Shown piece by piece: positions 1-55,331 of a DNA stretch of 55,331 nt. Position 1 is the first letter of the stretch. Every line of letters starts with the position of its first letter. The notes below the pieces were generated by a model. The model was not told the DNA's origin, did not search any database, and saw nothing but the letters and a program-made list of their open reading frames with translations. A program made the translations under genes and the position numbers. Source of the DNA: a virus (taxonomy: Duplodnaviria > Caudoviricetes); the IMG/VR virus record IMGVR_UViG_3300016469_000360, positions 1 to 55,331 of that record. The stretch is one strand, 5' to 3'.

Positions 1-22
1 CAGACCCTGGCCACCAAGGGCA
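1..22. repeat. 22-nt terminal direct repeat (identical to 55310-55331); circular assembly overlap
   Basis: CAGACCCTGGCCACCAAGGGCA occurs at both ends and the reading frame continues across the junction. Confidence 0.95.
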
Positions 23-1092
23 CGGGCAGCATCGGTGGCAGCACCACGCAGGTTCAGTACAACCTTTCCGGTGCGCTGGCTGGCTCTGCCAACCTGACGT
101 TCGACGGCACGACGCTGACTGCAAACAGCGCAGCAGTCTCCACCGGCAACCTGTCCTTCTCCGGCACCGCGCAGCGCATCACGGGGGATATGTCGAATGC
201 GACGCTGGCAAACAGACTGTCGTTTCAAAACAATGTAACGGATGGAAACACGGTAATACAAGCTCTGCCAAACGGAACGAGTCTTACTTCTGGAATTAAC
301 TTTTTCAATTCGTCAACACCCACAAACTGCGGTCAATTAAATGCATTTATAAACGGATTAGAAGTACGGATTTCATCTGCTATCCAAGGCACCGGCACCT
401 ACCTGCCGATGACCTTCTACACCGGCGGCTCCGAGCGTATGCGGATTGATACGTCGGGGAATGTGGGGGTTGGTACTGCAAGTCCGGGATACAAACTGGA
501 TGTAAACGGAACTGCAAATTTTGCATCTACGCTAAATATAGCGAACACCGCGTGGCTTACGTTTGGCGGCGCTAACACTGTGTTCAGTAGTTCAGCAGGC
601 GGTGGTTTGATATTGCAATCGCCTTCTACGTCAGAGAACATTCTGTTTAGGAATAGTTCTGGCACCGAACGCATGCGTATCGACTCCTCCGGCAACGTGG
701 GGATTGGTACTGCGAGTCCTAATACGTTGTTGCACTTGTACGCTGCCACAAACCCAGTGTTGAGATTGGCGGGCGGCGCTGACGCCGGTCTGTATATCGA
801 CTACGTTGCCAGTTTTGGCGGGAATATCACCGTCAAGAGTAATCAACCCCTTGTTTTCAAAACTAATGACGCAGAGCGTGCCCGCATCACCGCCACCGGC
901 AACATCGTAGCCGGTGCTTCCGCAGCCCTCGCCACCACCGCGACAGACGGTTTCCTTTACGTCCCGACCTGCGCGGGCACGCCCACCGGCACGCCGACTG
1001 CCATCACCGGCATGGCTCCGATTGTGGTGAACACCACGAACAACAAGCTCTATTTCTACTCCGGTGGCGCGTGGCGTGACGCTGGCCCTTAA
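1..1092 (+). CDS. Tail fibre / receptor-binding protein, 3' part (gene starts at 55151 and wraps the junction, ~416 aa)
   Basis: Frame of base 1 is continuous with ATG 55151 and with ORF 190-1092; repeated ERMRIDxSGNVG(I/V)GTASP fibre motifs. Confidence 0.85.
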   Translation, partial: QTLATKGTGSIGGSTTQVQYNLSGALAGSANLTFDGTTLTANSAAVSTGNLSFSGTAQRITGDMSNATLANRLSFQNNVTDGNTVIQALPNGTSLTSGINFFNSSTPTNCGQLNAFINGLEVRISSAIQGTGTYLPMTFYTGGSERMRIDTSGNVGVGTASPGYKLDVNGTANFASTLNIANTAWLTFGGANTVFSSSAGGGLILQSPSTSENILFRNSSGTERMRIDSSGNVGIGTASPNTLLHLYAATNPVLRLAGGADAGLYIDYVASFGGNITVKSNQPLVFKTNDAERARITATGNIVAGASAALATTATDGFLYVPTCAGTPTGTPTAITGMAPIVVNTTNNKLYFYSGGAWRDAGP

Positions 1093-1110
1093 CCCCTGAA
1101 AGGAACTGAA

Positions 1111-1416
1111 ATGAACTGGAAAATCGAATACATGAACGTCAAGCCCGTTGAGGGCTCGTTGACGAACGTGGTTGTCACCGCTGGCTGGCGCTGCGTGGCT
1201 GCGGATCAGGACAAGAGTGTTGATGCCTACGGGTCTTGCTCGTTCTCTGCCCCTGGTACCCCGTTTACTCCGTATGCCAACCTGACCGAAAATCAGGTGT
1301 TGGGTTGGTGCTGGGACAGCGGCGTGAACAAAGACGAGGTTGAAGCCAATCTGACCCGGCAACTCGACGCGCTTATCAACCCGCCCGTGGTGCAGGAACC
1401 GCTGCCCTGGGCATAA
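1111..1416 (+). CDS. Small tail-fibre-associated protein (possible assembly chaperone)
   Basis: RBS AAGGA; directly follows fibre gene; FTPYANLTENQVLGW...PLPW motif typical of fibre-adjacent phage proteins. Confidence 0.65.
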   Translation: MNWKIEYMNVKPVEGSLTNVVVTAGWRCVAADQDKSVDAYGSCSFSAPGTPFTPYANLTENQVLGWCWDSGVNKDEVEANLTRQLDALINPPVVQEPLPWA

Positions 1417-1430
1417 CAAGGAGTAACTCC

Positions 1431-1604
1431 ATGAACGACCAAGACATCACCCTGAAGCTGTCGCTGATCAACGGCCTTCTGAACTACCTCGGCACCCGCC
1501 CCTACGGCGAGGTGTTTCAACTGGTTCAAGAGATTCAGGCGCAGGCTGCTCCGCAAGTCAAAGTAGCCCAGCAACAGGTCGAGCCTGCGGGCTTGGATGA
1601 CTAA
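1431..1604 (+). CDS. Hypothetical protein, 57 aa (MNDQDITLKLSLINGLLNYLGTRPYGEV...); absent from ORF track
   Basis: RBS AAGGAG, ATG 1431, TAA overlapping next ATG. Confidence 0.8.
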   Translation: MNDQDITLKLSLINGLLNYLGTRPYGEVFQLVQEIQAQAAPQVKVAQQQVEPAGLDD

Positions 1605-1837
1605 TGAGCCTGCTGGACAAGCTCCCGCATGACAAGGCGCTCCACCTAATCGGTGGAGTTGTCTTGTTTGCTGCTGGGAATCTCTTGCTGGGCTGGCAGG
1701 CTGGTCTTGGTCTTGCCGTAATGGTTGGCCTGCTGAAAGAGATCAGGGACTGGTACAGCAAGAAGGGGACGCCTGATGGGCTTGATTTTGTTGCCACTGC
1801 TGTTGGTGGTCTTCTGGGACTTCTTTGTGCGGTTTGA
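1604..1837 (+). CDS. Small membrane protein (DKALH...KE motif)
   Basis: Hydrophobic segments; translationally coupled to previous ORF. Confidence 0.7.
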   Translation: MSLLDKLPHDKALHLIGGVVLFAAGNLLLGWQAGLGLAVMVGLLKEIRDWYSKKGTPDGLDFVATAVGGLLGLLCAV

Positions 1838-1840
1838 CCT

Positions 1841-2188
1841 ATGGGATACGACGGGCCGGAGCGCCGTACAGAAGCGCTGACTGAAGATCGCGTGAAGCTC
1901 ATGATTCAGACGGCGGTAACGAACGCTCTGCAGACTCATGAGCAGCAACTGATGCAGCACATGGACAAGCAGTTCGCGGCATTGAAGCAGAGCTTTGCTG
2001 ACGCCTTCCCTGGCGGCGACCCGCACGGCCACCGAATCGCGCATGAAAAGGCGATCGCCAAGGCCGGCTGGTGGGACAAGACCAAGTCTGACGCCTTCAG
2101 CAAAGTGGCCAGTGCCGGTCTGTGGGCCATCGTGGTGTTCCTGGCGATTGCCGCCTGGGAGCACATCAAGCACGAGGCAAGGAAGTGA
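1841..2188 (+). CDS. Hypothetical protein with C-terminal TM helix (lysis region)
   Basis: YDGPERR N-terminus, C-terminal hydrophobic helix. Confidence 0.7.
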   Translation: MGYDGPERRTEALTEDRVKLMIQTAVTNALQTHEQQLMQHMDKQFAALKQSFADAFPGGDPHGHRIAHEKAIAKAGWWDKTKSDAFSKVASAGLWAIVVFLAIAAWEHIKHEARK

Positions 2189-2592
2189 ACGAAGACCTCG
2201 AATTGCTGAAGGCTCAGGCAAAGATCGAACTGAGCAAGCTGGAGGCCCAAAGCCCCGCCAGGGACGTTGCAGGCAAGGCTATTGGCAAGCAGGGACTGTT
2301 CTATATCACGCTTATTGTGGTTATAGGCGTGGCAGCGTCTATCGTTCTGGAAAACGAGAAGATCGCTGCCGTGATGGGCCTGCTTGGGGCTGCTCTGACG
2401 GCTCTGATCTCTATGCTCAACGGCATCGCCGGCGCGAGCCCGAAGCAGGAGAAGCCGGAGTTTGAGGTGATCAGATCTCTCATTGACCGTCTGGACAAAC
2501 TTGACCGCAAGGAGTTGCCCATGCGGGTCAATGTGGATGGCGAGAAGGTGACCGTCTCCAAGGGAGACGACACAATCAACATGAAGGCCTGA
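2185..2592 (+). CDS. Two-TM membrane protein (holin-like candidate)
   Basis: GTG overlapping previous TGA; two hydrophobic helices; upstream of endolysin. Confidence 0.6.
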   Translation: MNEDLELLKAQAKIELSKLEAQSPARDVAGKAIGKQGLFYITLIVVIGVAASIVLENEKIAAVMGLLGAALTALISMLNGIAGASPKQEKPEFEVIRSLIDRLDKLDRKELPMRVNVDGEKVTVSKGDDTINMKA

Positions 2593-2594
2593 CC

Positions 2595-3062
2595 ATGATT
2601 GAAGCCTTGTTTTCCTTCCTTGGAGGTAGCGTCTTCCGAATGATCTGGGGCGAGATGTCTGCTTGGATGAACAAGAAGCAGGATCACGCCTTCGAGATTG
2701 AGCGGATGCGTTTGCAGAACGACCTGGACGACCGGGCTCACCAGCGCACCCAGGAGGCTCTGAGGCTCCAGAATGAGCTTGGCATCCAGATGGTGGAAGC
2801 CAAGGGACAGGCGGACGTGGCAGTAGCAGAGGCAGAGGCCTTCAGCAAGATCATGGAGTCCGCATTCAAGCCCACGGGGTACGCCTTTGTGGATGTGTGG
2901 AACGGCGTCATTCGTCCTTCTGCGGCCACGATTGCTTTGGTGCTGTGGTGCTTAAAGCTCTCCAACCAGGGCTGGAAGATGGACGACTGGGACGTCACCC
3001 TGGCGGGGACTGTCCTGGGTTTTTTCTTTGCGGACAGGTCGCTTGGCAAGCGTGGAAAATAA
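2595..3062 (+). CDS. Putative holin (3TM/GTA-type)
   Basis: Coiled coil followed by IRP...TM...GFFFADRS motif; adjacent to lysozyme. Confidence 0.6.
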   Translation: MIEALFSFLGGSVFRMIWGEMSAWMNKKQDHAFEIERMRLQNDLDDRAHQRTQEALRLQNELGIQMVEAKGQADVAVAEAEAFSKIMESAFKPTGYAFVDVWNGVIRPSAATIALVLWCLKLSNQGWKMDDWDVTLAGTVLGFFFADRSLGKRGK

Positions 3063-3504
3063 GGCAGTTCAGACGGCGCGTGATCTGTGCCTTGTCTTTG
3101 AGGGCTTGTACCTCAAGCCGTACCTTTGTCCGGCGAACGTACCGACGATCGGCGTCGGCAGCACCTTCTACGAGAACGGCGTCCGGGTCACCTTAAAAGA
3201 TCCTCCGATCACGAAGGATCGGGCCATGGAGTTGTTGGAGCACGAACTCTTGCAGTGCCTGCCGAAGGTGCAAAGGCTTTGTCCGCAACTGTCTAGTTGG
3301 GGCGACAAAGCGGCGGGAGCGATTCTGGACTTCAGCTTCAATTGCGGGACGGGCGCCTTGTCCAGTTCAACGCTTCGCAGGAGGATCAACGCGGATGATG
3401 TTGAGGGCGCCAGGACTGAGCTGATGAAGTGGGTGCGTGGTGGAGGCCGGGTTCTGCCCGGTCTGGTGCGCCGTAGGGCTGCTGAGGCAGCGTTGTTGAA
3501 CTGA
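3052..3504 (+). CDS. Endolysin, GH24 phage lysozyme
   Basis: FEG..LKPYLCPANVPTIGVG catalytic region, FSFNCGTG, STLRRRIN, KW..GGGRVLPGLVRRRAAE; GTG 3052 is the likely start. Confidence 0.92.
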   Translation: MENKAVQTARDLCLVFEGLYLKPYLCPANVPTIGVGSTFYENGVRVTLKDPPITKDRAMELLEHELLQCLPKVQRLCPQLSSWGDKAAGAILDFSFNCGTGALSSSTLRRRINADDVEGARTELMKWVRGGGRVLPGLVRRRAAEAALLN

Positions 3505-3513
3505 GGACACTGT

Positions 3514-4149
3514 ATGCCTACCCCTTCTTGGGTCATGACTTACGACAGTCTGACTGCGTCGATCCAGCAGTACCTGGAGCGGCGCGATCGTGCTGTGGTG
3601 GATGCCATCCCGACCTTCATCACCCTAGCGGAGTTTGAGATCGCGGAGCAGGTCAAAACGCTGGGGCAGCTCCAGGTGGTGACTTCGAACATGCTTACCG
3701 GCAACGCCACGCTGCAGAAACCGGCGCGATGGAGGAAAACTGTGTCCATAAGCGTTGAGGTCAACGGCGAGAAGAGGCCGGTGTACCTTCGTAAGTACGA
3801 GTACCTGAAGAACTACTGGCCCAACTCCAATCAGACTGATGTTCCCTTGTACTACGCCGACACGGACTGGGACCACTGGTATCTGGCGCCAACGCCCGCA
3901 GAAGACTATCCTTTTGAGGTTCTCTACTACGAGAGGATTGCGCCCCTGAGCGAGACGAACCAAACCAACTGGCTCACGCAGAACGCGCCCAACGCGATGC
4001 TCTTCGGAACCCTCCTGCAAGCGATGCCGTTCCTTAAGAACGACCAGAGGCAGATCTTCCAGCAGAAGTATTCCGAGGCCTTGCAAGCTTTGAAGGCCGA
4101 AGACGTGACCAGGGTGGGCGATCGTCAGGCTGTTGCGGTGGATTCCTGA
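3514..4149 (+). CDS. Head-tail adaptor / tail tubular protein-like
   Basis: YLER..IPTFITLAE, TNWLTQNAPNAMLFGTLLQAMPFLKND motifs of podophage adaptor proteins. Confidence 0.7.
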   Translation: MPTPSWVMTYDSLTASIQQYLERRDRAVVDAIPTFITLAEFEIAEQVKTLGQLQVVTSNMLTGNATLQKPARWRKTVSISVEVNGEKRPVYLRKYEYLKNYWPNSNQTDVPLYYADTDWDHWYLAPTPAEDYPFEVLYYERIAPLSETNQTNWLTQNAPNAMLFGTLLQAMPFLKNDQRQIFQQKYSEALQALKAEDVTRVGDRQAVAVDS

Positions 4150-4151
4150 TC

Positions 4152-5369
4152 ATGACGACTTATACGAACCCCTACACCGGCCAGACCATCAGCCCGACCC
4201 AAGTCGGGTATGAGTCTCTGTCCATATCAACCGACACGACGCTGCAGTGGCCTGTCAACGGCAACACCGCAGACGTGGTGGCCAACATCATTGAGGTCAC
4301 GGCGACCGTAGCAGGCCTGAAGCTCTTCATGCCAGCCGCCACTCAAGTGTCGGTTGGGCAGAGTGCTTTGATTCGGAACATCGGGGTCAACTCGTTCACA
4401 GTAGTGAACCAGAGCGGAACCACGATTGTTTCCATCGCCTCGGGCATCGCTGAGTACATCTACATCACGGATAACTCTACGGAAGATGGTTCATGGGCCA
4501 CGGTGACGTTTGGCGCCGGCACGAGTGCAGCCAACGCCGCGACCTTGGCCGGCTACGGTCTCAAAGCGATCAACACGACGCTCAACACCGTCACGCCTGT
4601 CACTACGTTCTCGGCCAACTACACGCTCGACAACACGGACCTTGCGTCCATGTACGTATGGACTGGTGGAGCGGGAACTGTCACTCTGCCGACATCTGCC
4701 ACGGCCGGAGCAGATTGGTTCGTCATCATCAAGAACGACGGCACCGGCATCCTCAACGTGGTTCCACAGGGTGCTAACACGATCGATGGACAGGTCAGCG
4801 CACAACTCCAAATCAGTGAGTCGTTTGTGGTCGTGTGCAACGGCACAAACTTCTTCACCTACGGGTACGGGCAGTCTTCGCAGTTCACCTTCACTCAGTT
4901 GGTCAAGAACGTAACTGGAGGGACGGTCACGTTGACTGCAGCTGAGGCGGCCAGCATCATTCAGGAATATCAAGGAATCTTGATATCCGGATGTACCGTC
5001 ATTGTCCCGCAAACGGTTCAGCTTTATTCTCTTCGCAACGTCACGACCGGCGCATTCACCCTTACCTTTAGCACCGGAGTCATGGGCGGAACAACTCTGA
5101 CTCTGGCTCAGAATCAGACCATCCTTGCCATCTGTGACGGCACGAACATCTACAACGCGCAGACCTCGACTTCAAGTTTCATCAACAGCTTGACCATCGG
5201 CAACGGGACGGCGGCCAACCCCTCTCTGTCCTTCTCTGGTGATGCTACTACCGGCCTGTACCTCGCCGCCAGCGGGCAACTGGGCTTTGCTGCGAGCGGG
5301 GCGCTTGCGGGGCGCCTGACCTCCACAGGGCTGTACCTTCCTGTGGGGATCAACGGCGGAGCGTTCTGA
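4152..5369 (+). CDS. Tail structural protein (beta-rich), ends in GGAF
   Basis: T/G/V-rich composition, tail module context. Confidence 0.7.
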   Translation: MTTYTNPYTGQTISPTQVGYESLSISTDTTLQWPVNGNTADVVANIIEVTATVAGLKLFMPAATQVSVGQSALIRNIGVNSFTVVNQSGTTIVSIASGIAEYIYITDNSTEDGSWATVTFGAGTSAANAATLAGYGLKAINTTLNTVTPVTTFSANYTLDNTDLASMYVWTGGAGTVTLPTSATAGADWFVIIKNDGTGILNVVPQGANTIDGQVSAQLQISESFVVVCNGTNFFTYGYGQSSQFTFTQLVKNVTGGTVTLTAAEAASIIQEYQGILISGCTVIVPQTVQLYSLRNVTTGAFTLTFSTGVMGGTTLTLAQNQTILAICDGTNIYNAQTSTSSFINSLTIGNGTAANPSLSFSGDATTGLYLAASGQLGFAASGALAGRLTSTGLYLPVGINGGAF

Positions 5370-7387
5370 TGACGGCCAAGGTCGTTCCTCTTCAGGTCGG
5401 GCCCGGCATCCAGCGGGACGGAACCATTTTTCTGTCCAACAGCTACATCGACGGCAAGTGGGTCAGGTTCCAGTATGGCCGCCCCAGAAAGATGGGCGGC
5501 TACAACGGCATGTTCCTCAATGCCTCGGGCATCAGCCGCGGCATGATCATGAGTGCCGACAACGGCCTGAACTACATCGTCTCTGGCTACTCTGATGGGA
5601 TTGAGCGGTGGATTACTGACAACGACAACGGGGTTGGATTCGGCCCGACTCCCATCAACGCTGTTGGATCTTTGTCATCAGTGGCAATTACTAGTGGTGG
5701 CCTGGGGTACACCAATGGCACCTACACGAATGTTCCCCTTACCGCGGTTGGAGGCACTGGGGCGCAGGGAACGGTGGTGGTCACAACGGGAGCGATTGCC
5801 AGTATTGTTGTGACGACGGCAGGCACTGGCTACGTCCACAACGAAGCGATCACGATCAATGCGGCATCCGTAGGCGGAACTGGCTCTGGCTTTACTGGCT
5901 ATGTCTCATCGCTTACATCTTTTGATCCGAACGCTAACACCCTATGGCAGTTTGATATCGGATATGACGCTCTTGGAAACGGCCAGAATAATCTGATCGC
6001 GCATCCTGGCAGGAACTTGTCGGACATATCCTCCAACGTCAACACAAGGCCGATGTACGGTCCCTTCACGGGCACGACGCTGAACCCTGTGGGAGTCTTC
6101 ACGGCCTCGGGCACCACGACGGCCGGCCTGAACACGGTGACCTTCGCCACGGCAATCGTGGCCATCGGCCCTGGCGTGTCGGTAACGGGCCCTGGAATTC
6201 CGGCTGGCACCACGGTGGTATCCGCGGCAGACGTGGCGGGCACGTGGACAGCCACACTGAGCGCCAACGCAACCGCCTCGGCGACCGTCACCCTGACCTT
6301 TGACAACAACATCGCGGTGTCTGGCGGCGTCGTGATGCTCTTCCCCTACCTCTTCGTCTACGGCAGCAACGGGTTCATCGGGAACTGCGCGGCCGGGGAC
6401 TTCAACAACTGGACCTCTGCGGACGCCAACCGCAACAACATCTCATCGACCAAGGTAGTCAAGGGTCTGCCTCTTCGAGGAGGCACAACGTCGCCTGCAG
6501 GCCTGTTCTGGACCCTTGATTCGGTGGTGCGGGTGACCTACTCCCCCACGACGGTTGGCAACCAGACCCTGTACTGGAGGTATGACCTTATCACGCAGCA
6601 GTCCTCGATCATGTCGAGCCAGTGCGTGATTGAGTATGACGGCATCTTCTACTGGGCTGGGACTGACCGTTTTCTCATGTACAACGGGGTGGTCCAAGAG
6701 GTCGAGAACAAGCAGAACTTCAATTACTTCTTCGACCGCGTCAACTACAACTACAGGCAGAAGGTCTGGGTGTCAAAGGTGCCTAGGTTTGGCGAGATCT
6801 GGTGGTTCTTCCCGAGCGGAGACTCGGTTGAGTGCAACGATGCCGTGATCTACAACGTCCGGGACAAGGTCTGGTACGACGCCGGGCAGGCCATGGGAGC
6901 CCGAAGGTCTGCAGGGGTGTTCTCGGAGGTCTTCCGTAGGCCGGTGTGGGGCGGCTGGGATGAGAATGACGCCGAGGGTTATACCCTGTGGCAGCACGAA
7001 AAGGGCACCAACGAAATCTATACCAACAGGGTCAACGCAATCGAGTCGTACTTTGAGACCAACATCATCGGCGCAAGCATCGGGCTAGTGGGGGCCACGG
7101 AACAGCCTGGAGACAACGTCTGGACCCGGATTGAAAGGATCGAGCCTGACTTTGTGCAGTCGGGTGACATGGAAGTCATCGTGACCGGCAAGGGGTATGC
7201 TGAGGAGGATTCCGAGCCTTCGGATCCGTATCCTTTCTCGCCCACGACGCTCAAGATCGACATGAAGGAGCAGCGCCGGCAGATGCGGCTGAAGTTCAGC
7301 AGCAACACCCAGAACGGCAACTACTTCATGGGCAAGGTGCTTCTGAGCATCGACACCGGAGATGTCCGGGGAACGGGTAACCCGTGA
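5369..7387 (+). CDS. Tail nozzle / DNA-stabilisation protein (P22 gp10 / T7 gp12-like), with internal G-x-G-Y inserts
   Basis: PGIQRDGT, WVRFQYGRPRKMGG, FGEIWWFFP, AVIYNVRDKVWY motifs; size and position. Confidence 0.7.
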   Translation: MTAKVVPLQVGPGIQRDGTIFLSNSYIDGKWVRFQYGRPRKMGGYNGMFLNASGISRGMIMSADNGLNYIVSGYSDGIERWITDNDNGVGFGPTPINAVGSLSSVAITSGGLGYTNGTYTNVPLTAVGGTGAQGTVVVTTGAIASIVVTTAGTGYVHNEAITINAASVGGTGSGFTGYVSSLTSFDPNANTLWQFDIGYDALGNGQNNLIAHPGRNLSDISSNVNTRPMYGPFTGTTLNPVGVFTASGTTTAGLNTVTFATAIVAIGPGVSVTGPGIPAGTTVVSAADVAGTWTATLSANATASATVTLTFDNNIAVSGGVVMLFPYLFVYGSNGFIGNCAAGDFNNWTSADANRNNISSTKVVKGLPLRGGTTSPAGLFWTLDSVVRVTYSPTTVGNQTLYWRYDLITQQSSIMSSQCVIEYDGIFYWAGTDRFLMYNGVVQEVENKQNFNYFFDRVNYNYRQKVWVSKVPRFGEIWWFFPSGDSVECNDAVIYNVRDKVWYDAGQAMGARRSAGVFSEVFRRPVWGGWDENDAEGYTLWQHEKGTNEIYTNRVNAIESYFETNIIGASIGLVGATEQPGDNVWTRIERIEPDFVQSGDMEVIVTGKGYAEEDSEPSDPYPFSPTTLKIDMKEQRRQMRLKFSSNTQNGNYFMGKVLLSIDTGDVRGTGNP

Positions 7388-7617
7388 TTGCCTACGACCC
7401 TCGCGGGATGACATGGGATCAGTACTGCAAGCTCATGGCGGAGCTCTTCGCATCGAATCAGCTTGGGTACGTGGAGGAAGATCGCTGGAGACAGTGGATT
7501 GATGGATTGAACGGGATCGGATACTTCGTGCAGTCTGGAGTGCCGGATCACAGAGGGTTTCAGTCCTGGCAAGATTGGGCTGAAGTCATGACAGGTTTGA
7601 TGTCGGTGAACGCATGA
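7384..7617 (+). CDS. Hypothetical Trp-rich protein
   Basis: Coupled overlaps at both ends. Confidence 0.75.
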   Translation: MIAYDPRGMTWDQYCKLMAELFASNQLGYVEEDRWRQWIDGLNGIGYFVQSGVPDHRGFQSWQDWAEVMTGLMSVNA

Positions 7618-10600
7618 ACAATCGCTTGGCTACAGAAGAAGAGATGGAATCTGCCAGTTTGGGTGGGTTGCCTTCTTCGTCTGCTTTTCCTGAGTACATC
7701 CTCGGTCTTGCCGGGGTACGCCGCCCAATTGATCCGCTGACAGGTCTGGCATATCAGACTGAAGTTGGTGGTGCCCCTATGTTGGGGTGGTTTGGTCAGC
7801 AGTTGCGCGTCGGTGATGGGGTTGTCTATGAAGGTGACCGTCCCGTCTTTGGTCTCAGCGGCAGACAAGTCATGCGTGCCCTGCCATCGCAATATGGGCC
7901 GAGCATAGAACGCCCGGGCGGCGAAGACATGTCTCGCTACACACCAGAAGCTCTGGTGGGCTGGACGCCGCCTGCTCCTGCTGCGGCTGCGCCGATTACT
8001 CCCACTGCCCCTGCGTGGCAACCACTTGCCGAAACGCTGACGAATATCTGGCAGCAAGCGGGTATTGATCCGACGATGGCGGGGATCAACCGGGCTGAAG
8101 AGCTTGCCAAAATCCTGACCAACTACGGCATCACAGACCTGAGCAAACTTGGTCTGAGAGATGTTACGTACACCGGATACGAGCCCGAGTCCTACGGCGA
8201 AGGTGAAAATATTGCATTTACCGGAGCAATGTTGCCGGTGGAACAAACCGGCAAACAGCTTACCTACGGCGACCAAGCGTTTGGTTACCTGGGCGGCTTC
8301 GGCAGTTCTGGGCAAGAAGAGTTCGGTCAGCAGCCGTACGGACTAGAACAGTATCTTCAAGGTCCGGATCTTCTTGCGTGGTCTGCTGCCGGTAAAGGAA
8401 ACGTTTCATACAAGGCTGTTCAGACGCCTGAAGGGCAAACCGTCATCGTTCCTGTCTGGGGTTCTTCCTCTGACTGGGGCGATTTCCGCGAAGTAGCGCG
8501 GCTTGCTGCCACCCTTGCGTCTGCTGGTGGGGCGGGCGCTGCGCTTGGCGCGAGCCTCGGAGTAACTGGTGCGGCTGCACAAGCCGCAGTTGGCAACGCC
8601 ATCTTGGGCGGAATTGCATCTGGCGATGCCAAGGGCGCTTTGCTAGGGGGCGTGGGTGGGTTGCTGGCTGGTTCAGAACTCATCGGAAATACAGCATCAC
8701 AAGTTGGGAGTTCTGTTGCTGAGGCGACTGGTAGTGCTGCCCTTGGTTCCGCCGCATCTAACGCGGTTACAGGTATGGCTGCAGGGTTGCCCGGGGCTAT
8801 TGCTTCCGGAAACTTCGGTGACCTGCTCGCTAGCGGCTTGAAGTCTCTTGTACCTACGGGTATTTCTGAACTTACCGGCCTGAGCCCGCAACAGATTCAG
8901 GGCGGGTTGAACATTGCTCGCGGCATTGAGAGCGGAAATATCTCTCAGATTTTGTCCGGGGCGAACACATTTATAAACAGCCCCAACGTAGAAGTCGCCG
9001 CATCCGCTGCTCGGCTTGTTTCCGCAATTCAGTCTGGAAACATCTCCGCAATCGCAAACGCAGCTCGCGGGCTTGATACTTCATTAAACAACTACAAGAA
9101 CGCGCAGGCGATTACTGCAGCCTATGGGCCCGCAGGACAGGCCAGCCGGGTGGCAGAGGGCCAGGATGTGGTCGATCGCGCCACGGATTACCTGGGCGGA
9201 CTTCCGACGTCCACGCCGGCCGGCGGCACGACTGCAGATGTCATTGCAGCCACGCAGCCTGCAGGAACCACGGCCGGGACTGCTGTAACGCAACTAACTG
9301 GTGGTTCTTCTCTGACAGAGATGGAGCCTGGGGCTGGTGGATATGGCCCGATTGGCACCGCAGGAACTGCAGGTACAACGACTGGCGCAACAACTGGTGC
9401 AGCCACGACGGGCGGACTCCCACAACTTGGAACGATCACACAGAACGCTCTACAGCACCAAGCGGCGGAAGTTATTGCAAGACTGCACCCTGGGCAAAAT
9501 TTGTCATGGGTTGATCAAGGTGTTCTGGCTTTAGGCGCTGCTTTTATTCGTGCGCAGGGCGAACAGGGGTTTGAAAATCTTCTGAGGTATTCAAGAGACA
9601 CTGGCACGCCTTTGTCTCACGTTGAGCCTCCTTCAGAGCTTGGTGACGTTCTGAACATTGAGGATGTTGTTAGACAAAAGTTTTCAATTCAACCTCCTGC
9701 TGGAACGCGGTTTATTGCTCCTGGGGAGACGCCAGACAGCTACGGATACACCCCAAGCGGACAACCTGTAGGCCTGAAGACTGTTATTAACGTCACAGGC
9801 AAAAGTGTCAGCGATGAGGAAGCCGGCCGGATTGCTGCTCAGACTCGCGGCGATGAGTTCTTTGGCGCTTCTTCTCCGGAAGAGTTGCAGGACATTGAAG
9901 GCGCAGAGGGCACTCGTGTTGCCGGGGATCCTGGTGTACTTGGTTCTGTAGTGCAGGCGACTGTGGCCCCGTTTGCCAAGGGTGCCGGAGAGATCATCGG
10001 GTACTTGGGCACTGGTGCCGAGGCGTTGGGGCTGCGTGACAACATCCTGCAGCGTGCTGGTGGGAATCTCACCTCTTACGGTGTTGGTATCACGCCCAGA
10101 CGTGTTCTGGAGCAGCAAGACAACATCATTGACGCCATTAGCAAAGCGGATGGTGCTCTTGGAAAACTTGCGGCAGCGGTTTCTGCCGGCGTGATGAACC
10201 CTCTCGGTCTCTTGGACTGGACTGTGTCAGAGGGCTTCCAGGAACTGTTCCCGCTTGGAACTGCCGCGACTATTGGAAGAGGTCTTACGACTGCAACTAG
10301 GCTGCGTTACGGTGACGCTCTTGCTAACCGTATGGGCATCACTGCCGCTGTAGGAACAAATGCGGCCATGGACGCAGGCGAGTCTGCCCTAGCGTCTTAT
10401 CAGTCTGTATATAACGAACTCAAGAATAGAGGTTATAGCGATGAAGCTGCTGCATCTGCGGCTTCAAAATCTGCTGCAGCATCTGGGCTGATTACTCTCT
10501 TCACTTCTGCGGTCAGTGAGCGTCCGATTGTTGAGGCCATCACGCGCAATCTGCCAACTGCGATCGGCAGAAATATGCTTCGTGAAGGTGTCTTTGGCGG

Positions 10601-13346
10601 CGCAGAAGAATTTGGCCAGTCGATCAGTGAGCAACTGGGGGTGTCTGGCAAGTTCGACATGAACAAGGCCTTGGACTCTCTGGCTATCGGATCATTGCTT
10701 GAGTCTTCTACCGCTGGTGGCATCTCTGCGGGTCAAAACATTCTTGCTGGGCAAGCTGGAGTCGGTGGTGGTCCTGGAGTTGTCGGCGGCTTGACTACTG
10801 GAGCGCCGAGTGGTGTCACTGCAGGTACGACGAGCACTGCGGGGACGGACATCACTGTCGGTGGCGACGTGGCCCCGGCCGGCACTGGTACGGGTATCAC
10901 GATCAGCGACATCGTTGGCGGACTGCCTGCAGGAGCGGGCGCGGACATCACGATTGGTGATGTGACCGGTGGTCTGCCGGCGGTGTCTGGCGACGTGACT
11001 ACTGGTGTCACGGCTGGCCCAGGAACGACTGCCGACGTGATCGCGGGCACCGATGTTGTTGGTGGGGTGACTGGTGACACGACTGGTGGCTTGCCGGCAG
11101 TGTCTGGCGATGTCTCAGGTACTGCGGGCGTGGCTACTGGAGCTACAGCAGGCACGACCACGGGCGCCCTGCCAACGGTTACTGGAGACACCGCGGCTGA
11201 CATCGTGGGCCCAGGTGCGGATGTTGTGACAGGAACTGCTGGCGATGTCACGACTGGCGGCCTCGACGCTGTGACTGCCGGCGATAAGACGACTCAAGCC
11301 GGTGAAACGCCGAGCGATGGCACGACCGGCGGACTGCCGACGACCACGACGACAGGTACTAATCCGATTACGGGTGGAGATGTCACGGTCACGGCCGATA
11401 CCTCGACGGGCACGTCCACGACGACAGAGACCAACGCCGATACTGGGACCACGACAACCACTTCGGCCGATCCTGTCTCAGGACTGTCCACGGTGACGCA
11501 GGCAGACACGAACTCGGGGGTGACCACTGAGACTGCGACCGACACAAACACGGGCGCCAGCACCTCGACGCAGACGAACGCGAACACTGGCACCACCACG
11601 GAAGTGGCGGCTGATCCTGTCTCGAACGTGGCCACCGAGGTTCAGACAAACTCCAACACGGGAACCACGACTGAGGTTGCAACCGATACCAATACTGGAA
11701 CAACAACCCAGACCGAGACGAATCCGAACGCGGGCACTACTACTACAACAGAAACCAACCCTGACACTGGTACTACCTCTCAAACTGAAACCAATTCCAA
11801 CACCGGCACTACCTCTCAAACTGAAACCAATTCCAACAACAATACTGCAACAACTACTGAGACAAACGCCAACACAAACACTCAGACAGAAACTAATACT
11901 GATGCCAATACTGGAACAACTACTCAGACTGAGACTAATACCAACACCAACACAACTACGCAAACCGAGACGAACTCAAATACTGGGATAACGACGCAGG
12001 TCGAGACCAACCCCAACACGAACGTCACGACTCAGACTGAGACGAACCCGAACACAAACACCACGACGACGGTTCAAACCAACCCTGAGACGAACACCAC
12101 GACTGTCACTGAGGTCAACACCCAGACCAACGTCAAGACCGAAACGACGACTACTCCTGAGTCCACCACGGTTGTCGAAACCGATCCGAACACTGACACC
12201 AAGACGACGACGATCATCGACACCAACACGGGCCAGACAACGAAGATTGTTGTCGATCTGCCGACTAACCGTGTTATTGATGTCCAAGCTGAGGAGCCTC
12301 CTCCCGCGGGCGGCCTGCCGACGGTTGGTGGAGCAGAAGCCCCGCCTCCGCCTGCGGTCACGTCTACCGTATCTGCCCCTGCTCCAGCGCCCGCTCCAGC
12401 CCCTGCTACGGCACCCGCACCTGCTCGGGTCGTGGCGCCACGTGCGATGGCTGCAATCGGCCTGGGGGCGCAGTTCCAGCCATACTGGCTGCAGACAGGC
12501 CCGACGATGATTGGTAGCGAACTTCAGCAAGATCCCATGCAACTCGCCGAGCTCCAAAACATCTTTAGCCAGATCAGCCCGGAGATGATGTCCATCCTGA
12601 CCGCGCAGCGCGGCCAGCCTGCAGCCCCGGTTGAGCCTGCAGCGGCGCCGCCAGTCGAGGCTCCAGTTTCCGGCCTGGACTTGGCGGGCTACGCCAGCGG
12701 CGGATCCACGAGTTCGTGGAGCGAGATGTGGGATCCCCTGACGAAGATGCAGGCCGTCTTCGCGCCCCAGGGCCCGGTGATGCTCGGCGGTCAGTCTCAG
12801 CGCCGGCAGCCGAAGAAGCTCACGCCCCTGCGCCAGATCAGCGAAAGCCAGTTCGAAGACCGGCCCTACGCCATGGCGCGTGGTGGTCTTCCCCCGCAGT
12901 ACAAGCACGCCGCGCCCGAGGGGCACAATCCTGAGTTCATCACCGGCCTGACCGGGTTCTACGCGCAGGGCGATGGCACGGGCCAGTCCGACGACATCCC
13001 GGCGATGCTGCACGAGGGCGACTACGTGATGGACGCCGACACCGTGGCAGCGCTTGGAGACGGCTCCAGCAAGGCCGGCCGGCAGGTTCTGGACCAGTTC
13101 CGCACCCAGGTGCCGCACCGCATGGCAGTCGGCGGCAAGGCAGTCCCGGCCCAGATCGCGGACGGGGAGTACGTTTTCCCGGCCTCCTTCGTCTCTGCTC
13201 TAGGTGGAGGCGACAACAAAAAGGGGTCTCAGATGCTTGACCACATGCGTCAACAGTTGAGAATGCACAAACGCTCGGCCCCTGTCAGTAAAATACCGCC
13301 GAAAGCCAAATCTCCGATTGAATATTTGTCTGGCAAGAAGCAGTAA
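7614..13346 (+). CDS. Giant (1910 aa) putative internal virion / DNA-ejection protein
   Basis: Long ORF, Ala/Gly-rich hydrophobic stretches, Thr repeats, C-terminal SDDIPAML..GDYV domains; position after nozzle gene. Confidence 0.7.
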   Translation: MNNRLATEEEMESASLGGLPSSSAFPEYILGLAGVRRPIDPLTGLAYQTEVGGAPMLGWFGQQLRVGDGVVYEGDRPVFGLSGRQVMRALPSQYGPSIERPGGEDMSRYTPEALVGWTPPAPAAAAPITPTAPAWQPLAETLTNIWQQAGIDPTMAGINRAEELAKILTNYGITDLSKLGLRDVTYTGYEPESYGEGENIAFTGAMLPVEQTGKQLTYGDQAFGYLGGFGSSGQEEFGQQPYGLEQYLQGPDLLAWSAAGKGNVSYKAVQTPEGQTVIVPVWGSSSDWGDFREVARLAATLASAGGAGAALGASLGVTGAAAQAAVGNAILGGIASGDAKGALLGGVGGLLAGSELIGNTASQVGSSVAEATGSAALGSAASNAVTGMAAGLPGAIASGNFGDLLASGLKSLVPTGISELTGLSPQQIQGGLNIARGIESGNISQILSGANTFINSPNVEVAASAARLVSAIQSGNISAIANAARGLDTSLNNYKNAQAITAAYGPAGQASRVAEGQDVVDRATDYLGGLPTSTPAGGTTADVIAATQPAGTTAGTAVTQLTGGSSLTEMEPGAGGYGPIGTAGTAGTTTGATTGAATTGGLPQLGTITQNALQHQAAEVIARLHPGQNLSWVDQGVLALGAAFIRAQGEQGFENLLRYSRDTGTPLSHVEPPSELGDVLNIEDVVRQKFSIQPPAGTRFIAPGETPDSYGYTPSGQPVGLKTVINVTGKSVSDEEAGRIAAQTRGDEFFGASSPEELQDIEGAEGTRVAGDPGVLGSVVQATVAPFAKGAGEIIGYLGTGAEALGLRDNILQRAGGNLTSYGVGITPRRVLEQQDNIIDAISKADGALGKLAAAVSAGVMNPLGLLDWTVSEGFQELFPLGTAATIGRGLTTATRLRYGDALANRMGITAAVGTNAAMDAGESALASYQSVYNELKNRGYSDEAAASAASKSAAASGLITLFTSAVSERPIVEAITRNLPTAIGRNMLREGVFGGAEEFGQSISEQLGVSGKFDMNKALDSLAIGSLLESSTAGGISAGQNILAGQAGVGGGPGVVGGLTTGAPSGVTAGTTSTAGTDITVGGDVAPAGTGTGITISDIVGGLPAGAGADITIGDVTGGLPAVSGDVTTGVTAGPGTTADVIAGTDVVGGVTGDTTGGLPAVSGDVSGTAGVATGATAGTTTGALPTVTGDTAADIVGPGADVVTGTAGDVTTGGLDAVTAGDKTTQAGETPSDGTTGGLPTTTTTGTNPITGGDVTVTADTSTGTSTTTETNADTGTTTTTSADPVSGLSTVTQADTNSGVTTETATDTNTGASTSTQTNANTGTTTEVAADPVSNVATEVQTNSNTGTTTEVATDTNTGTTTQTETNPNAGTTTTTETNPDTGTTSQTETNSNTGTTSQTETNSNNNTATTTETNANTNTQTETNTDANTGTTTQTETNTNTNTTTQTETNSNTGITTQVETNPNTNVTTQTETNPNTNTTTTVQTNPETNTTTVTEVNTQTNVKTETTTTPESTTVVETDPNTDTKTTTIIDTNTGQTTKIVVDLPTNRVIDVQAEEPPPAGGLPTVGGAEAPPPPAVTSTVSAPAPAPAPAPATAPAPARVVAPRAMAAIGLGAQFQPYWLQTGPTMIGSELQQDPMQLAELQNIFSQISPEMMSILTAQRGQPAAPVEPAAAPPVEAPVSGLDLAGYASGGSTSSWSEMWDPLTKMQAVFAPQGPVMLGGQSQRRQPKKLTPLRQISESQFEDRPYAMARGGLPPQYKHAAPEGHNPEFITGLTGFYAQGDGTGQSDDIPAMLHEGDYVMDADTVAALGDGSSKAGRQVLDQFRTQVPHRMAVGGKAVPAQIADGEYVFPASFVSALGGGDNKKGSQMLDHMRQQLRMHKRSAPVSKIPPKAKSPIEYLSGKKQ
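11395..12240 (+). repeat. 36-nt / 12-aa period Thr-Asn tandem repeat (roughly 20+ degenerate units)
   Basis: Units like TTSQTETNSNTG; exact 31-nt repeat at 11772 and 11808. Confidence 0.9.
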
Positions 13347-13427
13347 TGTTTTGGCATATGTTTCAAGTAACTTTGAAATAAATGCCAACAGCCATCGCAA
13401 TTAAAAGATTGGCTCTAAAAGGAAAAC

Positions 13428-14819
13428 ATGATGGCCGCAAATACTTGGTATAACCCAAGCCTTGGCAAATCTTTTGACCTTGCGCCGGGATATACTCCTC
13501 CTGCAAAAGAGGGATGGATTCAAGGCCCTGGTCCGAATGTGGCGGCGACAACGCCTTCGTCGCCTTTGTCGCCACCTGTCACATCGACGGGTCCTGTTAC
13601 TGGCGGGGGAGTCGCGCCTGCACCTACAATCGTAGGTAGCCCTTCTTCAGGCGCCACGTCTGCAGGATCAAACACAGGAAGATCTATGTCGAACCTGCTG
13701 CAATCGTCCCAAACCCAGGCAACCAAAGCCCCAGATTTCTACACTGACTACCTTTCAGGACTTGCTGGGAGGGGTCAGGCTGCGCAACAGGCGGCGCAGT
13801 TCATCGGCGAACAACCGCTCCAGACCCAGGCTTTCCAGACCATTGGTCAGACAGCTGGACAGTACCAACCTATGGTGGGTACTGGGGCAGGTCTGGTGCA
13901 GGCTGCAGGGGCTCAGGACATCACTGGTGCAGCGCAGCCCTATCTGTCGGCCGGAACGGCAACGAGTCCTTTGGCGGCCATGGCTCAGTACGCGCAACGC
14001 GCAGGAAGCAGTCCGGCCGAGTTGGCGCAGTCGTACATGAACCCGTTCGTGCAGTCGGCTGTCCAGTCAATGTCCGACATCGCACAGCGCAACCTTCGGC
14101 AGAACCTCTCGCCTGCAGCCACAGCCGCCGCGGTTGGGTCTGGTCAGTTTGGATCTCAACGAGGTGCCCAAGTCCTCGGGCAGATCCAGCAGCAGGCCCA
14201 GCAAGATCTCAACGCCCAGATCGCGCAGATGCTTACCTCAGGGTATGGGCAGGCTCTGCAGGCTGCAGGCCAACAGCAGGCCCTGCAGGGGCAGTTGGCG
14301 GGTACGGCATCTCAAGCCCAACAGGCCGCCAATGCAGCCCAACTGCAAGCCGCTCAGACCGCAGGTCAGACCGCGGCTCAACAGGCCGCTGCACGGCAGG
14401 CTGCAGGTCTGGGCATGGGAACTCTGGCTGGGGCTGGCTCAGGGATCAACCTTGCGAACATCAACGCCCTGGCGACCCTCGGCGGCCAGCAGCAGCAGAT
14501 CCTGCAAAACCAGCAGATGTTCCCGCTCACGACGCTGTCGAACCTCGCGAGCCTCCTGCAGGGCTACCAAGTGCCCACGACGGTGGAGACGCAACTCAAC
14601 ATGTCGCCTCTGTCGGCCCTGGGCGCTGTGGGCTCTGGCCTGGGCGGCCTCTTCCAGGTTCCGGCAACCGGAGGCACGAGCCTCTTCGAACAACTCACTG
14701 GGTACAAGAACTTGCCCGGCGCGATCGGCGCAATCGGAAACTGGTTTGGTGGTCCGACTACGGATACATCAACTGTATTTGGGGGAACCGATCAGACCGA
14801 TTACGGCGGTGGCATCTAA
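13428..14819 (+). CDS. Putative DNA-ejection / pilot protein (Gln/Ala-rich)
   Basis: YMNPF, AVGSGQFGSQRG motifs and Q/A-rich helices typical of podophage ejection proteins. Confidence 0.7.
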   Translation: MMAANTWYNPSLGKSFDLAPGYTPPAKEGWIQGPGPNVAATTPSSPLSPPVTSTGPVTGGGVAPAPTIVGSPSSGATSAGSNTGRSMSNLLQSSQTQATKAPDFYTDYLSGLAGRGQAAQQAAQFIGEQPLQTQAFQTIGQTAGQYQPMVGTGAGLVQAAGAQDITGAAQPYLSAGTATSPLAAMAQYAQRAGSSPAELAQSYMNPFVQSAVQSMSDIAQRNLRQNLSPAATAAAVGSGQFGSQRGAQVLGQIQQQAQQDLNAQIAQMLTSGYGQALQAAGQQQALQGQLAGTASQAQQAANAAQLQAAQTAGQTAAQQAAARQAAGLGMGTLAGAGSGINLANINALATLGGQQQQILQNQQMFPLTTLSNLASLLQGYQVPTTVETQLNMSPLSALGAVGSGLGGLFQVPATGGTSLFEQLTGYKNLPGAIGAIGNWFGGPTTDTSTVFGGTDQTDYGGGI

Positions 14820-14831
14820 CAGGAATACACG

Positions 14832-16415
14832 ATGGCGACGAACCCTCCTCAAGCTCTCCCTCTGGAGTACCCGTCCTCCTTTCAGGAGAAGCCCGCCTTC
14901 GACCCGGCAAAGATCAACCCCATGGGGGTGGGCAAGTCGCGAGAGGTTACGCAGGCCTACGAGGACGCTCTGAAGGCCCAGAAGGACCTTGCCGATCGCC
15001 TGGAGCAACGCTTCGCCCAACCCAACTGGTGGAAGATCGCCGCGGGCTTCGCAAAGCCGCAGCTGGGGGGCTTCCTGGCTTCTCTGGGCAGCGCCTCGGA
15101 GGCTATGGGCCAACAGGTCGAGGCTCAACGCGCGATTGCGCCGACGATTGCCCGGATGCGTGCGGAGATCGCCGCGGGTCAGTTGCCCCTGGCGCAGCGT
15201 CGCGAGCAGGTGAAGATCCTCGACAAGGCCAAGTCCGAGAACCGACCGCTTACCCCGGATGAGATCCAAGAGGTCACGGCGTACGGTGAGTCTGACATCG
15301 CCAAGGCGGCGATGGATTGGCACCGGCAAGCGCAGGCGCGGCTGGATCTGGTTCAGAGGGCCGTAGGTGCCATGGGCAAGGACCCGAACATGCCTTTCCA
15401 GGACTTCGCCAAGCTGCAGATGACCGAAGGGGCGGATCCGAAGAAGGTGCAGGACGCCCAGAAGAGCTACGAGGACACACTCAACAATTCGCGTCCCCCG
15501 CAGATCGAGCCGGCGCAGTGGGCGGCCATGCCGCGGTACGACAAGATGGAGGCGGTGACGCAGTACGCGCGTGCACAAAGGGAAGCCGGCAGTCAGGCCG
15601 AGACCGCCCTGCAGCAGAGTGCGCAGCAGGCGCCGTCGCAACTGTCGCTGCTCGGGTCGATTCGCGACCTCGCGATGGGCGTGGGCCTGAAGGAGACGAC
15701 GGACCCGAAAACCGGCAAGGTGGTCACTGGCCAGCAGCAGATGGATGCCCTTCTGGGGATGTTCACTGGCAGCAACCCGATCGAGGTGATCGCCCGGGCG
15801 GCCGCGGACGGAAAACTCGGAGACAAACTGGCAGAGATTGACAAGTACGCGCGCCAGTTGCAGATGTCGCCCCAGGCGCTGGATCAGTTCCAGAAGCTGA
15901 TGAAACTCCTGGCCGAGAACCAGATGACGCTGCGCAACGGCACGGTGAATCCGACCGATGCGTCGATGGCTATGCAGCAATTGAGCTCGCCGAACATCGG
16001 CAACACTCAGCGCGCCCTGGTGACGCTGACCGACCTGATGGCGCATGGTGCACAGCACGCCATCTCGAAGTACCAGTACGTGGTCCAGAACAAGGTGCCC
16101 TTCCGGATGCTGGGCATCGATGAGGGCTACCTGGGCAAGCTGCGCGACTACGCCCAACAGCACCGCCAGATCGCCACGCAGAGCCCCACGGTTGAGTTGC
16201 CGGCATGGTACAGCCCCACGTATTCTCCGAAGCCTCTTGGAGGTGCCCAGACGTTCCCTGTGCCCTCTGCATCTCCCTCTGCTCCTGCAGCCCCGGCCGC
16301 AGCGGCGCCGACCCCGGCGCGGACTGCGCCACCTTCCCGGCCGGCAGAGCGCAAGATCGGGAATCAGACCTGGGTGAGGCAGGCTGATGGGTCCTGGCGG
16401 CTCAAGGAGCAGTGA
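14832..16415 (+). CDS. Putative internal virion / ejection protein
   Basis: RBS AGGA; helical; AAGFAKPQLGGFLASLG motif; module context. Confidence 0.65.
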   Translation: MATNPPQALPLEYPSSFQEKPAFDPAKINPMGVGKSREVTQAYEDALKAQKDLADRLEQRFAQPNWWKIAAGFAKPQLGGFLASLGSASEAMGQQVEAQRAIAPTIARMRAEIAAGQLPLAQRREQVKILDKAKSENRPLTPDEIQEVTAYGESDIAKAAMDWHRQAQARLDLVQRAVGAMGKDPNMPFQDFAKLQMTEGADPKKVQDAQKSYEDTLNNSRPPQIEPAQWAAMPRYDKMEAVTQYARAQREAGSQAETALQQSAQQAPSQLSLLGSIRDLAMGVGLKETTDPKTGKVVTGQQQMDALLGMFTGSNPIEVIARAAADGKLGDKLAEIDKYARQLQMSPQALDQFQKLMKLLAENQMTLRNGTVNPTDASMAMQQLSSPNIGNTQRALVTLTDLMAHGAQHAISKYQYVVQNKVPFRMLGIDEGYLGKLRDYAQQHRQIATQSPTVELPAWYSPTYSPKPLGGAQTFPVPSASPSAPAAPAAAAPTPARTAPPSRPAERKIGNQTWVRQADGSWRLKEQ

Positions 16416-17689
16416 TGGAATCCCTGGCGGACTACAACAACAACCCCGGCAATCTGAAACCCCCCAAAGGGGTTACCTACGAGGGCCAGATCGGTGTTGA
16501 TGACAAGGGCTTCGCCATCTTCGAGACGCCGACGGCTGGCCGTCAAGCGTTGGTCAACGATGTTCGCGTCAAGATGCGTCGAGGGCTGAACACGCCCGAG
16601 GCTTTCATCGACCGCTACGCGCCTGCCGGGGACGAGAACCCCGAAGAGGCGCGCGAGAATTACAAGCTGCACCTTGCCACCTCGCTGGGCCTCAAAAGCA
16701 CTTCGGACCCGTTTCCGGAAGACGCGATTGAGAAGCTGGCGGACGCGATCCACCAGTTCGAGAGTGGCCAGCGCAAGCCTCCAGAGCCCGCCAGAGCGCC
16801 TGCAGAGACTACATTGGAACCTGGGGCTGTCCTGGAGCCTTCTGATCGGTCTCAGATCCCAGGAGTGTCTGAGGGCGTGAAGGTTGGTGCGGGGCTGGCT
16901 GGTGGTCTGGCCGGCCTGGGGATCGCTGGTAGCCTGGAGACGGCCCGCAAGGTCAGCCCGCTGCTGCCAAACGTGATGCGAACGGTGGCCCGGCAGGCCA
17001 TGGACCCGAGCGAGCCGATGAGCCGCATGGCGCTCCAGAAAGGCCTGCAGAACTACCTTAGCAGCCAGATCTCCCCGAACATCAAGTTATCCCTCACGGA
17101 GCTTGAGAGGCTTGTGGGCACCAAGATTCGGACCATGTCCGAAGTACAGCAGGCTTTGAAGGCGATCCAGACGGTGAAGCCGGAGCGCGCACCCGTCACG
17201 AGGTCGGTGGATCCCGAGACCAAGATGGCCCGGAAGATCTACCGCACGACGCCTGGGCGGCCGGGCGTGGATCTGTCTGCATACGAGGTTGCTCCGCGTG
17301 GCCCTATTCGTGCGGCCATCGGGCGCGAGGCGCAGGCCGCCGGCGAGCTCATGCGGGGTGTGGCGCCTTCTATCGGCCGGGTGGCCCTGGGCGGCTTGGG
17401 GGGCGTCTCTGCGGCCACGCAGGGGTACGACGCCTACGAGCAGTTCCGCAAGGAGGGCATGTCGCCTCGCACGGCGTCCAAAGCTGCAGCAGCGCTTGGC
17501 GGAGGACTGATGATGTTGCCATTCGGGATCACACAAGGTGCGGGGATGGCTCTTCAGGCGCCGGAGATGGCCATTTCGACTTATGAGCTCCTGCGCGAGG
17601 CGCAGAAGCAGCGTCAGAAGGAAATCGAAGAAGGCGGCCTTCCTCCGATTTCGCCGACCATGGGCGAGGTAAACCCCTACGGTCAATGA
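16412..17689 (+). CDS. Internal virion protein with N-terminal lysozyme-like (NNNPGNL) domain
   Basis: YNNNPGNLK...GFAIFETP..GRQAL...IDRYAP..EN motif of virion-associated muralytic domains. Confidence 0.7.
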   Translation: MMESLADYNNNPGNLKPPKGVTYEGQIGVDDKGFAIFETPTAGRQALVNDVRVKMRRGLNTPEAFIDRYAPAGDENPEEARENYKLHLATSLGLKSTSDPFPEDAIEKLADAIHQFESGQRKPPEPARAPAETTLEPGAVLEPSDRSQIPGVSEGVKVGAGLAGGLAGLGIAGSLETARKVSPLLPNVMRTVARQAMDPSEPMSRMALQKGLQNYLSSQISPNIKLSLTELERLVGTKIRTMSEVQQALKAIQTVKPERAPVTRSVDPETKMARKIYRTTPGRPGVDLSAYEVAPRGPIRAAIGREAQAAGELMRGVAPSIGRVALGGLGGVSAATQGYDAYEQFRKEGMSPRTASKAAAALGGGLMMLPFGITQGAGMALQAPEMAISTYELLREAQKQRQKEIEEGGLPPISPTMGEVNPYGQ

Positions 17690-17742
17690 GTCATGCCGGC
17701 TGTCTCCCCGGCATGAGGGCCTTTTGCAGTTGAGGCTCTCTT

Positions 17743-17776
17743 GGCCCCCCTCCCTCACGGAAGGGGGGTTCTTTTT
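17743..17776 (+). terminator. Rho-independent terminator between convergent operons
   Basis: GGCCCCCCTCC...GAAGGGGGGTT stem followed by CTTTTT. Confidence 0.75.
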
Positions 17777-17844
17777 CAGTCTGGCTGAGAGAACACGAAC
17801 AGAATCACGGCGATTGCCACGCCGATGAGCATCATATGGATCAT
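17776..17844 (-). CDS. 22-aa hydrophobic peptide MIHMMLIGVAIAVILFVFSQPD
   Basis: ATGA overlap with upstream stop, RBS-like AAGGGA, single TM helix. Confidence 0.5.
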   Translation of the reverse strand: MIHMMLIGVAIAVILFVFSQPD

Positions 17845-18065
17845 GGTGTTCCCTTGATCTCGGCGAGTTTGTCCGCCACCAGGGTGTTGAGGGACCTCAC
17901 CACCTTAATGCACTCGGATCTCTCCTCGCGCACGATCTTCGGCCGCGCTGCATCGACGAACCGGTTGGCCAGTTTGATGAGGTCGTCCCGGTCGAACTGG
18001 TAGTTCTCTTTCAGGTTCGCATTCACGAACACCTCGACGATCTCCTGGTCGGTGAGGTAGCTCAC
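17841..18065 (-). CDS. Hypothetical protein (LTDQEI N-terminus)
   Basis: GTG start overlapping upstream TGA. Confidence 0.7.
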   Translation of the reverse strand: MSYLTDQEIVEVFVNANLKENYQFDRDDLIKLANRFVDAARPKIVREERSECIKVVRSLNTLVADKLAEIKGTP

Positions 18066-18319
18066 GCCTTCCTCCCCGGCTTGCCGCGCGGCGTGCCGTC
18101 CTTCTTGTAGCCCCAAGGCGCAGACGCATCCTTGCCTTTCTTGGGCGCAATCTTAGGCATTTCAGAAGCGGTGATGGTCACGGTTTCTTCCGGCTTCGGC
18201 ACCAGTTGAGAGGTGACTTGTGCAGTCACGGATCCCAGAAGAGCGTTGGAGCGAGCTCGGATGGACTCGATGATGAATGGAAAGTCAGACGAATCGATAG
18301 TAATCGTCACAGTGCTCAT
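18062..18319 (-). CDS. Hypothetical protein with C-terminal APWGYKKDGTPRGKPGRK basic motif (possible DNA binding)
   Basis: RBS AAGGA; AT-hook-like basic tail. Confidence 0.75.
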   Translation of the reverse strand: MSTVTITIDSSDFPFIIESIRARSNALLGSVTAQVTSQLVPKPEETVTITASEMPKIAPKKGKDASAPWGYKKDGTPRGKPGRKA

Positions 18320-18328
18320 TAGTTGTCC

Positions 18329-19099
18329 TTACAGGCAGTTCTTGAGTTTCCAGAATTCCAGAAGATGCTTGAACATCTCCCAGCCTCGCTCGAGGTCACC
18401 CGGGTTCCACTCGACGATTCGAATGACCCCCGGGTGGGTCCGCGACACGAAGACGTTGGCGCACCGGGCCTCTGGCATCTCCAGGCCATGTCGGTACGCG
18501 GCAAGCTGCATCAGGTGCTCATCGTAGGCATCGACCTTGTCATCAGGGCCGAAGTCTTTCGTCTTGGTATCGATGACGATTGGCACCTTCGTTGAGTGGA
18601 TGTCCACCTTCCCCCCGAAACCCAGGGGGCTGGCGAAGGCGGCCTCGACGATCCAGGGATAGTCGAACGGCACATTGAAGTAGGCCGAGATCTCCTCGTG
18701 GAAGGCCGTGACTGTGGAGCGGTGCTCCACTGGGGTGGTCTTGCCGGCGAGGTGGGACTCGATCGATTCGTGGATGTACGTTCCCTTGTCGGCAGCTGTC
18801 CTGGCGGACTCCTTCGAGTCGTGGACAATCCGCTGGATGTAGTCCGTCTCCGACTCTGCGGGATCCCTGGGGAGGGTCAGGGCCGCCAGGAGCATCTGCT
18901 CCAGCTTCCACTGCTCCAGGCCGGGCTTGGCCATCACCTTGAGAATGGTCGTGACAGAAGGAACCAGATTCAACGCCCGCGCGTCCCTAAGGGTCGTGGG
19001 GCGGTCCTGACCGTTCTTTCCCTTCACCGTGTACTGAGGGGTCCCATCCTTGCGATACCAATGGACGGACTCAGCGGATCTGACAATGATCGTGCTCAT
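18329..19099 (-). CDS. PD-(D/E)xK exonuclease (Cas4/RecE-like phage recombination nuclease)
   Basis: PSVTTIL, GTYIH, GGKVD, IDTKT, QLAAY motifs. Confidence 0.88.
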   Translation of the reverse strand: MSTIIVRSAESVHWYRKDGTPQYTVKGKNGQDRPTTLRDARALNLVPSVTTILKVMAKPGLEQWKLEQMLLAALTLPRDPAESETDYIQRIVHDSKESARTAADKGTYIHESIESHLAGKTTPVEHRSTVTAFHEEISAYFNVPFDYPWIVEAAFASPLGFGGKVDIHSTKVPIVIDTKTKDFGPDDKVDAYDEHLMQLAAYRHGLEMPEARCANVFVSRTHPGVIRIVEWNPGDLERGWEMFKHLLEFWKLKNCL

Positions 19100-19743
19100 C
19101 AGAAGGGCATTTCGTCTTCGTCATTCGGGGTTGCCTGGAAATCAGAATCGTCATAGTCCGACTTCGGCGCCTTGGCTTTCGCGTACTCGGGGCTGGCCAT
19201 GATCTTGTTCTTGATGCCCTGGCCGAGTTTCTCAAACACGCCCCAGTCGGGGCTCTGCAGGGTAAACATCTGGGCTTCGTTGACGGGCTGAGGAAGGCCG
19301 GCCTGCTTGATCATCCCCGGGACGGGAGTGATGTTTTCCACTCGGGAATAGGTTTTGTCGCCTTCGGCGGTTTTCTCAATCACGTTGAGCATACACCATG
19401 CGCCGAGGATGTTCTTGAGATCAAAACGCCGCCTCTCTTCCTGAGAGAAAGGCCGGCCACGCCAGGATTGCAAAGATGCGCGCAGGTTGCTGCTCTCCGC
19501 CCATGAAAGGGTGAAGTTGCGCGAAATCATGAACGGCCGTCCATCCTTCATGCGGATGGGTTGTCCGGTGTCATCAGACCCCAGGATCTCCCAACTGATC
19601 ATCACCTGACGGGTCATCTTCATCTGACCTTTGTAGTTCGTCTTCTGAGTTCCCAGGTCGATGACGCGGTAGCACCTCGCAAGGTGAAGGCCTGGGTTGA
19701 CTCGCTCGAATTCTTGAAACGTGTTCTCAACGATGAAGCTCAT
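19099..19743 (-). CDS. Putative ssDNA-binding / annealing protein
   Basis: ARCYRVIDLGTQ motif, acidic C-terminus ending DEDEMPF; coupled to the exonuclease. Confidence 0.7.
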   Translation of the reverse strand: MSFIVENTFQEFERVNPGLHLARCYRVIDLGTQKTNYKGQMKMTRQVMISWEILGSDDTGQPIRMKDGRPFMISRNFTLSWAESSNLRASLQSWRGRPFSQEERRRFDLKNILGAWCMLNVIEKTAEGDKTYSRVENITPVPGMIKQAGLPQPVNEAQMFTLQSPDWGVFEKLGQGIKNKIMASPEYAKAKAPKSDYDDSDFQATPNDEDEMPF

Positions 19744-19793
19744 CTTGACTCCTTGAACGGTCATCTGACCGCGAGGGCTACTCTACCACATCC

Positions 19794-19812
19794 TCTAAGT
19801 TCGTGTTAGACT
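19794..19812 (+). promoter_or_regulatory. TYTAAC-N5-GTTAGA-type palindrome overlapping extended -10 (TGtTAGACT) in the divergent control region
   Basis: TCTAAGTTCGTGTTAGACT upstream of Cro-like gene. Confidence 0.6.
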
Positions 19813-19854
19813 TTTTGCTCAGGCTTGCGCACAAGGCAGGTCAGAAAGGAGAAG

Positions 19855-20073
19855 ATGAAGAAGATGACGTTGCAGCAGTACTTCGTGGGTGAGCCCCATG
19901 GAGCGAAGAAGGAGATGGCCCTGTACCTGGGGATCAGTCCGACTTGGCTCTCTCTGCTCATCAACGGGAGTCGCAAGCCCAGCGCGACCTTGGCGCGGAA
20001 GATCGAAGATGCCACCCAGGGACTTGTGCCGGCCAGTGTGTTGAGACCAGACCTCTTTCAGGAGAAGCGATGA
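19855..20073 (+). CDS. Cro/YdaS-like HTH transcriptional regulator
   Basis: KKEMALYLGISPTWLSLLING HTH, IEDATQG.V....LRPDLF; RBS AAGGAG. Confidence 0.85.
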   Translation: MKKMTLQQYFVGEPHGAKKEMALYLGISPTWLSLLINGSRKPSATLARKIEDATQGLVPASVLRPDLFQEKR

Positions 20074-20858
20074 GGCAAGTAAAGATCGACGAGATCAGGA
20101 TCGACGGGGGCACGCAGTGCCGGGTGGTGTTGAGCCAGCCCAAGATCTACGAGTACCGAGAGCGGATGGAGGACGGAGACGAGTTTCCTCCGATTGAGGC
20201 AACCTTCGATGGCGCAACCTACTGGCTGACAGACGGGTTCCACCGCTGGCATGCTATGAAGCTCATGGGGCTGAAGGAGGTGACCGTCAAGTGGAAACCC
20301 GGCACCTTGGAAGATGCCATCATCGCGGCCCTGAAGGCCAACAGCAAACACGGCATTCCTCTGACCAACGAGGACAAGCGCAAGAAGGTTCTGGTGGCCT
20401 TGGAGTTGCCGGGATGGCACCAGAAGTCGAACTACGAGATCGCCAAGGCCTGTGATGTGTCTCAGCCCTTTGTGGCCGCGGTGAGAGACCCAGAGGCCAA
20501 GAAGAGGCAGGAGGAAGCCCGGCAGCGCTCGGCAACCAAGAAGGCCGAGAAGGCCGATACTAATCAGATTAGTAGTCCCAAGGCGGACGCTGAGCCTGAC
20601 CCCCACGCTGGAGAGGCGCCCGACGAGGCGGAGCTGCGAGCGACGGAGCTCGCCCACGAGGCCGATGTGGAGGCCATGCACAAGCTCCTGGAGGCGGATG
20701 AGCCCCTTAAGGTGGCCCACGAGGAGATCAAGAGGCTGAACCACCTAAACGCCCAGTTGGAGCTCAGGATCAACGGGTTGATGGCCGAGAAGAACGAGGC
20801 CGTGAAGATGGTCAAAAGCCTGCAGAAGCAGTTGGACAAGCTCAAGAAGGAGAAGTGA
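20070..20858 (+). CDS. ParB-family protein (ParB N-terminal domain + HTH + C-terminal coiled coil)
   Basis: GTQCR, FPPI, LTDGFHRWHA Arg-patch, N.KHG..LT, SNYEIAKACDVSQPFVAAVR HTH. Confidence 0.8.
   Translation: MRQVKIDEIRIDGGTQCRVVLSQPKIYEYRERMEDGDEFPPIEATFDGATYWLTDGFHRWHAMKLMGLKEVTVKWKPGTLEDAIIAALKANSKHGIPLTNEDKRKKVLVALELPGWHQKSNYEIAKACDVSQPFVAAVRDPEAKKRQEEARQRSATKKAEKADTNQISSPKADAEPDPHAGEAPDEAELRATELAHEADVEAMHKLLEADEPLKVAHEEIKRLNHLNAQLELRINGLMAEKNEAVKMVKSLQKQLDKLKKEK
20558..20574. promoter_or_regulatory. 17-bp palindrome TACTAATCAGATTAGTA, copy inside ParB-like gene
   Basis: 8-bp arms around one central base; same arms at 28406, 35818, 53563. Confidence 0.8.
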
Positions 20859-22379
20859 TGAACGCAGTCCTAGCGCCGCGTGAGCGTGATGATGGATTCC
20901 CTCCCCCCCCGCGACTTCCAGATCACGGCCCACGAGGCCCTCAGGAAGGGCTTCAGGGAGGGTCACAAGAATCAGTTGATCATGGCCCCCACCGGGGCTG
21001 GGAAGACCTACCTGGGGCTTCGGATCTGCTATGAGGCTATGCAGAGGGGCAAGAGAGCGGTGTTCCTCTGCGACCGCACAACCCTGATCAACCAGACTTC
21101 GTCGGTGGCGGACAGGTACGGTCTCGTGGACCACGGGATCATCCAGGCCGATCACTGGAGGCGGCGGCCGGATAAGCTGCTGCAGATCGCTTCGGTGCAG
21201 ACCATCGCCAAGCGGGCGTATTGGCCCCAGGTGGACGTTCTGGTGGTTGATGAGGCCCACACCACCTTCAAGGCCTGGACGGAGTTCTCCAAGGCCACAG
21301 AGGCCGCTGTGATCGGCCTGTCGGCCACGCCCTTTACGCCCGGCCTGGGAAAGCTCTTCACGAATCTCATCAACGCCACGACCATGTGGGACCTGACCCA
21401 GAACGGGGTGTTGGTTCCGATGCGGATCTTCTCCTGCCACAAGCCGGACATGACCGGGGCGGAGATGAAGGGCGGCGAGTGGACCGACAAGGCCGCGGAG
21501 GAGCGGGGCATGGAGATCATCGGGGACGTGGTCTCCGATTGGCACCGCTATGGGGAGAACCGCAAGACGATCGTCTTCGGGGCGACGATCAAGCACTGCG
21601 AGGAACTCTGCCGGCAGTTTGTCTCCTCCGGCGTGATGGCCGCGGTCTTCACTTCCGAGACCACTGCGAAAGAGCGCGAGATGCTCCTGCAGGAGTACAG
21701 GAAGCCCACCAGCCACCTGAGGGTCCTGATCTCGGTGGAGGCTTTGGCCAAGGGCTTCGATGTTCCTGATGTGGGGTGTGTCTGTGACGCCCGGCCTCTC
21801 CGGAAGAGCCTGAGCACGGCGATCCAGATGTGGGGCCGCGGGCTGCGTGCGTCGCTCGAGACCGGGAAGAAGGACTGCCACCTCCTGGACTTCTCGGGGA
21901 ACATCGTGCGGTTCTTCGAGGACTTCAACGACATCTACTTCAACGGCCTGGACAAGCTCGACGACGGGGAGAAACTCGACAAGACTGCCCGGACGAAGGA
22001 GGAGTTCGAGGCGAAGGGTTGCCCGCGGTGCGGCTACACCCCCTTCCACAAGCGTTGCATGGCCTGTGGCTACGAGAGGGTCTCGCGGGAGATGACCGAG
22101 GCCCTGCCGGGCCAGATGAGAGAGATCTACATCGGGGAGGGTAAGAACAAGAAGAAGCTCGCCGACAACGCTGAGGACCTCTGGAATCAGGTGTGCACCT
22201 ATGCAAGGATCTACTCACAACCAACGAAGCAGTCTGGCCGGGCGTGGCACCTGTTCAAGAAGATCACGGGCCAGGACAGTCGGTGGTCGTTCTACTCAGC
22301 ACCTGATGTGCAGATCAACCGCAACGTCATGAACAAGATCCGGCAACTCAACATCGCCTACAAGAAAGGCCTGGGATGA
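20858..22379 (+). CDS. Superfamily II DExD/H helicase with C-terminal Zn ribbon; probable true start 20858 needs a +1 shift at the C8 tract (track start 20880)
   Basis: APTGAGKT, VVDEAH, GLSATP, GFDVP, QMWGRGLR motifs; CPRC...CMAC. Confidence 0.9.
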
Positions 22380-23224
22380 ACGACCCCTTCAAGATCGACA
22401 GTCCGACCTGCATCAGCTTCAGCGGCGGGCGCACCTCGGCCTACATGCTGTGGCGGGTGCTGCAGAGCAACGGCGGGTTGCCGAGCGATGCAGTGGTGTG
22501 CTTTGCCAACACCGGCAAGGAAGACGAGGCCACGCTCCGGTTCGTGCGGGACTGTGGCGAGCGGTGGGGCGTCAAGATTCACTGGCTTGAGTACCAGCCT
22601 GGGGGCTTTGATGTGAGCTCCTTCGAGAGTGCGAGCCGGGATGGTGAACCCTTCTTCCGGCTCATCCAGAAAGAACAGTTTTTGCCGTCCCCCGTTCAGC
22701 GCATCTGCACTTCGCGTCTCAAGATTCGAGTGATGCACAAGTTCCTCAAATCCATTGGCTGGGATGAGTGGGATCAGATGGTTGGCATCCGGGCCGACGA
22801 GCCGAGCCGAGTTGCGAAGATTCGGGCTCGCCCAACGCCAGAAGGCAAGCACGAAACGATGCTGATCCCTTTGTCGGACGCCGGGTTAGGCGTGCAGGAC
22901 GTCAATAAGTTTTGGAATAACCAGCCATTCAACCTGGAGCTATCGACCTTCAACGGTCGGACGCTCGCTGGGAACTGCGATCTATGCTTCTTAAAGCCTG
23001 CGGCGCAGATTCAAAGCCTCATCGCTGAGAAGCCGGAGCGGGCGATCTGGTGGGCGCGGATGGAGGACTACGCGAGGGAGAACTTCGCGGACAAGCGCTC
23101 TGCTTATGCTTACAACTTCCGCAAGGACAGAGCGAGTTATTCCGAGATGCTCCGCTTCTCGCAGCAGCAGCGCGACATGTTCGACCCCAACGAGGAAGCC
23201 ATCGCGTGCTTCTGCGGGGATTGA
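22376..23224 (+). CDS. PAPS-reductase-family (PP-loop) protein
   Basis: SFSGGRTS, FANTGKE, RICTSRLK, GIRADE, GNCDLCFLK, C-terminal CFCGD. Confidence 0.85.
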   Translation: MNDPFKIDSPTCISFSGGRTSAYMLWRVLQSNGGLPSDAVVCFANTGKEDEATLRFVRDCGERWGVKIHWLEYQPGGFDVSSFESASRDGEPFFRLIQKEQFLPSPVQRICTSRLKIRVMHKFLKSIGWDEWDQMVGIRADEPSRVAKIRARPTPEGKHETMLIPLSDAGLGVQDVNKFWNNQPFNLELSTFNGRTLAGNCDLCFLKPAAQIQSLIAEKPERAIWWARMEDYARENFADKRSAYAYNFRKDRASYSEMLRFSQQQRDMFDPNEEAIACFCGD

Positions 23225-23225
23225 C

Positions 23226-24080
23226 ATGGACTTCCTCGATTTCGCGCGATCGCACGGGATTCTGATCGACCCGTCGAAGTTCTTCGCCTCCGACCGGATC
23301 CGCAGGTGCGGGACGGCGGACAAGCCGCGCTCCGACAACGGGGCCTACTTCTGGGACGGGGAGCGGGGCTGGGTCATGGACTGGGCAGGAGAGGCTAGGC
23401 CGGTCTGGTTCGCCTCGGGTAAGGGGAAGGCCTGGACAGAGGAGGACAAGCGCTCCTGGGCCCATCGGAGGGCCCTGGCGGCCAAGGCGCAGGAGGAGAG
23501 GCACGAGACAGCTGCCAAGACCGCGGTGAACGTCCTGAAGCACGCCGAGATGAAGAACCACCCCTACCTGGAGCTCAAGGGCTTCCCGGAAGAGAAGGGG
23601 CTCGTGATCGAGGACGCTCTGTTGGTCCCGATGAGAAACGTCCAGACGAACCTGATCCAGGGCTACCAGTCGATCCGGTGGGACACCGAGACCCGGAAGT
23701 ACGAGAAGAAGATGCTGGCTGGGATGCGGGCCCGAGGGGCGGTGTTCCCGCTGGGCAACCACCCGGATGTGTGGCTGGTGGAGGGGTATGCCACGGGGTT
23801 GAGCGTTCGGGCCGCCCTGAGGGCATCTGGTCTGACGCCGCGGGTGGTGGTGTGCTTCTCGGCGAGCAACCTCGTGGAGGTGTCCAGCAAGATCGGCGGC
23901 CGGCGGTGGGTGTTTGCGGACAACGACGAAAGCCGCACGGGCGAAGAGGCTGCGCGCGAGACGGGACTCCCCTATACGATGGCGGACACGGTGGGATGGG
24001 ATGCGAACGACCTCCACCTCAGGGAAGGACTGTTCGCAGTGACCAAGAAGATCATGGAGTGCATGTGGGCAAGGAACTGA
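23226..24080 (+). CDS. TOPRIM-domain DNA primase
   Basis: HPYLELKG, LLVPM, VEGYATGLS, FADND, DAND motifs. Confidence 0.88.
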   Translation: MDFLDFARSHGILIDPSKFFASDRIRRCGTADKPRSDNGAYFWDGERGWVMDWAGEARPVWFASGKGKAWTEEDKRSWAHRRALAAKAQEERHETAAKTAVNVLKHAEMKNHPYLELKGFPEEKGLVIEDALLVPMRNVQTNLIQGYQSIRWDTETRKYEKKMLAGMRARGAVFPLGNHPDVWLVEGYATGLSVRAALRASGLTPRVVVCFSASNLVEVSSKIGGRRWVFADNDESRTGEEAARETGLPYTMADTVGWDANDLHLREGLFAVTKKIMECMWARN

Positions 24081-24256
24081 TCGACTACGCCCTGCCCCTC
24101 CTGCAAACGGAGGTGGCAGTCAAGAGGGTCTACGACAAGATGCTGGAGGGCAAGCCTGAGGCGGCCATGGAGTACGCCTACGAGGCCCAGAAAGGCCTTC
24201 TGGATGCCATGATCATGATCCGGGTAGAGATTGTGAAGGGGCTTGACAAGTCCTGA
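24065..24256 (+). CDS. Hypothetical protein (LIDYA motif)
   Basis: GTG 24065 with GGAG RBS. Confidence 0.65.
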   Translation: MGKELIDYALPLLQTEVAVKRVYDKMLEGKPEAAMEYAYEAQKGLLDAMIMIRVEIVKGLDKS

Positions 24257-24279
24257 CACCCTGTGACACAGTCTGCACC

Positions 24280-24716
24280 GTTGGCGTCGAACCCAACTGT
24301 TAGAGCCCTTGCTCATGCATCCGCCCCTGGGAGTTCCTGGGGGGTTCGACCGGATGCAGCAGCAAGGGCTTTTTCTTTGGTCCGACGCCGGCCCCTCAGG
24401 GGTCTATCGGGTTGTGGATGGCAGGGGGTTCCCGGAGGAAGCCGCAAGGTGTAGGCCGGGGTGCACCAGTCCTACGACGTTCTGACCTGGGGCGAGAGCG
24501 CACAGAAGATGCAGGCGCAAGCAGGGGTCTGCCTGACGCATCCGGGGGTTCGAGTCCACCGGGGAGTGCGGCAGGATCGGGGGCTGTGCAAGACGGCGCG
24601 AAGTGCCGGAAAGTCCCGAAGGTTGCTCAACTCGCAGTGAGGCAACTCCAATACGGAACACTCAAGTGGCTCCACACAGTGTTGGGAAGTGCCGAGGGGA
24701 ATCTCAGGGTTCCCTA
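24280..24716 (+). ncRNA. Candidate structured non-coding RNA region
   Basis: TTGACA at 24243; long stem 24302-24372 followed by a T-run; many further hairpins; no convincing ORF. Confidence 0.5.
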
Positions 24717-24720
24717 AGGC

Positions 24721-24972
24721 ATGTCTTTGTCCAAGCCGAGCCTAAGTTCACCACCAGTGTTGATGCAGTACTTCTACAACGCGAAAAAGAAGAGCACCGC
24801 GGCTCACATCTGGACAGGCAGTGACACTGCCTGCACGATGTTGAGCGCGGGCGGGATTCATCCCGGCAAGAAGGTGGTGCACGCTGATGCGGGCAGCAGA
24901 AAGATCTGCGCGATGTGTCAGATCAACTTCAAGAAATTGATGAGGGAAAACGATAGCCCTCCTATTGCCTAA
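24721..24972 (+). CDS. Hypothetical Zn-finger-like protein (start may be ATG 24763)
   Basis: H...C...CAMC pattern. Confidence 0.55.
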   Translation: MSLSKPSLSSPPVLMQYFYNAKKKSTAAHIWTGSDTACTMLSAGGIHPGKKVVHADAGSRKICAMCQINFKKLMRENDSPPIA

Positions 24973-24990
24973 AAAAATTTGCCCACAAAC

Positions 24991-25009
24991 TCTAACCCAG
25001 GGTTACAAT
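24991..25009 (+). promoter_or_regulatory. TCTAAC-N5-GTTACA palindrome overlapping -10 TACAAT
   Basis: TCTAACCCAGGGTTACAAT, TTGCCC upstream, ATG at 25016. Confidence 0.55.
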
Positions 25010-25015
25010 GTCGCC

Positions 25016-25282
25016 ATGGACGAGAAGATGATTCAGAGGCATCAGAAGCGCATGCAGGTGTTCATTCAAGAGGGTCTGTCTGCGCGCGAAGCGCTGGATC
25101 TGGCTGACCGGATGTATGACCGTGATTGTGATCCGTCGGATGACCGGAGGTTGTGCTTCGAGTGCGCGAACTACACCGAGAGGAAGACGTGCTCGAAGCT
25201 GATCCGCGGGGGGAAGGAGCAGCGCCCCCTGCGGTTCGTGTTGCAGCGCTGCGAGTGGTTCATGTTAAGGAGCAAGACGTGA
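25016..25282 (+). CDS. Hypothetical Cys-containing protein (DDRRLCFEC...LQRC)
   Basis: ATG after promoter; motif typical of phage proteins. Confidence 0.7.
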   Translation: MDEKMIQRHQKRMQVFIQEGLSAREALDLADRMYDRDCDPSDDRRLCFECANYTERKTCSKLIRGGKEQRPLRFVLQRCEWFMLRSKT

Positions 25283-25536
25283 GGACCAAGGAATTCGCTG
25301 AGTGGCTGGCCGCGCAATCGCCGGCCGGGATCCTGCCCACCCAGGTGGGGGCAGTGGTCAACATCCTCGACCGCGTGTCGATCGGGGATCTCGTGATGGT
25401 GATGCTGGAGGGGGAGGACGAACTGTCCCTGAAGGCCTGGAAGGAGCTCAGGACGCGGTTTCAGAGCTACGAGTACTGGGGGGAGCAGATGATGACCGCA
25501 CGCAGTCTGGAGGCCCACGGTGAAGCTGGGTATTGA
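25279..25536 (+). CDS. Hypothetical protein
   Basis: GTGA overlap, RBS AAGGAG. Confidence 0.65.
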   Translation: MRTKEFAEWLAAQSPAGILPTQVGAVVNILDRVSIGDLVMVMLEGEDELSLKAWKELRTRFQSYEYWGEQMMTARSLEAHGEAGY

Positions 25537-25984
25537 TCCGGGGATTACTGGGGCCTTGGTGCTCCTGGACGGCGACCAGCCGGTGGAGTGGATGTCCATG
25601 CCAACCTTGCGGGCTGGAGCTGCTACACGGGTCTCTGCGGCTGCCCTGGCGGCCTGGATGCGCAAGTTCCCGATTGAGCACGCCTTCGTCGAGCACGTGA
25701 ACTCCATGCCCGGCCAAGGGGTGGTGTCCATGTTCACCTTCGGCCATGCTTGCGGGGTGGTCCAGGGGGTCCTAGGAGGGCTGCAGATCCCCTACACCTT
25801 GGTCCCTCCTCCCACGTGGAAGAAGAAGGCTGGACTGATGGGGACGGACAAGGATGCTGCGAGGTCTCGCGCGATCCAGATCTGGCCTCAGTGGAGAGAC
25901 CTGGATTTGAAGGGCAAAGGGCAGGCCTTGGCAGATGCTGCTCTCATCGCCTTGACCGGTACTGTAACCCAGGAGGACGCATGA
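25520..25984 (+). CDS. ruvC: RuvC-like Holliday junction resolvase
   Basis: LGIDPG.TGA, FVEHV, P.QGVVS.FTFG, WKK, ADAALIA motifs. Confidence 0.88.
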   Translation: MKLGIDPGITGALVLLDGDQPVEWMSMPTLRAGAATRVSAAALAAWMRKFPIEHAFVEHVNSMPGQGVVSMFTFGHACGVVQGVLGGLQIPYTLVPPPTWKKKAGLMGTDKDAARSRAIQIWPQWRDLDLKGKGQALADAALIALTGTVTQEDA

Positions 25985-26205
25985 AGGGACTGACTGTGGA
26001 GACGTACTCGTGCGACAACGATGCAGAGAGTGACCCGTATCCCAACTTGATGCCCTTGAGGGTACAACTGGACTATGGGCATAACCACGTCCCAACTCGT
26101 GTGTACAGGCTGTACCAAGAGGACGACATCTTCTACATCACTCTCAATGGCGCCAAGCAAGTCGTGGCCGCAATCGAGGCCATGGAGAAGGAGGACGCAT
26201 CGTGA
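25981..26205 (+). CDS. Hypothetical protein
   Basis: ATGA overlap, RBS AGGAGG. Confidence 0.65.
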   Translation: MKGLTVETYSCDNDAESDPYPNLMPLRVQLDYGHNHVPTRVYRLYQEDDIFYITLNGAKQVVAAIEAMEKEDAS

Positions 26206-26372
26206 AGCACTGCAGTGGACCATGCAATCAGGGGCGTGACCCCTGCCCCACCCCGTGGGCGTGCGAAAGAGATGAACCGCGTGAAGACATGCGGTGGTAC
26301 TACTTGCCGGAGTTCATCGTTGCGTTTGCTATGGCAGCGGCGTTGCTGTTCTCGTGGTGGGTGTCGAGATGA
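26202..26372 (+). CDS. 56-aa protein with CNQGRxxC motif and C-terminal TM helix (absent from track)
   Basis: GTG 26202 with GGAGG RBS; MKHCSGPCNQGRDPCPTPWAC...; overlaps at both ends. Confidence 0.65.
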   Translation: MKHCSGPCNQGRDPCPTPWACERDEPREDMRWYYLPEFIVAFAMAAALLFSWWVSR

Positions 26373-26995
26373 CATCACTACGCGAAGCCGCCCAGCAGGC
26401 GCTGGAGGCACTGAAGTACCTCAGGGAAACGGCGATTTGCTCTGCCGACACCGACACCGCAAACGAAGTTATTCCGGCCCTAGAGGACGCCCTGGCGCAG
26501 CAGGCCGAGCCGGATCACGAAACTCGAGCGGAACTCGCGGAGCAGCAGGTTGTGCAACTTGCCAAGGAGCGCGACCACTACCGCAACCTGTGGCAGAAGG
26601 CGCAGCAGGCCGAGCCGGTGGAGCCGGTGGCGGTAACCGTCGCAGCGGTTGCGGAAGTAATCGAAAGGGACGGCGAACCCGAACTCTGCTGGCTCATCGA
26701 GGGCGGCATCTGCGCGCTCCCCGTGGGCTATGTTCTGGTGATCGCACATCGACCCATCACAGGCGACGATGGATCTGGCGAGGTCTACATCGCCCCGCCG
26801 CAGCAGGCCGAGCCGGAGCCGCAAACCTGCACATGGCAGCAGGACGGCGACAGCGACTCAGGTGTCTACGGCACATCGTGCGGGCGCTACTTCAACATTG
26901 AAGACGGCACACCGGAAGACAACCGGATGGCTTGGTGCTGCTACTGCGGCAAGAAGCTGGCGCAGGAACTGATTACGGAGAACGAAGATGAATGA
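26369..26995 (+). CDS. Hypothetical mosaic protein (LREAAQQALEAL, QQAEP linkers, C-terminal CCYCG)
   Basis: ATGA overlap; three QQAEP repeats. Confidence 0.7.
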   Translation: MTSLREAAQQALEALKYLRETAICSADTDTANEVIPALEDALAQQAEPDHETRAELAEQQVVQLAKERDHYRNLWQKAQQAEPVEPVAVTVAAVAEVIERDGEPELCWLIEGGICALPVGYVLVIAHRPITGDDGSGEVYIAPPQQAEPEPQTCTWQQDGDSDSGVYGTSCGRYFNIEDGTPEDNRMAWCCYCGKKLAQELITENEDE

Positions 26996-27218
26996 CCTGA
27001 TAACCGCCGCCATGAACGAAGACACCAGAGAACCCTACTCCAAACTGATCGCCAACCAGCCGACGCTTACCTTTTCCGCACCGCCCAAGCCCGTGGGCTT
27101 CTGGGTGCTGTACCCCGGGAACGCTTTTCAGACCAGATTCAGCATGTTCGTCCGTCCCACGGATGAGCAGATCAAAAACACCGAGGCCCTGCTGGGCTGG
27201 GGCTGGGAGGAAACATGA
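26988..27218 (+). CDS. Hypothetical protein
   Basis: GGAG RBS, overlapping neighbours. Confidence 0.65.
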   Translation: MNDLITAAMNEDTREPYSKLIANQPTLTFSAPPKPVGFWVLYPGNAFQTRFSMFVRPTDEQIKNTEALLGWGWEET

Positions 27219-27826
27219 CCACCATCACCATTGACCGCGCCGTGGTTGAGCAGGCGCTGGAGGCGTTAATGGACGCGCAGCGCCACAACTATGCGTTGAA
27301 ACACAAGGAAACAGACGACCTAATCACCGCCCTCAAGGCCGCACTGGCAGAGCCAACTGTCAAGGAATCCTTGACGACTGGAAGTTGCATTGCTTGCGGA
27401 AACCGCATGACAGGACCACCAGAATCTTTCGTGGTAGCCACTGCGGAAGTCGGCGTTACAGCGCCAGAGGGTTACAGCCCGCAGCAGGTGGGAGCCCTGC
27501 ACCAACATAAGGTAGGGGACAAAACGTCACCGCCCTTGGCAGAGCCGGTGCAGGAGCCTGTGGCGCTGGGTTGGCTGCACAAGTGGGCAAACCATGATGA
27601 CGGCGAGCCTGAGACTCAATGGCATGAGGGGTACGAGGCTGCGCGTAGGGTTGTGCAAATCCATCTCACCGCCCCACCCCAGCGCAAGCCGCTGACGGAT
27701 GAGGAGATCGACCGCATCACCGACCAGCAGTGGGCCGCGAACAACCACAAGCCTGTCTACGCGGCGCATCGGGCCTACGCCCGCGCCATAGAGAGGGCGC
27801 ATGGGATTGGAGGCAGTGATGAGTGA
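27215..27826 (+). CDS. Hypothetical mosaic protein (EQALEAL ... PLTDEEI ... ARAIERAHGI)
   Basis: GGAGG RBS; motifs common in accessory proteins of proteobacterial phages. Confidence 0.7.
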   Translation: MTTITIDRAVVEQALEALMDAQRHNYALKHKETDDLITALKAALAEPTVKESLTTGSCIACGNRMTGPPESFVVATAEVGVTAPEGYSPQQVGALHQHKVGDKTSPPLAEPVQEPVALGWLHKWANHDDGEPETQWHEGYEAARRVVQIHLTAPPQRKPLTDEEIDRITDQQWAANNHKPVYAAHRAYARAIERAHGIGGSDE

Positions 27827-28154
27827 CATCAACGCTGCGGTGGACTACATCTATCACCAAGGAGCTCGATACGCTGAGGCCAAGGCCCACCGCACGTACT
27901 TGGAGGAGTACCGCAAGTCCCAGAAGGCCATGCTGATGAAGTCTGCCCTGGCGGATGGCCGCGCGAAGACAGCCGCAGCCGCGGAGATGGAGGCCTACGC
28001 AGATCCAGCTTACGTAGAGGCCTTGAAGGGCCTACAAGCCGCTGTAGAGGCCGAGGAGACCCTCCGGTGGGGGCTGGTGGCTGCGCAGGCCAGGATCGAG
28101 GTTTGGAGGAGCCAGGAGGCCTCCAACAGGCTCATGGACAAGTCCGCAGCATGA
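27819..28154 (+). CDS. Hypothetical coiled-coil protein (AYADPAY...IEVWRS)
   Basis: GGAGG RBS; overlapping stop/start. Confidence 0.75.
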   Translation: MSDINAAVDYIYHQGARYAEAKAHRTYLEEYRKSQKAMLMKSALADGRAKTAAAAEMEAYADPAYVEALKGLQAAVEAEETLRWGLVAAQARIEVWRSQEASNRLMDKSAA

Positions 28155-28411
28155 ACGGCAAGTTGAACGTCGCGGAAAGGGCTTGGGTGGCCCGGGTGAA
28201 GGAGCTTTCGTGCTCCGTGTGCGATGCCCCCGGCCCGAGCGATGCCCATCACATCAAGCAGGGGAGCCACTACACCGTGGTGGCCCTGTGCAAGTCCTGC
28301 CACCAGGGCTCCAAGATGGGCTGGCACGGGGAGAAGAGAGCCTGGGCCATCGCAAAGATGGACGAACTCGACGCCCTGAACGTCACTCTGCGCAGGCTGC
28401 AACAGTACTAA
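28151..28411 (+). CDS. Ref-like / DUF968-like HNH nuclease
   Basis: CSVC...AHHI...VALCKSCHQG...GWH Zn-HNH pattern. Confidence 0.75.
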   Translation: MNGKLNVAERAWVARVKELSCSVCDAPGPSDAHHIKQGSHYTVVALCKSCHQGSKMGWHGEKRAWAIAKMDELDALNVTLRRLQQY

Positions 28412-28422
28412 TCTGATTAGTA
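28406..28422. promoter_or_regulatory. 17-bp palindrome TACTAATCTGATTAGTA
   Basis: Overlaps stop of HNH gene; ~40 bp upstream of the promoter at 28459. Confidence 0.8.
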
Positions 28423-28458
28423 ACCCTGCAGCATGGTCAGGATTGTTTGCTGCCTTCC

Positions 28459-28477
28459 TTTAACTTCATGTTAGAGT
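28459..28477 (+). promoter_or_regulatory. TTTAAC-N5-GTTAGA palindrome with extended -10 (TGtTAGAGT)
   Basis: TTTAACTTCATGTTAGAGT upstream of strong RBS TAGGAG. Confidence 0.65.
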
Positions 28478-28514
28478 TCGCACCACTGCAACGACGCAGG
28501 TTTAGGAGATCGAG

Positions 28515-28832
28515 ATGACTGAAGTTCAAGCCGCCATCCAAGCCCTCGCGACTGTCGAGTCCCTGACCAACAAGATCGACCGTTTCGCCGTGATCGACCG
28601 CCAGATCAAGACCCTCACCGCTGAGGCCAAGACCCTGAAGGATGACCTCGCCAACACCTACGGTGAGGGCAAGTACCGCGGCGAGAAGTACGGCCTGCGC
28701 GTGACGATCGAGAACCGCAAGGGCTCGGTGGACATGGAGGCCCTGTGCAAGGCCTTCGGCATCACCGAGGCCGATCTCGACAAGTTCCGCGGCGAGTCCA
28801 GCGCCATCATCAAGGTCGCCGCCACTGCCTGA
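28515..28832 (+). CDS. Hypothetical early protein
   Basis: RBS AGGAG; strongly biased codons. Confidence 0.8.
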   Translation: MTEVQAAIQALATVESLTNKIDRFAVIDRQIKTLTAEAKTLKDDLANTYGEGKYRGEKYGLRVTIENRKGSVDMEALCKAFGITEADLDKFRGESSAIIKVAATA

Positions 28833-28863
28833 ACCAACGCCCCTACGGGGGCAGGAGGACATC

Positions 28864-29073
28864 ATGCGTATCTACGCCAAGACCGCGAACATCTCAACAT
28901 CAACCCTGTCCATATTCGGTGAGCGCAGTTCCCTGATTCTCGACATCGACATGTCGGACAGGCAATGCTACGAGGCCATCCTGACCCTGCTGGGTTCGAT
29001 GCCCGCAGAGAAGGCGGCCGACATGATCCGCTCGGAGTTCCCTGAACTTTTTGCCACGAAGGAGACAGCATGA
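28864..29073 (+). CDS. Hypothetical protein
   Basis: RBS AGGAGG after a C(TACG)G hairpin. Confidence 0.7.
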   Translation: MRIYAKTANISTSTLSIFGERSSLILDIDMSDRQCYEAILTLLGSMPAEKAADMIRSEFPELFATKETA

Positions 29074-29258
29074 AGGACCTTGAGACCGTGGTTCACACGG
29101 AAGAGCAGACCGCGGTGTGCGTTGACCGGTGGGATGATGGGGTGTGGCTGTCCATGCATCTGCTTGGGGGCAGCGTCCGCACCATCATGACCCGCGAAGA
29201 GGCCGCGCGCCTCATCCAAGGCCTGCAGGCCATTCTGGCTGCGGAGGTAGAGGCATGA
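29070..29258 (+). CDS. Hypothetical protein
   Basis: RBS AAGGAG, ATGA overlap. Confidence 0.7.
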   Translation: MKDLETVVHTEEQTAVCVDRWDDGVWLSMHLLGGSVRTIMTREEAARLIQGLQAILAAEVEA

Positions 29259-29458
29259 ACGAATACGTCTGGACTCCACCAGGGACCGATATCACCATTC
29301 GCTGGCGCAAGGCCGGCTGGGTCCCGCCAAGCGAGCAGGAGGTTTACCGGGCCAAGTGGAGGTACTACCAGGAGCTTCCCATGCGGACGCTGGACGAGGC
29401 CGGCAAGGCGGCCTATGAGCAGAAGCTCGCCAAAGCCGCAGTCCGGAGGATCCGATGA
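29255..29458 (+). CDS. Hypothetical protein (TDI..RWR..GWVPPSE)
   Basis: ATGA overlap; common phage motif. Confidence 0.7.
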   Translation: MNEYVWTPPGTDITIRWRKAGWVPPSEQEVYRAKWRYYQELPMRTLDEAGKAAYEQKLAKAAVRRIR

Positions 29459-29553
29459 GGAGGCTCAAGCCTATCGACTGGGCTATGGGCGCGGCCTACA
29501 CTGCGGCCACGATCGTCATCGTGATGGACTCTCTGGGGTGGCCATGGATCTAG
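29455..29553 (+). CDS. 32-aa membrane peptide MRRLKPIDWAMGAAYTAATIVIVMDSLGWPWI
   Basis: GGAGG RBS, ATGA overlap. Confidence 0.55.
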   Translation: MRRLKPIDWAMGAAYTAATIVIVMDSLGWPWI

Positions 29554-29828
29554 AGAAGGACGTGCTGCGGGTGGCGGACATCATGGGCCGCCTCGCACCG
29601 CGGGCGCAGAGGTACGTGGAGCACGTCATCGAGAAGGACGGCTACAACGTCGGAATGAGTGTGGCCACGAACACGGCCACGAACCTGCTCGTCTTCGTCC
29701 TGCTGACGGTCGAGCTCCACGGCGCCAAGCCAGACGACTTCCTGCGCCTGATGGTGGCGGAGATCACCCACAAGCTCGGCGTCGCTCGCTCCCAAGTCAT
29801 GCCGCCAGATGACGCACCGATTCATTGA
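29544..29828 (+). CDS. Hypothetical protein
   Basis: Fills operon before next promoter. Confidence 0.6.
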   Translation: MDLEKDVLRVADIMGRLAPRAQRYVEHVIEKDGYNVGMSVATNTATNLLVFVLLTVELHGAKPDDFLRLMVAEITHKLGVARSQVMPPDDAPIH

Positions 29829-29848
29829 CCCTGCTCAGCACTTGGGTA

Positions 29849-29877
29849 TTGCATACTTTAACTTTCCGTTAGAGAAT
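29849..29877 (+). promoter_or_regulatory. Promoter (TTGCAT-N17-GAGAAT) containing TTTAAC-N5-GTTAGA palindrome (29857-29873)
   Basis: Intergenic, AT-rich, upstream of AAGGAG RBS. Confidence 0.6.
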
Positions 29878-29914
29878 GCGTCCACTGCGCTGATGCAGGT
29901 TCAAGGAGTCAAAG

Positions 29915-30730
29915 ATGCATCCCTTCCAGAAAGCCAACCTCGGTCTCGCTCCCTTCCGCTGCATCGGCGTTCAAGAGAACGTCTTCGTCCACGCAGACGG
30001 CAGCACCAAGGCCGGCGGTTCCTGCCACTACTGCGGCACCGGGATCCGGTGGGAGTTCCTGATCCAGGGCCAGGACGATCGCATCTTCAAGGTTGGCTGC
30101 GACTGCGTCGAGAAGACGTACCGCGAGTACGGTGCTGAGGTCGAGGGCTTCCGTGCCGTGCGCCTGGAGCACGCCCGTCAGCGCCGCGAGGTCGGTGCTA
30201 CGGCCCGCCGTGAGGCCCGCAAGGCCGCCTGGGAGGCCCAGCGCGAAATCTGGAAGCAGGAGCGCATGGAGGCGTCCGCGCAGTGGCGTGAGGAGAACGC
30301 CGAACTGATTGCTCGCATCGAGGCTCACAAGGGCGCCAACGAGTTCCTGAGCAGCATGGCTTATGCCATTGGCCACTATGGCCGTCTGACCGAGCGCCAG
30401 CAGGAGAGCGTGGAGCGTGCCATCAGCCGCATTGATGCTCTGGAGCGCCAGCGTCAGTCCAGCGACTTCGTCGGCACTCCTGGCCAGCGCATCAAGGGCC
30501 GGAAGGTCCGCGTGACCCGCTGCATGGAGATCGGCAAGGAGCCCTTCTACCCCTACGCGCCGCGCTACCTCGTGGCCCTGGAGGACGAGCAGGGCAATGC
30601 TCTGACGTGGTTCACCAGCAAGGGCGAGCGGCCCTTCGATGTCTACGAGGAGGCTGCGTTCACGGTGAAGGATCACTCGGTCTACCAGGGCGTGCGCCAG
30701 ACCATCGTGCAACGGGTGGCCTTCAAGTGA
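29915..30730 (+). CDS. Early protein with N-terminal CxxC...CxC Zn-binding region and C-terminal OB-like region
   Basis: CHYCGTGI, VGCDCV, FTVKDH..YQGV.QT...R motifs. Confidence 0.75.
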   Translation: MHPFQKANLGLAPFRCIGVQENVFVHADGSTKAGGSCHYCGTGIRWEFLIQGQDDRIFKVGCDCVEKTYREYGAEVEGFRAVRLEHARQRREVGATARREARKAAWEAQREIWKQERMEASAQWREENAELIARIEAHKGANEFLSSMAYAIGHYGRLTERQQESVERAISRIDALERQRQSSDFVGTPGQRIKGRKVRVTRCMEIGKEPFYPYAPRYLVALEDEQGNALTWFTSKGERPFDVYEEAAFTVKDHSVYQGVRQTIVQRVAFK

Positions 30731-30846
30731 CCCCCAACTGGCCCTTCCCGAAGGCGCCACTGGACTACCCGGTGGCCCCTCCCATTCCCAGGCCAGTGAA
30801 GGAGAAATGGAAGCCCTCTCCTTCTGATCCTCCAGCCCCCTTCTAA
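30727..30846 (+). CDS. Pro-rich micro-protein (NWPFP...PAPF)
   Basis: GTGA overlap; motif typical of small phage ORFs. Confidence 0.5.
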   Translation: MTPNWPFPKAPLDYPVAPPIPRPVKEKWKPSPSDPPAPF

Positions 30847-30882
30847 TCCCACACAACACAGTGGGATATTGCACATCAATCC

Positions 30883-30901
30883 TTTAACTTCCTGTTAGAC
30901 T
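30883..30901 (+). promoter_or_regulatory. TTTAAC-N5-GTTAGA palindrome with extended -10 (TGtTAGACT)
   Basis: TTTAACTTCCTGTTAGACT; TTGCAC upstream. Confidence 0.65.
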
Positions 30902-30938
30902 TCATCCCATCGCAACACGCAACGCAGGAGCAGCAGAC

Positions 30939-31184
30939 ATGACTACTACCCTCAACGCCAGCGCCGTCCAAATCGCAGAGCAAGACATCAGTCTTGAAGA
31001 AGCCAAGGCAAAGCTGATGCTAGAAGGCAAGGCCCTGATCGCTTCGATCGGTTTTGAAGCTGCGGTTGATGCAATGGCCGAAGCCTCTGAAGTCCTTGAG
31101 CGTCACCACTTGGCCGCCAGCGAGCGCCGCCTCCGCGAGCGCAACGCAATCAAGGGCTTCCGGTTCATTCCGAAGCTGGGTTAA
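30939..31184 (+). CDS. Hypothetical protein
   Basis: RBS AGGAG after promoter. Confidence 0.7.
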   Translation: MTTTLNASAVQIAEQDISLEEAKAKLMLEGKALIASIGFEAAVDAMAEASEVLERHHLAASERRLRERNAIKGFRFIPKLG

Positions 31185-31202
31185 AGCAGTTAGGAGCGAC
31201 AC

Positions 31203-31451
31203 ATGATCAAGATCCGCATCAGCCCGACGATCGCCAACGAGCTCGCAGACCGCATGCCCGATGAACTGCCGCTCGACAAGCTGCGCGCGGGCATATGCGA
31301 GCTGACTATTGACGAGGCACGCGCCGTGCTTGCCGACGCCGAGTTCAATAGCGATCCGCACGCTATCGACGTTGGCCCTTACGGGATGCCGCGCGCTACG
31401 TTCAACGCCTATCGCGCGCTGGCCAAGCAAGTTTGCGCCGCCCTCGCCTAG
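31203..31451 (+). CDS. Hypothetical protein
   Basis: RBS TAGGAG. Confidence 0.7.
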   Translation: MIKIRISPTIANELADRMPDELPLDKLRAGICELTIDEARAVLADAEFNSDPHAIDVGPYGMPRATFNAYRALAKQVCAALA

Positions 31452-31498
31452 CCCCCGCGCCCTTCGGGGCGCTTCCCACCACAACAGGAGATCACACC

Positions 31499-31837
31499 AT
31501 GCCCAGCATCACCAACATCGAGCAGCGCCAACAGATGGAGCGTCAAGTGGTTCGCAACCTGATCCGCACGGCCAAGAAGGCTGGCTACTCTGTCGTCAAG
31601 GTGTGGGATGGTGGCGAGATGGTGTCCACCACCACTGAGACCGCGGCCATGGAGGCTGTCTTCGCGGTGGACGAGAGCCGGATTTACTTCAAGCACCCCG
31701 AAGAGCAGAAGGCTCACTGCGCCTGCATCGTGCTGGGCAACAGCGGATGGGACGCGATCGCGGATGCCAGCATGGGCGAGCGCTGGGATCCGGTGATCGA
31801 GGCCAACTCGCAATACGCCGACAAGTTTTGCGCTTGA
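31499..31837 (+). CDS. Hypothetical protein
   Basis: RBS AGGAG after a C(TTCG)G hairpin. Confidence 0.75.
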   Translation: MPSITNIEQRQQMERQVVRNLIRTAKKAGYSVVKVWDGGEMVSTTTETAAMEAVFAVDESRIYFKHPEEQKAHCACIVLGNSGWDAIADASMGERWDPVIEANSQYADKFCA

Positions 31838-31845
31838 AGACAACG

Positions 31846-32523
31846 GTGATTCACTATCACGGGACGCCGATTAGCCCAAACTGATACATTGAGACGATGT
31901 CCGGTCGGCACTTTTGCGTGAGCTACGCAGCGCCAGCGCAACTGCACATCTGCCTGCGCATAGGTGCCAGCGTGATGTTGGACAACGGGGCCTTTTCCGC
32001 CTACACCCGCGGCCTGCAACTTGACGTGCCGGGGTTCTACCGCTGGATCGAGCCTCACCTAGCCCATCCCCACTGGGCTGTCGTGCCTGATGTCATCGGT
32101 GGCACTGTGGAGGAGCAACGAGCCATGCTGAAGACATGGCCGTTCAGCAGGATGCTGGGGTTGCCGGTGTGGCACCTAGGGATGCCGCATGACTACCTGC
32201 TGGAGCTTGTGGACAACTGGCCGCGCATCTGCCTAGGCAGTTCCGGTGAGTACTGGCAGGTAGGAGGAGAAAAGTGGTCTCGTCGAATGGATGAGACCTA
32301 CAACCTCTTGGCCCGGCGTGGACCCTTGCCGTGGCTGCACGGTTTGAGAATGCTCGGACAGGCGGCTGGCCCATGGCCGCTTGCTTCCGCTGACTCAACG
32401 AACATCGGACGCAACTTTAAAGACCACCCCGCAACATGCCCGGAGTGCATGGCACTCAGGCTAGAGAAAACCAACCCGCCGACTCTATGGAAAGAGCGGC
32501 CAACCCAGGAGCAGCTATGCTGA
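31846..32523 (+). CDS. TGT/DpdA-like transglycosylase-fold protein; N-terminus interrupted by in-frame TGA at 31882 (track ORF starts 31897)
   Basis: MIHYHGTP, MLDNGAFS, PDVIGG, PVWH, LHGL, SADST motifs resemble the TGT/DpdA barrel; adjacent to VUT-like transporter. Confidence 0.65.
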
Positions 32524-32996
32524 CCATCGCAATCGCCGCCTATGCCGCGGCCATGATCCTTGCCAACCTAACCGTGGCCGCCTTCGGGCCTTGGGTCTCG
32601 CCCATCAACGCTTTCCTGCTGATCGGATTGGACCTTGCCCTGCGGGACTGGTTGCACGTGCGGCTCAAGGTCTGGCAGATGGGAACGCTCATCGCGTTCA
32701 CGGGGGGTCTGACGTTCATCCTGAACCCGGCTGCCGGGCAGATTGCGGTGGCCTCAGCGGCGGCCTTCACCGCAGCCGCCCTGGTGGACTGGGGGACGTT
32801 CGCCCGACTCCGGGGGTCATGGATGTTCCGCGCCAACGGATCCAACGTGGCTGGGGCTGCCGTGGACTCACTCTTGTTCCCGACCCTTGCGTTCGGGGTT
32901 CTCATGCCGCACATCGTCGCCCTGCAGTTCTTGGCCAAGGTGACTGGTGGTGCGGTGTGGTCTTGGATTCTCAATCGCCGCCTGGAGGCCGCATGA
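32517..32996 (+). CDS. VUT / queuosine-precursor transporter (YhhQ-like)
   Basis: ANL, LRDWLH, IAVASAAAF...VDW, SNV.GAAVDSLLF..LAFG motifs; multi-TM. Confidence 0.8.
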   Translation: MLTIAIAAYAAAMILANLTVAAFGPWVSPINAFLLIGLDLALRDWLHVRLKVWQMGTLIAFTGGLTFILNPAAGQIAVASAAAFTAAALVDWGTFARLRGSWMFRANGSNVAGAAVDSLLFPTLAFGVLMPHIVALQFLAKVTGGAVWSWILNRRLEAA

Positions 32997-33154
32997 ACCC
33001 CCACCACGTATTGTCAGACGAGGAGATCATCGAGCTCCTGCGTGATGACCCAGACGACCTCGTGCAGGAGCTCCTCCTGCGATTCATTCTCCTGACTGAG
33101 GACCGCAAATGCCGACTCGAAGAAGCCCTGCAAGCCCCGCAAAGCCCGCAGTGA
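32993..33154 (+). CDS. Hypothetical protein
   Basis: ATGA overlap, GGAGG RBS. Confidence 0.55.
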   Translation: MNPHHVLSDEEIIELLRDDPDDLVQELLLRFILLTEDRKCRLEEALQAPQSPQ

Positions 33155-33369
33155 AGGCTACCCCTGCACCCAAGGCTCCGAGAGCCGCCACGGGCCGTTC
33201 AGACACCCTGTACGCGATGCCAAAGGAGGTGTCGGACTGGATCGAGAGAGCTCAAAGCATCATGAACCACCAAAGGGGCGAGATCGAGCGCCTGAAGGCG
33301 GAGATCGCAGAGCTCAAGGCCTACAAGAAGTGGGCCGAGAGCCGCATCCTGAGGAGCGACCATGAGTAA
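33109..33369 (+). CDS. Hypothetical coiled-coil protein
   Basis: GAGGA RBS; MPKEVSDWIE..QS motif. Confidence 0.7.
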   Translation: MPTRRSPASPAKPAVKATPAPKAPRAATGRSDTLYAMPKEVSDWIERAQSIMNHQRGEIERLKAEIAELKAYKKWAESRILRSDHE

Positions 33370-33700
33370 CCTACGCGCCGCATTGCTTTTGGCCCTGGCG
33401 CTCCCCGCCCAGGCCCAGTTCGTCGATGGCAACGGACTGCTGGATCGGATGAACGACACTGGTGCAGTCAAGCCCATGGTGGCCTTGGGTTTCATACTGG
33501 GTGTCGCAGACAGTTTCCGCGGGACCGAAGTCTGTGTGCCGACGAATGTCCAAGCCGGGCAACTCTACGATCTTGTCCACCAATGGCTGCGCGCAAACCC
33601 AGACAAGAGACATCTGGAAGGGGCTGCAATCGTCCTGGTGTCTCTCAACCGCACTTGGCCCTGCAAGAAGACAGACCTCTCGCCAAGCGGGAGGTTCTGA
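33362..33700 (+). CDS. Exported protein, Rap1a immunity-protein-like
   Basis: Signal peptide; DGNGL, GFILGVAD, C.P, WL..NP..RH, WPC motifs. Confidence 0.7.
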   Translation: MSNLRAALLLALALPAQAQFVDGNGLLDRMNDTGAVKPMVALGFILGVADSFRGTEVCVPTNVQAGQLYDLVHQWLRANPDKRHLEGAAIVLVSLNRTWPCKKTDLSPSGRF

Positions 33701-33915
33701 TGGAGGACCCCATGATCCAAGTCATCTGCCCCAAGCACGGGACCCACGAGCACGCCATCGTGAGCGACATCCCCGGAAACGAAGGAGCGTGGTGCCAGAT
33801 GTGCTGGCTGGAAAGCCTGGGCCCGAGCTTGCCCTACAAGAAACTCAGACGCCCAATCCCGCACGAAGACGACTCAGACCTCGACATAGAGTGCAACCAC
33901 CACCACGAGTCCTGA
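33700..33915 (+). CDS. Small Zn-binding protein (CPKHG...WCQMC)
   Basis: TGATG overlap, GGAGG RBS. Confidence 0.6.
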   Translation: MEDPMIQVICPKHGTHEHAIVSDIPGNEGAWCQMCWLESLGPSLPYKKLRRPIPHEDDSDLDIECNHHHES

Positions 33916-34033
33916 GTACACTCCCTCCCCAGCGCTGAAAAGATTGCGCGAAAAAGGGACTGAGAGATGTCTTCATATAAGTTAGCGACCGCTCACAAGT
34001 CACATAGAGTGTCCCCATTTACGGGAGAGCATC

Positions 34034-34387
34034 ATGGGGCGTAGGGCGGGTATCCCGAACAAGGCCACAGCGGATGCAAGGCGGGCGATCGCGGCGTTCG
34101 TGGATGGGAATGCTCACCGCCTGACGGAGTGGCTCGACAGCGTGGCTGAGGGAGTCAAGACGCAGGAGCAGGACCCCAAGACGGGCGAGGTGGTGGAGAA
34201 GTGGATCGTCCCGCCTAACCCGGCGAAGGCGTTCGACATGTTCCAGTCGGTGGTGGAGTACCACGTGCCCAAGCTGGCCCGCATGGAGCACGTAGGTGAC
34301 CCGGAGAACCCGATGCAGGTGGAGCACTACCACGACGTATTCGGGGAGCTCCTGAAGAACCTGAAGATGCAGCGTCAGAGTGAGTGA
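34034..34387 (+). CDS. terS: Terminase small subunit (putative)
   Basis: GR..G.PNKAT N-terminus, EYHVPKLAR.E; directly upstream of terL. Confidence 0.7.
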   Translation: MGRRAGIPNKATADARRAIAAFVDGNAHRLTEWLDSVAEGVKTQEQDPKTGEVVEKWIVPPNPAKAFDMFQSVVEYHVPKLARMEHVGDPENPMQVEHYHDVFGELLKNLKMQRQSE

Positions 34388-35817
34388 TGGGGGCGGTTGA
34401 CCTCATCCTCCTGGACGACTCCCTGCTGGAGGAGTTCAAAAAGCTGCCCGTGAGGCAGAAGGCTGCCCTGGCGTGGCAGATGGAGTGGCTGCAGAAGGCC
34501 CATAAGCACCAGATCGAGCCGCCGGGGGACTGGTGGACCATCTGGCTCCTGATGGCCGGCCGCGGCGCCGGGAAGACCCGGGCAGCTGCTGAGACCCTGG
34601 CCTCATGGGCCTGGGAGGAGCCGAACACCCGCTGGCTGATCTCTGCTCCCACCTCGGGAGACGTGAGGGGCACGTGCTTCGAGGGCGACTCGGGGCTGCT
34701 GAACGTGATCCCGGCCACCCTGATCGCGGACTACAACAAGAGCCTGCACGAGCTCACCCTGGTGAACGGGAGCTTCCTCAAGGGCATCCCGGCCAGCGAG
34801 CCTGAGCGCTTCCGCGGCGGCCAGTGGCACGGGGCATGGCTGGACGAGCTCGCGGCCTGGGAGTACCTGCAGGACTCCTGGGACATGATCATGTTCGCCG
34901 TTCGCCTGGGCAAGCGGACCCGGATCGTCGCTTCGACCACGCCAAAGCCTAAGCCTCTGGTGATCGAGCTCCTGGGGCGGGAGGGGGACGACGTGGTGGT
35001 CACGCGGGCATCGACCTACGTGAACGTGGCCAACCTCGCCCCGAGCTTCCAGAAGCAGATCTTGCAGTACGAGGGTACCAACCTCGGCCGCCAGGAGATC
35101 CACGCCGAGATCATCGACCCGGAGGAGGCCGGCATCGTCAAGCGCCAGTGGTTCCGCCTCTGGCCAGCCTCCAGGCCCTTCCCGCGGCTGGAGTTCATCC
35201 TGCAGTCCTACGACTGCGCCACCTCGGAGAAGACCCACAACGACCCGACGGGCTGCATCACCTTCGGGGTGTTCAAGCCCGAGGACGGCGGCATGAGCGT
35301 CATGGTCATGGACTGCTGGGCAGAGCACCTGCAGTACCCGGACCTTAGACCGAAGGTCATCGGGGAGTTCGAGACGGTCTACGGGGAGGGCAAGGCCAGG
35401 AAGCTGGTGGACCTGATCCTGGTGGAGGACAAGTCGGCAGGCATCTCCCTGATCCAGGACCTGCAGCGGGCCCACCTGCCGGTCCACGCCTACAACCCGG
35501 GTCGGGCGGACAAGATCCAGCGGCTGTCGATTGTGGCCAACATCATCAAGGCCGGCAGGGTCTGGGTGCCTGAGTCCAGCCAGAGGAAGGGCTTCGTCCG
35601 AGACTGGGCTGAAGGAATGGTGAGCCAGATCTGCTCGTTCCCCGACGGGACGGTGCACGATGAGTACGTGGACTGCATCAGCCAAGGGCTGCGGTACCTG
35701 CGGGACGCCGGGTGGATCAGCATCGACGGACCTCCGCGGGAGGAGATCGAGCAGGATGACATCCTGGACGCTGAGATCTTCAATGCCCGCGGCCGCGAGA
35801 ACCCGTATGCGGCCTGA
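34384..35817 (+). CDS. terL: Terminase large subunit
   Basis: AGRGAGKT Walker A, WLDE Walker B, QSYDCA, EDKSAG, HDEYVD nuclease motifs. Confidence 0.95.
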   Translation: MMGAVDLILLDDSLLEEFKKLPVRQKAALAWQMEWLQKAHKHQIEPPGDWWTIWLLMAGRGAGKTRAAAETLASWAWEEPNTRWLISAPTSGDVRGTCFEGDSGLLNVIPATLIADYNKSLHELTLVNGSFLKGIPASEPERFRGGQWHGAWLDELAAWEYLQDSWDMIMFAVRLGKRTRIVASTTPKPKPLVIELLGREGDDVVVTRASTYVNVANLAPSFQKQILQYEGTNLGRQEIHAEIIDPEEAGIVKRQWFRLWPASRPFPRLEFILQSYDCATSEKTHNDPTGCITFGVFKPEDGGMSVMVMDCWAEHLQYPDLRPKVIGEFETVYGEGKARKLVDLILVEDKSAGISLIQDLQRAHLPVHAYNPGRADKIQRLSIVANIIKAGRVWVPESSQRKGFVRDWAEGMVSQICSFPDGTVHDEYVDCISQGLRYLRDAGWISIDGPPREEIEQDDILDAEIFNARGRENPYAA

Positions 35818-35834
35818 TACTAATCAGATTAGTA
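35818..35834. promoter_or_regulatory. 17-bp palindrome TACTAATCAGATTAGTA immediately after terL stop
   Basis: 21-mer GATACTAATCAGATTAGTAGT identical to 20556-20576. Confidence 0.8.
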
Positions 35835-35846
35835 GTGGAGATCCGA

Positions 35847-36053
35847 ATGAAGGTAGAAGGTGAGCCCGAGAAGTACATGGTCCTCCAGCACGTTGGAGGG
35901 GTGCAGGTCACGGTGTGCGAGAACCGATTCGAGGTGCTCATCGAGCCCGGGATGGACGCGAAGGAGCAACACCTCATGGGGATGGTCCGAGACTGGGTCC
36001 GGGAGCGCCGACAGAAGGCGCAGTTGCGAAAGCCTGGGGATATGCCAGACTGA
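35847..36053 (+). CDS. Hypothetical protein
   Basis: GGAG RBS, ATG 35847. Confidence 0.65.
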   Translation: MKVEGEPEKYMVLQHVGGVQVTVCENRFEVLIEPGMDAKEQHLMGMVRDWVRERRQKAQLRKPGDMPD

Positions 36054-36100
36054 CCGGTGCGACCCATGCCCGCTAGACCCACGCAGTGGGGAGAAGGATA

Positions 36101-38728
36101 ATGCCCACCATGAAGACGACCCAGCAGATGCGGGATGAGCTGCTGCTACGCGGGCGCAAAGAGGTCCTTCCCTTTGAGAAGGACTCGACCACGATGCCGA
36201 TCCCGAGCACCTTCGGCGGCCTGAAGACGACTGGCCGGCTCTTCCATGGTGGTACGTGGGAAGGCCTGATCGCGGACAAACAGGGCGCCATCGTGGGTGG
36301 GCGGCCGGCGACATCGTTTACGAGGAACCCCTACGAGGCTCTGGAGTACGCCAGCCAGCCTGGGGGCAAGGTAGTGTCGGTCTCTCAAAGGGGCCTGAAG
36401 ATCTACCGCGGCGGCAACCCGGACTTGGACAGGGCCTACATGAGTCAGGGTGCCCAAGCGGTGGCCCGAGCCGGCTATGACGGGGTTGATGTCCGAGCCC
36501 TGACGGGTGGCGGCTACAACGAGGTGGTGGTGTGGAACCATGAGAAGGTGAAGGATGTCCACACTGCCCCTGTCGAGACCAGGATGGAGGGTATGGCGCT
36601 GGCTCAGCCCTTCCAGAACCAGTTTAAGCAATGGTTCGGCAACAGTGTAGTGGCGGACAAAAGGGGCCGGCCGAAGCCGGTCTACCACTCGACGGACCAG
36701 CAGTTCAGCGTCTTTAAGACGGACGGACTGGGCTTCCACGTGGGAACCAAGGGGCAGGCACGGGACATCGGCGGGTCCAGGATGATCAAGGCCTATGTTT
36801 CATTGCAGAACCCTTTGCGAATGCCTGACATGGGTGAGCGGTGGGACTCCGCGCCTCGGATGACGGATGCCCTGTTGGATCAGGGCACGCTGACGGACGA
36901 AGAGGGCGCCGCCATCACGGGCCAACCGCGGGAGAGGCAACTCCAGGCCTTGAAGGACCTCTTAATCTCCAAAGGGCACGACGGCATCGTCTACGAGAAC
37001 GAACACGAAGGACGTGGTGGAGATTCCTACCTTCTGTTCCATCCTCACCAAATCAAGGCAACGACCAACAAGGCCCCGACGATGTCGCCGGACATCCACA
37101 TGGCGGCCGGCGGGTCGGTACAACGGATGCGGGACGAGCTCCTTCTGAAGGGCATGGCCGGCGGAGGAGCCGTCAAAGCGCCCGTGACCCGCACCGGGTT
37201 CTACTCCCCCCTCGAGGAGGCCGCCCTCAACATCCAGCGAAAGTCCGGCAACGCCCAGGCGTTCATGAACGACCTGAGGTCTGTTCCGAAGGAGCACCTG
37301 CAGCACGCAGATGTGGATAAGTTGTTGACAAGCAGGCCGACGATTACTCGGGAAGAACTTCAAAAGCACGTAGCCCGAACCGCGCCGAAGGTTGAGGTGA
37401 AGGTGCTGGGGGAAGATGATTCGGATGAAGACAGTCAGACTAAATACAGCGAGTATCAACTCCCAGGCGGCCAAAACTACCGCGAAGTGCTGCTGACATT
37501 GCCGAAAGAAAAGCCGCAGGCATATTTAATGAGTGTGCCTGGGCCTGGATGGACGACCACCAATAAACATGTTGTGTCATACCGCGGCAAGGTTCACGAA
37601 TTCAATACTGCCGAGCAGGCCAGGGAGTTTCAGAAAAGCATAGATCCTGGTCCGGATTTCAAATCCAATCACTGGGATGATCCTAACGTCCTGGCCCACT
37701 TTCGGATCAACGACCGCACGGACAAGGATGGGAAGAAGGTCCTGTTCGTGGAGGAGATCCAGAGCGACTGGGGGCAGGAGGGGAAGAAGAAGGGGTTTGC
37801 CTCTGGTTATCAGGTTTACCTGAAACACGGATACACACCCGTTGCGAATGCCCTGTTTGATAAAAAATCAGATGCAGAAGAGTTTGCCAAAAACATTGCA
37901 AACAACCCGCCATTTGTTGCGGCATTTGTCGATAAGCCACGTGACGGTGTACCCGCCGCCCCCTTCGTCACGAAGACGAACGACTGGGTGAACCTCGCTC
38001 TCAAGCACATCATGAAGATGGCGGCCGAGGAAGGCCATGACCGGGTGGCGTTCGTGAAGGGAGAGCAGGCCGCGGATCGGTTTAGTTTGGACAAACACTT
38101 CTCTCAAATCCAGGCGCGGCCAGTAGTGGGGGGCGGATTCGAGATCCACACCACGGCTCGGGACGGCAGTCGAGAGAGCAGCGTCAACGTCCCGCCCAAC
38201 AAGCTGCACGAGTACGTGGGCGAGGATCTAGCCAAGAAGATCCAGCAACAAGGCGGTGGGACGTTCGATGGGGATGATCTGATCGTTCCCAACACGGGCA
38301 TGCGGAAGTTCTACGACGAGCTCGTGCCGGCGCAGGCCCATGCCTTGGTGAAGAGATTCGGCGGGCAGGGGATCAAGCCCATCCCGTTGCCTACGCCTCC
38401 AAAGGTAGATCCGTACAAAGGTCTATCGATTGAGCCGGATGATGGCAAGTTTGCCGTGACGCTTGATGGGCACGTTATCGAGCAGCATCCATCGGAGGAC
38501 GAGGCCAGAGAAGCGATGCAGTACATCGATCCCGGGTTCTGGCGCGGAGAGATTGAGGCTGGAGGCTTCCGCAGGATCAACCGTCCGCCTGAGACATACC
38601 AAGGCTTCGACATCACGCCTGAGATGCGGCAGGCCATTCTGAAGCCCATGGCCTATGCGAAGGGTGGAGCGGTCCCGACGATGGATGAGATGCGCCTGCA
38701 GGTTTGGGACAAACGAAGGGGAAGATGA
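36101..38728 (+). CDS. Polyvalent protein: two ADP-ribosyltransferase-like domains plus a large polyvalent-associated domain
   Basis: LFHGG...SFT....A..YA...GYDGV...EVVV; FKQWFG.S.V.D..G.P..VYH.T...NPL...GHDGI...QIK; PGG.NYRE.LL...H....N.LAH.R...LFVEEIQSDW. Confidence 0.7.
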   Translation: MPTMKTTQQMRDELLLRGRKEVLPFEKDSTTMPIPSTFGGLKTTGRLFHGGTWEGLIADKQGAIVGGRPATSFTRNPYEALEYASQPGGKVVSVSQRGLKIYRGGNPDLDRAYMSQGAQAVARAGYDGVDVRALTGGGYNEVVVWNHEKVKDVHTAPVETRMEGMALAQPFQNQFKQWFGNSVVADKRGRPKPVYHSTDQQFSVFKTDGLGFHVGTKGQARDIGGSRMIKAYVSLQNPLRMPDMGERWDSAPRMTDALLDQGTLTDEEGAAITGQPRERQLQALKDLLISKGHDGIVYENEHEGRGGDSYLLFHPHQIKATTNKAPTMSPDIHMAAGGSVQRMRDELLLKGMAGGGAVKAPVTRTGFYSPLEEAALNIQRKSGNAQAFMNDLRSVPKEHLQHADVDKLLTSRPTITREELQKHVARTAPKVEVKVLGEDDSDEDSQTKYSEYQLPGGQNYREVLLTLPKEKPQAYLMSVPGPGWTTTNKHVVSYRGKVHEFNTAEQAREFQKSIDPGPDFKSNHWDDPNVLAHFRINDRTDKDGKKVLFVEEIQSDWGQEGKKKGFASGYQVYLKHGYTPVANALFDKKSDAEEFAKNIANNPPFVAAFVDKPRDGVPAAPFVTKTNDWVNLALKHIMKMAAEEGHDRVAFVKGEQAADRFSLDKHFSQIQARPVVGGGFEIHTTARDGSRESSVNVPPNKLHEYVGEDLAKKIQQQGGGTFDGDDLIVPNTGMRKFYDELVPAQAHALVKRFGGQGIKPIPLPTPPKVDPYKGLSIEPDDGKFAVTLDGHVIEQHPSEDEAREAMQYIDPGFWRGEIEAGGFRRINRPPETYQGFDITPEMRQAILKPMAYAKGGAVPTMDEMRLQVWDKRRGR

Positions 38729-41058
38729 TGCCGACGATGGCTGAGATGAGGATCGCCCTTGCGCGGCGAGCCAACCCGGTGGAGATGAAGAGCATCGGGA
38801 TCAACGAGGCGCCGGGGCTGAGCCCGAAGGCCTACATGTCCCCGGGTGGAGTGAACATGCCTCCGCCTTCTGGAGGGGTCTACACGCCCTCTGGGATGCC
38901 GATCGGGGGTGTGGATATGGCGGCGATGACGCCCGGCCACCAGATGCTGCCGATGGTGCCTCCTGGCCCTCAGGCTCCGCAGTCGCCCCAGCGGCTGGCA
39001 GGTGCTCAGGTTCTACAGGGAGGCCCGACGAGCCCCATCGCATCGGACGGCAGCAACATCCTGCAGATGACGCCCCAGGGGCAGGCCATGTCGGCCATGG
39101 CGCCCCAGATGCCACCGGGCATGCCTGGGATGCCTCCGACGCCTCCTGGAGGCCCGCAGATGCCTCCGCAGGGCATGGCCAAGGGTGGGACGGCCAAGTT
39201 CCCGCCCGTGGGCGAGATGAAGGCGGCGCTGGCCACTAAGAAGAAGCCGGGCGTGTCGATGGCCGGCCCGAAGGCGACCCGCATGGTGTTCCAGGCCCAG
39301 GGGCCGGGCGGGGTGTCCGGGATCAACGTGCCGCGGCACATGTGGGAGGGCAGCGAGAAGTCCAACATCCTGGGGATGAAGGACATCAACGCGGCCAGGG
39401 CTCAGGTATACGGTGCTGAGAACCGCGACCCGCTGACAATCGGCAAGATTGGCAAGGTGCACAAGGACACGCTGGACGACCACTTCAAGAAACCGGTGGA
39501 TCAGCAGGTGGCCGACGAGAAGACTGCCCTGCAGCGGCTGCGCGATGCCAAGCACATTGGCCAGAAGGCCAACACCCTGGACGAAAGCGAGAAGCTCGAC
39601 ACGGTGCGCCACGAAACGGACGAGCAGGGCCGCAACTACGTGGGCTTTGCCTCGAAGGGAGTGGCAGGGCACGCCCTGTACACGTCGGGACACGACGAGA
39701 ACATGAAGCACCACGTGCTCAACACCTGCCCCGGCCAGACGACCGGCTGCGGTGGTGGGGTGGACGAGAAGGGCGTGGTGGACACGACCCGCGGCACTTG
39801 CTTCGCGCCGGTGGCGGAGGCCCAGTACCCCAACGCTGCGATCCGCCGGGCTTGCCACGCCCAGGCCAAGCACGACCCGGCCATGACCCGGGACTGGATC
39901 CTGGCCCACACGGGGTCGATGCGCGACGCGGCCAACTCCGCCGACAAGAAGAACTTGCGCCTGCTCTTCCGCCCGAACGTGGTTGATGAGACGGACGTAT
40001 CGTCCCGGCACGTCATCCGCCACCTAAACAACCAGCGCAAAGCAGAAGGCAAGCCGCCGATCATCGCCAACTCATACGGCAAGACCAACGAGCTCCACGA
40101 CCCCGAAAACGGCTACTACGTGACCCACTCGAACGTGGGCCCAAAGGTCAAGATGGGCAAGGAGATCGCGGAGAACGTCGCCCGCGACAAGCAGCGCGTG
40201 CGCTCGACCATCCTGGCCCAGACGGGGAAGGGCGAGGACTTCACCAACGACGACGGCAACAAGACGCCCCCCAAGGGCTCGTACATGGTGACGGACGTGA
40301 AGCGGGGATCGCCGCTGAACCAGAAGATGGAGAAGGCGATCAAGTACGCGAAGTACTGGTCCACCGGCCGCACCCAAGACGAACTGTCGGATCAAGAGAA
40401 GGCGGAAGGTCCTGAGGGCCACTTCGGCCCGAATGGCAAGCCCACGACGCCGGACAAGGCCCACTTCGGGCACACGACGCTCAACGGGAAGCGTTTCGAC
40501 TATCAGAAGCAGCACATCCTCCACCCGCGGCTGGTGCAAGTGGGCAAGAACGATGACGGCTCGCCGCACATGATCCCGACGGATTCGCGGTTCAAGGACG
40601 AGGAGTTCCTGCCCAAGAACCGGTTCATGACCAAGAACGGGAAGAAGGCTGGCCCGATCCTGATGACGACGCCGACCACGTCAACTAGCAATGCTGGCCA
40701 CCAGACCTCATTCACGCACAACGTGAGCGAGAAGCACATCGAACACGCCCTGAAAAACAACGGGGAGTACGAGATCGATCCGCCGCATGAGCAGGAGAAA
40801 GCCGCGGGCAAGGAGTACATTCCTCCCCAGCCGATCAAGTTCATGGCAAGCGGTGGGTCTGTGCGGCCGAGCCAAGATTTCGATGAGCATCATCAGTTCC
40901 CGGAGCAAAGCTACATGGCCCAGGCGCACCTTGCGCACCGGATGGACCCTGAGGAAGTCGCGGAGATTGGCCGCGCGCCGAAGCGCCGCCCCCGGCCTGT
41001 GAAGATTAACCGCAACCCGGACACGATGCGTCTTGAGTTGCTGCGGAAGGGCAAGTGA
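38725..41058 (+). CDS. Large hypothetical protein: Pro/Met-rich N-terminus, Cys cluster (CPGQTTGC...CFA) resembling gp88-like domains
   Basis: Long ORF coupled to both neighbours; xxGG and MRxEL motifs. Confidence 0.7.
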   Translation: MMPTMAEMRIALARRANPVEMKSIGINEAPGLSPKAYMSPGGVNMPPPSGGVYTPSGMPIGGVDMAAMTPGHQMLPMVPPGPQAPQSPQRLAGAQVLQGGPTSPIASDGSNILQMTPQGQAMSAMAPQMPPGMPGMPPTPPGGPQMPPQGMAKGGTAKFPPVGEMKAALATKKKPGVSMAGPKATRMVFQAQGPGGVSGINVPRHMWEGSEKSNILGMKDINAARAQVYGAENRDPLTIGKIGKVHKDTLDDHFKKPVDQQVADEKTALQRLRDAKHIGQKANTLDESEKLDTVRHETDEQGRNYVGFASKGVAGHALYTSGHDENMKHHVLNTCPGQTTGCGGGVDEKGVVDTTRGTCFAPVAEAQYPNAAIRRACHAQAKHDPAMTRDWILAHTGSMRDAANSADKKNLRLLFRPNVVDETDVSSRHVIRHLNNQRKAEGKPPIIANSYGKTNELHDPENGYYVTHSNVGPKVKMGKEIAENVARDKQRVRSTILAQTGKGEDFTNDDGNKTPPKGSYMVTDVKRGSPLNQKMEKAIKYAKYWSTGRTQDELSDQEKAEGPEGHFGPNGKPTTPDKAHFGHTTLNGKRFDYQKQHILHPRLVQVGKNDDGSPHMIPTDSRFKDEEFLPKNRFMTKNGKKAGPILMTTPTTSTSNAGHQTSFTHNVSEKHIEHALKNNGEYEIDPPHEQEKAAGKEYIPPQPIKFMASGGSVRPSQDFDEHHQFPEQSYMAQAHLAHRMDPEEVAEIGRAPKRRPRPVKINRNPDTMRLELLRKGK

Positions 41059-43487
41059 TGGACGACGAAAACCAGATGCAGATTGAGGAGCAGGCCGACG
41101 GGTCTGCAGTCGTCGATCTGCCCGAGTTGCAGGCCGAGGAGCTCCCCGATGGTTCGGCCATCGTCGAAATCGAATCGGGCCCTGAGTTCAACCCTGACTT
41201 CTACGACAACCTCGCCGACTCTATTGACTTGGTCGAACTGTCGAGTTTGGCCACGCATTACTTGGACTTACTGGAGTCCGACAAGGAGGCTCGCTCCCTG
41301 CGAGACAAGCAGTACGAGGAGGGCATCCGACGCACCGGCATGGGCAACGACGCCCCTGGTGGCGCGACCTTCATGGGTGCTTCCAAGGTGGTGCATCCGG
41401 CCATGGCCGAGGGCTGCGTGGACTTTGCTGCCCGGGCGATCAAGGAGCTCTTCCCGCCCGACGGGCCGGTGAAGACGAAGATCCTGGGCAAGGCCGACGA
41501 GCTCAAGTCGCAGCGCGCAGAGCGGAAGAAGGACTACCTGAACTGGCAGATCACGGAGCAGATCGAGGAGTTCCGCGACGAGCAGGAGCAGATGCTCACC
41601 CAGTTGCCTCTGGGTGGATCGCAATACTTCAAGATTTGGTTCGACGAGGAGAAGAAGCGCCCTTGCGTGGAGTTCCTGCCGATCGACCGGGTGATCCTGC
41701 CCTTCGCCGCAACGAACTTCTACACGGCGCAGCGCGCGGCCGAGGTGCACGAGATCACCTCGCACGAGTTCAACCGGCGCATCCGCACCGGGATGTACCG
41801 CGACATCAACTACGTCAAGGCCTCGATGGATCTGGAGCAGACCAAGCCCCAGAAAGCCACGAACAAGGTCGAGGGTAAGCAGTTCGAGGAGAACAAAGAC
41901 GGGCTGCGCAAGGTCTACCACATCTATACGTGGTTGGAGCTTGATGGCGACAAGAAGACCAAGGGCAAGATGGCCCCGTACATCCTGATGATCGACGAGC
42001 TCGATCGTGAGGTGGTGGGCCTGTACCGCAATTGGGAAGAGACTGACGAGACCATGACCAAGCTGGACTGGGTCGTGGAGTTCAAGTTCATCCCCTGGCG
42101 CGGCGCGTATGCCATCGGGCTACCTCATCTCATCGGAGGGCTCTCTGCGGCCCTGACGGGCTCTCTGAGGGCCCTGCTGGACTCGGCGCACATCAACAAC
42201 GCCGCGACCATGCTGAAGCTCAAGGGCGCGAAGATCAGTGGCCAGAGCCAGCAGGTCGAGGTGACTCAGATCGTCGAGATCGAGGGCGCTCCTGGGGTGA
42301 ACGACATTCGGCAGATCGCCATGCCGATGCCCTTCAACCCGCCCAGCCCAGTGCTCCTGCAGCTGCTGGGGTGGCTGGACAACGCTGCCAAGGGGGTAGT
42401 GACCACATCGGAAGAGAAGATCGCCGACGTGACCTCCAACGCCCCGGTGGGGACGACCCAGGCTCTGATCGAGCAGGGTGCTGCGGTGTTCTCGGCGATT
42501 CACGCGCGGCTGCACGACTCCCAGGCGCGAGTGTTGAAGGTCCTGTGCCGGCTGAACCGGTGGCACTTCGACGACATGCAGAAGTCGGAGGTGGTGGCTG
42601 ACCTGGAGATCAGCCGAGAGGACTTCGCCCGCAACACGGACGTGGTGCCTGTCAGCGACCCGCACATCTTCAGCGAGACGCAGCGCATGGCGCAGAACCA
42701 AGCGGTTCTGTCGCTGATGGACAAGTACCCAGACCAGTTCAACATGAACTCGGTGCTGGCGCGGACCTTGAAGCAGATGAAGGTCCCGAACATCAACGAG
42801 CTCCTGAAGGACACGCCGGCGCCGGAGCAGAGGACTTCTGCGGACGAAAACGCGGCTCTGCTGATAGGCCAACCAGCCTATGCTTACTTGCAGCAGGACC
42901 ACATCGCGCACATCCAGGACCACCTGCAGTTTGCGATGAACCCGTTCCTGGGGCAGTCGCCGTTCGCCGACCCGACGTACCTGAACAACCTGATCGAGCA
43001 CCTGAAGCAGCACATGACCCTGTGGTACCTGAACCGGGCCAATGGGTACGTGGAGCAACAGAGCGGCGGCCCGGTGGACAATTACGACGACCCGAGGCTG
43101 ACGCCGGCCCTGGACAAGGTCTACACGGCCGCAGGGGCGCACGTGATGCTCGACACCCAGCAGGTGTTCGGGCAGTTCGCCCAGGCCTTCCAGGCTCTGA
43201 TCCAGATGGCCCAGCAGCGCAACCAGACCCAGCAGATCCTGCCGCCGGAGGCCCAGGTGGTGCGCGAGACCAGCCTTGCCGAGACGCAGCGCAAGACCCA
43301 GAAGGACGCCGCGGACATCCAGCTGGCCCAGGCCAAGCTGCAGCAGGAGGCACAGGAGAACGCCGCGGACAATCAGACCCGCATGGCGATCGAGAATGCC
43401 AAGCTGACGCGGGAAACGATCAAGGACCAACTTTCCGCCGGCATGCCGGCACCAATGGGCCCGGAAGGCCCCCAACCAGGAGTTTGA
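41058..43487 (+). CDS. Portal protein
   Basis: F.GASKVVHP.MAE..V.F.ARA..ELFP..GPVKT, FKFIPW.G.Y..GL.HLIGG, APVGTT.ALIE.G, PVSDP motifs; ~810 aa. Confidence 0.9.
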   Translation: MDDENQMQIEEQADGSAVVDLPELQAEELPDGSAIVEIESGPEFNPDFYDNLADSIDLVELSSLATHYLDLLESDKEARSLRDKQYEEGIRRTGMGNDAPGGATFMGASKVVHPAMAEGCVDFAARAIKELFPPDGPVKTKILGKADELKSQRAERKKDYLNWQITEQIEEFRDEQEQMLTQLPLGGSQYFKIWFDEEKKRPCVEFLPIDRVILPFAATNFYTAQRAAEVHEITSHEFNRRIRTGMYRDINYVKASMDLEQTKPQKATNKVEGKQFEENKDGLRKVYHIYTWLELDGDKKTKGKMAPYILMIDELDREVVGLYRNWEETDETMTKLDWVVEFKFIPWRGAYAIGLPHLIGGLSAALTGSLRALLDSAHINNAATMLKLKGAKISGQSQQVEVTQIVEIEGAPGVNDIRQIAMPMPFNPPSPVLLQLLGWLDNAAKGVVTTSEEKIADVTSNAPVGTTQALIEQGAAVFSAIHARLHDSQARVLKVLCRLNRWHFDDMQKSEVVADLEISREDFARNTDVVPVSDPHIFSETQRMAQNQAVLSLMDKYPDQFNMNSVLARTLKQMKVPNINELLKDTPAPEQRTSADENAALLIGQPAYAYLQQDHIAHIQDHLQFAMNPFLGQSPFADPTYLNNLIEHLKQHMTLWYLNRANGYVEQQSGGPVDNYDDPRLTPALDKVYTAAGAHVMLDTQQVFGQFAQAFQALIQMAQQRNQTQQILPPEAQVVRETSLAETQRKTQKDAADIQLAQAKLQQEAQENAADNQTRMAIENAKLTRETIKDQLSAGMPAPMGPEGPQPGV

Positions 43488-43488
43488 A

Positions 43489-43644
43489 ATGGCGACGAGT
43501 GATCAGGAGCAGCGCGGCATCAATGTGCCGATGCGCAAGCGCATTGCGATGGGCGAGAAACTGGACGGCACAAGCCTGCAGCCCAAGGGCGGCCAGCCGG
43601 CGCGCAAGCCCCAAGGCGGCCTCTCCCAGGCCAAGAAGAAGTGA
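43489..43644 (+). CDS. 51-aa basic protein (absent from track)
   Basis: AGGAG RBS; MATSDQEQRGINVPMRKRIAMG... Confidence 0.65.
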   Translation: MATSDQEQRGINVPMRKRIAMGEKLDGTSLQPKGGQPARKPQGGLSQAKKK

Positions 43645-43820
43645 TTGAGCCTCTCATCCACAGGATCAAGGTCAAGCAGGCCGAGATCCAGGTGTCCCTT
43701 GCTGCGGGGACGCCGGTGACGTGGGAGGCTTATCAGCGCATGGTGGGTGAGCACCAGGGCTTACAGCACGCCCTGGACATCCTGGATGCCATGCTAGACG
43801 ACGAGAAGAACCAAGATTGA
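43641..43820 (+). CDS. 59-aa helical protein (YQRMVGEHQGL motif; absent from track)
   Basis: GTGA overlap; typical small gene between portal and GroES-like gene. Confidence 0.7.
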   Translation: MIEPLIHRIKVKQAEIQVSLAAGTPVTWEAYQRMVGEHQGLQHALDILDAMLDDEKNQD

Positions 43821-43895
43821 GGCCCCACTCCGGGGCGAGACCGCGCTGAAAAGCGCTTAACGATGCGCCTGGAATATGGCGTGCAGGAGAAGTGA

Positions 43896-44354
43896 GTGAG
43901 TGATGTGCAGAAGATCGTTGCCTTCGAGGCGACAAACGACATTCCGGATCCAGACGAGCTCGCCTGGGCCTTCCCGGATGTCAACCCGGGCATGATGCCC
44001 TTCGGCGGCCGCGTCATCGTCCAACTACGGCGCATCAAGCGCAAGACGGCGGGCAAGATCATCCTGGTCGAGGAGACCAAGGAGGCCGAGAAGTGGCAGA
44101 ACATGATCGGCAAGGTGGTTCGGGTCGGCCCTCTGGCCTTCAAGAACCGCGACACCATGGCCTCCTGGCCAGAAGGAACGTGGGCACAGGTCGGTGACTA
44201 CGTGCGCGTGCCCAAATGGGGCGGCGACAGGTGGGAAATCAAAGTTCCAGGGGGTGACGACACCGAGGATCCGGTGCTTTTCATGACCCTGAACGACCAC
44301 GAACTCATCGCGAAGGTCACGGGTAACCCGCTGACGTTCAAGGCCTACGTGTAA
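43896..44354 (+). CDS. groES: GroES/Cpn10-like co-chaperonin
   Basis: PFGGRVIV...KTAGKIIL...GKVVRVGP...VGDYV...LNDHELIAKV pattern. Confidence 0.85.
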   Translation: MSDVQKIVAFEATNDIPDPDELAWAFPDVNPGMMPFGGRVIVQLRRIKRKTAGKIILVEETKEAEKWQNMIGKVVRVGPLAFKNRDTMASWPEGTWAQVGDYVRVPKWGGDRWEIKVPGGDDTEDPVLFMTLNDHELIAKVTGNPLTFKAYV

Positions 44355-44366
44355 GGAGACCTAAAA

Positions 44367-45338
44367 ATGGCCGACTCCACCAATCCCGACGAGAAAATCG
44401 AGGTTTTTGAAGCCCAAGATGGGTCCGCAACCGTCGATTTGCCCGAAAACATGCTCGATATGGCCGATGGAGGCGAAATTGAGCCCTCCCAAGCCCAAAA
44501 TAGTGCCGAACCTGATGATGTTGACCATCCGGACGACACTGACGAGGTCCGACAGGCTCGCCGGAACCGCCGCAGGGCCAAAAAAGACCTGATTCGGCGC
44601 ACAAACCAGGAAAAAGACGCTCGTTTGGCCCAGTTGCAGCGTGAGAACGAGGAGTTCAAGCGCCGCTTGTCCCAGTTGGAGCGCAACACCAAGGCGGAGA
44701 GCATCACTCGCATCGACAAGAGCATCGAGGACGCCAACGTGCGCCTCGAATACGCCAAGATGAAGCTCGCCGAGGCCACCCAGAACCAGGATGGGCAGGC
44801 CATGGTGGAGGCTCAGACCCTCTGGCAGACGGCCCAGGACGAAGCTCGCCGCCTTCTGGGGGCCAAGCAAGCCGCGGAGAACGAACTGCGGCGCTCCCAG
44901 ATCCCGGTGCCCGACCAGAATGTCCAGCGCCTCGCCGCGGACTGGATGCGTCGCAACAACTGGTACCGCGTGGATGGTTCCGACCCGGATAGCCGGGTGG
45001 CCAAGAAAATCGACGAGCTCATGGTGACCCAGGGCTGGAATCCTTCGGATCCGGATTATTGGGACGAGCTTGACAGTCGGTTGCAGAAGGAGCTACCGCA
45101 TCGCTACAATGGGTCGAGCGACGATTCTCGTGGGGTCAGACGACCGAGGAATGTTGTGGGCAGTTCAGGGCGTGAAGCATCGGCAGCGTATGGGGGCGTC
45201 AACAGCACCCAGTTCCGGCTTTCGCCTGAACGAGTCAAAGCGATGAAGGACGCTGGAGCTTGGGACAACCCCGAGCGCAAGGCCCGCATGATCAAGCAAT
45301 TCATCGCGTATGACCGTGCCAATGGCACCCGCAACTGA
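44367..45338 (+). CDS. Putative capsid scaffolding protein
   Basis: Acidic N-terminus, long coiled coil, W...N.W, YWDELD.RL; position upstream of capsid genes. Confidence 0.7.
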   Translation: MADSTNPDEKIEVFEAQDGSATVDLPENMLDMADGGEIEPSQAQNSAEPDDVDHPDDTDEVRQARRNRRRAKKDLIRRTNQEKDARLAQLQRENEEFKRRLSQLERNTKAESITRIDKSIEDANVRLEYAKMKLAEATQNQDGQAMVEAQTLWQTAQDEARRLLGAKQAAENELRRSQIPVPDQNVQRLAADWMRRNNWYRVDGSDPDSRVAKKIDELMVTQGWNPSDPDYWDELDSRLQKELPHRYNGSSDDSRGVRRPRNVVGSSGREASAAYGGVNSTQFRLSPERVKAMKDAGAWDNPERKARMIKQFIAYDRANGTRN

Positions 45339-45351
45339 AGGACAAGACACC

Positions 45352-45897
45352 ATGGAATCACGCCTTAAGAAGTCTCTCTCGACTGGTGGTCGCCAAGACC
45401 GTGACAACGGGGACGCCTCCCGCCAGCCGCCTGAGGAAAGGTTCATTTCATCGCAGGAACGTCGCAGGATGTGGAGCGAGGAGTGGACGCAATCAGCATT
45501 GCCGAAGCTGCCAACCATGGATGGGTGGCACCTCTGCTGGCTATCGACCACCAACAGCTACGACAGCATCGACAAGCGGATGCGTCTTGGGTACGTTCCC
45601 GTTAAAGCGGATGAGTTGCCCGGGTACGAAGACTACCGCGTCAAGTCTGGCGAGCACGTCGGCTACATCTCGTGCAACGAGATGCTGCTGTTCAAGTTGC
45701 CCATGGACATCTACCAGGAGATCATGCTCTATCAGCATCACGAGCGTCCGCGCGAGGAAGCTGAGAAGATCAGGGTCCAGGTGGAGAACCTCCAGGGGCA
45801 GCGCGACAGCAACGGCCGTCCGTTGGTCAGCGTCGAGGGCGAGGGCATCGGCTCTATTGAACAGCAGCCACAACGTGTCCCTGTGTTCCAGGGATAA
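45352..45897 (+). CDS. Head-module hypothetical protein
   Basis: AAGGA RBS; GW..CW, R..LGY.PV motifs. Confidence 0.7.
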   Translation: MESRLKKSLSTGGRQDRDNGDASRQPPEERFISSQERRRMWSEEWTQSALPKLPTMDGWHLCWLSTTNSYDSIDKRMRLGYVPVKADELPGYEDYRVKSGEHVGYISCNEMLLFKLPMDIYQEIMLYQHHERPREEAEKIRVQVENLQGQRDSNGRPLVSVEGEGIGSIEQQPQRVPVFQG

Positions 45898-45906
45898 GGA
45901 GTTCTC

Positions 45907-46503
45907 ATGAGTGCAACCTCTGCTCCGTTCGGCCTGCGCCCTGCGTTCCATCCCTCTGGTCTGGATCGCGCACAGGCGCTCGCCAACGGCATTCCGTCGG
46001 CCTTCAACACGACCATCTTCAAGGGTCAACCGGTTCGCTACCAGACCACCGCCATCGGCGGCACGCTCGGCACCATCACCCCGGCGACCACGTCGGGCGC
46101 GTGGGTCGGTGCGTTCGCTGGCGTCGAGTGGACTGATACGACCGGCCGTCGCCGTGTCTCGAACTATTGGCCTGCCAATACGTCCTATGAGACCGGTTCG
46201 TGCGTGGCGTACTTCTACAACGACCCGAACATCGTCTACGAGATTCAAGCCGACGGCTCGATCGCGCAGACGGCCATCGGCAACGAGTTCAACTTCAACA
46301 ACGTCACCAACGGGTCCACGACCACGGGCCTGTCGGCGTGCACGCTGAACTCGGCCAGCGCCGTGGGCAACGGCGTGCAGGGTCAGATGCGGATCGTCGA
46401 TCTCGCGCCCTACCCCGACAACGCCTGGGGTGACTCGTTCACGATCGTCCGTGTCGTGTGTGCCAACTCGCAATTCTTCGGTGCCTTCACCGCGATTGCC
46501 TAA
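45907..46503 (+). CDS. Putative capsid decoration / minor capsid protein
   Basis: APFGLRP, G.FAGVE.TD..G, DPNIVYEIQ motifs; immediately upstream of MCP. Confidence 0.65.
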   Translation: MSATSAPFGLRPAFHPSGLDRAQALANGIPSAFNTTIFKGQPVRYQTTAIGGTLGTITPATTSGAWVGAFAGVEWTDTTGRRRVSNYWPANTSYETGSCVAYFYNDPNIVYEIQADGSIAQTAIGNEFNFNNVTNGSTTTGLSACTLNSASAVGNGVQGQMRIVDLAPYPDNAWGDSFTIVRVVCANSQFFGAFTAIA

Positions 46504-46519
46504 CTGAAGGAGAGCTGAA

Positions 46520-47434
46520 ATGGCAGCCCCGATGCGTTCAACCGACTTCCGTTCCATCGTTGAGCCAATCCTCAACGAATGCTTCGACGGGGTCTACGAT
46601 CAACGAGCCGATGAGTGGAGTCGCGTCTTCCGTGAGGAAGATGGCATCCCTCGCAACTACCACGAAGAGCCGGTCCTGTACGGATTCGGCGCCGCGCCGC
46701 AACTGCCGGACGGGACCCCGGTCACGTACCAGCAGGGTGGTGTGCTCTTCCTCAAGCGCTACGTCTACAAGGTGTATGGCCTCGCCTTCGCCCTGACGAA
46801 GGTGCTGGTGGAAGACGGCGACCACATCCGGATCGGTCAGGTGTACGCGCGCCACCTTGCCCAGTCCCTGGTGGAAACCAAGGAACTGCTGTCGGCCAAC
46901 GTGCTGAACACGGCCTTTAATGCCGCCTACCCGGGTGGTGACGGTGTGGCGCTCAACAGTGCCTCGCACCCGATCGTCAACGGCACGTTCAGCAACCTCC
47001 TGACGACTGCGGCGAACCTGTCGCAAACGTCTCTGGAGCAGATGCTGATCCAGATCCGCAACGCCGTGGACAACAACGGCAAGAAGATCCGTCTGGTGCC
47101 GCGTCAGCTGATCGTGGCCCCTGGCAACATCTTCCAAGCTGAAGTCCTGCTGAAGTCCGTCCTGCGGGCCGGCAACGCCAACAACGACATCAACCCGATC
47201 AAGTCGATTGGGCTGCTGGACGAAGGCGCTGCTGTCCTGTCGCGTCTGACCTCGGCTACCGCGTTCTGGGTCCAGACGGATGCGCCGGAGGGGCTCAAGC
47301 TCCTGATGCGCCGCCGCCTGGAGAAGACGATGGAAGGCGACTTCGAGACGGACACGATGCGCTATAAGGCCACCGAGCGTTATGACGTGGGCTTCACGGA
47401 TCCCCGTGCGGTCTACGGCACGCCTGGGGTCTGA
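46520..47434 (+). CDS. Major capsid protein (Mu GpT-like, HK97 fold)
   Basis: GGDGVAL.SASHP, LSQTSLEQ, P..LIVAP, EGDFET..MRYKATERY..G.TDPR motifs; strong RBS. Confidence 0.92.
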   Translation: MAAPMRSTDFRSIVEPILNECFDGVYDQRADEWSRVFREEDGIPRNYHEEPVLYGFGAAPQLPDGTPVTYQQGGVLFLKRYVYKVYGLAFALTKVLVEDGDHIRIGQVYARHLAQSLVETKELLSANVLNTAFNAAYPGGDGVALNSASHPIVNGTFSNLLTTAANLSQTSLEQMLIQIRNAVDNNGKKIRLVPRQLIVAPGNIFQAEVLLKSVLRAGNANNDINPIKSIGLLDEGAAVLSRLTSATAFWVQTDAPEGLKLLMRRRLEKTMEGDFETDTMRYKATERYDVGFTDPRAVYGTPGV

Positions 47435-47442
47435 CGTCAAGC

Positions 47443-47470
47443 GGGGGTCGGTGAAAGCCGGCCCCTTGTT
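47443..47470 (+). terminator. Stem-loop after MCP (possible partial terminator)
   Basis: GGGGTCGGT-GAAA-GCCGGCCCC followed by TTGTT. Confidence 0.5.
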
Positions 47471-47505
47471 CCAAGGATTTCGTCAAGCTTTTCAAGGAGA
47501 AGACG

Positions 47506-48483
47506 ATGCCTCAGTTTTCTGACGACCTGTTTCTGGGGTCTGCCCGAACTTACATGGGCATGGACGCCCAACCGGTTACAACGCAATTTACCGGGTCCAT
47601 GTCTGGCACCACGTTGACCGTGACGGCCATGCTGTCCGACGAGCCGATCCGAATCGGCATGTACGTGGATGGAACCAGTGTGACCGACGGTACGTATATC
47701 ACTGCCTTCGGCACGGGTTCCGGTGGTACGGGGACGTACACCATCAACCAATCTGTGTCGGCTTCCAGCACGACCATGACGGCCAACGGGAATGCCATGC
47801 TGCAGAACCCGGCGCCCATGGATCTGGGAGTGGGTCCGCTGGGGCGCATCTACGTCTGGGACTGCGTGCCCCAAACCAAGGGCAACGCAGTGCTGTCGGC
47901 GGCGGCTTCCTACGCGGTGGCTGGCAACGCCACTCTGGCTGCAGGCGCTGGGGTGCGAGCGGTGGTGCTGACGACGGGTTCGACGGTCTACCAACTGGAT
48001 GTTCCGCGAGCGGTCAGCATCACGATCGGCGCGGGAACGATCTCGGCCACGGACGTCACGGTCTCGGGGTTTGACTATTACGGTCAAGCCATGAGCGAAG
48101 TGATCTCGACGGGCACGACGCAGTCCACGACGGTCAACGGCAAGAAGGCCTTCTACCAAGTCAGCCAAGTGGCTGTGGCAGGCGACTGCGGCGGCACGAT
48201 CGCGGTGGGCACCACGGACATTCTGGGGATTCCGGTGCGGGTCACGGATGCCGGCTACATCGCTTCGGTTGGCTGGAACAACACCCTGGCTCGCAACGCC
48301 GGCACGTTCACCGCAGCGGTGACCTCGACTGCGACGACCACCACGGGTGATGTCCGCGGCACTTACGTGCCCTCCTCGGTTCCGGATGGTATCCGGCGGC
48401 TGGTGATGGGCATCCTGTTGCCGGCGATCGCGGTGGGTCCGAACGCAACCCGGTCTGGCGCCCTCGGCGTCACCCAGGCATAA
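47506..48483 (+). CDS. Virion structural protein (head fibre / decoration candidate)
   Basis: T/G/A-rich beta protein after MCP; TTGDVRGTY motif. Confidence 0.7.
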   Translation: MPQFSDDLFLGSARTYMGMDAQPVTTQFTGSMSGTTLTVTAMLSDEPIRIGMYVDGTSVTDGTYITAFGTGSGGTGTYTINQSVSASSTTMTANGNAMLQNPAPMDLGVGPLGRIYVWDCVPQTKGNAVLSAAASYAVAGNATLAAGAGVRAVVLTTGSTVYQLDVPRAVSITIGAGTISATDVTVSGFDYYGQAMSEVISTGTTQSTTVNGKKAFYQVSQVAVAGDCGGTIAVGTTDILGIPVRVTDAGYIASVGWNNTLARNAGTFTAAVTSTATTTTGDVRGTYVPSSVPDGIRRLVMGILLPAIAVGPNATRSGALGVTQA

Positions 48484-48495
48484 GGAGGTCTCATC

Positions 48496-50010
48496 ATGGG
48501 ACAGTTCAAGCCGATGGTGAAGATGACGACGACGGAACCGTCAGTCATCTTGAAGCTGAAGAAGGGGGGCAAAGTGGCCTCTCCGGCGGCCAAGATGGCT
48601 GCTTCGCCCGTGGCGCCTTTGTCGGCGCCTGCAGAAGCCGGCAAGGCCCCGAAGAAGCCTTCGATGGCCCAGCGCATGAAGGCCATGAACCCAAATCTGT
48701 ATGCCAAGGGCGGCAACGTCCAGCATAAGCAGATGGGGGGCATGATGGGTCCGGCTATGGCTCCTGCCATGCCCCCTGCGGCTCGTCCAGCACGCGGCCG
48801 CGGTGCTCGCCCGATGGCTGGTCCGATCAACCCGATGACCCGGGCGGCTCTGGCGGCCATGGCTCCTGACCAGCGCGCCTCTCGTGCTGCGATGGTACGC
48901 AGGGCTCTGACTGGCATGAAGAAGGGCGGCTCTGCCGACTGCTCGGCTCTAGAGCGCGAACTTGAGCATCACAAGGCCATGTCCGCCTCCAAGGCCCATG
49001 GCGTGGTCAAGAAGGCTTCTGGAGGCGCTGTAGGCAACTTCGCCAAGACCAAGATGGTCACGGCCCACCACGACAGCGCCAAGGGCACTGGTGACGTGAA
49101 GATGGGCAGCCCGGCCGGCTACAAAATGGGCGGCTCGATCGAGGGCAACGAGGGTCCGTTCAAGGACACCAAGGTAGTGACTGCTGGCAAGGGCAAGAGC
49201 GGCGGCACGACTGGCGGCGTCAAGATGGGCAACGGCGGCGGCTACGCTGCCGGCGGCATGGCCTGCAAGGCTAATGGCGGCACCATCAAGGCTGCCGAAA
49301 TCCGTCCTGCCAACACCTCGAGGCCGGGTAAGACCAACACCAAAACGGGTGAGGTCAGGCTGGGCAACGCGGGCGGGTACAAGCACGGGGGTTCCCTGGG
49401 AAAAGCCTACGCCACGGGGGGTAATGTCGTGGACGACGGCAAGGCAGAAAAGATGCCTCGCCGCCCCGTCCATCCTCCCGTGGCGAACACGATGCAGTCC
49501 GGCACTTACAAGCGCGGCGGTAAGGTCTACAAGGCCGATGGTGGCCCTGTTGACGACGACAAGGACGATGATCGTCCGGCGCCGCCGCAGCGGGCTGCCC
49601 GGCCGCCTGTCAACCCTCAGTACTCCGAAGTCGCAGTCAACAAGGCCATCGCATCGTCAAATCGAGCGGGCCGCAAGATCAGCGGGCGAGAGGCGAAAGC
49701 CATTCATCGGCTGCTGAAAGGGCGGTACAACGGCGGCGGCAAGGTCTCCGACGACATGCCTTATGAGGCGAAGATTCAGTCCCACATCGACCGCAATGAG
49801 CGTGCGATGAAGGCCTGGGAGCAGTCTCAAAAGGAAGAGGCCGAGTCCACCCGCAACCTGCTCCCGAATTTGGCTCGCAAGGCCATGGGAGCGGTTAAGG
49901 GGATGTTTGGCAGCAAGCCCCCGCCGGGTAGCGTCACTAAGACCGAGAAGTCGGTCACAGTTGCTCCTGGAGCTTCTGCTGTGGCCCGCAAGCGCGGCGG
50001 CAAGTGCTGA
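48496..50010 (+). CDS. Basic low-complexity protein with ~14 [YMK]-x-x-GG repeats (putative internal head protein)
   Basis: KKGGKV, YAKGGNV, YKMGGSI, YKHGGSL, YATGGNV, YKRGGKV, KADGGPV etc. Confidence 0.75.
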   Translation: MGQFKPMVKMTTTEPSVILKLKKGGKVASPAAKMAASPVAPLSAPAEAGKAPKKPSMAQRMKAMNPNLYAKGGNVQHKQMGGMMGPAMAPAMPPAARPARGRGARPMAGPINPMTRAALAAMAPDQRASRAAMVRRALTGMKKGGSADCSALERELEHHKAMSASKAHGVVKKASGGAVGNFAKTKMVTAHHDSAKGTGDVKMGSPAGYKMGGSIEGNEGPFKDTKVVTAGKGKSGGTTGGVKMGNGGGYAAGGMACKANGGTIKAAEIRPANTSRPGKTNTKTGEVRLGNAGGYKHGGSLGKAYATGGNVVDDGKAEKMPRRPVHPPVANTMQSGTYKRGGKVYKADGGPVDDDKDDDRPAPPQRAARPPVNPQYSEVAVNKAIASSNRAGRKISGREAKAIHRLLKGRYNGGGKVSDDMPYEAKIQSHIDRNERAMKAWEQSQKEEAESTRNLLPNLARKAMGAVKGMFGSKPPPGSVTKTEKSVTVAPGASAVARKRGGKC

Positions 50011-50012
50011 TC

Positions 50013-50041
50013 AAGACGGGGGCTTCGGCCCCTGTCTTCTC
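50013..50041 (+). terminator. Stem-loop / probable terminator
   Basis: AAGACGGGGGC-TTCG-GCCCCTGTCTT. Confidence 0.6.
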
Positions 50042-50053
50042 TGAGGTGTTCTG

Positions 50054-50356
50054 ATGAAAGTTCAGACCGTATCGAAGACGGGCGCCGGATCCAGTTCGGC
50101 TCTCGTCATGAACACAAACATTTCGCCCTTCAACGTCGGCTTCGGCGTCATCGTGGTGGGCGTGGTGGATTACACGGTACAACACACGTTTGATGACCCG
50201 GCATCTGGGTTCACCACGTGGTTCCCACATCCAACGATTGCTGCGCAGATCGCTAACGCCGACGGCAACTACGCTTTTCCGGTGACAGGTATCCGCATCA
50301 CGGTGAACTCCGGCGCCGGCTCTGTGACGCTCAAGGCGATTCAAGCGGGGATCTGA
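50054..50356 (+). CDS. Small virion structural protein
   Basis: GAGG RBS; YTVQHTFDD beta-sandwich-like sequence. Confidence 0.7.
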   Translation: MKVQTVSKTGAGSSSALVMNTNISPFNVGFGVIVVGVVDYTVQHTFDDPASGFTTWFPHPTIAAQIANADGNYAFPVTGIRITVNSGAGSVTLKAIQAGI

Positions 50357-50580
50357 TGAGCGTTGGGTACTCTGGTGTTGCCAACTTTGCCAACACCTAC
50401 CCAGGCACGTCCATCCGAGTGGTGGCAAATGCCAACGAAGGGTACGGCGACGATGTGGGCGGCAGCGAGGTGATTGTCAAATTTGGCCAGATCCCAACTA
50501 CCTACTTCATCGACCTTGAAGATGGAAGTGGATACGTGCTGATGGAGTCTTCTGGCGGGATTCTTTTGGAGGCCTCGTAA
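50356..50580 (+). CDS. Small protein with C-terminal L-E-x-G..LL-E motif
   Basis: TGATG/TAATG coupling. Confidence 0.65.
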   Translation: MSVGYSGVANFANTYPGTSIRVVANANEGYGDDVGGSEVIVKFGQIPTTYFIDLEDGSGYVLMESSGGILLEAS

Positions 50581-51131
50581 TGGCTAACACCAAGATCAGT
50601 GCAATGCCGGCCGCGACCCTGCCATTGGCAGGTAGCGAGACCGTGCCCCTTGTGCAAGGCGGCAACAACGTCAAGGCTTCGGTCTTCAGTGTGACGGCGG
50701 CCACTTACGGCGAGATCTACGTCGCCGGAGGTGCGGTTCCGCAGACCTTGACGGTCGCAAACACCTTCTACAAGCTGAATACCTTCACGACGGACGGCCT
50801 GTCGAATGGTGTCACGCCTCAAGTGGCAAATGATCGAATTCAAATCGACACTGGTGGGGTGTACCTGATCCAGTTCTTCCTGACGTTTTCAGACTCCAAC
50901 AACCGCACGTTCTCGTTCCGTTGCTTCAACGAAACGACCGCCACTGCGTACCCAAACACTCTGGTCAAGTCTCACTCTCATTCTTCTGATCCGATGTTCG
51001 TGGCTGTGTCGGCGTTCGTGCAGGCTGCCGCGGGGAACACTCTGTGCGTGCAGGGGGCCTGCGACACTGGTCCCACTGACATCACGCTGAGTGACGGCAA
51101 CTTTGCTGTCCTTTTGCTGAAGGCGGCCTGA
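50580..51131 (+). CDS. Short fibre/spike protein with C1q/TNF-like C-terminal domain
   Basis: KISAMPAA..PLAG.E.VPLVQ N-terminus shared with 53069; GVYLIQF jelly-roll motif. Confidence 0.6.
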   Translation: MANTKISAMPAATLPLAGSETVPLVQGGNNVKASVFSVTAATYGEIYVAGGAVPQTLTVANTFYKLNTFTTDGLSNGVTPQVANDRIQIDTGGVYLIQFFLTFSDSNNRTFSFRCFNETTATAYPNTLVKSHSHSSDPMFVAVSAFVQAAAGNTLCVQGACDTGPTDITLSDGNFAVLLLKAA

Positions 51132-51133
51132 TC

Positions 51134-51655
51134 ATGCCTCTGGTCAAGTCCAAGTCGGCGAAAGCCTTCCAGGAGAACATCAAGCGCGAAATCGCCGCGG
51201 GCAAGCCTCAGAAGCAGGCCGTGGCTATCGCTTACGATGTTCAACGTCGGGCTCACAAGGCCGATGGGGGTGGCCTCTACGCCAACATCCACGCCAAGCG
51301 TCAACGTATCGCTGAAGGCTCGGGTGAGCGCATGCGCAAGCCTGGGGCGCCTGGGGCGCCGACCGCGGAGGCCTTCAGGGAGTCCGCCAAGACGGCCAAG
51401 GCCAAGGGCGGCGGGGTGAGCTTGAGTGTCGGCCGCGGCGAGAAGCTGCCGGTCAGCCAGGGTGCCGGCCTGACGGCCAAGGGCAGGGCCAAGTACAACC
51501 GGGAGACCGGCTCGGATCTGAAGGCACCTCAGCCCCAAGGGGGCGCCCGAAAGAAGTCCTTCTGCGCGAGAATGTCGGGCGTGGTGAGGCACTCCAAGGG
51601 TGACGCGGAGCGCGCCAAGGCTTCGCTGCGCAGGTGGAAGTGCTCGGGATGGTGA
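51134..51655 (+). CDS. Basic protein composed of fused micro-domains
   Basis: KPQKQAVAIAY; GLYANIHAKR; GAGLTAKGRAKYN...RKKSFCARM...SLRRWKC. Confidence 0.75.
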   Translation: MPLVKSKSAKAFQENIKREIAAGKPQKQAVAIAYDVQRRAHKADGGGLYANIHAKRQRIAEGSGERMRKPGAPGAPTAEAFRESAKTAKAKGGGVSLSVGRGEKLPVSQGAGLTAKGRAKYNRETGSDLKAPQPQGGARKKSFCARMSGVVRHSKGDAERAKASLRRWKCSGW

Positions 51656-51663
51656 GGTGACAC

Positions 51664-52722
51664 ATGGCCTACAGCGGGACCGTCGGGCAGACTGTCGTCT
51701 CGGTTCAGAAGTTCATCGACCAAGGGGCCCGGCTGTCCGGGAAGCTGGCCGAGGAACTGACGGTCGAGCAGGTGCAGGCATCCAAGCAGGCTCTGTTCTT
51801 CACTTTGAGCAACCTGATCAACCAGGGCATCAACTACTGGTGCATCTCCAAGAAGGTCTACGGCCTCAAGCCGGACCAGTATGAGTACCTGCTGCCTGTT
51901 GGTGGCAACGATGTCCTGAACGCCCTCTACAGAACGTTGCAGCGGCCTTCTGGGACCTATGCGGCTTCGTCTGGGACGGCGTACAACGCTTTCGATTCGG
52001 ATGTCGATACCGTCACGGTGCAGTCCGCACCGAACGGCAACATCTCGGTCAACTTCGGCACCGACAATCCCATCTATGCGGGCTCGATCGGCATCCTGCC
52101 TGGGGTGTCTGGCTCGTTTCACATCCTGCTGGAGACCTCGGATGACGGGGTGTCTTGGACCACGTTGCTGGACACAGGGGTGGAGACATGGGTCAACAAC
52201 GAATGGCTCTGGTACGACATCGACCCTGGCGCGAGCAAGCAGTGGTACCGGATGCGGGAGACGGGTGGGAACACCCTGCAGGTGCGGGAGTTTTACGTCG
52301 GCAACCTCTCAACCGAGGTGACGATGGCCCGGCTCAACCGGGACGACTACACCAACCTGCCGAACAAGAACTTCACGGCCAACCAGCCCTACCAGTACTG
52401 GCTGAACCGCACGATCCCCCAGGCCAAGATCACGCTGTGGCCCACGCCCTCGAATCCGTTCGTGCAGATGACGGTGTGGTACTCCCGCCAGATCATGGAC
52501 GTGGGGGACCTGTACGACGAGATCGAGGTGCCGCAGTACTTCTATCAGGCCATCCAGTTCATGCTCGCGCACCAGATGAGCATGATCCTCCCTGGCGTGG
52601 ATCTGGCGCGCATTCAGTACCTGGAGGGGCAGGCGGAGAAGTACTTCCAGCAGGCCGAGAACGAAAACCGCGACAGGTCGCCTATCTTCTACGCGCCGAA
52701 TCTGACGTGCTACACCCGGTGA
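51664..52722 (+). CDS. Head-tail connector / tail tubular protein with inserted beta domain
   Basis: NQGINYW, RDDY.NLPNK, LWPTP, E.E.RDR motifs. Confidence 0.7.
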   Translation: MAYSGTVGQTVVSVQKFIDQGARLSGKLAEELTVEQVQASKQALFFTLSNLINQGINYWCISKKVYGLKPDQYEYLLPVGGNDVLNALYRTLQRPSGTYAASSGTAYNAFDSDVDTVTVQSAPNGNISVNFGTDNPIYAGSIGILPGVSGSFHILLETSDDGVSWTTLLDTGVETWVNNEWLWYDIDPGASKQWYRMRETGGNTLQVREFYVGNLSTEVTMARLNRDDYTNLPNKNFTANQPYQYWLNRTIPQAKITLWPTPSNPFVQMTVWYSRQIMDVGDLYDEIEVPQYFYQAIQFMLAHQMSMILPGVDLARIQYLEGQAEKYFQQAENENRDRSPIFYAPNLTCYTR

Positions 52723-52725
52723 CCC

Positions 52726-53067
52726 ATGCCTCGCTTCTTGGACACTCGTGGCAATGCGATCATCGCGATCTTCATCTGCGACCGATGCAAGATGAAGCGC
52801 CCGATCGTGGAGGCGATGCCGGATCCGAACTTCCCTGGGCTGAAGGTCTGCGGCCAGGGCTGTGCGGATGAGAAGGACCCGTACCGGCTACCGGCGAGGA
52901 AGACTGAGCGCATCACCTTGCAATTTCCTCGTCCTGATGTCAGTGTCGCGGACACGAGCACGTCCCTCATCACGACTGGTAACGGGCAGTACAAGGTCAG
53001 CACAGAACAGAACACGCAGACCCCGGAGTCAAACGGCAACAACGACGTGATCTCACCGAGCTCCTGA
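52726..53067 (+). CDS. Small virion-associated protein (ICDRC...GLKVC...PRPD)
   Basis: Cys motif typical of this gene position in podophage-like genomes. Confidence 0.75.
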   Translation: MPRFLDTRGNAIIAIFICDRCKMKRPIVEAMPDPNFPGLKVCGQGCADEKDPYRLPARKTERITLQFPRPDVSVADTSTSLITTGNGQYKVSTEQNTQTPESNGNNDVISPSS

Positions 53068-53068
53068 C

Positions 53069-55141
53069 ATGTCAGCACAAGTTACTATCACCCAGCTACC
53101 GGCTGCAGGGGCCCTGACGGGGACGGAGTCGGTTCCGGTCGTCCAGAACGGTCAGACTGTTCAGACGACGACTGCGGCTATCGCGGGCGCCGGGGCATTG
53201 AATTACCCGTTCCTGACGGTCGGTTCGACCGCAGGGCTCATCCAGGCGCGGCAGATCTCAGCCAGTACTGGGCTGTCCCTGACGGACAACGGCGCCGGCT
53301 CGACGTTGCAGGTGAGTTTGACGGGGGCCGCGCAGTCTCTGAACTCCAGTCCTAGCGGCATCCAAGTCAAGACGGGACCGAGCACCCTCACGGCGCGGTC
53401 TATCGCGGTTGGAGGCGGCCTGCAGGTCACGGATGGGGATGGGGTAGCCGGTAACCCCACGGTGAGCTTGGGAGCGGTTCTGGCGAACTTTGCAGCCCTA
53501 ACCGGGACCGGAATGCTGGCCATGCAGTCTGGGGCGCCGGCCAAGGTCACCATCCAGGGCACTACTAATCAGATTAGTATCACCAACGGCAACGGAGCGG
53601 CTGATCCCACGGTTGGGTTGGCGAGCGACCCGGTGATTCCTGGCACTGGAGCAGTCAGAGTTCCTGTTGGAACGACTGCCGAGCGACTGAGTGTCAATGG
53701 CAACCTCCGCTACAACATCGACACCCAGAACTTTGAGGGTTACGCCAACGGGGTCTGGGGCTCAATCGCGGTGGGAACCGGTGTCACCTTCATCAATGTC
53801 ACGGGTGGCACTACCGGGTTGACCTTCTCGGGCGGGCCTGTCACAACGACTGGCACGTTCACGATGGCCGGCACGCTTGACACCGCGAGCGGTGGTACGG
53901 GCCTGACCTCTTGGACTCTTGGGGATGTCCCGTACTACTCAGCCGGCACGGTTCTGTCCAAGTTGGCGATCGGCACCAATGGGCAGTACCTGTCGAGCAA
54001 CGGGACTGCACCGCAGTGGTCGTCTCCTGGGGCTCTGACGAAGACGGATGACACCAATGTCACGCTGACCCTGTCTGGAAGTCCTTCTACGGCCCTTCTG
54101 AACGCCGCAGCGATCACGGTGGGATGGACGGGTCAACTCTCGACCACAAGAGGCGGAACGGGCCTTTCCTCCTACACGGCGGGGGATCTGCCCTACTACG
54201 CTACGGGGACGGCTCTAAGCAAGTTGGGGATCGGGGCTGCGAACACCGTACTGACTTCGACTGGAAGTGCCCCGCAATGGTCTTCGTCGCTGACTGGTCT
54301 GACTTCTGTCACCGTCACCCAGGATCCGACCCAGGATTTGCAACTGGCCACAAAACAGTATGTAGATGCAGTTGCCGAGGGATTGCACATCCATGCGGCT
54401 TGCGCGGCGGCAACGCCTGCAACCCTGGCATCAATCACCGGGGGAACGGTCACTTACAACAACGGCACGGCTGGTGTTGGGGCGACTCTGACGCTGTCGG
54501 TTGCCCTGACAACCCTGGACGGCTACCCGCTTCAGAACGGCAACCGGATTCTGGTCAAGAACGAAGCTACGCAGGCGAACAACGGCATCTACACCTGGGC
54601 TACGGGTGGAACCGTACTGACGCGGGCGACGGACTTCGATACGACCACGGAAGTGGCCAGCGGGGACTTTACCTTCGTCACCAATGGAACTTTGTACGCC
54701 AACACAGGTTGGGTGCAAACGAACAACACCACGTCGATTGGAACTAGTCCAATTGCGTTCGTGCAGTTCTCCGGGGCTGGAACGTACACGGCAGGCACTG
54801 GCCTGACGCTAACTGGCTCGCAATTCTCGATCACCAACACAGGTGTAAGCGCCGCAAGTTATGGGTCTGCTTCTCAGGTAGCGACGTTCGCGGTCAATGC
54901 TCAGGGTCAACTGACTGCGGCCTCGAACGCATCTATTGCGATTGCCGGAAGCCAGATCACATCCGGCACGGTTGCAGCTACGGTTGGAGGTACGGGGCAG
55001 TCCTCTTACACAACCGGCGACATCCTGTACGCTAACAGCAGCACAACTCTCACCAAACTGACTCTTGGCACTCAAGGCCAAGTCCTGAAGGCTGGCGCAT
55101 CGGCTCCTGAGTGGGGCGCTGTGGCTGGCGGAGCATTCTAA
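53069..55141 (+). CDS. Long tail fibre protein, ends in GGAF
   Basis: GGTG repeats, ATKQYVD, RILVKNE....NGIY, TRATDFD, FVQFSGAG motifs. Confidence 0.85.
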   Translation: MSAQVTITQLPAAGALTGTESVPVVQNGQTVQTTTAAIAGAGALNYPFLTVGSTAGLIQARQISASTGLSLTDNGAGSTLQVSLTGAAQSLNSSPSGIQVKTGPSTLTARSIAVGGGLQVTDGDGVAGNPTVSLGAVLANFAALTGTGMLAMQSGAPAKVTIQGTTNQISITNGNGAADPTVGLASDPVIPGTGAVRVPVGTTAERLSVNGNLRYNIDTQNFEGYANGVWGSIAVGTGVTFINVTGGTTGLTFSGGPVTTTGTFTMAGTLDTASGGTGLTSWTLGDVPYYSAGTVLSKLAIGTNGQYLSSNGTAPQWSSPGALTKTDDTNVTLTLSGSPSTALLNAAAITVGWTGQLSTTRGGTGLSSYTAGDLPYYATGTALSKLGIGAANTVLTSTGSAPQWSSSLTGLTSVTVTQDPTQDLQLATKQYVDAVAEGLHIHAACAAATPATLASITGGTVTYNNGTAGVGATLTLSVALTTLDGYPLQNGNRILVKNEATQANNGIYTWATGGTVLTRATDFDTTTEVASGDFTFVTNGTLYANTGWVQTNNTTSIGTSPIAFVQFSGAGTYTAGTGLTLTGSQFSITNTGVSAASYGSASQVATFAVNAQGQLTAASNASIAIAGSQITSGTVAATVGGTGQSSYTTGDILYANSSTTLTKLTLGTQGQVLKAGASAPEWGAVAGGAF
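53563..53579. promoter_or_regulatory. 17-bp palindrome TACTAATCAGATTAGTA inside tail fibre gene
   Basis: Reverse complement of 53561-53581 is GATACTAATCTGATTAGTAGT, matching the 21-mer apart from the central base. Confidence 0.78.
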
Positions 55142-55150
55142 GGAACCATC

Positions 55151-55331
55151 ATGGCGCAGTCCGGATTCACTCCCATTCTTCTGTACGCAAGCGGCACGCC
55201 TGGGAACAGCCCCTCGGCGGGTAACCTGACCAGCAGCGCATCTGGTGCGGAACTGGCGGTCAACTACGCTGATGGCAAGCTCTTCTACAAGGACTCGGGC
55301 GGCTCGGTGCAGACCCTGGCCACCAAGGGCA
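55151..55331 (+). CDS. 5' part of tail fibre gene (Mtd N-terminal-like domain) continuing at base 23
   Basis: RBS AAGGA; MAQSGFTPILLY...AELAVNYADGKLFYKD; 53 codons to the junction, in frame. Confidence 0.85.
   Translation, partial: MAQSGFTPILLYASGTPGNSPSAGNLTSSASGAELAVNYADGKLFYKDSGGSVQTLATKG

Follow-up and report, generated by a model that had tools for sequence, protein, structure and literature searches.

On sequence comparison, the gene at 20070-20858 of a complete tailed-phage genome is best explained as encoding an orphan ParB-class protein that reads palindromes dispersed over the phage chromosome, with a function resembling that of KorB or BisD, and we consider this explanation likely overall. 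The window, that is, the whole stretch of DNA analysed (55,331 nucleotides; IMG/VR record IMGVR_UViG_3300016469_000360), is a virus record that is complete and bears terminal repeats. The gene, putatively an early one, would encode a dimeric protein of the ParB/Noc/KorB class without a ParA partner, in which a ParB/Srx nucleotide-pocket domain is followed by a helix-turn-helix (HTH), then by a flexible linker and lastly by a helical hairpin for dimerisation. Its HTH would read TACTAATC-N-GATTAGTA, with Q132 reading half-site position 3 and P133 position 6, and the sites are maintained at fixed places, namely in the gene itself, at a gene end before a promoter, after terL and in the tail-fibre gene.

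The palindromes and the ParB-like protein

The exact motif TACTAATC-N-GATTAGTA occurs four times in the 55-kb genome, with TACTAATCNGATTAGTA matched at 20558, 28406, 35818 and 53563, and 100 dinucleotide-preserving shuffles yielded no match. When up to three mismatches were allowed, a single extra match appeared (expected 0.02): TACTAATCCGATTACGG at 11357..11373, whose left arm is intact, whose right arm has three mismatches and whose status is uncertain. The record contains no further copies. The genome has a GC content of ~0.60, whereas A or T makes up 12 of the palindrome's 16 specified bases. The earlier note had described these four exact copies, the degenerate one and their AT-richness in a GC-rich genome, all of which are borne out. 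It had also extended three of the copies to GATACTAATC(A/T)GATTAGTAGT, which holds for two only, those at 20558 and 35818.

Two copies lie within coding sequence, as had been claimed: copy 1 (20558..20574) falls in the linker region of the ParB-like gene, where it encodes T164-N-Q-I-S168, and copy 4 (53563..53579) encodes TNQIS, in the same frame, within a tail-fibre-like gene of 690 aa (53069-55141). Copy 3 (35818..35834) does directly follow the stop codon of terL (34384-35817; PF03237, E 5.8e-23), its first base being the next one, and lies 13 nt 5' of the ATG at 35847. Copy 2 (28406..28422) overlaps the TAA stop of the ORF 28067-28411 and is followed by a promoter-like site (TTGCTG ... TGTTAGAGT; 28447..28477, plus strand) that is conserved in relatives; the end of the copy is ~24 nt from the -35-like TTGCTG and 49 nt from the TAGAGT of the extended -10 TGTTAGAGT (28469-28477). 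This promoter had been called early, and while a promoter-like site is indeed found 3' of copy 2, the label "early" is unsupported. The syntenic place of copy 2 is occupied in 8 of 14 whole genomes. Among relatives, its distance to the promoter ranges from ~47 to 130 nt, which argues against a fixed-position operator and led us to reject one acting at a fixed distance on the 28469 promoter. The spacing yields no positive evidence for regulation.

The ParB-like protein (262 aa; 20070..20858, plus strand; phrog_1033, E 7e-18) has its true start at ATG 20070. Its AF2 model (pLDDT 86) comprises a ParB/Srx N-domain (residues 1-90), HTH helices at 121-128 and 132-139, a disordered linker (162-185) and a helical hairpin (186-261), and the chain starts directly at the ParB domain (strand 2-5) with no N-terminal extension. 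The best Foldseek matches of the model were Noc, ParB and KorB (E 2.8e-7 to 2e-5; probability 1.0 across ~140 columns), and a profile search of the PDB matched Myxococcus xanthus ParB (E 3.6e-4). By its predicted structure, with a ParB/Srx N-domain followed by an HTH, the protein is a member of the ParB/Noc/KorB class. At the sequence level, Pfam ParBc (PF02195) gave no match even at E 0.1, NCBIfam no match to a ParB family, and the sole Pfam match, RMI1_N_C, was sub-threshold and was taken as spurious. In Box I, Q16 and R18 are invariant. Box II reads G56-F-H-R59 rather than GERR, so that the glycine and last arginine are kept while the glutamate and first arginine are replaced; where M. xanthus ParB has its catalytic glutamate, the aligned phage residue is a phenylalanine. 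Of Box III (ENLQR), N91 alone is kept, within A-N-S-K-H. Outside phages, the sequences nearest to it are those of StrR-like and "ParB N-terminal domain-containing" proteins from Streptomyces and cyanobacterial plasmids, which are 41-46% identical to its residues 1-140.

Site class and recognition helix across the phage family

The exact motif was present in 87 IMG/VR stretches, 74 of which are relatives of this phage. The 100 exact sites in these 74 relatives occupy recurrent syntenic places: 22 in the tail-fibre gene, 20 plus 5 flanking terL, 13 in the ParB gene and 5 after the homologue of 28067-28411. The central base is unconstrained (T 30, C 27, A 23, G 20). Among GenBank phages, a search for near-identical DNA returned one weak match only, MW202545.1, a family member with eight sites of its own palindrome class. 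Of 45 unique ParB-like homologues, 42 are encoded by genes with an internal 8-N-8 palindrome, placed in the segment for the disordered linker (perfect 6-N-6 core in 40, 5/6 core in 2), and its sequence differs from lineage to lineage. The linker peptide at this site is TN(Q/P/R/L)IS. The in-gene site is doubled or tripled in MW202545, L118, L070, L230 and L234, and is missing in the homologues L123, L150 and L156 and in L229. In 13 of 14 whole genomes, the genome's own palindrome class is the sole repeated class, with 3 to 10 copies, and these copies occupy matching syntenic places although the palindrome sequences differ; of the 12 whole genomes with a terL gene, 11 have a site no more than ~60 bp away from it. 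Among the departures from this pattern, the complete genome G013, whose helix reads SSPF, repeats no palindrome, the G003 fragment encodes a QS-type ParB yet has one exact TACTAATC site, and the L112 gene holds two overlapping palindrome classes.

The peptide encoded by the tail-fibre site follows the site class in relatives (TNQIS, TSQTS, SSQTT), and the tail-fibre and ParB peptides vary symmetrically, from N..I to S..T, preserving the dyad. Judged from these alignments, in the coding copies it is the protein sequence that adapts to the DNA site, and candidate DNA-binding sites override protein-coding constraints in both the tail-fibre and the ParB-like genes.

When the two palindrome arms were scored separately across the 45 unique ParB-like proteins, the identity of two residues tracked two bases of the half-site. 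Proline at residue 133 goes with A at position 6 (34/34 arms) and serine or threonine with G (50/50). At residue 132, glutamine goes with C at position 3 in 46/46 arms and glutamate in 10/10 (together 56/56), and lysine (7/8), arginine (10/10) and alanine (4/4) go with G (together 21/22). The pairings of K/R with G and of E with C are chemically sensible contacts, and a specificity code can be proposed in which Q/E goes with C, K/R with G, P with AAT and S with AGT. In a mutual-information scan, residues 132 and 133 were the best non-trivial predictors of position 3 (0.90) and position 6 (1.0), respectively; the remaining top columns are residues encoded by the site itself. The covarying pair starts the predicted recognition helix of the HTH, 132-139 (DSSP), which together with S131 is encoded at 20460..20486 (plus strand; S131 and Q132-R139). 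Columns from the Cro-like protein, the replication initiator, the helicase and the exonuclease all ranked well below these, and the latter three proteins were discarded as covarying partners.

On a tree of the ParB-like proteins built without the helix and linker columns ("quick" search), position 3 changed at least 8 times and position 6 at least 9 times. Well-supported branches offered five independent pairs for position 3 and three for position 6, of which 4.8/5 and 3/3 (over random pairings) went in the predicted direction and none in the opposite one; given so few pairs, the sign tests are individually weak (p ~0.06 and ~0.25). The earlier note had inferred that the 20070-20858 protein binds the palindromes, and had suggested looking for co-occurrence of motif and gene and for covariation with the recognition helix. 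Both are found, and together with the genomes that repeat only their own class they support that inference. It is very likely that the ParB-like HTH binds the palindromes; with the HTH reading them, the four copies would be parS/OB-like docking or loading sites, and very probably they are the docking sites of this protein.

If the palindromes were read by something else, be it the neighbouring Cro/YdaS-like HTH protein, the terminase, an enzyme of restriction-modification or homing, or a protein of the host, the ParB association would be mere linkage. 17-bp odd-centred dyads are typical of Cro/cI operators, which the palindrome resembles, and the terL flank carries a site in nearly all whole genomes with that gene. 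However, the recognition region of the Cro-like protein is nearly invariant across site classes, with no column that predicts the site, and it was rejected as the reader; the divergent promoter region (19765-19855) contains no palindrome even at three mismatches; and the covariation falls on the ParB-like recognition helix. Closely related phages can differ in site class, as the sister pairs L111/L112 and L153/L154 do, which a host factor common to them would leave unexplained. A scan of a host chromosome, also proposed earlier, covered the Zeimonas genome, which has an integrated prophage with a distant homologue: no exact palindrome occurs outside the prophage gene, and one 1-mismatch match lies on another contig. 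We therefore regard another reader as very improbable.

Gene neighbourhood and possible roles

The ParB-like gene lies within a replication module that includes genes for an initiator, an exonuclease, a helicase and a primase. Directly upstream is the Cro/YdaS-like HTH gene (19855..20073, plus strand; PF15943, E 2e-8), and downstream an SF2 helicase (20880..22379, plus strand; phrog_16, E 1.5e-80) that remains its neighbour in relatives whose ParB identity is as low as 36%. The gene for a replication initiation protein of the NGO0469 family (19099..19764, minus strand; NF046043, E 9.4e-61) is divergent from the Cro-like/ParB-like operon. The Cro-like protein is possibly a partner of the ParB-like protein. 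In complex predictions with ParB-like residues 1-162, the median ipSAE was 0.35 (runs 0.01, 0.43 and 0.35) against 0.00 for the best control, with contacts agreeing at ≥94% between runs and a partner pLDDT of ≥84. Of 80 solved complexes, 58 attained the mark used for such predictions, as did 2 of 110 mismatched pairs; only 7 of the 80, and both of the passing mismatches, did so with a value of 0.60 or under. The predicted complex is taken as a hint only, lending weak support.

Given this neighbourhood, the main rival to a KorB/BisD-like role is that the protein binds the palindromes but acts in replication, as an origin-binding protein or replisome organiser that recognises an in-gene origin and recruits helicase and primase, with lambda O and SPP1 G38P as precedents. 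The gene sits between the Cro-like gene and the helicase-primase pair, opposite the initiator and exonuclease, and the kept adjacency to the helicase fits such a role. So does the fact that the sole near-universal site is the one in the interdomain linker of the gene itself, present as two or three tandem copies in some relatives; in the Zeimonas prophage, three tandem in-gene copies are the only sites and none is dispersed. Initiators of the lambda-O type have a binding-site array in their own gene beside an AT-rich unwinding element. In most genomes of this family, the in-gene site is single, isolated and 17 bp long, and no AT-rich unwinding stretch lies beside that of the present genome. 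The phage already encodes a dedicated initiator, 3 to 10 further sites at conserved late-gene places (terL flank, tail fibre) are unlike an origin, and the fold is that of ParB/Noc/KorB clamps. We consider a replication role unlikely, though less so than any other alternative, and a KorB/BisD-like organiser or regulator is inferred as the first choice.

Classical partition, in which a low-copy plasmid prophage would be segregated through dispersed centromeres by a host ParA or one that escaped recognition, would agree with the ParB fold, the palindromic sites and a circular or terminally redundant record. The earlier note had reported neither ParA nor integrase, and a six-frame search of the complete genome agrees: ParA profiles (PF13614, PF01656) had no matches, with controls positive in 14/14 genomes, and no tyrosine integrase (PF00589) was found. 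The missing integrase would suit a plasmid prophage, but the missing ParA-type ATPase speaks against partition, and no repressor was identified. The N-terminal ParA-contact motif of ParB, given as LG(R/K)GL-like in the available part of 10.1101/2025.10.10.680097, is absent from the ParB-like sequence as read by eye, the chain beginning at the ParB domain itself. The 36%-identical Zeimonas homologue lies beside an integrase in an integrated prophage and so does not serve to partition a plasmid there. Of 72,556 plasmid records, 55 matched the ParB-like protein, and none of these covers ≥80% of it. We consider partition improbable.

Alternatively, the protein might guide a DNA-modifying enzyme to the palindromes, in the manner of DpdB with DpdA or of DndB in Dnd/Ssp systems. 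A PAPS-reductase/SspD-like protein is encoded two genes downstream of the ParB-like gene, and the genome also encodes a DpdA-like protein and a transporter of the Vut_1 (PF02592) family, which we take to include the preQ0 transporter YhhQ. In the sources as far as available, DpdB is ParB-like (PMC10164549) and phage ParBs activate thymine dioxygenases (PMC13229309); the latter ParBs, as described there, are without a DNA-binding domain, unlike the protein studied here. The genes at 22376-23224 and 31897-32523 are inserts specific to this genome, with no homologues in the relatives' loci that carry the ParB-like gene and sites, and no PADLOC defence-system model matches the ParB-like protein. 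Modification targeting was rejected as a family-wide explanation because the candidate enzyme genes (PAPS-reductase/SspD-like and DpdA-like) are absent from relatives, and it is the reading to which we give the least credence.

The ParB-like protein, then, probably does not carry out classical ParA-driven partition. In its place the earlier note had suggested silencing, condensation or tethering of the phage genome, any of which the protein may perform. As a candidate NTP-gated clamp or nucleating protein, it would load at the dispersed sites and organise or regulate the phage chromosome over distance, for example in the timing of late genes or in the coordination of replication, transcription and packaging. 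A fuller scenario for this freshwater phage family (probably with Burkholderiales hosts), in which an NTP-gated orphan ParB clamp at a few fixed sites in its own gene, beside terL, in the tail-fibre gene and at operon ends is paired with a KorA-like Cro lock, serves late-gene timing or replication-packaging coupling and has repeatedly switched a two-residue code, each switch taking all of the genome's sites along, coding ones included, is speculative.

Comparison with known systems

Orphan ParB-family proteins acting outside partition (KorB, BisD, VirB, Noc) are a current topic, and our literature searches found no described ParA-less tailed-phage protein of this type with a mapped set of sites. 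The family constitutes a natural experiment, with dozens of protein-site pairs of differing specificities; given that two residues predict the site, swaps of specificity can be tested directly and would yield orthogonal ParB/parS pairs with which to label DNA.

The plasmid prophage N15 has scattered palindromic centromere sites of the ParB type, read by SopB and found also in late regions, but N15 has SopA, whereas the phage studied here has no ParA. The best structural matches were to Bacillus Noc (7ng0, 7nfu, 7ol9; E 2.8e-7), an orphan ParB paralogue that acts at dispersed palindromic sites without partitioning DNA. Noc acts on the host chromosome and has an N-terminal amphipathic membrane-targeting helix, while the phage chain has no extension before its ParB domain. 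The StrR-like/ParB N-terminal-domain plasmid proteins align with the N-domain and HTH half only.

KorB of RK2 (8qa9; Foldseek TM 0.50, rmsd 3.5) likewise combines a ParB-fold N-domain with an HTH. In RK2, the operon order is korA-incC-korB, and a small HTH gene just upstream of the phage gene recalls korA; a KorA-like role for this neighbour has weak in-silico support (ipSAE 0.35 vs 0.00 for the best control). The phage protein differs from KorB in having no ParA/IncC partner, a helical hairpin at its C-terminus and GFHR rather than GERR in Box II; its sites differ in sequence from OB and are 8-N-8 odd dyads; and its carrier is a tailed phage. KorB (PMC11790492) and BisD (PMC12409273) are precedents for orphan clamps of the ParB family with long-range regulatory action. 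As with the OB operators of RK2 (PMC11790492), several identical short palindromes are spread across a mobile genome; some lie near promoters, others far away or within genes. BisD of ICEclc (PMC12409273) also belongs to a mobile element and is an orphan ParB-like protein that loads at a few parS-like sites. It differs in possessing a partner, BisC, and an additional activator domain, neither of which is seen in the phage protein, and in that the bisS sites number only two. According to the same report, the action of BisD extends over tens of kilobases of an element transcribed in one direction, and BisD needs the GxxR arginine, whose phage equivalent is R59. By analogy with these two systems, the ParB-like protein may function as KorB does in RK2 or BisD in ICEclc, a possibility to which we give somewhat less than even weight.

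Palindrome copies in the genome and at fixed places among relatives

The 17-bp palindrome TACTAATCNGATTAGTA has exact matches in the whole window at 20558, 28406, 35818 and 53563 (copies 1–4) and none in 100 dinucleotide-preserving shuffles. Allowing up to three mismatches adds a single match, at 11357, where 0.02 are expected, and no further copy is present in the complete 55,331-bp record, which has terminal repeats. Because the GC content of the window is ~0.60, the dyad, at 75% A+T, is conspicuous. Copy 1 lies inside the orphan ParB-like gene (20070-20858, + strand, with its true start at ATG 20070), where it encodes T164-N-Q-I-S168; copy 2 runs across the TAA stop that ends the ORF at 28067-28411; the first base of copy 3 directly follows the terL stop; and copy 4, in a gene for a 690-aa tail-fibre-like protein, encodes TNQIS in the same frame as copy 1. 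The earlier note had described these four exact copies, the degenerate one, the AT-richness of the motif in a GC-rich genome, two full copies within coding sequence and one right after terL, all of which hold. Its count of three copies extending to GATACTAATC(A/T)GATTAGTAGT has to be corrected to two. The degenerate copy falls within a 1910-aa ORF (7614-13346) without family match.

An exact-pattern scan of IMG/VR returned 87 stretches, 74 of them with tblastn matches to window genes; the remaining 13, mostly AT-rich, look like chance matches. We assigned 100 sites by the nearest window-gene homolog, counting per locus and not per phage, as some loci overlap on one contig. The tail-fibre gene (22 sites), the terL flank (20) and the ParB-like gene (13) lead, followed by the interval between the 34034-34387 homolog and terL (5), the end of the 28067-28411 homolog (5), the interior of the 3514-4149 (4) and 43489-43644 (4) homologs, the end of the 1431-1604 homolog (3) and other window-gene homologs (4), with 20 sites lacking a nearby homolog. 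The central base is free (T 30, C 27, A 23, G 20).

Variants of the palindrome were classed by their core (half-site positions 3–8), class A being the window's own CTAATC. We compared 14 whole genomes: the window, twelve IMG/VR records and GenBank MW202545.1. In 11 of the 14, one 6-N-6 core or related core family is repeated 3–10 times, and unrelated 6-N-6 palindromes occur in those genomes once, twice at most; with one mismatch allowed, genome G008 has 10 copies and G010 has 3. The class-by-genome matrix is diagonal, and the copies occupy syntenic places shared between genomes despite their differing sequences. By exact-core scan the ParB-like gene contains a site in 12/14 genomes (G009 adds an imperfect copy). 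Of the 12 genomes with terL, 11 have a site within ~60 bp of that gene; a site also follows the 28067-28411 homolog in 8/14 and lies in the tail-fibre gene in at least 6/14. The terL exception, G013 (the record of locus L150; complete, 55,756 bp; helix SSPF), contains no repeated 6-N-6 palindrome, and has either lost its sites or uses a different site geometry. Another exception is the fragment G003, in which a QS-type protein occurs together with one exact class-A site. The gene at 3514-4149 encodes an SU10-type adaptor protein (PF24175) and is site-free in the window; its homolog contains an exact class-A site in four relatives and an own-class site in MW202545 and G001.

Copy 2 does precede a promoter-like TTGCTG...TGTTAGAGT, as the earlier note had it, and a promoter within the stretch 28447-28510 (cTTGCa, ~19 nt, TG-extended TAGAAT) is conserved in the window and its relatives. 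The spacing is variable: the site-to-promoter distance ranges among relatives from ~47 to 130 nt, and what is conserved instead is the position of the site relative to the end of the upstream gene, which makes a fixed-position operator unlikely. The -10 word of this promoter recurs at 19804 and 30893, and a conserved 5'-UTR hairpin-like element, CACTGCAA-N3-CGCAGGTTT, follows the promoter ahead of the 28515-28832 homologs.

Covariation of the site with the recognition helix

Homologs of the ParB-like protein were gathered with a protein query and then with alignment A1, giving 183 viral stretches that encode relatives. Among the 45 unique homologs (at least 41% identity) from the best 80 of these 183, the core at nt 484-538 of the homolog's own gene is a perfect 6-N-6 in 40 and 5/6 in two more; L123, L150 and L156 have none. 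The proposed co-occurrence of palindrome and ParB-like gene is thus seen in 42 of 45.

The dyad sequence varies from lineage to lineage across these homologs. Residues 132-133, with which the recognition helix begins in the AlphaFold2 model, are QP in 12 unique proteins with core CTAATC and one with CTAATG, and QS in six with CTAGTC and four with CTAGTT. ES accompanies CTAGTT (two proteins), KS GTAGTC (two, one with an imperfect arm), RS GTAGTC (four) or GTAGTT (one), KP GTAATT (two), AP GTAATC (two), ST CTGGTT (one), DT YCGGTT (two) and ET CCAGTT (three). With each arm counted separately, P at residue 133 is paired with A at position 6 in 34/34 arms, and S or T with G in 50/50; at residue 132, Q (46/46) and E (10/10) are paired with C at position 3, and K (7/8), R (10/10) and A (4/4) with G. 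In a mutual-information scan of all columns of five proteins against site positions, residue 133 predicts position 6 perfectly (1.0), and position 3 is predicted best, trivial columns aside, by residue 132 (0.90); the other high-scoring columns, residues 164-168, are themselves encoded by the site. Columns of the Cro-like protein (19855-20073) contribute nothing to the prediction, and its HTH region GITPTWLGLLI is almost unchanged in all site classes. The suggested covariation of palindrome and recognition helix is therefore upheld, with residues 132/133 tracking half-site positions 3/6.

On a quick IQ-TREE phylogeny of the ParB-like protein, from which helix and linker columns had been taken out, position 3 changes at least 8 times and position 6 at least 9 times. 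Well-supported branches provide five independent contrasting pairs for position 3 (4.8 as predicted over random pairings, none opposite) and three for position 6 (3/3 as predicted). Because independent pairs are few, the sign tests by themselves are non-significant (p ~0.06 and ~0.25, respectively). The switches are visible by eye in the sister pairs L111 (QS, CTAGTC) and L112 (KS, GTAGTC), L153 (QS) and L154 (RS), and the window (QP, CTAATC) and L118 (QS, CTAGTC). A further exception to one class per genome is L112:10495-10525 (a record shared with L046), where one ParB-like gene, with helix SKSF, contains two overlapping dyads with GTAGTC and CTAATC cores, which may represent a specificity switch midway. 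Distant homologs from bacterial assemblies also fit the pairing: a Burkholderiales MAG protein (40% identity, helix SQPF) has the site TACTAATC-C-GATTAGTA, a protein with helix SQSF has core CTAGTC, and a Zeimonas prophage protein (36% identity), whose helix is H-P, has GGAATC, so that P is once more paired with AAT.

The peptides encoded by the sites follow the same variation. The ParB linker reads TN(Q/P/R/L)IS, varying with the free central base, and the tail-fibre peptide is TNQIS with CTAATC, TSQTS with CTAGTC and SSQTT with GTAGTC. The protein alters symmetrically so that the dyad stays intact, which points to selection at the DNA level in the coding copies.

Gene neighbourhood and candidate roles

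Nearly all window genes lie on the + strand, and a divergent control region (19765-19855) divides a leftward from a rightward unit. The former comprises a replication initiator (19099-19764; NF046043, E 9e-61) and a PD-(D/E)XK exonuclease (18329-19099; phrog_298); the latter runs from the Cro/YdaS-like HTH gene (PF15943) through the ParB-like gene, an SF2 helicase and a PAPS-reductase/SspD-like gene (22376-23224) to a primase, and is followed by terL, portal, capsid and tail genes. The product of 36086-38728, beyond terL, is a polyvalent protein of 880 aa that includes an ART-PolyVal ADP-ribosyltransferase domain. Our preferred reading is that the ParB-like protein would act as a KorB/BisD-type loader, over distance, on this unidirectionally transcribed genome. 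The strongest competing explanation would place the protein in replication, as its gene lies in a replication module and some relatives carry tandem sites within the gene. A KorA-like partnership of the Cro-like with the ParB-like protein is weakly suggested by in-silico complex prediction.

Classical partition is unlikely. Six-frame searches of the window, with positive controls in 14/14 genomes, detected neither a ParA-type ATPase (PF13614, PF01656) nor a tyrosine integrase (PF00589), in agreement with the earlier note; the ParB-like protein has no ParA-contact peptide and no full-length homolog on plasmids. One homolog belongs to an integrated prophage (L234:6266-10909, a Zeimonas arvi contig), adjoining an integrase that lies beside host transporter genes. 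This prophage gene contains three tandem dyads at 24-bp spacing, encoding an 'ESDSTPSL' repeat, and no other exact copy of the dyad occurs in the 3.8-Mb genome.

A 7-deazaguanine or other DNA modification in the window is suggested by the PAPS-reductase/SspD-like gene together with a DpdA-like tRNA-guanine-transglycosylase homolog (31897-32523; phrog_887) and the adjoining Vut_1 transporter homolog (32436-32996; PF02592), of a family that includes the preQ0 transporter YhhQ. The relatives examined have no homologs of 31897-32523 or 22376-23224, which are thus window-specific inserts, and targeting of DNA modification is therefore unlikely as a family-wide role.

The ParB-like protein and known systems

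In the AlphaFold2 model, built on a 62-sequence alignment (mean pLDDT 86), residues 1-90 form the ParB/Srx domain, and 121-128 and 132-139 the helices of the HTH; the palindrome is encoded in the disordered linker that follows (162-185), and residues 186-261 form a long helical hairpin. The protein does not reach the Pfam ParBc threshold; a PDB-sequence profile search retrieved M. xanthus ParB (E 3.6e-4), aligning Q16/R18 with Box I and G56-F-H-R59 with GERR. The pocket residues T15, Q16, R18, D47, G56, H58, R59 and N91 are invariant in the 62 sequences, whereas Phe occupies the aligned position of the M. xanthus catalytic Glu. Non-phage relatives, StrR-like and ParB N-domain proteins of Streptomyces and cyanobacterial plasmids, match residues 1-140 only, with no full-length match among them.

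The comparisons establish that the phage encodes an HTH protein of the ParB class and that a set of dyads at fixed positions co-evolves with it. Our literature search, spanning few subscription journals and no supplements, did not find this arrangement in a tailed phage; neighbouring work concerns KorB, BisD, VirB, Noc, ParT and surveys of the ParB fold, and the phage ParBs that activate dioxygenases are reported to lack a DNA-binding domain (PMC13229309). What is notable here is the explicit two-residue recognition code combined with positional conservation of the sites. The top Foldseek matches in the PDB are Noc, ParB of several species and KorB (E 2.8e-7 to 2e-5), with KorB structure 8qa9 at TM 0.50 and rmsd 3.5, and KorB (PMC11790492) and BisD (PMC12409273) would serve as models for a long-distance loader.
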